Source: Clostridia bacterium | Lineage (GTDB): Bacteria; Aerophobota; Aerophobia; Aerophobales; AE-B3A | DNA length: 38,136 nucleotides | Assembly: GCA_030640665.1 (NCBI GenBank) | Contig: DAOWIY010000003.1 | Span: forward strand, 1-38,136 | Reading direction: 5' to 3' | Part shown: in pieces, positions 1 through 38,136 of the stretch | Numbering within the stretch: the first letter of the stretch is position 1 | How the letters are laid out: each line of letters begins with the position of its first letter | The notes under the pieces: generated by a model | The model's input: only the letters and a program-made list of their open reading frames with translations | What the model was told of the DNA's origin: nothing | Database searches by the model: none | Translations under genes and position numbers: made by a program

Positions 1-772
1 AAACCCCCGGCCGCTGCACTTTAGCGTTAAAACAGATTCTCTCAGCCATTTCTAAGTCTGCCTCTTCGTCGACATAGGTATGGCAAATACCTTTATAGTG
101 CTTAATTACAGGGATAGTAGAATTTTCTGTAACTGCTCGAATCAAACTCTCTCCCCCGCGAGGAATAATTACATCAATATACTCATCCAATTTGAGCATT
201 TCCATCACTGCTTCTCTGTCAGTAGTTTTTATCAGTTGAATAGATCCTGAGGGCAGTCCTGCCTTTTGTATAGCTTCTCTTAAAAGGTCAGCCAAAATAA
301 TGTTAGAATAAATAGCTTCTGAGCCTCCTCGCAAGACAGTAGCGTTGCCCGCCTTCAGGCAAAGTCCAGCCGCATCCACAGTAACATTGGGCCGTGCCTC
401 ATAGATAATACCGATCACTCCTAAGGGAATAACTACCTTGCCAATTTGGAGTCCATTGGGTCTTTTTTGCATGCTCTCTATTTTTCCTATGGGGTCTTCC
501 ATCCTGGCTATCTCTTCCAGAGTATGCCGCATCCCAGTAATTCGTTTATCATTTAAAGTCAACCTGTCTATTAAGGCCTTTGACAATCCTTTCTCATTAG
601 CCAGAGCTACATCTTTACTGTTTTCTTCTTTTATTTTTTCTTTATTTATTTTGATGAGTTCAGTCATTCTTAATAGGGCCTCATCCTTTACTGTAGAAGA
701 TAGATTAGCTAGCTCTTGACTGGCAATTTTCGCTTCTTTAGCTATTTTTAGAATCTCTTCTTTAAGATTCAT
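1..772 (-). CDS. proA: gamma-glutamyl phosphate reductase, N-terminal part; the gene runs off the window start
   Basis: The reverse strand is open from ATG (complement of 770-772) to the window edge. My translation is MNLKEEILKIAKEAKIASQELANLS...LIDRLTLNDKRI...RPNGLQIGKVVIPLGVIGIIYEARPNVTVDAAGLCLKAGNATVLRGG..., which is ProA-like. It is absent from the ORF track because no stop lies inside the window. Confidence 0.85.
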   Translation of the reverse strand, partial: MNLKEEILKIAKEAKIASQELANLSSTVKDEALLRMTELIKINKEKIKEENSKDVALANEKGLSKALIDRLTLNDKRITGMRHTLEEIARMEDPIGKIESMQKRPNGLQIGKVVIPLGVIGIIYEARPNVTVDAAGLCLKAGNATVLRGGSEAIYSNIILADLLREAIQKAGLPSGSIQLIKTTDREAVMEMLKLDEYIDVIIPRGGESLIRAVTENSTIPVIKHYKGICHTYVDEEADLEMAERICFNAKVQRPGV

Positions 773-876
773 TTTTTCACCTTTTAATTAAACTGGTTTT
801 ATTCTATTTCACAGGTTGGCAAAAGTCAAGAGAGAAGCGTTAAGAGAACCTCTGAAAAAAGAGATTTACCCGTTAC

Positions 877-904
877 TTGACAATCCGAATTTTAATAATA
901 TAGT
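877..904 (+). promoter_or_regulatory. candidate sigma70-type promoter for the inositol cluster
   Basis: TTGACA at 877-882, a 16 nt spacer, then TATAGT at 899-904. An alternative perfect TATAAT at 983-988 has a poorer -35. It lies in the divergent gap between proA and ino1. Confidence 0.35.
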
Positions 905-1144
905 TACATTAATGTTACATTAGTATCATGGTCATAATATCTAGAGTAACATATATCGCTATTGAAGATTGAAAGGTTAGGTTATAATATGGTAAGAAAA
1001 GGGGAAATTTTTAGAAAACAAACTTGCCCTTACGATAAACCCCCACCTTTTATTTTATTCTCGAAATTCAAAAAAGGAACTCTCCCCTAGTTGCGGGTAA
1101 ACTCATAGTCCCAGATAAGTCAAAAATTTTCATTGGAGGTAAGA

Positions 1145-2233
1145 ATGAGTGAAATACGAATTGCTATTGTCGGAGTAGGAAATTGTGCCAGTTCTCTGAT
1201 TCAAGGTATAGAATACTACAAAGACAAAAAAGAAGTGATTGGATTGATGCACTCTGAGATCGACGGTTACAAATTGAGTGACGTCAAAGCAGTGGCTGCA
1301 TTTGATATTGACCGAAGAAAAGTAGGTCGGGATTTAAGCGAGGCTATTTTTGCTAAGCCAAATTGTACAATGGTATTCTGTCCAGATGTTCCTCACTGTG
1401 GGGTAACGGTGAAAATGGGCCAGGTGTTAGATGGAGTGGCTGGACATATGAAAGAATATTCAGAAGAGAGAGCCTTTCGTCAAGCAGAGGAGGCTCCTAG
1501 TGAAGTTGTCGAGGAATTAAAGAAAAGCGGAGCCGAGATTTTGGTCAACTATCTGCCGGTAGGTTCAGAGGAAGGAAGCAGGTTTTATGCTCAAGCAGCC
1601 CTGGATGCAGGAGTAGCTTTTGTAAACTGCATACCTGCATTCATCGTCTCTGATAAGAAATGGGCAAGAAAATTTGAGGAGAGAGGACTTCCTATTGTAG
1701 GTGACGATATAAAAGCGCAGTTGGGCGCTACCATTACTCACCGTGTTCTGGCAAAATTATTTGCTGACCGAGGAGTAAAATTAGATCGTACCTATCAGCT
1801 TAATACAGGGGGAAATACCGATTTCTTAAATATGGTTGCCAGAGAAAGGCTTTCTTCCAAAAAGACTTCTAAAACAGAAGCCGTGCAGTCTCAATTGAAT
1901 GAACCACTTCCCCCTGAAAATATTCACATCGGACCCAGTGACTATGTTCCCTGGCAAAATGACAACAAGATCTGTTTTATCCGAATGGAGGGAAGAAAAT
2001 TTGGCGATGCACCTCTTGATCTTGAACTGCGGCTCAGTGTCCAGGATTCACCTAACAGTGCTGGTGTAGCTATAGACGCTATCAGATGCTGTAAGGTTGC
2101 CTTAGATAGAGGTACGAGCGGAGCACTAACTTCTATCTCTGCCTATACTATGAAACATCCTCCCATTCAATATTCAGACTCAGAAGCAAAGAAAATGGTA
2201 GAGGACTTCATTTCTGGAAAAATTGAAAGATGA
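1145..2233 (+). CDS. ino1: myo-inositol-1-phosphate synthase (archaeal/bacterial short type)
   Basis: ORF track 1133..2233. I prefer ATG 1145, preceded by GGAGGT at 1135-1140. It has an N-terminal Rossmann segment IRIAIVGVGNCASSLIQG and about 362 aa. Its stop overlaps the next start as ATGA. Confidence 0.85.
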   Translation: MSEIRIAIVGVGNCASSLIQGIEYYKDKKEVIGLMHSEIDGYKLSDVKAVAAFDIDRRKVGRDLSEAIFAKPNCTMVFCPDVPHCGVTVKMGQVLDGVAGHMKEYSEERAFRQAEEAPSEVVEELKKSGAEILVNYLPVGSEEGSRFYAQAALDAGVAFVNCIPAFIVSDKKWARKFEERGLPIVGDDIKAQLGATITHRVLAKLFADRGVKLDRTYQLNTGGNTDFLNMVARERLSSKKTSKTEAVQSQLNEPLPPENIHIGPSDYVPWQNDNKICFIRMEGRKFGDAPLDLELRLSVQDSPNSAGVAIDAIRCCKVALDRGTSGALTSISAYTMKHPPIQYSDSEAKKMVEDFISGKIER

Positions 2234-2925
2234 AAGCGGTAATTTTAGCCGCCGGCAAGGGAACAAGAACAAAACTAGCCATTCCCAAGCCTTTAATTAA
2301 AATAGCCGGCTCTTCGCTTCTGGAAAGAACAATTCTTACCTTTACCAGTCTGGGTATAAGAGAAATTGTCATCGTGGTGGGATATGAGGCGGAAAAGGTT
2401 AAAAATCATCTCAAAAACAAAGAATTTACTCAAAATTGTCAGATTACCTGGGTGGAAAATCTTCAATTTTATCGGGGCAATGGGGTTTCTATTCTTTGTG
2501 CCGAGGATTACCTCAAAGAGCGCTTTCTTCTGAGTATGGTTGATCACATCTATGAGGCGAAACTTTTCTTGGGTCTTTTATCCTGCCAGGGCGACCTTGT
2601 CTGTGTGGTGGATTCTCGCCCGAGGTTCGCTGATCCCAAAGATGCTACCAGGGTTCTTATTAAAGATGGTAGAATTAAAGGAATAGGTAAGGGTCTAGCT
2701 CCATATAATGCCCTTGATTGCGGACTGTTCCTCTGTTCAAGAAAGATTTTTCCTGTATTGAGGGAGACAGTAGAAGAAGGTAAAGAGGAATGGGATGATG
2801 CTAAGAAGAGATTTGCCAAAAGATTCTCTGCTAAAGTTTTTGACATATGTGGTGGATTCTGGTTAGATGTGGACACCCACCAGGACATAGCCAAAGCAAG
2901 AAGGCTTTTGAAAAAAAGGGAATAA
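2230..2925 (+). CDS. sugar-phosphate nucleotidyltransferase, probably CTP:inositol-1-phosphate cytidylyltransferase (IPCT)
   Basis: 231 aa with the AVILAAGKGTR...PKPL signature. Blocks GNGVSIL, RFLLSMVDHIY, SRPRFADPKDATRVLIKDGRIKGIGK and FWLDVDTHQD resemble, from memory, the IPCT domain of archaeal IPCT/DIPPS. It is translationally coupled to ino1. Confidence 0.65.
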   Translation: MKAVILAAGKGTRTKLAIPKPLIKIAGSSLLERTILTFTSLGIREIVIVVGYEAEKVKNHLKNKEFTQNCQITWVENLQFYRGNGVSILCAEDYLKERFLLSMVDHIYEAKLFLGLLSCQGDLVCVVDSRPRFADPKDATRVLIKDGRIKGIGKGLAPYNALDCGLFLCSRKIFPVLRETVEEGKEEWDDAKKRFAKRFSAKVFDICGGFWLDVDTHQDIAKARRLLKKRE

Positions 2926-2932
2926 AGAGAAG

Positions 2933-4339
2933 ATGAGGGCAATAATTATTGGTGCGGGGCCGGTTTCTAAACCTAAGAAATCACAGTCAAGGACTTTTCT
3001 CAAACTCTGCGGCCTTCCCTTGTTAAAGAGAACTCTATATCTTCTAAGGACAGTGGAGATAAGAGAGGTCATTGTTCTCCTTAAGGAGAACAATGACCAG
3101 ATAAAAAGGGAAATAAAAAATCTCAAAGATCTGGGGATGAGGTTGAAGTTTGTGGAAAAAGAGAAGTGGAGCCGGGCAATCTCTTCTCTCCAAAAAGAGA
3201 TGAAAGATGATTTCTTCTTGCTCATTGATAGCCATTGTGTCTTTGAGCTCAACCTCCTTAGAGTTCTCTTGCAATGCAAAAAAACCACCCTTTGCTGCGA
3301 CAGCCAACCAGAAGGCAGTTGCCTTACTCACTCTCCTAAAGTTTTCTCTAGAGATGGAAAAGTCGAGCGCATAGGCAATGATTTAGATAACTGGAACAAA
3401 GTTTATACCGGAATGGGGGTTTGCCGCAAGAGGGTTCTACTTAAATTAAGAGATAAGTTGCTGGAGGAAGAGAATCAGAACTCCGGAAAAAAGAATCAAC
3501 TCCCTGGACCCAGAAATACAGAGAAAGCTGAATGGTTTACCCTTTTCAATGATCTACCCAGGCGCACTCAGGCTGACTGTCTGGATATCTCTCAAACCGC
3601 CTCTTATGATTTGGAACTGCGTAGAGTTGTCAAACCTTTCTGGTACCGTATAGCCTCAGAAGAGGATCTAAAAGTAGCCAAGAAAAAGCTTATCGGAGAA
3701 ACCCAGAAAAGAACTCTTGATGTTATGGCCTGGTACGTTCACCGTCCTATAGAGAATAAGATTACCTGGTATCTTTCTGAGCTACCTCTCACTCCTAATC
3801 AAATAACCATACTTACCAATGCGCTTGCCTTTTTCATAACCTTTCTTTTCTTAAAAGGCTATCTTCTGGCTGCTTCCCTTCTTACCTTCCTCGTAAATAT
3901 TATGGATGGACTGGATGGTAAACAGGCACGAGCCAAGGGTATGTTTACCAAGGTGGGAAATCTTGAGCATTCCTTAGACACTCTTTATGAAGTGTCCTGG
4001 TATATAGCCTTTTCCTGGGCCATTTTCATGCTTACCAAATCTTTCTTACCTCTCAAGCTCTGCCTGATAATGATTCTTTTTGATGCCTTTAACCGACACT
4101 GCTCCATGCAATTTCGAGCCGTTATGAAGACTCCCCTGGCAGATTATGCTCCTTTTGACCGGGCTTTTAGACGCTTTGACGGAAGAAGAAATATCTACAC
4201 TATCTACATCTTTATCGGTGTGATTCTTGGCCTACCCGTATATTCCCTATTTGCCATGATGGTTCATGCCATCCTCACTGGTGTAGTCTACTTTATAAGA
4301 GCTGCCAAGCATATGCATGCCGCCGATATAGGCCGATGA
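2933..4339 (+). CDS. fusion of a degenerate IPCT-like domain and a CDP-alcohol phosphotransferase membrane domain (DIPP-synthase-like)
   Basis: 468 aa. The N-terminal half starts AIIIGAGP but lacks the GxGTR signature. The C-terminal half is hydrophobic and carries DGLDGKQAR-x8-G (residues 325-342) of the CDP-OH_P_transf family. Confidence 0.65.
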   Translation: MRAIIIGAGPVSKPKKSQSRTFLKLCGLPLLKRTLYLLRTVEIREVIVLLKENNDQIKREIKNLKDLGMRLKFVEKEKWSRAISSLQKEMKDDFFLLIDSHCVFELNLLRVLLQCKKTTLCCDSQPEGSCLTHSPKVFSRDGKVERIGNDLDNWNKVYTGMGVCRKRVLLKLRDKLLEEENQNSGKKNQLPGPRNTEKAEWFTLFNDLPRRTQADCLDISQTASYDLELRRVVKPFWYRIASEEDLKVAKKKLIGETQKRTLDVMAWYVHRPIENKITWYLSELPLTPNQITILTNALAFFITFLFLKGYLLAASLLTFLVNIMDGLDGKQARAKGMFTKVGNLEHSLDTLYEVSWYIAFSWAIFMLTKSFLPLKLCLIMILFDAFNRHCSMQFRAVMKTPLADYAPFDRAFRRFDGRRNIYTIYIFIGVILGLPVYSLFAMMVHAILTGVVYFIRAAKHMHAADIGR

Positions 4340-4388
4340 ACGCGCCGTGCTTGCATTTGTTTTTGGATATGATATACTAGAGCGGTTA

Positions 4389-4601
4389 AATTCGTATCCC
4401 GATGCTCGTTGTTCGTGATGTGTCTTGCGTGTTCCAAATATCGTTAATTTCGTTAGGTGAAGATAAAAGAATTTGAGGAGTTACCAACGAAAATAACGAA
4501 ACCAGCGAACCAAACGAAAAGAGGGGGAGAGAGAAAAAGCACGATGTGCTTTTTCAGGTGAGGGGGCACTAGATACGAGATGCGAACAACGAGATACGAA
4601 T
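4389..4601. repeat. intergenic inverted heptamer-repeat cassette E1 (nested arms)
   Basis: The 5' arm AATTCGTATCCCGATGCTCGTTGTTCGTGATG pairs with the 3' arm AGATACGAGATGCGAACAACGAGATACGAAT. Inner arms are 4441-4457 and 4483-4499. It ends 4 nt before the SD of hflK. Confidence 0.8.
4534..4554 (+). terminator. A-run/hairpin/T-run, intrinsic-terminator-like (potentially bidirectional)
   Basis: AAAAAGCAC-GAT-GTGCTTTTT forms a 9 bp stem with a 3 nt loop, and the T-run is part of the stem. It lies between the inositol cluster and hflK. Confidence 0.4.
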
Positions 4602-4617
4602 CAAAAAGGAGGTAAAA

Positions 4618-5586
4618 ATGGCTTATGAAGAGGGAAAAGGAGTTAATTTTCCCGAGTCCATACCCGGGAAGTGGATTGGCTGGGGAGTTGTAGGAATCAT
4701 CCTCATAATCATTCTGGTCTCTATTTTTTACTCAATTGGGCCCGAAGAAGTGGGGGTGATTAAAAGATGGGGTAGATATGTGCGATCTACAGAGCCTGGC
4801 CTACACGTTAAATTGCCTTTTGTGGAGTCAATAACCAAAGTTAAAGTAAAGCATATTTTCAAGGAGGAATTTGGTTTCAGGACTTTACAGGCGGGAGTGA
4901 AGACTATCTATGCTCCGGGTGGCTTTGAGGAAGAGAATTTGATGTTAACCGGCGATCTAAATGTGGCTGTGGTAGAATGGATCGTTCAGTATAAGATTGA
5001 AAACCCTATTGATTATCTTTTTGAAGTGAAGGATGTAGAGGATACGATTCGAGATATTTCTGAGTCAGCTATGCGCCAGATAGTGGGAGACAGAAGTGTA
5101 GATGAGGTCTTGACAGTGGGACGAATAGAGGTTGGGCTGGAGATGCAGGAAAAACTTCAGCAAATTCTAGATACCTACCGAACAGGAGTCCAGATAACCA
5201 CGGTTAAACTGAAGGATGTTAATCCGCCTAATGCAGTGAAGTCTTCCTTTAATGAGGTTAATGTGGCAAAACAGGATAAGGAGACAACTATTAATCAAGC
5301 CGAGCAGGAGTATAATAGGGTTATTCCCAGAGCAAAAGGAGAAGCAGAAAAAACGATTAGCCAGGCGGAAGGATATGCAGTGAATAGAATTAATCGAGCC
5401 CGAGGAGATGCTACTAAGTTTCTTGCTGTCTGGAAAGAGTATAATAAAGCCAGGGATGTAACCAGAAGAAGACTTTATCTCGAGACTCTGGAGGAAATTC
5501 TGCCTAAAATAGGGACAAAATATATCATCGATTCAGAGCAGAAAGGGATATTACCTCTTTTGTCTTTGAGCGAAGGAGGTAAGTGA
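4618..5586 (+). CDS. hflK: SPFH/band-7 protease modulator HflK
   Basis: 322 aa with an N-terminal TM segment, then an SPFH domain (VGVIKRWGRYV...PGLHVKLPF) and a coiled C-terminus. It is followed by an overlapping paralog. Confidence 0.85.
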   Translation: MAYEEGKGVNFPESIPGKWIGWGVVGIILIIILVSIFYSIGPEEVGVIKRWGRYVRSTEPGLHVKLPFVESITKVKVKHIFKEEFGFRTLQAGVKTIYAPGGFEEENLMLTGDLNVAVVEWIVQYKIENPIDYLFEVKDVEDTIRDISESAMRQIVGDRSVDEVLTVGRIEVGLEMQEKLQQILDTYRTGVQITTVKLKDVNPPNAVKSSFNEVNVAKQDKETTINQAEQEYNRVIPRAKGEAEKTISQAEGYAVNRINRARGDATKFLAVWKEYNKARDVTRRRLYLETLEEILPKIGTKYIIDSEQKGILPLLSLSEGGK

Positions 5587-6524
5587 TGAAGATAGAGCGA
5601 TTGATTCCCATAATAGTAGTGATTATTTTAGGCTTGATTATTTTGGGAGGAACCTTATATACGGTAGATCAAACCGAGCAGGTGGTCATTACTCAGTTCG
5701 GTGAACCTATAGGTGAGCCTATTACTGAACCTGGTCTACACTTTAAAACACCTTTTATCCAAAAGATAAACTCTTTCGAAAAACGCTTCTTAGCCTGGGA
5801 TGGGCTTCCTACACAGGTTCCTACCAAGGATAAAAGATACATCTGGGTTGATACCACGGCCCGATGGAGAATTGTTGACCCTCTCAAGTTTCTGCAAACA
5901 GTAGGAACTGAGAGAACAGCTCTAGGCAGGCTCGATGATATCATTGATTCTGCTACCAGAAATCAGATTACCAGTCACATTCTCTATGAGTTAGTGAGAG
6001 ACTCAGAGAGGGAATTTGCCGAGACGGAATTAAGCATACAAGTTGAGGAGACTATAGGTAAGGTGGAGTATGGTCGGGAGAAGATAAGCCGAGCCATCCT
6101 GAAAGAAGCATCTGAGGGTGTTCCTCGATTCGGGATAGAACTAATCGATGTCAGGATTAAGAGGCTCAATTATGTGGAGCAGGTAAGGCAAGGAGTTTAT
6201 GCTCGAATGATTGCCGAGAGAAAAAGGGTAGCTGAGCAATATCGCTCTGAAGGTCAGGGGGGAAAGGCCGAAATTGAGGGAAGGAAAGAAAAAGAGCTGC
6301 AAAGGATCACTTCTGAGGCTTATAAAAAGGCACAGGAAATTAAGGGAGAGGCTGATGCACAAGCGACCGGGATATATGCCGGGGCCTATAATAAAGATCC
6401 CGAGTTTTACTCATTCTTAAAGACATTAGAGACATATAAGGAAACTCTGGATGAGGATACATGGCTGATTTTAACCTCGGATAGTGACTTTTATAAGTAT
6501 CTAAAGAGTCTCTCTCCTCGGTAA
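5586..6524 (+). CDS. hflC: SPFH/band-7 protease modulator HflC
   Basis: ORF track start is 5583 (GTG). ATG 5586 has better spacing from GGAGG. It has a TM segment plus an SPFH domain (VVITQFGEPIGEPITEPGLHFKTPF). Confidence 0.85.
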   Translation: MKIERLIPIIVVIILGLIILGGTLYTVDQTEQVVITQFGEPIGEPITEPGLHFKTPFIQKINSFEKRFLAWDGLPTQVPTKDKRYIWVDTTARWRIVDPLKFLQTVGTERTALGRLDDIIDSATRNQITSHILYELVRDSEREFAETELSIQVEETIGKVEYGREKISRAILKEASEGVPRFGIELIDVRIKRLNYVEQVRQGVYARMIAERKRVAEQYRSEGQGGKAEIEGRKEKELQRITSEAYKKAQEIKGEADAQATGIYAGAYNKDPEFYSFLKTLETYKETLDEDTWLILTSDSDFYKYLKSLSPR

Positions 6525-6534
6525 ATTATCACGA

Positions 6535-6562
6535 TTGACATAAAAAAAAAGTTATTTATAAT
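6535..6562 (+). promoter_or_regulatory. near-consensus sigma70-type promoter upstream of ppdK
   Basis: TTGACA at 6535-6540, a 16 nt A/T-rich spacer, then TATAAT at 6557-6562. Confidence 0.55.
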
Positions 6563-6650
6563 AAGGAAGAAAATTATTAAGGAGAAATAACAAAAAGTAA
6601 AGAAATAGCAGAAAAATAAAGAAGTTAGGTAAAGGAGTAAAAAAGAAAAA

Positions 6651-9332
6651 ATGGGGGGATATGTATATTTTTTTGCGCAAAATAAGGCCAGTGGATCAGC
6701 GAAAATGAGAAATCTTCTGGGAGGTAAAGGAGCTAATCTTGCTGAAATGGCTAATTTAGGAATCCGAGTGCCCCCTGGCTTTACTATCAGTACTGAAGTA
6801 TGCAACTACTACACAGAGCACCATAATTATCCAGAAGACTTAGAGACAGAGATAAGGGAAAATTTAAATAAGGTAGAAGAAGCCACTGGAAAAAGATTTG
6901 GTGACATTCAAAATCCTCTATTGGTTTCCGTTCGCTCAGGAGCGAGAGTTTCTATGCCAGGGATGATGGATACTGTTCTTGATTTGGGACTAAGTGATAT
7001 TACAGTAGAGGGATTAGTTGAAGAGACGGAAAACCCGCGCCTTGCTTATGATGCTTACAGAAGACTGGTTCAGATGTTCGGCAATGTAGTTTTGGGAATA
7101 GAGGGAGAAAAATTTGAGGAGTTGATAGAAGAGAAAAAAAAGAGTAAAGATGCAAAGGAAGATATTGATTTAGCCTGGCAAGATCTGAAGGGATTAGTAG
7201 ATGAGTTCAAAGAGTTGATAGAAAAGGAGAAGGGTATTCAATTTCCTCAAGACCCTTTTAAGCAACTGAATATGGCCATAGATGCCGTTTTTGCTTCATG
7301 GAATAATAAAAGGGCTGTTAATTATCGTAAGATTAATAAAATTCCCGAACACTGGGGAACAGCCGTGAACGTCCAGGTAATGGTATTTGGGAATATGGGG
7401 AATGATTCTGGCACAGGGGTGGGGTTTACCCGAAATCCTGCCACTGGCAAAAAGGAGATATATGGAGAGTATCTACTTAATGCTCAAGGAGAAGATGTTG
7501 TTGCAGGCATAAGAACTCCTCACCCTTTCTCTAAGCTAAAGGAAGAGATGCCGCAGGTTTATCAAGAGCTAGTAGAGGTTGTTCAAAGATTAGAAGATCA
7601 CTATAAGGATGTGCAAGATTTTGAATTTACCATAGAGAAAGGGAAACTTTATTTACTTCAGACCAGGACGGGTAAAAGAACTACTCAAGCAGCAGCGAAG
7701 ATAGCCTGTGATATGGTTGAGGAGAGACTAATCGATAAAAAAGAGGCTTTGATGAGGGTAGAACCTGGTCAACTTAAGCAGCTTCTTCACCGAGGTATCG
7801 ATCCAGAGGCAGAACTTGAAGTATTTGCTAGAGGTCTTCCTGCTTCTCCAGGGGCAGCTACGGGTGCAATAGTTTTTACTGCGGATAGAGCTGTGGAATT
7901 AGCTCAAGATGGAAGAAAGGTTATTCTGGTTCGCAAAGAAACTTCTCCTGAAGATATTCATGGTATGGCTGCTGCCGAGGGAATACTTACTGCTCGCGGG
8001 GGGATGACTTCGCATGCTGCTATCGTGTCCAGAGGTATGGGTAAGTGCTGTATAGCTGGTTGTGAAGCTCTAAAGGTAGATGAGAAAAAGAAAAGATTTG
8101 AAGTAGATGGACTTGTTTTTAAAGAGGGTGACTTTATTACTCTGGATGGCAGTGCAGGAAGAGTGATAAAGGGAGAAGTACCCACACTCGAACCTGAGCT
8201 AAGCAGCGAGTTTAAAAAACTTATGAGATGGGCAGATGAGATAAGAACTCTTGGAGTAAGAGCTAATGCGGATACGCCTGAAGATGCAAAAAAAGCTCGT
8301 GAGTTAGGAGCAGAAGGAATTGGACTTTGCCGAACTGAGCATATGTTTTTTGGAGAAGAGAGGCTTCCTTACGTTCAGAAGATGATTTTAGCTGAAGATG
8401 AAGAAGTAAGAAAAGAAGCCTTAGAAAAATTAGAACCTATGCAGAGGGAAGATTTCAAAGGAATTTTAAGAGAAATGGAAGGTTTACCAGTTATTATTCG
8501 TCTGCTTGATCCCCCCCTGCATGAATTTTTGCCCCATTATGAAAGTCTTCTCCTGGAGGTTAATAAGTTAAAGTTGGAAAAAACCGAAGATAAGGAAAAG
8601 ATCCAGGAGAAAGAGAAGATTCTCCAGCGTATAGTAGACCTGCGAGAGGTGAACCCCATGCTGGGGCACAGGGGCTGTAGATTGGGGATAACCTTTCCTG
8701 AAGTTTACAATATGCAGGTGAGAGCAGTTTTTGAAGCAGCGGCAGAGCTGATTCTTGAGGATGTCAAGGTTTATCCAGAGATAATGATTCCTCTTGTGGC
8801 CAATGAGAAGGAGTTATCTTTTCTCCGAAAACAAGTAATTGAAGTGGCTGGAGAGATAATGAGAGAAAAAGGAGTAGAGTTTGAGTACAAGGTAGGCACG
8901 ATGATTGAACTTCCTCGAGCTGCTTTCTGTGCAGACAAAATCGCTCAAGAGGCAGATTTTTTCTCCTTCGGCACCAATGACCTAACCCAAACTACATTTG
9001 GGTTTAGCCGCGATGATGCAGAAGCTAAGTTTATACCTGCATATATTGAAAAGAAGATTCTGGAAGATGACCCTTTCGAGGTATTGGATCAAGAAGGGGT
9101 GGGGCAACTTCTGAAGATGGGAATAGAGAGAGGGCGCAAGACGAATAAAGATTTGGAAGTGGGCATTTGTGGCGAACACGGAGGCGAGCCCTCTTCGGTT
9201 AAGTTCTGTTACCAGATAGGGATGGACTATGTAAGTTGTTCCCCTTATAGAGTTCCCATTGCTCGATTGGCTGCTGCTCAGGCAATACTGGAAGATAGAA
9301 AAGCTATAAGTGACAAGTTTTTTAAAGAGTAG
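6651..9332 (+). CDS. ppdK: pyruvate, phosphate dikinase
   Basis: 893 aa. It has N-terminal LLGGKGANLAEM, the phosphohistidine segment GGMTSHAAIVSRGMG, and a C-terminal PEP-utilizer barrel with GTNDLTQ. Confidence 0.95.
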   Translation: MGGYVYFFAQNKASGSAKMRNLLGGKGANLAEMANLGIRVPPGFTISTEVCNYYTEHHNYPEDLETEIRENLNKVEEATGKRFGDIQNPLLVSVRSGARVSMPGMMDTVLDLGLSDITVEGLVEETENPRLAYDAYRRLVQMFGNVVLGIEGEKFEELIEEKKKSKDAKEDIDLAWQDLKGLVDEFKELIEKEKGIQFPQDPFKQLNMAIDAVFASWNNKRAVNYRKINKIPEHWGTAVNVQVMVFGNMGNDSGTGVGFTRNPATGKKEIYGEYLLNAQGEDVVAGIRTPHPFSKLKEEMPQVYQELVEVVQRLEDHYKDVQDFEFTIEKGKLYLLQTRTGKRTTQAAAKIACDMVEERLIDKKEALMRVEPGQLKQLLHRGIDPEAELEVFARGLPASPGAATGAIVFTADRAVELAQDGRKVILVRKETSPEDIHGMAAAEGILTARGGMTSHAAIVSRGMGKCCIAGCEALKVDEKKKRFEVDGLVFKEGDFITLDGSAGRVIKGEVPTLEPELSSEFKKLMRWADEIRTLGVRANADTPEDAKKARELGAEGIGLCRTEHMFFGEERLPYVQKMILAEDEEVRKEALEKLEPMQREDFKGILREMEGLPVIIRLLDPPLHEFLPHYESLLLEVNKLKLEKTEDKEKIQEKEKILQRIVDLREVNPMLGHRGCRLGITFPEVYNMQVRAVFEAAAELILEDVKVYPEIMIPLVANEKELSFLRKQVIEVAGEIMREKGVEFEYKVGTMIELPRAAFCADKIAQEADFFSFGTNDLTQTTFGFSRDDAEAKFIPAYIEKKILEDDPFEVLDQEGVGQLLKMGIERGRKTNKDLEVGICGEHGGEPSSVKFCYQIGMDYVSCSPYRVPIARLAAAQAILEDRKAISDKFFKE

Positions 9333-9383
9333 CGGTGCGATTTATCGCACATTGGAAGGTCTTAAAGCTTACAGCTGGGTAAG

Positions 9384-9468
9384 GGGGAGGTGCCAGAGTG
9401 GCCAAATGGGGCGGGCTGTAAACCCGCTGGCGTTGCCTACGATGGTTCAAATCCATCCCTCCCCACCA
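9384..9468 (+). tRNA. tRNA-Tyr (GTA), long variable arm, encoded CCA
   Basis: Acceptor GGGGAGG/CCTCCCC, anticodon loop CTGTAAA, T-loop GGTTCAAATCC. Closely resembles E. coli tRNA-Tyr. Confidence 0.9.
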
Positions 9469-9478
9469 GATAAATGTT

Positions 9479-9551
9479 GCCCATGTAGCTCAGGAGGTAG
9501 AGCACATCCTTGGTAAGGATGAGGTCACCGGTTCAAGCCCGGTCGTGGGCT
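9479..9551 (+). tRNA. tRNA-Thr (GGT)
   Basis: Acceptor GCCCATG/CGTGGGC, D-arm GCTCAGGAGGTAGAGC, anticodon stem-loop CATCC-TTGGTAA-GGATG, T-arm ACCGG-TTCAAGC-CCGGT. Confidence 0.9.
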
Positions 9552-9555
9552 CCCA

Positions 9556-9736
9556 ATTTCGTATATAGTATATGGTATATGGTAGGGAGACTTTGAAACG
9601 CACAACAGTACTGAAATTCCAGATTCCGCAGGAATAGATTAGTTTGTAAGGTTAGGAAAGAGAAGTTCCCTCTCCCTTCTGAGAAGGGGTGAGGGGATTT
9701 TTTCTTCACGATATACTACATACGATATACGAGTTT
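9556..9736. repeat. intergenic inverted heptamer-repeat cassette E2
   Basis: The 5' arm is TTCGTAT-ATAGTAT-ATGGTAT-ATGGTAG at 9558-9585. The 3' arm CACGATATACTACATACGATATACGAG at 9707-9733 is its imperfect complement. It ends just before the SD of tuf. Confidence 0.75.
9668..9703 (+). terminator. intrinsic-terminator-like hairpin with T6 tail inside cassette E2
   Basis: CCCTCTCCCTTC-TGA-GAAGGGGTGAGGG forms a stem of about 12 bp (one bulge, one GU), followed by GATTTTTT. Confidence 0.5.
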
Positions 9737-9753
9737 AAAAAGGAGGAAAAAAG

Positions 9754-10956
9754 ATGGCGCGAGAAAAATTTGTGCGGACCAAGGCTCATCTTAATATTGG
9801 AACAATCGGACATGTAGATCATGGGAAGACTACTCTTACAGCAGCTATAACCCAAGTTTTAGCTAAGAAGGGATGGGCTGACCCGAAAACTCTAGAGGAA
9901 ATCGATGCTGCTCCTGAAGAGAAGGAGAGAGGTTTAACAATTTCTATTTACCATGCAGAGTATGAGACGGAAAAAAGACATTATGCCCACATAGACTGCC
10001 CGGGACACGCTGATTATATTAAGAATATGATTACCGGGGCGGCACAAATGGACGGAGCTATTTTGGTAGTTTCTGCTGCTGATGGGGCTATGCCTCAGAC
10101 CAGAGAGCACATTCTTCTTGCTCGTCAGGTCAATGTTCCAGCCATAGTGGTTTTTTTAAATAAGGTAGATCAGGTAGAAGACAAGGAGCTGTTAGAGTTG
10201 GTGGAGTTGGAAGTACGCGAACTTCTGTCTAGTTATGAGTTTCCTGGAGATGAGATACCTATTATCTCCGGTTCAGCTCTTCAGTGTCTTGAATGTATGT
10301 GCGGAAAGAAAGAGTGTCCCAAATGCGGTCCCATACTTAAATTACTTGATGCAGTTGACGATTATATTCCTATGCCACCAAGAGAAGTGGACAAACCTTT
10401 TCTATTAGCCGTAGAGGATGTTTTCACTATCACAGGAAGGGGGACAGTAGCTACGGGAAGGCTTGAGAGAGGAAAGATAAAAATAGGAGATCAGGTGGAG
10501 ATAGTGGGGATGTCTGATGAAATCAAGAAAACAGTAGCTACCGGGGTAGAAATGTTCAGAAAAACATTGGATGAGGCTCAAGCAGGAGATAATATTGGAG
10601 TGCTTTTGCGGGGTACAGAGAAGGATGAGATACAAAGAGGTCAGGTGCTGGCTCTCCCTGGTAGTATAACTCCCCATACAAAATTTGAAGCAGAGGTATA
10701 TGTGCTAACCAAAGAGGAAGGGGGACGACATACTCCTTTCTTTGAGGGCTACCGTCCTCAGTTTTACTTCCGCACCACCGATGTAACTGGAGATGTTAAT
10801 CTTCCTGAAGGGGTTGAGATGGTTATGCCGGGTGATAATGTAAAATTAACTATAAATCTTATTACTACTATTGCTATGGAGCAGGGCTTAAGGTTCGCTA
10901 TACGAGAGGGAGGACATACAGTGGGAGCGGGTGTAGTGGGCAAGATAATCAAATAG
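9754..10956 (+). CDS. tuf: elongation factor Tu
   Basis: 400 aa with G motifs [17 protein letters not shown] and NKVD, and C-terminal [16 protein letters not shown]. Confidence 0.97.
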
Positions 10957-10965
10957 GGAAGAGAG

Positions 10966-11106
10966 ATGAAGCAGACAATTACCCTTATCTGCACCGAGTG
11001 TAAAAGAAGAAACTATACCACTACTAGAGAAAAGAAAGTTTCCTCTTTAAGTCTTAAAAAGTACTGTAGGTTTTGCCGTAAACATATTCTCCATAAGGAG
11101 AAATAG
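10966..11106 (+). CDS. rpmG: 50S ribosomal protein L33 (zinc-binding form)
   Basis: 46 aa, read manually because it is below the ORF-track cutoff: [46 protein letters not shown]. It occupies the canonical tuf-rpmG-secE position. Confidence 0.85.
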
Positions 11107-11181
11107 GTCCGTAGCTCAAGTGGCTAGAGCACCGGACTCCAAATCCGGCGGTTGCGGGTTCAAGTCCTGCCGGACCTGCCA
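11105..11181 (+). tRNA. tRNA-Trp (CCA), encoded CCA end
   Basis: Acceptor AGGTCCG/CGGACCT, anticodon stem-loop CCGGA-CTCCAAA-TCCGG, T-arm GCGGG-TTCAAGT-CCTGC. It overlaps the rpmG stop by 2 nt. Confidence 0.88.
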
Positions 11182-11185
11182 AAAT

Positions 11186-11289
11186 AGTTCATAGTTATGA
11201 GTTCGTAGTTCATTGATAAAACAACGAATGGTGAACCAATTGGCTAAGGGGCTGATAGGTCAATGAACTATGAACTACGAACAATGAAC
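11186..11289. repeat. intergenic inverted heptamer-repeat cassette E3 (GTTCRTA flavour)
   Basis: The 5' arm is GTTCATA-GTTATGA-GTTCGTA-GTTCATT at 11187-11214. The 3' arm TCAATGAACTATGAACTACGAACAATGAAC lies at 11260-11289. Confidence 0.8.
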
Positions 11290-11302
11290 AGAGTTAACAA
11301 GA

Positions 11303-11488
11303 ATGATAAATAAGATACGTATTTTTCTTCGAGCAGTAAGAGAAGAGATGAAAAGGGTGAGTTGGCCTTCTCGACCTCGCATAATAAGGTCTACTCTCGT
11401 GGTTTTGATAACTATTGTTATTTTTGCTGTGCTCATAGGGAGTATAGACTTTATGTTTTTTCAGATTATAAAGTTTTTTCTGAAATGA
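11303..11488 (+). CDS. secE: preprotein translocase subunit SecE
   Basis: 61 aa with EEMKRVSWPSR followed by a single TM helix. It lies immediately upstream of nusG. Confidence 0.85.
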   Translation: MINKIRIFLRAVREEMKRVSWPSRPRIIRSTLVVLITIVIFAVLIGSIDFMFFQIIKFFLK

Positions 11489-11495
11489 GAGAATC

Positions 11496-12026
11496 ATGAG
11501 TAAGAAATGGTATGCTCTTCATACGTATGCTGGACAAGAAGATAAGGTAATGGCAAATCTTAAGCAAAGAATCGAATCCTTTGGAATAAAGAATAAGATC
11601 TTTCGTATGTTAATTCCTAAAGAAAAAATAACCGAGGTTAAGAACGGAAAAAGAAGAACTTATAGGAGGAAGTTTTTTCCTGGATATATGTTGGTTGAGG
11701 CAGAGTTGAGCGATGAGGCTAAGTTTGTCATTAGCAATACGCCGGGAGTTAGCGGTTTCGTCGGTCCTAAAAATCAGCCGGTTGCTTTAGATAAAAAAGA
11801 AGTGAACAACATTGAGCACCGAATAGGTCTTTTAGAGAAAAGGCCTAAACCTGGTATTGTTTTCGAGAGAGGAGAAAGTATTCGTATCATTCAAGGGCCC
11901 TTTACTAACTTCCAGGGAGAAATAATAGAAGTTAATCCTCAACAACAAAGGCTTAAAGTTTTGGTTTCTATATTTGGCAGAGAGACCCCTCTGGAATTAG
12001 AATATGTAAATGTGGAGAGACTTTAA
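11496..12026 (+). CDS. nusG: transcription termination/antitermination factor NusG
   Basis: 176 aa. N-terminal [13 protein letters not shown] (NGN domain) and a C-terminal KOW segment ([21 protein letters not shown]). Confidence 0.93.
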
Positions 12027-12460
12027 TGGCCAAAAAACCAATTATGGCTAATATTAAACTGCAAATTCAGGCAGGGAAAGCCAATCCTGCTCCTCCAGTG
12101 GGGCCAGCATTGGGTCAGCATGGTGTTAGTATAATGGAATTTTGTAAATCTTTTAACGAAAAGACCAAAAATAAAGGTGACATTTTAATACCAGTGCTGG
12201 TAACTGTTTATAAGGATAGATCCTTTACTTTTAAACTAAAGACTCCTCCTGCTGCCTCCTTACTTAAGAAAGCAGCTGGAATCGAGAAAGGTTCGGGGGA
12301 ACCTCATAAAAAGAAGGTAGGTACGGTAACGAGGAAAGATCTAGAAAAAATAGCCCAGACTAAGTTGGCGGATTTAAATGCCTATGATATTCCTTCAGCA
12401 GCGAGAATCATCGAAGGAACAGCCAGAAATATGGGCTTGAAAATAGAAGAAGAAAAATAG
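12026..12460 (+). CDS. rplK: 50S ribosomal protein L11
   Basis: 144 aa with [24 protein letters not shown]. Confidence 0.96.
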
Positions 12461-13161
12461 TGGGTAAAAGAGGTAAAAGATATCTTCTGGCAAAGAAAAA
12501 AATAGATAAAAACAAAAGTTATGAGCCTTTGGAGGCTATAAAATTGGTTAAAGAAACCTCTAAATCTCGATTTGAGGAATCAGTAGAGATAGCTATTTCC
12601 CTCAATATAAAGCCAAAAGAAAAAGGAGAACGAGTAAGGGGAACAGTAATACTTCCTCAAGGGACAGGAAAGAAAGTAAAAATACTGGTTTTTGCCAAAG
12701 GAGACAAGGCCCGAGAGGCAGAAAAAACAGGAGCGGATTATGTAGGGACAGAGGAGACAGTAGAAAAGATCGAAGAAGGATGGTTAGACTTCGACGCTGT
12801 AGTCTCAACTCCTGAAATGATGAAAATAGTGGCAAAATTGGGAAGAATTCTCGGTCCACGTGGCTTAATGCCTTCTCCTAAAATTGGGACAGTAAATGAT
12901 GATCCTGCCAGCGTTATAGAGGAACTAAAAAAAGGTAAGGTCGAGTATAGAAATGATGCTACAGGGGTGATACATGTTTTGCTAGGAAAAATTTCCTTTT
13001 CTAAGGAGGCCTTGTGGGACAATCTCAAGGTTTTGTTGACCTCCTTGGTTAAAGATAGACCCCCCACAGTGAAAGGAAGATATATCAAGGGAATTTCTCT
13101 TTGTTCTACCATGGGTCCGGGAGTAAAGGTAAACGTAGAGAAAACTCTGGAGATGTTGTGA
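12460..13161 (+). CDS. rplA: 50S ribosomal protein L1
   Basis: 233 aa with a GTG start overlapping the rplK stop. Contains FEESVEIAISLNI...RGTVILPQGTGK. Confidence 0.95.
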   Translation: MGKRGKRYLLAKKKIDKNKSYEPLEAIKLVKETSKSRFEESVEIAISLNIKPKEKGERVRGTVILPQGTGKKVKILVFAKGDKAREAEKTGADYVGTEETVEKIEEGWLDFDAVVSTPEMMKIVAKLGRILGPRGLMPSPKIGTVNDDPASVIEELKKGKVEYRNDATGVIHVLLGKISFSKEALWDNLKVLLTSLVKDRPPTVKGRYIKGISLCSTMGPGVKVNVEKTLEML

Positions 13162-13162
13162 A

Positions 13163-13690
13163 ATGGACAGACAAGCGAAGATAGAAAAAGTGAGGAGAAT
13201 AGGAGAAGGTCTAGAAAAGAGTGAGGCCTCTTTTATCTTTAATTACCATGGATTAAAGGTAACTGAGCTAACTGAACTTAGAAAGATGCTAAGGGGGGTA
13301 GGGGCGAGATTCTATGTAGTCAAAAATAATTTAGCTCATCGAGCTATAGAGAGAATAGGGCTGGATGATTTAAATCAGTTTTTTTCTGGAGGTACAGGGA
13401 TAATCTTTGTCGAAAAAGATCCCCTAGCCTCGGCTAAGATAGTTAAAGGATTTATTCTAGATCATCCCAATCTAGTTATAAAAGGAGGAGTTCTAGGTAG
13501 AGATATTCTAAAGGGTGATGAGGTAAGACGTTTAGGAGACATACCTTCACGAGAGGTTCTCCTATCATGGCTTCTAACAGGAATGCAGTCCCCCGTAAGA
13601 AGATTATTGGGAATTTTGAACTCTCCCCTAAGTAATTTAATGGGTTTGTTAAACTCAATTTTGTTAGAAAAGAAAAAGAAGGAGACTTAG
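13163..13690 (+). CDS. rplJ: 50S ribosomal protein L10
   Basis: 175 aa. Position and length fit L10, with a hydrophobic C-terminal helix for L12 binding. Confidence 0.9.
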
Positions 13691-13692
13691 AG

Positions 13693-14274
13693 ATGACACA
13701 ACCATCAGCAGAAAAAAAGGATGTCAAAAAAGTAGATAAATCAAAAGTAAAAGAAGAAGAGAAGAAGACTAATGAACCAAAAGTAGAAATAAAAAAAGAG
13801 ACCAAGAAGGTAGATAGGCCAAAAGCAGATAAACCAAAAGTAGAGATAAGTAAAGGAAAAATCAAAGAAGTTAAAAAGGTAGACAAACCAAAAGTGGAAG
13901 TGAGTAAAAAAGAAGAGATCATAAAAGCAATTGAGGGGATGAATGTACTGGAGCTTACAGAGTTAATAAAGGAACTCGAAGATAGGTTTGGAGTTCAAGC
14001 TGCCATCCCTCAAATCAGTGCTCAAGTTCCTACATCTCCTGAGAAGGAAGTAGAAGAAGAGAAGACCAAGTTTGATGTAATCTTAAGTGAGATGGGGAGT
14101 AAAAAAATTCAGGTAATTAAGGAGGTACGAAAACTTACCTCCCTGGGATTAAAGGAGGCTAAGGATTTAGTAGAACAGGCTCCGAAGCCTGTTAAAGAAG
14201 AGGTGTCCAAAGAAGAGGCTCTCAAGATTAAAGAGCTTCTAGAAGCTGCAGGAGCTAAGGTAGAGTTAAAATAG
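13693..14274 (+). CDS. rplL: 50S ribosomal protein L7/L12 with a 69-residue Lys-rich N-terminal extension
   Basis: Residues 70-193 are canonical L12 ([31 protein letters not shown]...AGAKVELK). A strong SD (AAGGAG) precedes ATG 13693. An internal GTG at 13900 would give the canonical 124 aa form. Confidence 0.9.
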
Positions 14275-14289
14275 TAGGGAGATTAATTT

Positions 14290-17200
14290 ATGTACAGAAA
14301 AATAGGGGAAAAGATAATAAATTTTACTAAGTCTGAACCCTGTGTAGAGATTCCCAATCTTTTGGAGATGCAAAAAACTTCCTTTGAGGCTTTTCTGCAG
14401 AGGGATGTTCCTCCAGAAAAAAGAAAAAGAGAGGGCCTGCAGGGAGTCTTTAAGAATGTTTTTCCTATAGAGAGCTATAATGGGAAAGTGGTTTTAGATT
14501 TTATTGAGTATCGTTTCAATAAGTCCAGATATCTTATAGAAAGATGCGAGGAAGAAGGATTGACTTATTCTCTCCCTTTCTACGTTAAGCTTCGCTTAAT
14601 CAGAAAGGAAACAGGAGAGGTGACTGAGCAGGAGGTTTACCTAGGGGATTTTCCTCTGATGACGGAAAGGGGAAGTTTTATTGTTAATGGGGCGGAGAGG
14701 ATAATAGTTAATCAACTGCAGCGCTCTCCTGGTGTTTTTTTTGAGGAGGATACCTCTGCTTCTTCTGGGAGACAGATATCCTACCGGGCACGAATTATTC
14801 CTGAACGAGGGAATTGGCTCGATTTTGAGATAAAAGATAATCTTTTGTATATGCGCATTAATAGAGGAAAAAGACAGCTGGCCACCTTGTTTTTAAGAGC
14901 TATGAGAGGGACTCCCAAGCAAATTCTTAAGGTGTTTTCTCATCCCGAAGACAAAAAAATTCTGGAAGACAGTTTCGCGCAAGATGGGGCTAGTTCGCAG
15001 AAAGAGGCTCTTCTTAGAATTTGCCAGAAACTCAGGCCTGGTCGTCCTCTTGTTTTCGAGTCGGTCAAAGAGATTTTTGATAGAACTTTTCGTGATCCTC
15101 GTAGATACAATTTGGGTAAGGTAGGTAGGTTCCAACTTAATAAAGAGTTAGGTTTGGACGATGATTGGGAAACAGAGATTCTTAGGTTAAGCGATGTAGT
15201 AGGAGTTATAAAGTCTCTATTTAAGCTAAATAGGGGAAAAAAGGAAATAAAGAGTTTAGATCATCTTTCCTATAGAAGGGTGAGGAGGGTAGGTGACCTT
15301 TTAGCCAATCAACTTCGCATCGGATTAACTCATCTAGCAAGAATAATTCAACAAGGAATGAGTATTCAAGATCCAGATACCATTACTCCACGTTCTCTAG
15401 TTAACATTGGAACGGTGAGAAATTCGATCAATAGTTTTTTTAATACAGGAACTCTTTCTCAGTATTTAGATCGAACTAATCCTTTGGCAGAATTAACTCA
15501 TAAACGTAGATTATCTGCTTTGGGGCCGGGTGGATTGACACGAGTACAAGCAAAGGAGGAGGTAAGGGATGTACATTATACTCATTATGGGCGCATCTGC
15601 CCTATAGAGACGCCTGAGGGGCAAAATATTGGTTTAATTAGTTCCTTGGCTACCTATGCCAGAGTGAATGAGTTTAGTTTTTTGGAAACTCCTTACCGAA
15701 AGATAAAAGATGGAAAAGCAAGCCAGGAAGTAGTATATCTTGATGCCCGAGAGGAAGATGAGTGCTATATTGCTGGTGCTGATACTGTAGATAGGGAAGG
15801 AAAGTTTAATTCATCGGAACTTATAACTAGGTTCAGGGGAGAGATTGTAAGTGTCCCCAAAGAAAGAGTAGACTATGTGGATGTTTCCCCCAAACAGATA
15901 GTTAGTGTTACTACTTCTTTAATTCCTTTTTTGGAACATAATGAGGCTAACCGAGCTTTGATGGGTTCAAATATGCAGCGTCAAGCAGTGCCGTTGGAAA
16001 GTTCAGAACAGGCTTTCATCCAAACAGGAATGGAAACGAAAGTAGCCGAGAATTCTATGAGTGCAGTGAGAGCAAAAAGAGAAGGAGAGGTTATCTATGT
16101 TGATGCTGACGGGATAAGGATAAAGACCTCAAAAGGGATAGATAACTATAGCTTAACTAAATTTAAAAGGTCTAATCAAGGAACCTGTATAAATCAAAGA
16201 TCCATTGTGACTAAAGGTGATAAAGTGAAAAAAGGAGCCTTCATAGCTGATGGTCCGGCCATTTGTGGGGGTAAGTTATCCTTAGGTCGTAACGTTCTGG
16301 TAGCTTTTATGCCCTGGGAAGGATATAATTTTGAAGACGCAATTCTCATTAGTGAAAAGTTAGTCAAAGAGGATATTTTTACTTCTATACATATTGAAGA
16401 GTTTCAAATAGAGGCAAAGGAACTTCGATCGGGAATAGAGGAAATAACTGCAGATGTACCCAATGTTGAGGAATCGGCCTTAAATAATTTAGACGAGAGG
16501 GGTATTATAAGAGTCGGAGCGGAGGTAAAATCGGGAGATATTCTGGTGGGTAAGGTAACTCCTCAGGTAGAGATAAAGCTTACCCCAGAGGAGAGACTCT
16601 TGCGAAGCATCTTTGGAGAGAAGGCCCAAAAGGTCAAGGATAACTCTCTGAGGCTTCCCCATGGGATTAAGGGTAAGGTGATTAGGGTCAGGATATTCTC
16701 TCAAGAAAATAAGGATGATCTGCCTGTCGATGTAAAAGAGAGAGTGAAGGTGTATGTGGCTATTCGGCGCAAAATCGAGATAGGAGATAAGATGTCTGGT
16801 CGACATGGAAACAAAGGGGTTGTTGGCAAGATACTTCCCGAAGAGGATATACCTTATCTTGCTGATGGAACTCCCGTGGAAGTAGTATTAAATCCCTTAG
16901 GTGTTCCCTCTAGGATGAACATAGGCCAGATTCTGGAGACTCACCTGGGGTTGGTGGCTAAAACTTTAGGAATACAGATGATTTGTCCTGTTTTCGAAGG
17001 ACCTAAAGTAGAGGAAATAAAGGATTTATTAAAGGAAGCTCATCTTCCTGGGTCAGGCAAGGTTACTCTCTATGACGGGCGAACAGGAGAAGCTTTTCAC
17101 CAGGAGGTTGCTGTAGGCTACATGTATGTGATGAAACTCATTCATTTGGCTGAAGAAAAGGTGCATGCTCGTTCCACAGGGCCTTATGCTTTAATCACTC

Positions 17201-17505
17201 AACAGCCTCTAGGAGGTAGATCCAGACAAGGAGGACAGAGATTTGGGGAAATGGAGGTGTGGGCTTTGGAGGGATATGGAGCAGCTTATACTCTCCAGGA
17301 AATGCTTACCCGCAAGTCAGATGACTTGCGGGGTAGAACCAGCTTACATGAGTGGCTAATAAAAGGAGAAAATGCGTTAGAAATCCAAATTCCTGAATCC
17401 TTTAAGGTGCTGACTAAAGAACTTCAAGCGCTCGGGTTGAATCTAGAGTTCTGGAAAAATGGAAAACGCTTCTCCATCAAAGATATGGAAGAAGGGGATG
17501 AGTAG
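14290..17505 (+). CDS. rpoB: DNA-directed RNA polymerase subunit beta (compact, 1071 aa)
   Basis: Contains blocks [46 protein letters not shown] and [20 protein letters not shown]. Confidence 0.97.
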   Translation: [1071 protein letters not shown]

Positions 17506-17516
17506 GAGATAAAAAA

Positions 17517-19577
17517 TTGTGGAAGATGGATGATATTAATAAGATCAAGGTGAGATTAGCCTCTCCTGAGGAGATAAAGGAGTGGTCCTATGGAGAGGTA
17601 AAGAAGACAGATACTATTAATTACCGTACTTTTAGGCCAGAAAGGAGAGGTCTTTTTTGTGAACAAATCTTTGGTCCTACAAAGAGTTATGAATGTTACT
17701 GTGGTAAATATAGGAAAATGAAATACAAGGGAGTCAAGTGTGAGAGGTGTGGAGTAGAGGTTACTTCTTCTAAAGTTCGCCGGGAAAGAATGGGACATAT
17801 TGAACTGGCTACTCCAGTTGTCCATATCTGGTATGCAAAGAATCACCTACCTCTTTTTTTGGGGCTCAAAAGGAATGATTTGGATAAAATAGTTTATTTT
17901 GTAAATTATTTAGTTATAGACCCGGCCGAGACTCCTTTGAAGAAAATACAGGTTTTAAATGGGGAGGAGTACCAAAGATATAAGGACCTATATGGTGAAG
18001 ATAGTTTCAAGGCAGCCACAGGAGCAGAAGCAATCTTGGAGGTCCTGCAAGCCATAAAGATTGAAAGACTAAGGGAAGAATTAAAGGAGAATCTATTTGC
18101 CGAAAGGACTAAAGGAAAAAGGATAAAGTTAATCAAGCGACTAGAAGTAGTAGAGAGTTTTTTCCACTCAGGGAATAAACCTGAGTGGATGATTTTAAAA
18201 GTTGTTCCTGTTATTCCTCCTGACTTCCGACCCATGGTTCAATTGGAAAGTGGAATTTTTGCCAATTCAGATTTAAATGATTTGTATCGACGGATCATTA
18301 ATCGCAATAACCGTCTTAAATATCTACTAGAAATAGGTGCACCTCAAATAATTATTCAAAACGAGAAAAAAATGCTCCAACAATCTGTAGACGCCCTTTT
18401 TGAAAATGAGAAACTTTCTCAACCTATATTAGGAGCAGGAGGTAGACCTCTTAAGTCTCTAAGTGAGATAGTCAAAGGTAAACAAGGTAGATTTCGGCAG
18501 AATCTCCTTGGCAAAAGAGTTGATTATTCAGGAAGGGGAGTAATCGTACCCGGGCCGGATTTAAAGATTTATCAATGCGGACTGCCCGAAAAGGTAGCCC
18601 TGGAGCTTTTTAAACCCTTCGTCCTTGGAGAAGTTATGCGGGAAGGTAAAGCTGAGACTATAAAAAGGGCTAATGATTTAATAGAAAAGGCCGATTCCTT
18701 TGTTTGGAAGATATTGGAAAAGGTGGTTGAGGATCATCCTATACTCCTAAACCGTGCTCCTACCCTGCATCGTTTAGGAGTCCAGGCTTTTCAACCGGTC
18801 TTAATAGAGGGAAATGCTATTCAGCTGCATCCTCTGGTATGTGCTGCTTTTGGCGCTGATTTTGATGGCGATCAGATGGCCATACATATTCCTCTTTCTT
18901 ATGAGGCCCAGCTTGAGGCAAAAACTTTGCTGCTTTCCAGTAATAATCTTCTTTCTCCTGCCAGTGGCAACCCTGTGGTCACTCCTACTCGGGATATTAC
19001 CGTTGGTTGTTATTATTTGACTATAGAGGGAAAAGGAGAAACCAAGAAGAGAGTTTTCTCTAGTCCGGACGAGGTAATCCTTGCCTATGATTTAGGAAAA
19101 ATAGCCCTTCACCAGCCTATGAAGTTGTTCTTAAAGAAAGGGTGGATAGAGACTACAGTAGGAAGAGTAATTTTCAATAAGGTCCTTCCAGAAGGAATGG
19201 ATTTCGAGAACTTTCCTATAGATAAAGAGAAATTAGGCGAGATCATAAGTAAGGTTTGGAAGAAATATGGAAATGCAGTCACAGTTGAGGTTTTGGATGA
19301 GATGAAAAAGTTAGGATTTGAATATGTTACCAAATCAGGATTAACTTTTGCTATGTCTGATGTACCTGATATACCAGAAAAGAGAGAACTGTTACAGTAC
19401 GAAGAGGATGAGGTAAAGGGATACGACTTATTAGCTGAAGAAGGAAAGATCAGTGAGGAAGAAAGATATATTGAGGTGATTGATTCGAGGATGAGGGTTA
19501 TTGATCAAATAGGAGGAAAGGTATCTCAATCTCTGTCTCGTAATCCTTTTAATCCTCTTTATTTGATGTGGAAATGA
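17517..19577 (+). CDS. rpoC: RNA polymerase subunit beta-prime, N-terminal 686 codons, ending at an in-frame TGA
   Basis: Zn finger CYCGKYRKMKYKGVKCERCGVEV, RFRQNLLGKRVDYSGR, and catalytic loop GADFDGDQMA. TTG 17517 or ATG 17526 is the start. The frame continues directly into the next ORF. Confidence 0.9.
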   Translation: MWKMDDINKIKVRLASPEEIKEWSYGEVKKTDTINYRTFRPERRGLFCEQIFGPTKSYECYCGKYRKMKYKGVKCERCGVEVTSSKVRRERMGHIELATPVVHIWYAKNHLPLFLGLKRNDLDKIVYFVNYLVIDPAETPLKKIQVLNGEEYQRYKDLYGEDSFKAATGAEAILEVLQAIKIERLREELKENLFAERTKGKRIKLIKRLEVVESFFHSGNKPEWMILKVVPVIPPDFRPMVQLESGIFANSDLNDLYRRIINRNNRLKYLLEIGAPQIIIQNEKKMLQQSVDALFENEKLSQPILGAGGRPLKSLSEIVKGKQGRFRQNLLGKRVDYSGRGVIVPGPDLKIYQCGLPEKVALELFKPFVLGEVMREGKAETIKRANDLIEKADSFVWKILEKVVEDHPILLNRAPTLHRLGVQAFQPVLIEGNAIQLHPLVCAAFGADFDGDQMAIHIPLSYEAQLEAKTLLLSSNNLLSPASGNPVVTPTRDITVGCYYLTIEGKGETKKRVFSSPDEVILAYDLGKIALHQPMKLFLKKGWIETTVGRVIFNKVLPEGMDFENFPIDKEKLGEIISKVWKKYGNAVTVEVLDEMKKLGFEYVTKSGLTFAMSDVPDIPEKRELLQYEEDEVKGYDLLAEEGKISEEERYIEVIDSRMRVIDQIGGKVSQSLSRNPFNPLYLMWK

Positions 19578-19619
19578 GGAGGGAGAGGATCTGCTGATCA
19601 GCTGCGCCAGATAATAGGG

Positions 19620-21077
19620 ATGAGGGGTTTGATGGGTAGATCCATAAGGGAGACCTATCGCCGTGAACTTTGGGATGAGGTGTTCAAAAGAAGGTTAAAT
19701 ATTTCTCTGGAATTAATTAAGCAATATTTTTATCCTCTTTCAGGAGGTAGGTTAAAAGGAAGAATTGGAGAGGAGCCTATTAGATCTAGCTTTAAAGAAG
19801 GTCTTACTGGTCCGGAGTATTTTTTTTCTACCTCCGGAGGTAGAAAAGGTTTGGTGGATACTGCTCTAAAAACAGCTTATGCAGGTTATCTTACTCGCAA
19901 GTTAGTGGCTGTAGCTCAAGACCTCGTTATTACTGAGAAGGATTGTGGAACTATTGATGGTTTTTCTATGGAGCCCTTAGTTGAAGAAGGGAAGGTAATG
20001 GAGCCTTTAGAAAAGAGGATATTGGGTAGAGTAACTGCTTCTCCTGTGATAGATCCTTCTACTAAAGAAACCATTATAGGTTCTAATGAGGAAATTACAG
20101 AAGAGCTCGCCCAAAAGATAGAAGAGGTGGGGGTGAAGAAGGTGAAGATTCGTTCTCCCTTATCCTGTCAGGCTAAGTGGGGATTGTGTCAAAGGTGTTA
20201 TGGGTGGGATCTTTCTGTTCATAAACTAGTTGATCTGGGAGAGGCAGTAGGAGTGATAGCAGCACAATCTATAGGTGAACCAGGAACTCAGCTTACCTTA
20301 CGTACATTTCACACAGGGGGAGTATTTCAGAAAGGTGGAGATATTCCTCAGGGTTTACCTCGAGCAACGGAACTTTTTGAACCTCGAAAGAAAAGTTATC
20401 CCCGAAAAGGAGTTATACGACAGCGCAGAGGAGAAGAAGCGCTAATAAGTGAAGTGGAAGGAAAGGTGAGTATAGAAGAAAGAGAGGGGCGCAGTTTTGT
20501 TAAGATTAAAGGAGAAAAGGATGAAGAGGTAATTTATGAAGTGGAAGGAGAAATGTTAGTCTCTGAGGGTGAAACAGTAGAAGCAGGAGAGAAGATAATT
20601 GAAGGAAGTATAAATCCCCGTTCTCTTTTAAGTATAAAAGGGATTAGAGCTGTAGAAAAATATTTGGTTGATCAAACTCAACAGGTTTATAAATCTCAAG
20701 GAGTGGATATTAGCACTAAGCACTTTGAGGTAATTATAAGACAGATGATGAGAAAAGTCCAGGTAGAAGAGCCGGGAGACACAGGTTACCTGCCAGGAGA
20801 ACAAGAGGATAAGATAGAGTTTGAGAAAATCAATAAGGAAATAAAGGAAGGAGGAGGTAAGCCCGCTACGGTAAAGCCTGTTCTTTTAGCTATTCCTAAA
20901 GCAGCACAGGAAAATAAGGAGAGTTTTTTGTCTGCTGCTTCTTTCCAGAGAACGAGGCAAGTTTTAGCTGAGGCAGCGCTCTACGGACAAGTAGATTCTC
21001 TTAGGGGACTTAAAGCAAACGTAATTATCGGTAAGCTAATTCCAGCAGGGACAGGATTTAATCTAAATAAGGAATAA
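19620..21077 (+). CDS. rpoC: RNA polymerase subunit beta-prime, C-terminal part (same frame as 17517..19577)
   Basis: Homology already resumes at 19578 ([19 protein letters not shown]). Contains bridge helix [24 protein letters not shown] and trigger loop [17 protein letters not shown]. The ATG at 19620 is only the ORF-finder start. Confidence 0.9.
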
Positions 21078-21080
21078 CCA

Positions 21081-21449
21081 ATGCCTACCATAAGTCAGTT
21101 GTTAAGAAAAGGACGCAGAGGTACGAAGAAAAAAAACAAGAGCTTGGCTTTGCAAGGGTCACCTCAGAAGAAAGGGGTCTGTGTTAGCGTGAGGACACTT
21201 ACTCCTAAAAAGCCTAATTCAGCTTTGAGAAAAGTAGCCAGAGTTAGATTATCTAATGGGAAAATGGTAACTGCCTATGTTCCTGGAGAAGGACATAACT
21301 TACAAGAGCATTCTATAGTTCTGGTGAGAGGAGGAAGGGTTAGAGATTTACCAGGAGTAAAATATCACATTATTCGAGGTACATTGGATACAATGGGAGT
21401 AGAAGGAAGAAAACAAGCTCGGTCTAAATATGGGAAGAAGAGAGGATAG
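21081..21449 (+). CDS. rpsL: 30S ribosomal protein S12
   Basis: 122 aa with [27 protein letters not shown] and [13 protein letters not shown]. Confidence 0.97.
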
Positions 21450-21460
21450 GGGAGTTTTAA

Positions 21461-21931
21461 ATGGCCAGACGAAGAATATCAAAGAAAAGGGCTATCTCTT
21501 CAGATTCTATGTATAATAGCCAAGTAGTAAGTAAATTTATTAATAAGATAATGAAAGGGGGGGAGAGGGGTAAAGCGGAAGCTATTTTCTATGGATCTTT
21601 TGATATTATAGGGAAAAGAGAGAAGAAAAACCCTCTGGAAGTTTTTTTAAGGGCCCTGGAAAACGTTAAGCCCGTTTTAGAGGTTCGCTCTCGGCGAGTA
21701 GGAGGAGCTACTTATCAAATACCAACGGAGGTTAGGCCAGAAAGGCGAGAAACTTTAGCTATTCGGTGGATACTTTATTTTACTCGGCAGAGAAAAGGTA
21801 AACCAATGAAGGAGAGATTAGCTGAAGAACTTACAATGGCTTCTCGAGGGGAAGGGTTAGCCGTAAAAAAGAGAGAAGATACCCATCGTATGGCAGAGGC
21901 TAATCGAGCTTTTGCTCATTATCGATGGTAA
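21461..21931 (+). CDS. rpsG: 30S ribosomal protein S7
   Basis: 156 aa with [16 protein letters not shown] and the C-terminal NRAFAHYRW. Confidence 0.97.
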
Positions 21932-21933
21932 TG

Positions 21934-21958
21934 AAAAATAGGAATACATCCTATTTTT
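21934..21958 (+). terminator. AU-rich perfect hairpin directly after rpsG (attenuator/terminator-like)
   Basis: AAAAATAGGA-ATACA-TCCTATTTTT forms a 10 bp stem. The T-run is part of the stem, so terminator strength is doubtful. Confidence 0.3.
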
Positions 21959-22033
21959 CTCGTATATCGTGAAGAAAAAAGTAAAGAAGCAAGAATCCAC
22001 AAGATACGAGATACAAACAACGAGATACGAATT
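21957..22033. repeat. intergenic heptamer-repeat cassette E4 (short 5' arm, long ACGA-type 3' arm)
   Basis: CTCGTATATCGTG at 21959-21971 pairs with CACAAGATACGAG at 21998-22010. The rest of the 3' arm, ATACAAACAACGAGATACGAATT, has no local partner. Confidence 0.75.
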
Positions 22034-22051
22034 ATTAAATCCAGGTTGAGA

Positions 22052-24133
22052 ATGAAAGAACATAATTCTTTACATAAAATCAGGAATATAGGTATAGTAG
22101 CCCATATAGATGCGGGCAAGACGACAACCACCGAACGTATTTTATATTATACAGGGAAAATTCATAAAGTGGGTGAGGTACACGAGGGTGCAGCGGTGAT
22201 GGATTGGATGGAGCAAGAAAAAGAAAGAGGTATTACCATAACCTCCGCTGCTACTACCTGTTTTTGGAAAGATTACCGCATTAATATCATAGATACACCG
22301 GGTCATGTAGATTTTACTGCAGAGGTAGAAAGGACTCTCAGGGTGTTGGATGGCGTGGTGGTTATCTTTTGTGGAGTAGGGGGAGTTGAACCTCAATCAG
22401 AGACAGTTTGGCGGCAGGCTGAGCGTTATCATATTCCCCGTCTCACTTTTATTAACAAGTTGGATAGAGTAGGAGCTAATTTCTATCAGGTCCTAGAGGC
22501 GATAAAAGAAAGATTCAAGCTTGTTCCTTTGCCCCTTCAGATTCCCGTTGGCAAGGAAGAGAATTTCCGGGGAGTAATAGATTTAGTAAAGATGAAGGTT
22601 TTAACCTGGGAAGGGGATGACTTGGAAGCTAAGATCTTGGAAGAAAAAATTCCTTTTTATTTAAAAGAAAAAGCTTATCATTGGCATAATTACTTAATGG
22701 AAAAGATAGCGGAAGAGAGTGAAGAATGCCTGGAAAGGCTCCTCGAGGAAGGAGTCTTGGAGGTAGAGAGGATAAAGAAAGAGATAAGATCTATGACTAT
22801 GACCCATAAGGCTGTTCCCATCCTTTGTGGGAGTGCTTTAAAGAATAAAGGAGTTCGGCTTCTGTTGGATGCTGTGGTGGATTATCTTCCTTCTCCTTTA
22901 GATATTTTACCCGCGGAGGGATTAAATCCACTAAATAAACAAAAAGAGGAGAGAAAGCCCTCTCTTGAAGAACCTTTCTCTAGTCTGGCTTTTAAAGTGG
23001 TAACTGATCCTTATGTGGGTAGATTAACCTATTTTAGGGTTTACTCGGGGAGAATTAAGGCTGGTTCTTTTGTTTATAATTCTACAAAGGGTCAAAAGGA
23101 AAGAATAGCTAGAATTCTGGAGATGCATGCTAATTATCGAACGGAAAAAGAAGAGATTTTTGCCGGCGAGATAGGAGCAGCCATAGGTCTAAAGAATGTA
23201 GATACGGGAGATTCTCTTTGTGAAAAAGGCTCTCCCATAATCTTTGAAGCGATGAGGTTTGTCGAACCGGTAATTTCTGTAGCCATCGAGCCAAAGACAA
23301 AATTAGATGAGGATAAGTTGTCTATCTGTTTATCCAAGCTAGCCCAGGAGGATCCTACTTTCAAGATTCGCCAGGATAGTGAAACAGGACAAACCATAAT
23401 TTCAGGAATGGGTCAACTTCATTTAGAGGTTATTCTACATAGAGTTCAACGGGAGTTTAAGGTTGGGGTAAATGTAGGTAAACCTCGGGTTGCTTACAAG
23501 GAGGCTATAAAGAAAAAGGTCCAGGCCCGCGGTCAGTATATCCGTCAGAGTGGAGGAAAGGGCCAATACGGCGATGTGTATCTTGAGATTGAACCAAAAA
23601 AAGACCAGGAGGAGATTTTTGTAGACAAAACCAGAGGAGCACCTATTCCTAAAGAATTTATTCCTGCTATAAAGAAAGGGATTAAAGAGGCTATGTCAGC
23701 GGGGGCATTAGCAGGCTATCCATTAGTGGATGTTAAGTCTACCCTTCTCGATGGTTCCTATCATCCGGTAGATTCTTCTGAATTTGCTTTTAGAACTGCC
23801 GCTTCTATCGCTTTCAAAAAGGCATCTCGACAGGCTGGACTTTATTTGCTAGAGCCTATGATGAAGGTAGAGATAAAGACCCCTGAGACTTTTATAGGTG
23901 AGGTGATGGGAGATATTACCAGTCGGCGAGGGCGAGTTTATGACATGGGAATAGAAGGAGAAGTTCGTTATATTGATGCTTGTATTCCATTGGCTGAATT
24001 ATTTAATTATGTTACAAGGCTGCGTTCTCTAACTCGGGGAAGGGGTGTCCCTAATATAGAGTTTTCTCATTATGAGGAGGTACCCCCTGGTATAGCTCAA
24101 GGAATTGTTGGAAAGGGAGGGAGGAATGCCTAA
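22052..24133 (+). CDS. fusA: elongation factor G
   Basis: ORF track start is 22046 (TTG); ATG 22052 is preferred. Contains [23 protein letters not shown] and NKLD. Confidence 0.96.
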
Positions 24134-24440
24134 ACAGAAGATTAGGATTAGGATTAGGTTAAAGGCTTATGATCATAAAATATTAGACCAGTCGGTAAAG
24201 CGAATTATTGAGACAATAGAGAGAACAGGAGCGAAAATTTGTGGTCCTATTCCCTTACCAACAAAGATCAGTCGGTTTACAGTAGTAAAATCTCCTCATG
24301 CCGACAAGGACGCCCGAGAACAATTTGAGTTGCGAGTTCACAAGAGACTGATAGATATCTTGGAATCTAATCCTAAAACAGTAGATGCTTTGATGGGGAT
24401 GAATCTTCCTACAGGCGTGCATGTAGAGGTTAAGTTATGA
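24126..24440 (+). CDS. rpsJ: 30S ribosomal protein S10
   Basis: ATG 24126 after GGGAGGGAGG gives [21 protein letters not shown]. It overlaps the fusA end by 8 nt. The ORF-track TTG 24105 is too long. Confidence 0.95.
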
Positions 24441-25063
24441 TGAAGGCAATTTTAGGGAAAAAACTTGGAATGACTCAGGTATTTAATAAAGATTCTCTTG
24501 TTCCTGTAACTGTAGTGCAGGCGGGTCCCTGTGTGGTGGTTCAGAAAAAAGTGAAGGAGAAAGATGGATATAACGCAATCCAGTTGGGTTTTGTAGAAAT
24601 AAGAGAGAATCAGATTAATAAACCAGAGTTAGGGCACTTCAAAAAAGGCGAAGTTCATCCTCGAAGGTACCTTAAGGAAATGAGGGTAGAAGATGTTAAC
24701 CAATTAAGGGTTGGAGATAAGATTAAAGTAGATATTTTTAAAGAGGGCGATCTGGTTAATGTTGTTGGTATTTCTAAAGGAAAAGGATTTGCAGGAGTAG
24801 TTAAAAGATACGGCTTTAAAGGTGGTCCTGCCTCTCATGGGGCAAAGCTCTGGCATCGTCGGCCTGGTTCTATAGGGGCTTCTGCCGATCCTTCCCGAGT
24901 ATTTAAGGGTAAAAAAATGCCAGGGAGAATGGGGACGGAAAGAAAGACAATCTGTAATTTGAAGATAGTAAAAGTAGACAAGGAGGAAAATCTCCTTTTA
25001 ATTAAAGGAAGTCTTCCAGGGAAAAGGGGAGCGTTATTGACCATAAGTGGTGCTAGGGGTTAA
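24437..25063 (+). CDS. rplC: 50S ribosomal protein L3
   Basis: 208 aa with [12 protein letters not shown] and FKGGPASHG. Confidence 0.96.
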
Positions 25064-25065
25064 GA

Positions 25066-25689
25066 ATGGAAGTAAAGGTTTATAATATGCAGGGCAAGGA
25101 AGTAGAGAAAATTTCTCTGGACAAAGATGTCTTTGAGGGGGAGATCAATCAGGCTGTCTTAAGAGAAGCTGTCCTAGCTTACGAAGCTGCCCGGCGGCAG
25201 GGAACAGCTTCTACTAAAAGTCGAAGTGAAGTAAAAGGAGGGGGAAGGAAACCCTGGATGCAGAAAGGTACAGGTAGAGCAAGGGCAGGAAGTATTCGTT
25301 CACCCCTTTGGGTAGGGGGAGGAGTTATTTTTGGACCAAAACCTAGAAGTTTTAGATATTCTTTACCTCAAAAGGTGAAACGATTAGCTTTAAAATTTAG
25401 TCTAAGGAAGAGGCTCAAAGAGAGAAGTTTGTTTGTTCTAGATAAGGTATCCGTTAACAAGGGGAAAACCAGAGAAATGGCAGAGTTTCTTCAAAGATTA
25501 GGGCTAGAAGGAAAGACTTTACTTATTTTAGATAAATGGGATGAGAGGATAATGAGGTCATCTTCCAATTTAAAAAATCTAACTCTTTGTCTTTCTTCTA
25601 TTGCCTGTGGGTACGATGTTCTCTCTCATCCTAATCTATGCCTGACTAAAGAAGCATTGAGTATTATAGTGGAAAGATTAAAAAAATGA
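25066..25689 (+). CDS. rplD: 50S ribosomal protein L4
   Basis: 207 aa with GGGRKPWMQKGTGRARAGSIRSPLWVGGG. Confidence 0.96.
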   Translation: MEVKVYNMQGKEVEKISLDKDVFEGEINQAVLREAVLAYEAARRQGTASTKSRSEVKGGGRKPWMQKGTGRARAGSIRSPLWVGGGVIFGPKPRSFRYSLPQKVKRLALKFSLRKRLKERSLFVLDKVSVNKGKTREMAEFLQRLGLEGKTLLILDKWDERIMRSSSNLKNLTLCLSSIACGYDVLSHPNLCLTKEALSIIVERLKK

Positions 25690-25976
25690 GTGAAATTCCT
25701 CAAGCTATTATTCTAGAACCTGTAGTTTCAGAGAAAGGGACGCAGTTATTAAGGGAGAATAAATATGTGTTCAAGGTTTCTCTGAAGGCAGGTAAAGTTG
25801 AGATCAAAAAGGCAGTGGAAGAGTTATTCAAAGTAAGAGTTGAAAATGTCAGAACTATGCATGTGAGGAGCAAAACTAGAAAACGGCGGGGTCGAGTTCT
25901 AGAGAAGAGCTCCCATTGGAAAAAAGCTATAGTAAAATTGAAAGAAGGGGAAGCTATTGAGGAGTTAGGAGTCTAG
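25686..25976 (+). CDS. rplW: 50S ribosomal protein L23
   Basis: 96 aa; position and the KYVFKV...KKAVEELF pattern fit L23. Confidence 0.93.
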
Positions 25977-25978
25977 GT

Positions 25979-26812
25979 ATGCCTGTAAAAATTTATAAAC
26001 CTACTTCTCCCGGCAAGAGGCGAAAAAGTGGATATAGTTTTTCTGAAATTACCAGGAAAAAATCGGAAAAAAGCCTCGTTGTCAGTTTAGGGAAAAAAGC
26101 TGGTAGAAATAATCAAGGCAGAATCAGCATAAGGCACAGAGGAGGGGGAGCCAAGAGAAAGTACCGCCTGATTGATTTCAAAAGAGACAAAGAAAAGGTT
26201 CCAGCTTATGTTGCTTCCATTGAATATGATCCTAATAGGTCAGCCAGAATTGCTCTTCTCCATTACAAGGATGGAGAAAAAAGATATATAATCGCTCCCT
26301 TGACTTTAAAAGTAGGAGATGAGATTATTTCAGGTGAAGAAGCTGCGCTAAAACCTGGAAATGCTCTTCCTTTACGAAAGATTCCTGAAGGAAGTTTCAT
26401 TTACAATATTGAGTTAAAAAAAGGGAAAGGGGGCCAATTGGTTCGATCTGCGGGAACAAGTGCTGAGCTTTTAAGTAAAGAGGGGAAGTTTGCTCAAATT
26501 AAGCTTCCCTCAAGTGAAGTGAGGCTGATTCCTTTGGAATGTAAGGCTACCTTAGGCCAGGTAGGAAATTTAGAACATGAAAACATTATAATTGGCAAAG
26601 CTGGTAGATCTAGATGGTTAGGTCGGCGTCCTCGGGTACGGGGATCAGCTATGAACCCTGTAGATCATCCTCATGGAGGAGGAGAAGGTCGTAGTGGTCC
26701 AGGAAGGCATCCGGTGAGTCCACAGGGTAAGCCTGCTAAAGGGGGAAAAACCCGAAAAAAGAGGAAATTCTCAGATAAATTCATCGTTCAAAGAAGGAAA
26801 AAGAAGCGATAA
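25979..26812 (+). CDS. rplB: 50S ribosomal protein L2
   Basis: 277 aa with [12 protein letters not shown] and [16 protein letters not shown]. Confidence 0.97.
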
Positions 26813-26884
26813 ATTCGTATCTCGTTGTTCGTATCTCGTGAAAGAAATTTCCTCTCCCCTTGGGGAGAGGATTAAGGTGAGGGG
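26812..26884. repeat. intergenic heptamer-repeat cassette E5 (solo TCGT-type arm plus internal hairpin module)
   Basis: AATTCGTATCTCGTTGTTCGTATCTCGTG starts in the last base of the rplB TAA. It is followed by hairpin CCTCTCCC-CTTG-GGGAGAGG (26851-26870) and GGTGAGGGG (26876-26884). There is no local complementary arm. Confidence 0.75.
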
Positions 26885-26944
26885 AAAAGTAACCAATTAA
26901 CTAGTTGAACTAATTAACTAACGAAGAAGAAGGGAGAGAAAAGT

Positions 26945-27229
26945 ATGGGACGTTCGATTAAGAAGGGCCCTTATGTTGAGCCATCTTTGTTGAAGAAAAT
27001 AGAGAGGATGGGAAGGGGAGGCGAGAAGAAACCCATTAAAACATGGTCCCGTAGATCTACGATTACTCCTGACTTTGTAGGTTATACCTTTGCTGTTCAT
27101 AACGGCAAGGATTTTCATCGTGTTTACATTTCTGAGGATATGGTAGGTCATAAATTAGGTGAATTTGCTCCTACACGCAAGTTCACGCATCATGGGGCCC
27201 ATTCAAAAAGAACTATATCACCAAAGTAA
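26945..27229 (+). CDS. rpsS: 30S ribosomal protein S19
   Basis: 94 aa with [11 protein letters not shown] and [13 protein letters not shown]. Confidence 0.96.
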
Positions 27230-27299
27230 GTTCGTATCTAGTATCTCGTGAATCGTATCTCGACCACAGTATAAAAGAGAGATACGAACAACGAGATAC
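27230..27299. repeat. intergenic inverted heptamer-repeat cassette E6 (simple long hairpin)
   Basis: GTTCGTAT-CTAGTAT-CTCGTGA-ATCGTAT-CTCG, then a loop, then GAGAGATACGAACAACGAGATAC. It starts 1 nt after the rpsS TAA and ends at the SD of rplV. Confidence 0.8.
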
Positions 27300-27311
27300 A
27301 GGAGTTTATAG

Positions 27312-27641
27312 ATGGAAGTGAGGGCTGTGGCAAAATATGTACGGGTGTCTCCTTTAAAAGTAAAAAGAGTTACTGATCTTATTAAGGGCAAGCAAGTAGA
27401 AGAGGCGATAAAGATTTTAAATTTTACCCGCATTGGTAATGCCCGAAAGGTAAAAAAAGTTCTAAAGTCTGCTATGGCTAATGCTCAGAATAATTTTGGG
27501 TTAGCCTCCAATACTCTTTACGTAAAAAGAGCTTTTGTAGACAAAGGGTCTATTCTTAAAAGAATGAAACCTAGAGCAAGAGGTAGGGCTGATATGATAA
27601 GGCGAAGAACCTCACATATTACTGTAATTGTTGAGGGATAG
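27312..27641 (+). CDS. rplV: 50S ribosomal protein L22
   Basis: 109 aa with VRVSPLKVKRVTDLIKGK and PRARGRADMIRRRTSHITV. Confidence 0.96.
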   Translation: MEVRAVAKYVRVSPLKVKRVTDLIKGKQVEEAIKILNFTRIGNARKVKKVLKSAMANAQNNFGLASNTLYVKRAFVDKGSILKRMKPRARGRADMIRRRTSHITVIVEG

Positions 27642-27659
27642 GAAAAAGGAGATTAAGCA

Positions 27660-28337
27660 GTGGGACAAAAGGTTAATCCGTTAGGCTTAAGAATAGGAAT
27701 AATTAGAGGATGGTTAAGTAGGTGGTATGAGGAAAAGGATTATGCACAACGTCTTCATGAGGATCTTAAAATCCGCAGGTTTCTCAAAGAAAAATTTAAA
27801 AAAGCTAATATTTCAAAAATTTTGATAGAAAGAGCTGTTAATAAGGTGCGGATAAATATTTTTGCTGCTCGACCCGGCATCATTATTGGAAGAAAAGGGG
27901 AAACAGTTGAGAAAACCAAGGAAGGTTTGGAAAAATTAATAAGAGGTGGAAGTATTTTCCTGAATGTGCAGGAAATAACTCGACCAGAATTAGATGCTCA
28001 ATTAGTAGCAGAGAACATAGCTTTTCAGTTGGAGAGGAGAACATCGGCGAAAAGGGCTATGAGAGAGGCTATTTCACGGACAATGGAATTTAGTGCACAA
28101 GGGATTAGAATTGCTTGCAAAGGAAGGATTGCTGGAGCGGAAATCGCTAGAAAAGAGTGGATGAAAGAAGGAAGGATTCCTTTGCATACTTTGAGGGCAG
28201 ATATTGATTATGGAGTTGCTACCGCTCATACTACTTATGGATGTATTGGAATAAAGGTGTGGATATATAAGGGAGAAATTTTGCCTACTTTATCCGAGGA
28301 GAAATTTAAGAATGAGACTCCAGCCGAAGAGAGTTAA
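27660..28337 (+). CDS. rpsC: 30S ribosomal protein S3
   Basis: 225 aa with a GTG start, beginning [13 protein letters not shown], plus a KH domain. Confidence 0.96.
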
Positions 28338-28737
28338 ATATAGGAAGGTCCAGAGGGGTAGACTAAGGGGTAAAGCTTCCCGTGGAACAAAGTTAAACTT
28401 TGGAGAGTATGGTTTGATAGCTCAAGAAGCAAAGTGGCTAACCGCTCGCCAAATAGAAGCGACTAGAATTACCATAGTTCGTTCTGTAGGACATGAGGGA
28501 CGTCTTTGGATCAGGGTTTTTCCTGATAAGATAGTTACCAAGAAACCTTTAGAGACCCGTATGGGAAAGGGTAAGGGAGAACCTGATTTTTGGGTAGCAC
28601 CAATTAAACCTGGAAGAGTTTTATTTGAGCTTGGAGGAGTAGAGAAAAGGAGAGCTAAGGCGGCCTTTCGCTTAGCCTCTTATAAACTTCCTTTTAAAAC
28701 CAAGATTATTTCCTCTTACCATGAGGATAAATTATGA
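28312..28737 (+). CDS. rplP: 50S ribosomal protein L16
   Basis: 141 aa with [12 protein letters not shown] and [14 protein letters not shown]. It overlaps rpsC by 26 nt. Confidence 0.95.
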
Positions 28738-28943
28738 AAGTGGAAGAATTAAGGGATTTGTCGAAGGAGGATCTTTATGAACGTCTTAAGGATGTTCAAA
28801 GAGAGTTGTTTGACTTGAAGATAGAGGCGGCTCAGGGAAAAGCGACAAACCCTTCCAAGATTAGAGAGATAAAAAAGACTATATCTAGAATAAAGACTTT
28901 ACTTCGAGAAAAAGAGATAAAATTAGGCAGGAGAAAAGCTTGA
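28734..28943 (+). CDS. rpmC: 50S ribosomal protein L29
   Basis: 69 aa with [25 protein letters not shown]. Confidence 0.93.
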
Positions 28944-29212
28944 ATGATAATAGAATAAAGCGAAAAAAGGAAAGAGCGGGCGAAGTAATAAGTGACAGAA
29001 TGGATAAGACAGCCGTAGTGCTTATTAAACGTGAATTTATTCATTCCTTATATGGGAAAAAGGTAAGAAAAAAGAAAAAAATAAAGGTTCATGACCCTGA
29101 GAATAAATGTCGAAAAGGTGATATAGTAAGGGTAGTAGAAACTAGACCTTTGAGCAAAGAAAAGTGCTGGCGGATAGCTGAGATTTTAGCAAGAAGAGAA
29201 GGAGTAAAGTGA
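28940..29212 (+). CDS. rpsQ: 30S ribosomal protein S17
   Basis: 90 aa with a TTG start overlapping the rpmC TGA. Contains [16 protein letters not shown] and [15 protein letters not shown]. Confidence 0.93.
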
Positions 29213-29577
29213 TTCAACCTCAAACTCAACTTGTGGTTGCCGATAATACTGGAGCGAAGAGATTAATGTGTATAAGAGTACTAGGGGGATCATCGCGTCG
29301 TTATGCTCGAATAGGGGATATAATAGTGGCGTCGGTGAAGAGGACTGTTCCTAATAGTGAAATAAAAAAAGGCGAGGTAGTGAAGGCAGTAGTTGTTAGG
29401 ACAAAAAAAGAAATACGTAGGCAAGATGGTTCGTATGTAAGATTTGACGAGAATGCAGCAGTATTAATTGACGCAACTGGGAACCCAAGAGGAACAAGAA
29501 TTTTTGGTCCTGTAACCCGGGAACTTAGAGAAAAGAATTTTATGAAGATTATTTCCTTAGCACCTGAGGTACTTTAA
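29209..29577 (+). CDS. rplN: 50S ribosomal protein L14
   Basis: 122 aa with a GTG start, beginning [17 protein letters not shown], ending APEVL. Confidence 0.96.
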
Positions 29578-29667
29578 AATTCGTTGCTAGTCGCTCGTTG
29601 CTTGTATCTCGCACCAAAAAAGAGGACAGGCTATTTTTATTTTATACGAACAACGAGCAACGAAAAT
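29578..29667. repeat. intergenic inverted heptamer-repeat cassette E7
   Basis: The 5' arm is AATTCGTTG-CTAGTCG-CTCGTTG-CTTGTAT-CTCG. The 3' arm ATACGAACAACGAGCAACGAAAAT lies at 29644-29667. Confidence 0.8.
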
Positions 29668-29679
29668 AGGGGTGAAGTA

Positions 29680-30006
29680 GTGTCTAAGATAAAAGTGAAT
29701 GATGAAATAGTGGTTATTTCTGGTAAAAATAGAGGAAAGCAGGGTAAGGTGATTCAAAAAATCCCCAAAGAAGATAGATTAGTTGTGGGGGGAGTTAATA
29801 TTACTAAAAGGCATATTCGGCCTACTCGAAAAGGACAGCAAAGTGGAATAGTAGAAAGGGAAGCTCCCATCCACAGTAGTAATGTGATGTTAGTGTGTCC
29901 ACGCTGTGGAAAAAAAACAAGGATAGGAATGACCATATCGAAGCAATCATTGACTGAAGAGAAAAAACTAAGGTTTTGTAAAAAGTGTGGAGAAACGATT
30001 GATTAG
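29680..30006 (+). CDS. rplX: 50S ribosomal protein L24 (zinc-ribbon form)
   Basis: GTG 29680 after AGGGGTGA gives [24 protein letters not shown]. The ORF-track start 29584 reads through cassette E7 and is an artefact. The C-terminus has CPRCG...CKKCG. Confidence 0.93.
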
Positions 30007-30020
30007 AAAAGGATAGGACG

Positions 30021-30569
30021 GTGGCTAGACTTAAAGAAATCTACAAGAAAGAGATCATTCCGTTGATGATTAAGAAATTTGGCTACAAGAATCTTATGGG
30101 GGTTCCTAAGATTGAGAAAGTTTGTCTTAATATAGGGGCAGGTAGCGCTAAAAAGGATACTAAATTACTGGACGCAGCTAAGAGGAGTCTTGCTTTGATT
30201 AGCGGGCAGCAACCTATAATTACCAAGGCTAAAAAGTCTATTGCTGGTTTTACTTTGAGAAAAGGTACTTCTATAGGTTGCAAAGTTACCCTCAGAGGGG
30301 AAAGGATGTATGAGTTTTTAGATAGGTTATTTAATTTGGCTATGCCCAGAATTAGAGATTTTCAGGGTATTTCTTTAAACCAATTTGACGGCAGAGGTAA
30401 TTTTACTCTAGGTTTGCGAGAACAATTGATGTTTCCAGAAGTTTCTTATGAAGGAGAAAACACCCAGGGTTTATCCATAACTATAGTAACCACAGCTAAA
30501 AAAGATGAGGAAGCTAAGGAACTACTTGCTTCTCTGGGGATGCCTTTTAAAACAGTTCATAGTTCGTAG
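30021..30569 (+). CDS. rplE: 50S ribosomal protein L5
   Basis: 182 aa with a GTG start, beginning [14 protein letters not shown]. The last 5 codons (TVHSS) and the stop lie inside cassette E8. Confidence 0.95.
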
Positions 30570-30620
30570 TTCAACAGTGACGAATGTTACTATTGATTTA
30601 GTCAATGAACTATGAACTAC
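30553..30620. repeat. inverted heptamer-repeat cassette E8 (GTTCRTA flavour) overlapping the rplE 3' end
   Basis: CAGTTCATAGTTCGTAGTTCAAC at 30553-30575 pairs with GTCAATGAACTATGAACTAC at 30601-20. Confidence 0.8.
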
Positions 30621-30670
30621 CAGCGAGCTCGTAAGAGCGAGCGTATAATGAACACAAAAAGGGAGAGGAA

Positions 30671-30856
30671 ATGGCAAAAAAAGCTTTGATAGAAAAAGCT
30701 AAAAGGAGATCAAAGTTTAAAGTTCGCGCCTATAATAGATGTCAAATTTGTGGGCGACCTAGAGGTTATATCAGAAAATTTGGTCTATGCAGGATTTGTT
30801 TTCGTTATCTAGCCCATGACGGTGTTATCCCTGGAGTTAAAAAAGCCAGCTGGTAG
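30671..30856 (+). CDS. rpsN: 30S ribosomal protein S14, short type Z (zinc-binding)
   Basis: 61 aa with [22 protein letters not shown]. Confidence 0.95.
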
Positions 30857-31267
30857 ATGGAGGATGTAATGTTTACCGACCCCATTGCTGATTTATTAAC
30901 CAGAATCAGAAATGCTAATATGCTTTCCAAAGCTAAAGTTGAACTTTCGAGTTCTAATATAAAGGAAAAGGTAGTATCAGTTTTAAAAAGAGAGGGTTTC
31001 ATAAAAGGATATAGAGTTGTAGTGCAGGGGAAAAAGAGGATCCTTCAGATATACTTAAGATATTCCGAAGATGGAAAAGGTCTAATTACTCATTTGGAGC
31101 GAGTTAGCAAACCTGGTAGACGAAGATTTGCCAAGGAGAGGGAAGTACCTAGAGCGGTAAGGGAAAGGTTAGGGATTTGTATTCTTTCTACCTCTAAAGG
31201 AATCCTTACCGCTGAGGAAGCGCACAAGTTAGGAGTAGGAGGAGAAATTCTTTGCTATGTATGGTAA
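30857..31267 (+). CDS. rpsH: 30S ribosomal protein S8
   Basis: Contains TDPIADLLTRIRNA and the C-terminal CYVW. The start is ATG 30857 or ATG 30869 (GGAGGA lies 4 nt upstream of the latter). Confidence 0.95.
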   Translation: MEDVMFTDPIADLLTRIRNANMLSKAKVELSSSNIKEKVVSVLKREGFIKGYRVVVQGKKRILQIYLRYSEDGKGLITHLERVSKPGRRRFAKEREVPRAVRERLGICILSTSKGILTAEEAHKLGVGGEILCYVW

Positions 31268-31413
31268 ATTCGTTGTTCGTTGTTCGTATCTCGTAAGGAA
31301 AGAAAAAAACGATTGAAAAGATTAAAGATTTTAGAGATTTGGAGACCTGAAAGAAGGATATTGTGTTTTGTGTAACGTATCTTGAGCGAGATACGAGCGA
31401 CGAGATACGAATT
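31268..31413. repeat. intergenic inverted heptamer-repeat cassette E9
   Basis: The 5' arm is ATTCGTTG-TTCGTTG-TTCGTAT-CTCGTAA directly after the rpsH TAA. The 3' arm is GAGCGAG-ATACGAG-CGACGAG-ATACGAATT at 31384-31413. The interior has GATT recurring four times at 7-10 nt intervals. Confidence 0.8.
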
Positions 31414-31429
31414 TAAGAGGGAGTTTGTT

Positions 31430-31978
31430 ATGTCCAGGGTAGGTGAAAAACCTGTTTTCATTCCAGAAGGAGTAGAGGTAGAAATAAACAAGAATAAAAT
31501 TAAGATAAGGGGTCTCCATGGAGAGTTAGAAAGGAAGATGCCTTCTGTTCTTGAAGTAGTTCTTGAAGAGAAGCAAATTTTAGTCAAGAGATTCAAGGAG
31601 GATAAACAAACTAGATCTCTTCATGGAACTTTGCGCAGTCTCATTTTTAATATGGTAAAGGGGGTTTCGGAGGGCTTTGAAAAGACCTTGGAGATCGTAG
31701 GAAGAGGCTATAAAGCTAGCTTAGAGGGCAAAACCCTATCTTTGAGCTTGGGATATTCTCATCTTATTAAATATACTTCTTCCGAGAGTGTAGGAGTCGA
31801 GGTAACCACTCCTAACACCATCAGGATTTTTGGTCCTGATAAACAAAAGGTGGGAGAGGTAGCTGCAGAAATTAGAGCTTTCAAAAAGCCTGAACCATAT
31901 AAGGGGAAGGGAATTAGATATAAAGGAGAGGTTATAAGGCGTAAAGTAGGTAAAGCTGCTTTAGGGGTTGAGGGATAG
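31430..31978 (+). CDS. rplF: 50S ribosomal protein L6
   Basis: ATG 31430 after AAGAGGGAG gives MSRVGEKPVFIPEGVEV. The ORF-track start 31382 reads through the E9 arm. Confidence 0.95.
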   Translation: MSRVGEKPVFIPEGVEVEINKNKIKIRGLHGELERKMPSVLEVVLEEKQILVKRFKEDKQTRSLHGTLRSLIFNMVKGVSEGFEKTLEIVGRGYKASLEGKTLSLSLGYSHLIKYTSSESVGVEVTTPNTIRIFGPDKQKVGEVAAEIRAFKKPEPYKGKGIRYKGEVIRRKVGKAALGVEG

Positions 31979-31992
31979 CAAGAGGAACGAAA

Positions 31993-32361
31993 ATGGGAGG
32001 ATATGCAGAAGACAAGTATCTAAAGGCTCAAAGAAGAAAGAAAAGAGTGAGGAAAAAGATCTTTGGCACACAGACGCGGCCAAGACTTTCAGTTTATAAA
32101 AGCAATAGGTATCTCTATGCTCAATTAATAAATGATGAAGAAGGGAAAACATTGGTTTTTGTTTCTTTTAGAGGAAACAAAAATGAAAAGCAATACTGTG
32201 TAAAGAATTTAGATATAGCTAGAAAATTAGGGAGGGATTTGGGAAGGCAGGCGAAAAACAAAGGGATAAAGCAGGTAGTTCTTGATAGAGGTTCTTATCC
32301 TTATCATGGACGAATAAAAGCTTTGACAGAGGGAACACGAGAAGAGGGAATAAAGGTTTAA
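31993..32361 (+). CDS. rplR: 50S ribosomal protein L18
   Basis: 122 aa with RRKKRVRKKIFGTQTRPRLSVYKSNRYLYAQLI. Confidence 0.95.
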   Translation: MGGYAEDKYLKAQRRKKRVRKKIFGTQTRPRLSVYKSNRYLYAQLINDEEGKTLVFVSFRGNKNEKQYCVKNLDIARKLGRDLGRQAKNKGIKQVVLDRGSYPYHGRIKALTEGTREEGIKV

Positions 32362-32371
32362 GGAAATACAA

Positions 32372-32881
32372 ATGGTACGGGAAGTAGAAAAGAAAGATAA
32401 TAAGGTAAAGAAAAAAAGCGGTAAACTTGAAGAAAGGTTAATAAGAGTGAGACGGGTTTTTACTGTAGTCAGAGGTGGTCGAACTATAGGTTTTAACGCT
32501 TTAATGGTGGTAGGTGACCGGGCCGGACGGGTAGGTTTGGGGTTAGGAAAGGCCAAGGAGTTGGTCGAAGCTATAAAAAAGGGGAGAAAAGAGGCAGAGA
32601 AGAGCATAATTCATGTTTCTCTTAAGGATAACACTATTCCTCATGAGGTGAAGGGAAAGTATGAGGCGTCACAAGTTCTCCTTAGACCAGCCTCTCCTGG
32701 AACAGGAGTAGTTGCTGGAGAGGCAGTGAGGGCAGTGGTAGAACTGGCAGGGATAAAGGATATTTTAAGTAAGTCTTTAGGGAGTAATAATCGCCTCAAC
32801 GTAACTAAGGCTACATTGGAAGGTCTACGAAAGTTAAGAGATCCTCAGAAGGCTCTTCAGTTACGAAAAGGGAGAAATTAA
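32372..32881 (+). CDS. rpsE: 30S ribosomal protein S5
   Basis: 169 aa with [25 protein letters not shown]. Confidence 0.96.
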
Positions 32882-33312
32882 TGGATTTGTCAATATTAAA
32901 ACCTCCTCCAGGTACCATCCATAGAAGGAAAAGGGTAGGGAGAGGTCCTGGTTCAGGGCATGGAAAGACTTCTACGCGAGGGCATAAGGGCCAAAAAGCT
33001 CATTCTAAAGTTGCTCTGTGGTTTGAGGGAGGACAGATGCCCCTTACGCGGCGAGTTCCCAAAAGAGGTTTTACCCATCTATCTAAACAAAAAAACCAAA
33101 CGGTCAATGTTGAGGACTTAAATGTGTTCAAGGAGGGGGATGTGGTTACTCCCGAGACTTTAAAAGAGGAAGGTTTAGTGAAGAGAAAAGGAAGGATTAA
33201 GATCTTGGGTCGAGGGAAACTTAGCGTGCCTTTGAGGATGAGGGCTCACGGGTTCTCCAGGGAGGCTCAAAGAAAGATAGAAGAGGCAGGAGGGAAAATA
33301 GAGTTGATATGA
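32881..33312 (+). CDS. rplO: 50S ribosomal protein L15
   Basis: 143 aa with [24 protein letters not shown]. It follows rpsE directly, with no L30 gene between them. Confidence 0.95.
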
Positions 33313-34610
33313 TACTAGAGAAGTTTCAAAATATCTTTAAAATTCCGGAGCTTCGAGGAAGAATCCTTTTTACTTTAGCTATATTTGTGATTTTTAGGTT
33401 GGGTTGTTTTGTTCCTATTCCAGGGGTGGATGCGAGTGCTCTTGCTCGCAGTCCTATCTTTCAGACGGGAGCATTTGGATTAATGAATGTCTTTGCCGGC
33501 GGGGCACTGCAGCGGATGTCTATTTTTGCTTTGGGAATAATGCCCTATATTAGTGCTTCCATTATTATGCAGCTCTTAACTATAGCTATTCCTCAACTTG
33601 AGCAATTAAGCAAGCAGGGGGAAGAGGGAAGGCAAAAAATCACTCAGATTGCCAGGTATGCTACTTTGCCTATCGGTGCTATCCAGGGAGTGGCATTGAC
33701 TTATTGGGTTCAAAATATGCAAGGAGGTGCTTTTGTAACTACGCAGGGGATAGGTTTTATACTCCCCGCTGTGGTAACCTTGGTTACGGGGACTATATTC
33801 ATAATGTGGTTAGGAGAGAAAATCACGGAAAGAGGAATAGGTAATGGTATCTCCTTAATAATTTTTGCCGGAATTGTAGCTCAGCTGCGTCCAGCCGCAG
33901 GAAATATCGGTAAATTGCTGAGTGTTGGAGAAATAACTCCTTTTCATCTATTTCTTTTCGCTGTAATTGCTGCTTTCACAATTACAGCAGTGGTAGTTAT
34001 TTATGAAGCAGAAAGAAGAATTCCCATTCGTTATGCTCGAAGAATAGTAGGGAGAAAGGTCTATGGAGGCCAGACCACTTATCTTCCTATCCGTATAGGG
34101 GGAGTAGGAGTGATTGCTATAATTTTTGCCATGTCTATTTTATTACTACCTACTACCCTGGCTAGATTTACTCCTGAGGGGAATTTTCTTTTTCCTATTA
34201 TGGAACGGATTACTCTTTGGCTCAGTCCAGGAGCCTTACTCTATTATTCTTTATTTGCTTTAGCCGTGATTTTTTTCACTTTCTTTTATACCGCAGTTGT
34301 TTTCAATCCTGTGGAGGTAGCGGATAATATGCGCAGATATGGAGGGTTCATTCCGGGACTTCGCCCAGGAAGGCCAACGGCTGAATATATCACGGCTATT
34401 CTTACTCGGGTTACTTTTGTAGGTGCTCTGTTCTTTGCTTTCATTGCTGTACTTCCTATGATAATCAACAGGCAATTAATGCATCAAAGTTTTCCTCTGG
34501 GAGGAACTTCTATCCTTATTGCCGTGGGGGTTGCTTTAGACACTGTGCAGCAGTTGGAATCTCATCTTTTAATGCGGCATTATAAGGGGTTTATGCGAGC
34601 AGGGAGATAG
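33309..34610 (+). CDS. secY: preprotein translocase subunit SecY
   Basis: 433 aa polytopic membrane protein with [28 protein letters not shown] and [18 protein letters not shown]. Confidence 0.96.
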
Positions 34611-34612
34611 TG

Positions 34613-35260
34613 ATGTATATGGTCTTATTAGGTCCTCCTGGCGCCGGCAAAGGAACCCAGGGGGAAAAGTTAAAAGATAAGCTAGGTTTGATTCATATAG
34701 CCATGGGGAATTTATTAAGAGAAACAGTAAAGAAAAAAACTCCTTCAGGTGAAAAGGTTAGAGCTTTTATGGAAGAAGGAAAACTGGTTCCTGATGGCGT
34801 TATTTTAGAACTTTTAAAAAATGAAATAGAGCTTGAGAAGGAAGGGTTTATTTTAGACGGTTTTCCTCGCAATTTATCTCAGGCGAGGAAGCTAGATGAA
34901 TTTTTAGATAAGGAAGCTGAAAAGCTCGATTTGGTAATTAACCTGGAGGTAAAAAAGGCCGTTTTGATCAAACGCCTGAGGGGCCGGCTGATTTGTTCTG
35001 AGTGTGGCAAGGTATACCATAAGAGTAAGATTGATCATTCAATGGAGATTTGTAAGGATTGTGGGGCTTCTCTTCTCCAAAGAAATGATGATAACTCAGA
35101 TATAATTAAGAAAAGAATAGAAGTTTATCTAGAACATACTCATCCGTTGATTGATTACTATAGAAAAAAGAAAATTTTACGTAATGTTCAAGGAGAGGGG
35201 ACTTCCGAAAAGGTTTTTCAGAGGATAATGGATTTATTTAAGGAGAAAAAAATTGCCTAA
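34613..35260 (+). CDS. adk: adenylate kinase (zinc-lid form)
   Basis: Begins [16 protein letters not shown], with lid CSECGKVYH...CKDCG. The ORF-track GTG 34610 is also possible. Confidence 0.93.
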
Positions 35261-35480
35261 GGAGGAGTCGATCAAAACTTCAGGGATTGTATTGGAAACA
35301 CTGCCTAATGCTACTTTTAAAATAGAATTGGCTAATGGTCATAGAGTTTTAGCTCATGTATGTGGGAAGATGAGGATGAGGTTTATTAGAATACTCCCTG
35401 GTGATAGGGTTAGTGTGGAGATATCTCCCTATGATTTATCCCGAGGAAGGATTGTATATAGAGAAGGAAAAGGTAAATGA
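35253..35480 (+). CDS. infA: translation initiation factor IF-1
   Basis: 75 aa with a TTG start. Contains [54 protein letters not shown]. Confidence 0.95.
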
Positions 35481-35590
35481 AAGTTAGATCTTCAGTAAGA
35501 AAGATGTGTAAGAGATGTAAGATAGTTAAAAGAAAAGGTGTAGTGCGAGTTATTTGTAAGAATCCAAAACATAAACAGCGTCAAGGGTAA
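35477..35590 (+). CDS. rpmJ: 50S ribosomal protein L36 (zinc-binding form)
   Basis: 37 aa, read manually: [37 protein letters not shown]. It overlaps the infA stop as ATGA. Confidence 0.93.
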
Positions 35591-35602
35591 GGGGAGGAGA
35601 AA

Positions 35603-35986
35603 ATGGCCCGAGTTGCCGGAGTAGAACTTCCAGCGAATAAAAGGATAGAGGTAGGATTGACTTCTATATATGGGATTGGATCCTCTCTAGCGAGGGAAAT
35701 TCTCTTAAAAGCCAGGGTTAACCTGAATACTCGAGGGAAAGATCTAGTTGAAGAGGAGGTAAATAGACTACGCAAGATTATTGAAAATGATTATAAAATA
35801 GAGGGGGAGCTTAGAAGAGAGCTTAATTTAAATATAACTAGATTGATACGTATTGGATGTTATAGGGGAATTCGTCATAAAAAGGGTCTTCCCACCAGAG
35901 GACAGAGAACAAAATCTAATGCCAGGACACGCAAAGGTCCACGGCGAACATTAGGAAAAGGGAAAAAGAGAGCGAAAGCGAAATAG
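35603..35986 (+). CDS. rpsM: 30S ribosomal protein S13
   Basis: 127 aa beginning [26 protein letters not shown]. Confidence 0.96.
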
Positions 35987-35995
35987 GAGATAAAA

Positions 35996-36394
35996 ATGCC
36001 TCAGAAAAAAAGGAAAGTGGTAAAGAAAAAAAAGAAGACAATAAAAGTGGAAGAAGGAATAGCCTATATCCATTCCACTTTTAACAATACTATTATTACT
36101 ATAACCGATCTTAAAGGAGATGTCCTTTGCTGGTGTTCTTCAGGGCAGGTAGGTTTTAAGGGAACTAAAAAAGGAACTCCTTTTGCGGCTCAGAAGACAG
36201 CGGGAGAGGTAGCAAGGAAAGCCAAAGGAGGATTTCAATTAGCAAGAGTGAAAGTGGTGGTAAAAGGACCGGGTGGGGGGAGAGAAACCGCTATTAGAAC
36301 CTTACAGGCAGAGGGTTTAAAGGTCATTTCTATTAAAGAAGGAACTCCCATTCCTCATAATGGGTGTCGTCCCCCAAAGAAGAGAAAAGTATAA
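35996..36394 (+). CDS. rpsK: 30S ribosomal protein S11
   Basis: 132 aa with [16 protein letters not shown] and [13 protein letters not shown]. Confidence 0.96.
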
Positions 36395-36410
36395 ATAAAG
36401 GAGGATTTGT

Positions 36411-37031
36411 TTGGCTCGGGATAGGGAAAGTAAGTGCAAGAGATGTCGTAAATTCAATATCAAACTTTTTTTAAAGGGAGAGAGATGTTATACGGACAAG
36501 TGTGGCCTGCAGAAAAAAAAATCAGAACGTTTCCGGGGAAGAAGAAGACCTTCCCAGTATGGGCTGCAGCTCAGGGAGAAACAAAAGGTAAGGTGGCAAT
36601 ATGGAGTGATGGAAAGTCAATTTCAGAAATATTACCAGATGGCAGAGAAATCGCCAAATCTCACAGGAGAGGAACTTCTACGGTTGCTGGAACGAAGATT
36701 GGATAATGTGGTATATAGATTGGGTTTCAGTTTTTCCCGTCCACAAGCTCGCCAATTAGTTAATCATGGTCATTTTTTAATTAATGGTCGAAGAGTGGAT
36801 ATTTCCTCTTATCTAGTAAAGGAAGGAGATATAGTTGAAGTCAAGAAAAAGAGCAAAAAATTACCTTTGATTAAGGAAAATTTGGGGGCTTCTCAAAAGA
36901 AAAAGACATTTCCTGAGTGGCTCGATATAGATAAAAAAACTATGAGGGGAACAGTTCGAAGATTTCCCCTTGCCGAAGAATTAGACCAAGAGATTGATCT
37001 AAGTTTGATAGTAGGGTATTATTCGAGATAA
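36411..37031 (+). CDS. rpsD: 30S ribosomal protein S4 (Cys-rich N-terminus)
   Basis: 206 aa with a TTG start. Begins MARDRESKCKRCRKFNIKLFLKGERCYTDKC, followed by an S4 RNA-binding domain. Confidence 0.95.
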   Translation: MARDRESKCKRCRKFNIKLFLKGERCYTDKCGLQKKKSERFRGRRRPSQYGLQLREKQKVRWQYGVMESQFQKYYQMAEKSPNLTGEELLRLLERRLDNVVYRLGFSFSRPQARQLVNHGHFLINGRRVDISSYLVKEGDIVEVKKKSKKLPLIKENLGASQKKKTFPEWLDIDKKTMRGTVRRFPLAEELDQEIDLSLIVGYYSR

Positions 37032-37044
37032 AAAGGAGGGGGGA

Positions 37045-38016
37045 GTGAGGGAATTAATAAAGCCGCAAGAAATTGTTATTGAGAAAAAGACCTTTTCTGA
37101 TAGGTTCGGCAGGTTCATTATTGAGCCTTTAGAGAGAGGATATGGTACAACGTTGGGTAACTCCCTTCGGCGGATTCTTCTTTCTTCTATTCCCGGAGCA
37201 GCGGTGACTTCTGTTAAAATTGAAGGAGCCTTCCATGAGTTTTCCGCCATTCCTGGAGTTAAAGAAGATGTATTGCAAGTTATCCAAAACTTAAAGCAAA
37301 TTAGAGTGAAGTTGTTTACTGATAAGGAAAAAAAGGTCTTTCTGGATGTACAGGGTCCCTCGAAGGTAAAAGCTTCTCATATTAAAACCGATAGTGAGGT
37401 AGAGATTGTTGATCCTGATTTACTTATTGCTACCTTAGAGAATAAAAAAACGCATCTCTTAATAGAGATTGCCTTAGCTAAGGGTAGGGGTTATGTACAG
37501 GCAGAGGATAACAAAAGGTCTGATCAGCCATTAGGAACTATTCCTCTGGATTCCATTTTTTCGCCGGTTAAAAAAGTAAAATACGAAGTAAAACCAGCTA
37601 GAATTGGAAGAAAGACTAGTTTTGATTCTCTCCTCTTAGAAGTTTCTACTGACGGCACTATTAAACCTGATGAGGCAGTGCGAGAGGCAGCCAAGATTTT
37701 GAATGAATATTTGGAATTCTTTATCAGAGAAAAGAAAGAAAAAGAAATGACTGACGAAGAAAAAAAGAACTTTCTGGAGCAAAAAGTGGAAAAAATAGGG
37801 ATTTCCGGTCTTTCCCTTAATGCCTTGAAAGCTGCAGGAATAGAGAAGATAGGAGATTTAGTCTTAAAGAATGCCAAGGAACTTCTAAAAATGCAAAATT
37901 TTGGTAAGAAGTCACTTGAGAAGATAGAGAAAAAGTTAGCCAAGTATAACTTGAGTTTAGCCAAAGAGGAAAGTAATGAAGCACAGAAAAAAAGGAAAAA
38001 AGCTGGGACGGCTTAG
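37045..38016 (+). CDS. rpoA: DNA-directed RNA polymerase subunit alpha
   Basis: 323 aa with a GTG start. Contains GRFIIEPLERGYGTTLGNSLRRILLSSIPGAAV and a C-terminal helix-hairpin-helix domain. Confidence 0.95.
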   Translation: MRELIKPQEIVIEKKTFSDRFGRFIIEPLERGYGTTLGNSLRRILLSSIPGAAVTSVKIEGAFHEFSAIPGVKEDVLQVIQNLKQIRVKLFTDKEKKVFLDVQGPSKVKASHIKTDSEVEIVDPDLLIATLENKKTHLLIEIALAKGRGYVQAEDNKRSDQPLGTIPLDSIFSPVKKVKYEVKPARIGRKTSFDSLLLEVSTDGTIKPDEAVREAAKILNEYLEFFIREKKEKEMTDEEKKNFLEQKVEKIGISGLSLNALKAAGIEKIGDLVLKNAKELLKMQNFGKKSLEKIEKKLAKYNLSLAKEESNEAQKKRKKAGTA

Positions 38017-38136
38017 GGATCAGCGAAGGGCACTGTTAGCGAACCTGGTTAAATCCTTATTTTTCTATGAAGAAATTACTACTACTGAAGCTAAAGCTAA
38101 AGAAACAGCTAGATGGGCTGAGAAAATGATCACTTT
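37976..38136 (+). CDS. rplQ: 50S ribosomal protein L17, 5' part; runs off the window end
   Basis: Manual translation from ATG 37976: MKHRKKGKKLGRLRDQRRALLANLVKSLFFYEEITTTEAKAKETARWAEKMIT. There is no stop inside the window, and it overlaps rpoA by 41 nt. Confidence 0.9.
   Translation, partial: MKHRKKGKKLGRLRDQRRALLANLVKSLFFYEEITTTEAKAKETARWAEKMIT

Follow-up and report, generated by a model that had tools for sequence, protein, structure and literature searches.

Nine of the inter-gene gaps in the window, a 38,136-nt stretch of DNA from an uncultured Aerophobetes bacterium, carry inserts able to form hairpins, mostly within the ribosomal-protein/RNA-polymerase cluster, and the locus raises the question of whether these cassettes are a device needed by the operon or passengers that it tolerates. 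Genes in the window are tightly packed, in agreement with the sequence-only reading that first drew attention to the inserts: intergenic DNA makes up 4.6%, 38 of the 50 gene junctions are 20 nt or shorter, and nine of the 12 junctions of 30 nt or more are the cassettes (82-278 nt). Among the rest, one is a promoter gap (6525-6650), one precedes a tRNA, and the 42-nt rpoC 'gap' is in fact an in-frame stop codon.

The cassettes (E1-E9, Table 1) follow one design, in which degenerate TCGTNNN heptamers (T-type) are repeated in tandem along the 5' arm and the inverse NNNACGA type (A-type) makes up the 3' arm. Inspection of the window bore out the coordinates reported earlier for all nine and the quoted heptamers letter for letter, together with the identity of 26812-26839 to the reverse complement of 22006-22033 at 27 of 28 nt and of 27279-27299 to that of 26817-26837 over exactly 21 nt. 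The placement of E1 had to be corrected: the upstream ORF ends at 4339, the TAA at 4387-4389 lies 48 nt further on in another frame, the arm begins about 50 nt past the true stop, and E1 has a CDP-alcohol transferase gene on one side and a Band-7 gene on the other, outside the translation operon.

Table 1. Positions of the arms and interiors of the nine cassettes in the window.
Feature	Position	Strand	Description and context	Evidence
E1 5' arm	4390..4431	+	T-type heptamers ATTCGTA TCCCGAT GCTCGTT GTTCGTG ...	inverted repeat, fold
E1 loop	4437..4556	+	inner inverted pair of ~9-nt units, AATATCGTT... / AACGAAACA... (4437-4455 and 4486-4519); small hairpin at 4534-4556	sequence, fold
E1 3' arm	4570..4601	+	A-type, TAGATACGAGATGCGAACAACGAGATACGAAT; stops 3 nt short of Band-7 gene Shine-Dalgarno AAAGGAGG	pattern match, array detector, fold
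E2 5' arm	9556..9586	+	GTATATG flavour; begins 2 nt past tRNA-Thr 3' end	sequence, fold
E2 loop	9668..9705	+	nested hairpin CCCTCTCCCTTCT-GAG-AAGGGGTGAGGGG, then T-run; terminator-like	fold
E2 3' arm	9705..9733	+	A-type, TTCACGATATACTACATACGATATACGA; directly upstream of tuf Shine-Dalgarno	array detector, fold
E3 5' arm	11184..11216	+	GTTCATA flavour; begins 2 nt past tRNA-Trp 3' end	inverted repeat, fold
E3 3' arm	11260..11289	+	TGAACTA flavour; 13 nt upstream of secE start	inverted repeat, fold
E4 5' arm	21957..21974	+	short, degenerate, TTCTCGTATATCGTGAAG; preceded by A/T-rich hairpin (21934-21958) after S7 stop	sequence, fold
E4 3' arm	22000..22033	+	A-type	reverse complement matches E5 5' arm 27/28 nt; pattern match, array detector
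E5 5' arm	26813..26842	+	ATTCGTATCTCGTTGTTCGTATCTCGTGAA; first base past L2 stop; exactly complementary (21/21) to E6 3' arm	pattern match, array detector
E5 interior	26850..26921	+	nested hairpin CCTCTCCCC-TTGG-GGAGAGG plus GTGAGGGG, then array of ~8-nt period, TAACTAAT	sequence, fold
E6 5' arm	27230..27264	+	first base past S19 stop	inverted repeat, array detector, fold
E6 3' arm	27277..27299	+	abuts L22 Shine-Dalgarno ACAGGAG	inverted repeat, pattern match, fold
E7 5' arm	29578..29612	+	GTTGCTC flavour; first base past L14 stop	inverted repeat, array detector, fold
E7 3' arm	29644..29667	+	2 nt upstream of L24 Shine-Dalgarno GGGGTG; L24 start codon GTG at 29680	inverted repeat, array detector, fold
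E8 5' arm	30554..30575	+	GTTCATA flavour; overlaps last L5 codons and provides L5 stop TAG (30567-30569)	sequence, fold
E8 3' arm	30603..30620	+	second small hairpin (30622-30645) between this arm and S14 Shine-Dalgarno	sequence, fold
E9 5' arm	31268..31298	+	first base past S8 stop	inverted repeat, array detector, fold
E9 3' arm	31374..31413	+	2 nt upstream of L6 Shine-Dalgarno AGAGGGAG	inverted repeat, pattern match, array detector, fold

A repeat search independently recovered the inverted arms of E3 (30 nt, 83%), E9 (29 nt, 83%), E6 (21 nt, 86%), E1 and E7 (both 19 nt, 84%), and an arm of 21-27 nt is common to E4, E5, E6 and E1. The 21-nt arm pattern matched six times in the window and not once in 100 shuffles, and a detector of TCGT every 7 nt found nine arrays, all intergenic, against a single array in 20 shuffles; a chance origin of the arrays is excluded. 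In predicted RNA folds the outer arms pair in E1, E2, E3, E6, E7, E8 and E9 (z-scores of -2.2 to -6.6); seven of the nine cassettes fold more stably as the sense than as the antisense strand (-46.3 vs -27.1 kcal/mol for E9). Complementarity between arms is only ~71%, much of it supplied by the constant CGT/ACG cores, with 221 uncompensated transversion oppositions, and G·U mismatches show no sense-strand excess (56 in sense to 45 in antisense, p = 0.32).

One earlier proposal was a coupling device, in which the base of the stem joins a stop codon to the next Shine-Dalgarno and a ribosome that terminates there would open the 5' arm, thereby activating the downstream start or being handed over to it. 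The arms are placed suggestively, the 5' arm lying at the first base past the stop in E5, E6, E7 and E9 and spanning it in E8, with 3' arms ending 0-5 nt upstream of the Shine-Dalgarno in E1, E2, E6, E7 and E9, and a closed stem would hold the two sites near each other. However, the Shine-Dalgarno sites lie outside the stems and are unpaired in every predicted fold, so no melting is needed to expose them, and the arms carry no wobble-pair sense bias. Furthermore, E1 is not at a stop, E2 and E3 come after tRNAs, a 3' arm is missing from E5 and a 5' arm all but missing from E4; the same architecture is also seen in tRNA-tRNA and rRNA spacers, sites without any terminating ribosome, and relatives couple the identical gene pairs via spacers of 13-26 nt. 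The positional precision of the cassettes follows from their insertion target being a spacer of ~15 nt, and we regard coupling as highly improbable.

Comparison of orthologous gaps among Aerophobetes relatives (77-81% L2 identity), which the sequence-only reading had called for, revealed both presence and absence of inserts, at junctions that differ between genomes. One clade has empty junctions at L2-S19 (13 nt), L14-L24 (13 nt), S8-L6 (26 nt) and S7-EFG (20 nt); S14-S8 is 0 nt in the window vs 83-249 nt in other genomes, and L18-S5, L3-L4 and S10-L3 are likewise tight in the window and filled elsewhere. Insert sequences differ between relatives, and the mean number of common 10-mers is 2.11 between junctions of one genome vs 0.53 between different junctions of different genomes. 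Arrays have overwritten the upstream stop codon in E8, at L5-S14 in L122 and in L206. These comparisons show dispensable, lineage-specific insertions in transcribed spacers: cassettes are acquired and lost, change size in steps of whole heptamers, and become homogenised in the genome that carries them. At S19-L22, close relatives carry three vs six AAGAACT units, and a CCTAAGG seed that the unfilled L129 and L132 sites contain seems to have been lengthened into the L124 array; both observations point to growth in place. Inserts at L2-S19, S19-L22, L14-L24 and S8-L6 are kept through one Aerophobetes clade despite sequence turnover, and this persistence could reflect selection.

The cassettes are not specific to the translation operon. 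A search of genome contigs with the arm pattern GTATCTCGTYGYTYGNATCTC (21 nt) returned at least 118 loci in at least nine phyla, compared with ~9 matches expected by chance as estimated from pattern information and collection size. By title, the matches listed comprise Nitrospirota (44), Planctomycetota (28), Omnitrophota (12), Smithella/delta-proteobacteria-like (12), 'Clostridia' MAGs (8), Aerophobetes (3), Binatia (3), Atribacterota (2) and others (6), and most S10/spc operons of other phyla are free of heptamer arrays. Within the matches listed, a set seeded with a single arm pattern and with crude ORF calls, there are 199 arrays vs 1 in shuffles, and 139 of the 199 are intergenic though ~86% of the sequence is ORF; density per kb is 1.33 in co-directional, 0.67 in convergent and 0.40 in divergent spacers. 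Arrays are also present in tRNA-tRNA and rRNA-operon spacers (L152, L086, L070).

Among the matches listed, adjacent arrays run T-type then A-type 44 times and the reverse once, T-type arrays outnumber A-type within 40 nt after stops (47 vs 23) and A-type outnumber T-type within 40 nt before starts (44 vs 8). The order of 44 to 1 is not predicted by slippage plus random inversion, and it weighs against local slippage of 7-nt units, with the inverse arm made by template switching at quasi-palindromes, as the whole origin of arrays that would have neither mobility nor any relation to intervening sequences (IVS) and would resemble each other across phyla by mutational preference. Variable unit number, both at S19-L22 and in Coxiella strains (2 vs 3), the apparent lengthening of the CCTAAGG seed, and the lack of a transposase or target-site duplication in our searches are consistent with such debris, as is the rank of heptamers as the commonest long SSR unit in bacteria in the summary of Mrazek 2007 given by PMC4679880. 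Nevertheless, one 21-27-nt arm recurs at several junctions of a genome and across phyla, arrays are enriched in co-directional spacers, and discrete PF05635 genes (see below) are flanked by arms of one flavour that differs per cassette, and we consider this origin unlikely.

Conservation is stronger for the constant CGT/ACG core, set among variable neighbours, than for arm complementarity, which would suit arrays bound by a sequence-specific protein on ssRNA or DNA, one heptamer per subunit, with the inverse arrangement secondary; an OB-fold protein of the cold-shock or S1 type, or a factor that binds DNA, could be such a protein. A-type arrays in other phyla end 0-10 nt before start codons, often without a Shine-Dalgarno, and a binding-site role has been proposed for TAACTGA repeats that lie ahead of starts, some of them in ribosomal-protein operons (PMC4679880). 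Yet no candidate protein was linked to the arrays in the loci examined, the near-obligate T-then-A pairing is left unexplained, and the sequence-unrelated flavours GTTCATA, GGTTTTC, TAAGCTT and ATAGCTC obey one inverse plan, favouring a hairpin over a single recognition sequence; binding arrays therefore appear very unlikely.

The cross-phylum loci also include arm pairs that enclose genes of PF05635/TIGR02436 ('four-helix-bundle' / '23S rRNA intervening-sequence protein', S23p), in L044 (three times, in three flavours), L105, L029 and L157, where the gene lies between L23 and L2 of an S10 operon. All six PF05635 homologues sampled, a small set of close homologues (>=62% identity) of one Omnitrophota protein, are co-oriented between cistrons with CGT/ACG heptamer arrays on both sides (V-ATPase B/D, MoxR/DUF58, ACT/AMP-ligase, YebC/RuvC, a pilus operon and an ABC-transporter locus), and five of the six keep the order stop, T-arm, ORF, A-arm, start. 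In Coxiella, the 23S IVS is reported to combine an S23p ORF with a terminal inverted-repeat stem of 28 bp; the 5' arm of this IVS holds 2-3 tandem GACAGAT heptamers, the number varying by strain, and RNase III excises the IVS, cutting at the first repeat (PMC4990558). The classical 23S rRNA IVS has the arm architecture of the window cassettes with an S23p gene in the loop; the window cassettes are ORF-less. No PF05635 gene or remnant was found in the window or the sampled Aerophobetes loci, and the putative link rests on this architecture and the heptamer vocabulary in common.

REP/BIME and Correia hairpins alter mRNA decay, and the stems could similarly be retained by the host if RNase III cleavage or exonuclease protection set relative cistron levels in the long transcript. 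The long, predominantly sense-stable predicted stems, the four junctions that keep inserts through one clade and the cleavage of the heptamer-bearing Coxiella stem are in line with such a role. Against it, sister genomes have tight junctions free of inserts, other genomes carry inserts elsewhere and most other phyla carry none; the arms are imperfectly complementary, with uncompensated oppositions and balanced G·U counts, sense vs antisense fold stability across phyla stands at 13 to 17, and equal need for ribosomal proteins leaves differential decay without obvious purpose. We judge it unlikely. RNase III stems, as the sequence-only reading proposed, are supported only by analogy to the S23p-enclosing arm plan and the Coxiella IVS, but there is no sign of host selection to 'dissect' the polycistron.

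Of the three earlier hypotheses, a selfish MITE/REP-like element in intercistronic gaps fits best, given orthologous junctions that are empty or filled by relative, one flavour across the junctions of a genome, a fixed arm polarity and the spread of the family across phyla; the element is not a REP, and the analogy to STRR arrays was apt. We propose that the cassettes are probably ORF-less, selfish, IVS-like members of a cross-phylum hairpin class, with the architecture 5' (TCGTNNN)n, loop, (NNNACGA)n 3', and probably RNase III substrates once transcribed. They would behave as selfish or near-neutral DNA, lasting only where insertion is harmless, which in a tight operon would be the slot that follows a stop codon or tRNA end and precedes the next Shine-Dalgarno; this alone would explain why the inserts bridge the two. 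Once transcribed, the arms would form a long imperfect stem enclosing the insert, and the downstream Shine-Dalgarno would stay free; by analogy with the IVS, RNase III would probably cut this stem, removing or isolating the insert at the RNA level. The DNA could spread by transposition, by conversion of one copy by another, or by template switching together with slippage; no transposase, target-site duplication or sharp conserved terminus was found at the examined loci, and any mobility is accordingly putative. Taken together, selfish passengers that the operon tolerates are a likelier reading of the cassettes than a device it needs, and their cross-phylum spread and IVS-type link lay beyond the reach of a single-window reading.

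Every gene in the window lies on the + strand, in an order that begins with inositol-phosphate/CDP-alcohol transferase genes, two Band-7 genes and pyruvate phosphate dikinase, continues with tRNA-Tyr, tRNA-Thr, tuf and tRNA-Trp and then secE-nusG-L11-L1-L10-L12-rpoB-rpoC, and ends with the str, S10, spc and alpha ribosomal-protein genes; the window is a complete contig of an uncultured Candidatus Aerophobetes bacterium, and its L2 protein, named by NCBI as Aerophobetes, is identical to L2 in GCA_023129925.1. Out of 50 junctions, 38 measure 20 nt or less and 12 measure 30 nt or more, and nine of these 12 are occupied by the cassettes E1 to E9, hairpin inserts with heptamer arms that all stand in mRNA or tRNA spacers. 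Direct reading of the sequence confirmed the observation made in the sequence-only reading: the nine cassettes are as it described them, and two matches between distant arms were reproduced, that of 26812-26839 to the reverse complement of 22006-22033 at 27 of 28 nt and that of 27279-27299 to the reverse complement of 26817-26837 at 21 of 21 nt. Its account of E1 needs correction, as the TAA from which the 5' arm was said to start is out of frame, the true stop being about 50 nt upstream at 4339, and E1 lies outside the translation cluster.

The heptamer units in the window, TCGTATC, TCGTTGT, GTTCATA and GTATATG, are arranged head-to-tail in at least three copies in non-coding DNA, and the arms end in ATTCGT...ACGAAT. 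A detector defined as TCGT every 7 nt over at least three units found nine arrays in the window, all within the intergenic 4.6%, against one array altogether in 20 shuffles, and a degenerate 21-nt arm pattern gave six matches against none in 100 shuffles. Period-7 arrays were found only in spacers by both TRF and the TCGT detector, and CGT/ACG cores formed no arrays at periods 4-6 or 8-11. The arm pairs of E1, E3, E6, E7 and E9 were recovered by a repeat search with a complementarity of 83-86%, and RNAfold predicts pairing of the outer arms in E1, E2, E3, E6, E7, E8 and E9 (z-scores of -2.2 to -6.6), E4 and E5 being incomplete as stem-closed inserts; the downstream Shine-Dalgarno site is unpaired in every cassette fold. 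The interiors of the nine cassettes are mutually unrelated, with the arms alone in common, so they are not copies of one element.

The orphan 5' arm of E5 is a perfect 21-nt complement of the 3' arm of E6, 440 nt downstream, a better match than E6's own pair (86%); if the two paired over this distance, the stem would close around the S19 cistron just as other cassettes, described below, enclose PF05635 genes. Cassette loops also harbour a second small repeat, a hairpin of the form CCTCTCCCC-NNNN-GGAGAGG followed by GTGAGGGG, which in E2 is terminator-like since a T-run follows it; this motif adjoins heptamer arrays in loci of MAGs labelled 'Clostridia'. Elsewhere in the window, rpoC shows as two ORFs (686 and 485 aa) because of a single in-frame TGA, residues 1-1185 align in one frame with 79.6% identity (tblastn), and relatives have one gene of 1187-1194 aa; the TGA may reflect a sequencing error, pseudogene status or read-through. 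The 126-nt gap that precedes the pyruvate phosphate dikinase gene contains a perfect sigma-70 consensus.

Table. Positions and sequence details of features in the window and in the other genomic loci compared (L numbers)
Feature	Locus	Position	Detail
Sigma-70 consensus	window	6535-6562	TTGACA, 16 nt, TATAAT
Nested hairpin repeat, E2 loop	window	9668-9705	
rpoC	window	17517-21077	
In-frame TGA of rpoC	window	19575-19577	
Orphan 5' arm of E5	window	26813-26842	
Nested hairpin repeat, E5 loop	window	26850-26883	
3' arm of E6	window	27277-27299	
Nested hairpin repeat	L074, L096, L120		in L120, S14-S8 and S8-L6 spacers
Heptamer hairpin, rRNA-operon spacer	L086	843-932	tRNA-Ile to tRNA-Ala
Heptamer hairpin, rRNA-operon spacer	L070	582-640	tRNA-Ile to tRNA-Ala
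Heptamer hairpin	L152	6369-6452	tRNA-Tyr to tRNA-Thr
N-gap between two identical arrays	L039	6040-6173	
Inserts	L157	2478-2580 and 4110-4640	
Flanks of PF05635 gene	L157		(TAAGCTT)9 and (AAAGCTT)7; unit contains the palindrome AAGCTT
S10-L3 spacer	L157		(GGTTTTC)4...(GAAAACA)4, from stop to Shine-Dalgarno site

The arrays are not restricted to this operon. When 185,579 species genomes were scanned for the arm pattern, at least 118 loci were recovered, with chance matches estimated at about 9. By record label, the matches listed belong to Nitrospirota (44, including the finished Ca. Nitrospira defluvii genome), Planctomycetota (28), Omnitrophota (12), Smithella/delta-proteobacteria-like bacteria (12), 'Clostridia' MAGs (8), Aerophobetes (3), Binatia (3), Atribacterota (2) and a few others. 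In the 118 listed loci, a set seeded with one arm pattern and with crude ORF calls, we found 199 arrays against 1 in shuffles; 139 of the 199 are intergenic, though ORFs make up about 86% of the DNA, and array density is 2-3 times higher in co-directional than in convergent or divergent spacers. The arms have a fixed order in these loci: neighbouring arrays run from T-type, the 5' arm (TCGTNNN)n, to A-type, the 3' arm (NNNACGA)n, in 44 cases and from A-type to T-type in one, while T-type arrays outnumber A-type ones 47:23 after stops and A-type outnumber T-type 44:8 before starts. Since a T...A hairpin is the same on both strands, this polarity belongs to the element and does not reflect a bias between strands. 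There are also arrays directly next to tRNA ends and in rRNA-operon spacers; the hairpins in L086, L070 and L152 fill the space between the end of one tRNA and the start of the next.

The commonest unit junction, ATCTCGTAT, has the same sequence as a stretch of the Illumina P7 adaptor, and a literature search for the arm sequence for this reason matched only P7 primer strings, in primer tables. An adaptor artefact was considered and the identity judged a coincidence, because the arrays lie at defined gene junctions and occur in a finished genome, that of Ca. Nitrospira defluvii (FP929003.1). Phage carriage was also rejected, with just two arm-pattern matches among viral contigs. Numerous seed matches are found within about 150 nt of contig ends (L002, L014, L022, L023, L028, L036 and L037), and in L039 an N-gap separates two identical arrays. 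Heptamer arrays seem to break short-read assemblies, and their copy number is therefore probably under-counted.

The comparison of orthologous gaps proposed with the sequence-only reading was carried out on the S10/spc regions of 14 Aerophobetes relatives (77-81% L2 identity), with every junction tabulated, and presence and absence of cassettes were found to vary. One clade has short 'empty' junctions, for example L2-S19 taaTGGAGGTAGGAGAatg, several of which are filled in the window's clade and in L127, with sequences and flavours (heptamer sequence variants) that differ by genome; conversely, S14-S8, L18-S5, L3-L4, S10-L3, L22-S3 and L29-S17 are tight in the window but filled elsewhere. Unit number differs between near-identical relatives, some arrays look grown in place when junctions are compared, and the upstream stop codon is sometimes supplied by the array. 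One flavour recurs at several junctions per genome, and different junctions within a genome share four times as many 10-mers as different junctions of different genomes. Orthologous cassettes are so divergent that they do not align column by column. The variation among relatives indicates that the cassettes are dispensable, come and go, change length by units and are homogenised within each genome. Where the same scan covered S10/spc operons from other phyla, most were without heptamer arrays.

Other features were seen at the junctions of the relatives. The L2-S19 and S19-L22 junctions of L127 hold two copies, at adjacent junctions, of a hairpin insert with terminal inverted repeats (AACCACTGAAGACACAGAG...CTCTGTG..CAGTGGTT) that TRF did not call as heptamer arrays. 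A ACAGCGACGRAGGGGGCCTAGTCCCGAGATAT block, with variants, is kept just 5' of the S8 start among the filled S14-S8 alleles of L123, L130, L129 and L122, while the heptamer arms around it change between alleles, and it may be an S8 operator.

Selection for an RNA structure on the sense strand was also tested. Aligned arm positions in ribosomal-protein operons of known direction gave 793 Watson-Crick pairs, 221 transversion oppositions, and G·U pairs numbering 56 on the sense strand vs 45 on the antisense strand (p = 0.32). The sense strand is favoured in seven of the nine window cassettes, a preference that could in large part be explained by a G-rich sense strand, and of 30 hairpins from across the phyla, 13 are more stable on the sense strand and 17 on the antisense strand. 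The energy asymmetry across phyla and the wobble asymmetry were both negative, and sense-strand selection was rejected. Rfam returned no match to a cassette even at an E-value of 1 or less, and no ribosomal-protein leaders; the three tRNAs alone reached the gathering score. The suggestion that the cassettes couple translation of neighbouring cistrons is not supported; a tight operon leaves few bases from a stop codon or tRNA end to the next Shine-Dalgarno site, so that inserts persisting only where they are harmless would show the 'bridging' pattern without any coupling function.

Marks of conventional transposition were likewise sought. All-against-all clustering of 720 ORFs of the 118 listed loci showed no recurrent transposase near the arrays, the clusters consisting only of signalling proteins, ordinary enzymes and PF05635. 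Neither the flanks of the nine cassettes nor comparisons of filled and empty sites revealed a consistent target-site duplication, and no sharp terminus or conserved terminal tag was seen, the end profiles showing just one further degenerate unit.

PF05635/TIGR02436, the 'four-helix-bundle' or 23S rRNA intervening-sequence protein (S23p), was the one unexpected family from the clustering around cross-phylum arrays. L044 has three PF05635 genes, each within its own T...A arm pair and in three different flavours, and the same association is found in L105 and L029. L157, a locus of another phylum with 64% L2 identity, has one PF05635 gene between L23 and L2 of the S10 operon. We also inspected a small sample of six homologues from one subfamily (L206, L209, L211, L213, L214 and L215): all six stand between the cistrons of an ordinary operon, in the same orientation, with CGT/ACG heptamer arrays on both sides, and five show the order stop, T-arm, ORF, A-arm, next start. 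Their sites are V-ATPase B-D, MoxR-DUF58, ACT-AMP-ligase, YebC-RuvC, a pilus operon and, in L214, the region 5' of an ABC-transporter gene; L214 alone departs from the polarity, its ORF standing between two A-arms. The PF05635 cassettes are apparently promoter-less and co-oriented. Profile searches of six-frame translations found no PF05635 gene or remnant in the window or in the sampled Aerophobetes loci (a marginal match at the end of L125 is not a PF05635 protein), and the window cassettes are the ORF-less form.

The intervening sequence (IVS) in the 23S rRNA of Coxiella is a selfish insert with a 28-bp inverted-repeat stem and an S23p ORF; its 5' arm contains two to three tandem heptamers, the count depending on the strain, and RNase III, which cuts at the first repeat, excises it from the transcript (PMC4990558). 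The window cassettes resemble the IVSs of Coxiella, Leptospira and others in their terminal inverted repeats, which form a long stem that closes the insert; the Coxiella insert, which is seen as selfish, also lies within a transcript that is essential and highly expressed (PMC4990558), and the PF05635 genes of other phyla are enclosed by CGT/ACG heptamer arms like those of the window. The cassettes differ in that they have no ORF, whereas some IVSs carry the S23p/PF05635 ORF, in that they lie between cistrons or after tRNAs and not in helix 9, 25 or 45 of 23S rRNA, and in their units (TCGTATC and others, against GACAGAT in Coxiella) and arm polarity, which is unlike that of Coxiella.

STRRs are heptanucleotide repeats of cyanobacteria. 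Together with long SSRs (Mrazek 2007) and TAACTGA repeats, they have in common with the cassettes the 7-nt unit, the variable unit number, the patchy occurrence across phyla and the intergenic position, often a few nt 5' of start codons and inside ribosomal-protein operons. TAACTGA repeats are found in Beggiatoaceae, Cyanobacteria and Bacteroidetes, with 169 direct sets vs 1 inverted in BOGUAY (PMC4679880). The described cases are direct repeats, whereas the window family is an inverse pair of fixed polarity (44:1), its units are not STRR1-3 or TAACTGA, and its hosts are Aerophobetes, Nitrospirota, Planctomycetota, Omnitrophota and others; the reports on heptanucleotide repeats draw no link to PF05635 cassettes.

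REP elements are single stem-loops of 20-40 nt with a 5-13-bp stem and a GTAG or CGTC tag, and some families are without a known transposase (PMC3733652). REP, BIME and REPIN elements are like the cassettes in being extragenic hairpin repeats, often in inverted pairs, which prefer co-directional/convergent spacers and are probably transcribed, but the arms here comprise 3-9 tandem heptamers around loops of 17-174 nt or a whole gene, and have no tag. The REP families with a GTAG or CGTC tag were rejected for this mismatch in architecture, and no RAYT gene (Y1 transposase) was seen among the ORFs of the 118 listed loci. Correia/NEMIS elements of Neisseria, MITEs whose inverted-repeat hairpins in mRNA are RNase III substrates, share terminal inverted repeats, insertion near genes and co-transcription; unlike them, the cassettes have no recognised target-site duplication and no known parent insertion sequence, and their arms are made up of repeats and vary by entire units. 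Integron attC sites also place imperfect inverted repeats between the stop of a small promoter-less ORF and the next ORF, whereas the cassettes are without R''/R' cores (RYYYAAC / GTTRRRY), integrase or attI and are scattered singly in housekeeping operons, not in an array.

Taken together, the cassettes are a widespread family with fixed polarity, dispensable and dynamic, which shares its architecture and heptamer vocabulary with PF05635/IVS cassettes; they can be described as a heptamer-repeat, IVS-like palindromic element. Of the explanations put forward in the sequence-only reading, that of a selfish element is the one we favour, with moderate confidence, the cassettes being in our interpretation selfish or near-neutral insertions that would persist only where they are harmless. 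By analogy with the IVS, the transcribed stem would be a substrate for RNase III, and processing by this enzyme, first proposed as an explanation in itself, is plausible as a consequence of selfish insertion.

We also put forward, tentatively and as a rather unlikely extension, that the 23S IVS is one case of a broad cross-phylum class of inverse-heptamer cassettes, with or without a PF05635 gene, which would insert into any transcribed spacer, whether between cistrons, between tRNAs or in rRNA. The arms would fold as a stem in the transcript and RNase III would remove the insert, an RNA-level clean-up by which the insertions would stay harmless. The PF05635 protein, which is related to Avd, an accessory protein of DGRs, would serve as a factor belonging to the cassette itself, and the fixed order from T-arm to A-arm would mark a single mobile lineage in Nitrospirota, Planctomycetota, Omnitrophota, Aerophobetes and others.

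If true, this would join three things that have been described separately: the heptanucleotide arrays, whose origin and role have to our knowledge been an open question ever since STRRs were reported, the PF05635/TIGR02436 'four-helix-bundle' family, very large and blank as to function, and the 23S rRNA IVS. The tolerance of essential, tightly coupled operons for insertions of 80-500 nt would be explained as well, through self-closure of the stem and maybe RNA excision. The arrays can provide stop codons and C-terminal residues or replace existing ones, and they displace Shine-Dalgarno sites, which affects gene calling in many uncultured phyla. For the translation gene cluster the outcome is deflationary, as the cassettes are not a conserved regulatory layer; the part most worth pursuing is the association, seen across phyla, of PF05635 cassettes with inverse heptamer arrays.

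Follow-up and report, generated by a model that had tools for sequence, protein, structure and literature searches.

The in-frame TGA that interrupts the RNA polymerase beta-prime gene (rpoC) of an Aerophobetes metagenome-assembled genome (MAG; GCA_030640665.1) is most probably (about 85%) an error of sequencing, amplification or consensus calling, or else a rare non-viable variant that found its way into the MAG; it is not a programmed event. The DNA analysed, referred to here as the window, comprises 38,136 nt of contig DAOWIY010000003.1 (positions 1-38,136, forward strand). On the sequences compared, the stop is private to this assembly and is no lineage trait, and the beta-prime of the organism itself is almost certainly normal. 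The relevant features of the gene are listed below.

17526-21077, forward strand: rpoC (RNA polymerase beta-prime), 1183 codons from the ATG at 17526, with one TGA at codon 684.
17517, forward strand: alternative rpoC start (TTG); the translation of 17517-21077 has 1186 residues and a single internal stop.
19575-19577, forward strand: in-frame TGA, in the place of the conserved Ser of (K/D)SG(A/G)RGS.
19576, forward strand: the differing base, G in the window and C in every close relative.
19578-19619, forward strand: 14 codons from the stop to the first possible start, without an in-frame ATG, GTG or TTG.
19620-21077, forward strand: open frame of 485 aa beginning at the first ATG after the stop; it covers the C-terminal 41% of beta-prime.

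The initial annotation of this region described two rpoC open reading frames in the same frame, separated by a single stop, and the translation and the list of open reading frames agree with it: the open stretches 17517-19577 (686 aa) and 19578-21077 share a frame and have one TGA between them. The nearest database proteins are DNA-directed RNA polymerase subunit beta-prime sequences of Candidatus Aerophobetes (1183-1190 aa), and near-identical proteins carry the Rpb1 domains 1-5 (PF04997, PF00623, PF04983, PF05000 and PF04998). The gene occupies its usual place in the nusG-rplKAJL-rpoB-rpoC-rpsL-rpsG-fusA-S10 cluster, as seen from the open reading frames of the window and from gene calls and Pfam matches on a 99.7%-identical contig, where the same gene is called as a single 1183-aa product.

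The stop lies in the context CCT CTT TAT TTG ATG TGG AAA TGA GGA GGG AGA GGA TCT. When the surrounding segment was aligned with solved beta-prime structures, the Ser of DSGARG fell opposite the stop (query residue 40 = residue 732 of B. subtilis 6wvj_D). The match to B. subtilis beta-prime had an E-value of 3e-32, and E. coli residues 751-816 were also aligned; from a 4-residue offset in the same structure search, the site would correspond to E. coli residue 728. The proposal that the TGA replaces a conserved Ser of this motif is thus borne out, both by the structures and by the alignment of all relatives. A second feature of the beta-prime sequence is an insertion of about 37 residues after GMRGLM and before the bridge helix (window ~19644-19754), which all 29 relatives within the order have and which neither the outgroup genomes nor any solved beta-prime structure shows (query residues 61-99 unmatched). 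The catalytic motif FGADFDGDQM (window 18852-18872) is shared by all 18 close beta-prime sequences that were retrieved, full-length or partial. Its G stands where E. coli has N (NADFDGD) and, being found in 18 of 18 close sequences, is a trait of the lineage and not an error.

Comparison with relatives gave no second example of the stop. A six-frame search matched rpoC in 36 of 40 relatives, none of them with a stop in the matched region, and where the codon was read directly it was TCN (Ser) in all 29 relatives (15 families of the order) as well as in the outgroup. In the nearest of the 29, the sister genome G002, the 21-nt context is identical save that the G is a C. A 25-mer pattern with N at the variable base was run against public contig collections; it was found in only two other public contigs, one from a JGI metagenome (97.3% nucleotide identity) and one from an NCBI MAG (98.3%), both of which have TCA. 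At the protein level, 15 of the 17 members of the 90%-identity cluster were listed, and among these 14 are full length (1183-1186 aa), the sole shortened one being the window's own 686-aa fragment. Public assemblies were also queried for exact copies of the two pieces (N-terminal and C-terminal) and of the read-through protein, with the aim of locating an independent assembly from the same population; nothing was on record, nor is a stand-alone 485-aa product on record elsewhere.

The nearest strain is represented by contig JAGMBE010000067.1 (GCA_023129925.1; L093 below), which matches the window at 99.70% identity across 23,552 nt and has TCA. Inside rpoC the two differ at three bases only, 17799, 19576 and 20533. 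An alignment of 17 near-identical beta-prime sequences showed that the differences at 17799 and 20533 are polymorphisms common to other strains, and that the window stands alone at a single position of the 1183-residue protein, the stop at residue 684. Over the 23.5 kb, 64 of the 68 substitutions relative to L093 are transitions; the change at 19576 is the only G/C transversion, and so is unlike the natural variation around it. The view that TCA to TGA is a one-base change therefore stands, as close relatives differ by C versus G at 19576. It had also been proposed that a sense codon in sister genomes would point to error or to a private mutation; the comparison has now been made, and the close ones carry TCA. 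One further difference from L093 lies in rplC (window 24861-24865), where two 1-nt indels at a distance of 4 nt compensate each other, so that one or two codons are shifted before the frame is restored.

The rest of the gene shows no sign of decay. Across 9,931 codons aligned between the window and G002 there were 357 synonymous and 287 non-synonymous differences, one nonsense difference (the rpoC TGA) and no frameshifts. With a single nonsense codon and no frameshift over this distance, neither rpoC nor its neighbourhood is decaying, in line with the earlier opinion that the gene is no decayed pseudogene. A search for a second rpoC returned one match only in the window's genome (G000, 84.5% complete), and the 38 kb of the window held no further clear error, which counts against a technical cause.

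Could the two open frames instead be two genuine subunits? Beta-prime would then be made as two polypeptides, one of 686 aa and one of 485 aa, divided at a novel position, as in the cyanobacterial gamma/beta-prime or archaeal A'/A'' arrangements. Both frames are indeed long and each is intact, and the stop is directly followed by a purine-rich stretch, GGAGGGAGAGG, that resembles a ribosome-binding site. The stretch nevertheless codes for G-G-R-G; it is ordinary coding sequence, identical in TCA strains and present in the unsplit genes of relatives. The first start downstream of the stop, ATG 19620, drops 14 conserved residues, as originally noted, and no ATG, GTG or TTG precedes it in frame, so that a split protein would lose these near-invariant residues, including the GRGS motif. 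The arrangement occurs in none of the 29 relatives, is absent from the 99.7%-identical strain, and the other 14 listed members of the protein cluster are full length. The position also differs from the known one, since the alignment to the pieces of cyanobacterial beta-prime starts near residue 158 of the second subunit (8syi_Z). Elsewhere in the order, moreover, rpoB and rpoC are fused and not split. A two-polypeptide beta-prime, offered at first as one of the options, is accordingly very improbable: it is not conserved, has no usable start and would cost 14 conserved residues.

The fusion just mentioned was observed in two genomes of one genus, belonging to another family of the order, where rpoB and rpoC form a single open frame (2256 and 2260 aa):

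L099 (= G015:C80) 976-7746, reverse strand: rpoB-rpoC fusion.
L100 (= G021:C126) 2662-9444, forward strand: rpoB-rpoC fusion.

The C-terminus of beta is joined to the N-terminus of beta-prime by three residues (...MEKGEE-PWK-MDNIDKIK...), and the proteins P0037 and P0066 likewise have Rpb2 as well as Rpb1 domains. Fusions of beta and beta-prime occur in Helicobacter and Wolbachia, and that in Aerophobetes seems to be an independent case.

The DNA between rpoB and rpoC is itself variable. From the rpoB stop to the rpoC start the window has an 11-nt spacer (17506-17516), whereas G002 carries a 173-nt insert (L032 2455-2629, JAUVZS010000131.1, a 98%-identical sister) with inverted arms of heptamer-like words, TAGTAGATTAGTTAATTAG ... 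CTAATTAACTAATCTACTAATC. This presence/absence polymorphism suggests that the intergenic inverted-repeat cassettes of the genome are mobile. A dispersed family of intergenic repeats was also seen, in which short stretches of the window match dozens of different contigs in the sister genomes G001 and G002 at 75-100% identity:

4414-4620: intergenic repeat stretch.
9291-9390: intergenic repeat stretch.
9666-9752: intergenic repeat stretch.
11175-11296: intergenic repeat stretch.
21998-22038: intergenic repeat stretch.
26806-26925: intergenic repeat stretch.
29566-29661: intergenic repeat stretch.
30555-30653: intergenic repeat stretch.
31267-31421: intergenic repeat stretch.

A different possibility is that the TGA is decoded as an amino acid, either under genetic code 4 or 25 or as selenocysteine. 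The feature that speaks for this is a predicted RNA hairpin, whose spacing from the UGA is near that of bacterial SECIS elements:

19587-19643, forward strand: predicted RNA hairpin, starting 12 nt after the TGA (-24.7 kcal/mol, z -3.5).

The TCA-bearing L002, L031 and L093 have exactly this hairpin, in sequence and in fold; other genera do not conserve the fold. Since it is unchanged in TCA strains, it represents no adaptation to the stop. Usage of TGA as a terminator points the same way: it ends 9 of the 39 genes of the window, including rplA, rpsJ, rplD, rplP and rplO, at conserved C-termini, and 210 of 674 long open frames genome-wide (31%). Among same-frame neighbours, those with one TGA between them number 11 of 61 and are, if anything, under-represented. 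The 10 such pairs other than rpoC were inspected by sequence alone; six have the look of separate neighbouring genes (primase/sigma-factor-like, formyltransferase/AMMECR1-like and PEPCK/purC-like among them), three appear non-coding, and one, on contig C96, is described below.

The decoding apparatus likewise appears conventional. The anticodon of tRNA-Trp is CCA, and the 19 tRNAs identified include neither a UCA-anticodon tRNA nor a suppressor tRNA (at a genome completeness of 84.5%, the tRNA set is incomplete). For tRNA-Sec, the best model score was 41.8 bits, below the cut-off of 47, and that match is a tRNA-Ser (GCT). SelA and SelB domains were not found in the genome, although at 84.5% completeness of the assembly the absence of decoding genes is not proof. 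A literature search found no paper tying Aerophobetes to stop-codon peculiarities. Genome-wide recoding of TGA is rejected on stop-codon usage together with the inspection of the 10 other TGA-separated pairs. Selenocysteine is rejected as well, with no tRNA-Sec over the cut-off, no SelA or SelB found, a hairpin that is the same in TCA strains, and homologues that have Ser and not Cys at the site. Recoding in either form is effectively refuted, and the probability left to it is negligible.

The pair on C96 (genome G000, minus strand, reverse-complement 213-1881) consists of a 300-aa gene with a BPL_N domain and a signal peptide, then one TGA, followed in frame by a 255-codon open stretch that is a paralogue of the BPL_N gene (24% identity, E 1e-6). 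The second stretch has no ATG before the start of the domain and only a TTG at codon 10. The pair may represent two tandem genes or a second in-frame TGA.

It might also be supposed that the TGA is a real nonsense allele in living cells, tolerated because UGA termination is leaky or because polyploid cells keep intact copies. Leakiness could arise from near-cognate reading by tRNA-Trp (CCA), or from a suppressor tRNA in the unassembled part of the genome, and the incomplete set of 19 tRNA genes leaves room for the latter. The remainder of rpoC is intact and only two other bases differ from the nearest strain, so any such change would be very recent; the stable hairpin 12 nt downstream of the TGA would also fit. 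That hairpin is, however, the same in TCA strains, as is the whole context, so nothing is adapted to the stop. No suppressor or UCA-anticodon tRNA is among the 19 found, an efficient suppressor would be costly where TGA ends 9 of the 39 genes in the window, and Trp is unlikely to be neutral at a site where 29 relatives and the solved structures invariably have Ser. Nor does the stop occur in any other strain. An allele of this kind is therefore unlikely. The stricter version, in which the TGA is the majority allele in living Aerophobetes and beta-prime is made by inefficient UGA read-through (with the hairpin perhaps helping) or from intact copies in polyploid cells, is more doubtful still. 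If true, it would offer a natural example in which an essential gene survives because termination at a stop codon is leaky.

The initial annotation had also listed a nonsense allele rescued by read-through or a suppressor, and had advised a search of the genome for a UGA-suppressor tRNA. That search yielded none among the 19 tRNAs (an incomplete set), and the option is without support. Its alternative of an error or a population variant fared better, with a Ser codon in 29 relatives, in the contigs at 97-98% identity, in 14 listed cluster members and in the 99.7%-identical strain.

Error or a rare non-viable allele is the most economical explanation, because rpoC is essential and single-copy and nothing in the genome is adapted to the stop. 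The G for C at 19576 is a private single-base difference in an otherwise intact, single-copy and essential rpoC. The TGA most likely entered through sequencing, amplification or consensus error; alternatively, the assembler may have picked up DNA of dead cells or of a rare non-viable variant. A point against the error reading is that, with good coverage, Illumina-type data seldom give substitution errors in the consensus. We infer that the cause is either technical or a minority allele. The working gene almost certainly has Ser at codon 684 and specifies one beta-prime of 1183 residues, as in all relatives.

The rpoC stop matters mainly as a point of quality control. In the record, rpoC would appear as a pseudogene or in two fragments, and such annotation could mislead marker-gene phylogenies, completeness estimates and searches for recoding. 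Were the stop real and carried by the majority of cells, rpoC would be an unusual essential gene dependent on UGA read-through; nothing found points there.

Among known systems, the cyanobacterial and plastid rpoC1/rpoC2 genes and the archaeal A'/A'' genes share with the window two consecutive open frames in one operon. Those natural splits are conserved across whole phyla, with a start for each piece and no loss of conserved residues, whereas the break described here is present in one assembly, would remove 14 conserved residues and falls within region F, immediately before the bridge helix, not at the known split site. Genetic codes 4 and 25 and selenocysteine share with it an in-frame UGA inside a conserved protein. 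Reassignment of UGA, or its use for selenocysteine, affects many genes and involves a dedicated tRNA, while in the genome of the window UGA is a normal stop, the tRNA-Trp is of the CCA type and no selenocysteine machinery was found. A third comparison is with spurious pseudogenes. Many 'pseudogenes' with internal stops are assembly artefacts, and near-identical genomes that differ in internal stops are a signature of such artefacts, especially at low coverage (Cooley and Wright 2024, BMC Genomics 25:365; PMC11017572). While those errors were shown to come from sequencing or assembly, a technical cause for the rpoC stop is only probable, and the likeness to them is in the pattern itself: one stop, a conserved gene that is otherwise intact, and a near-identical genome in which the same gene is whole.
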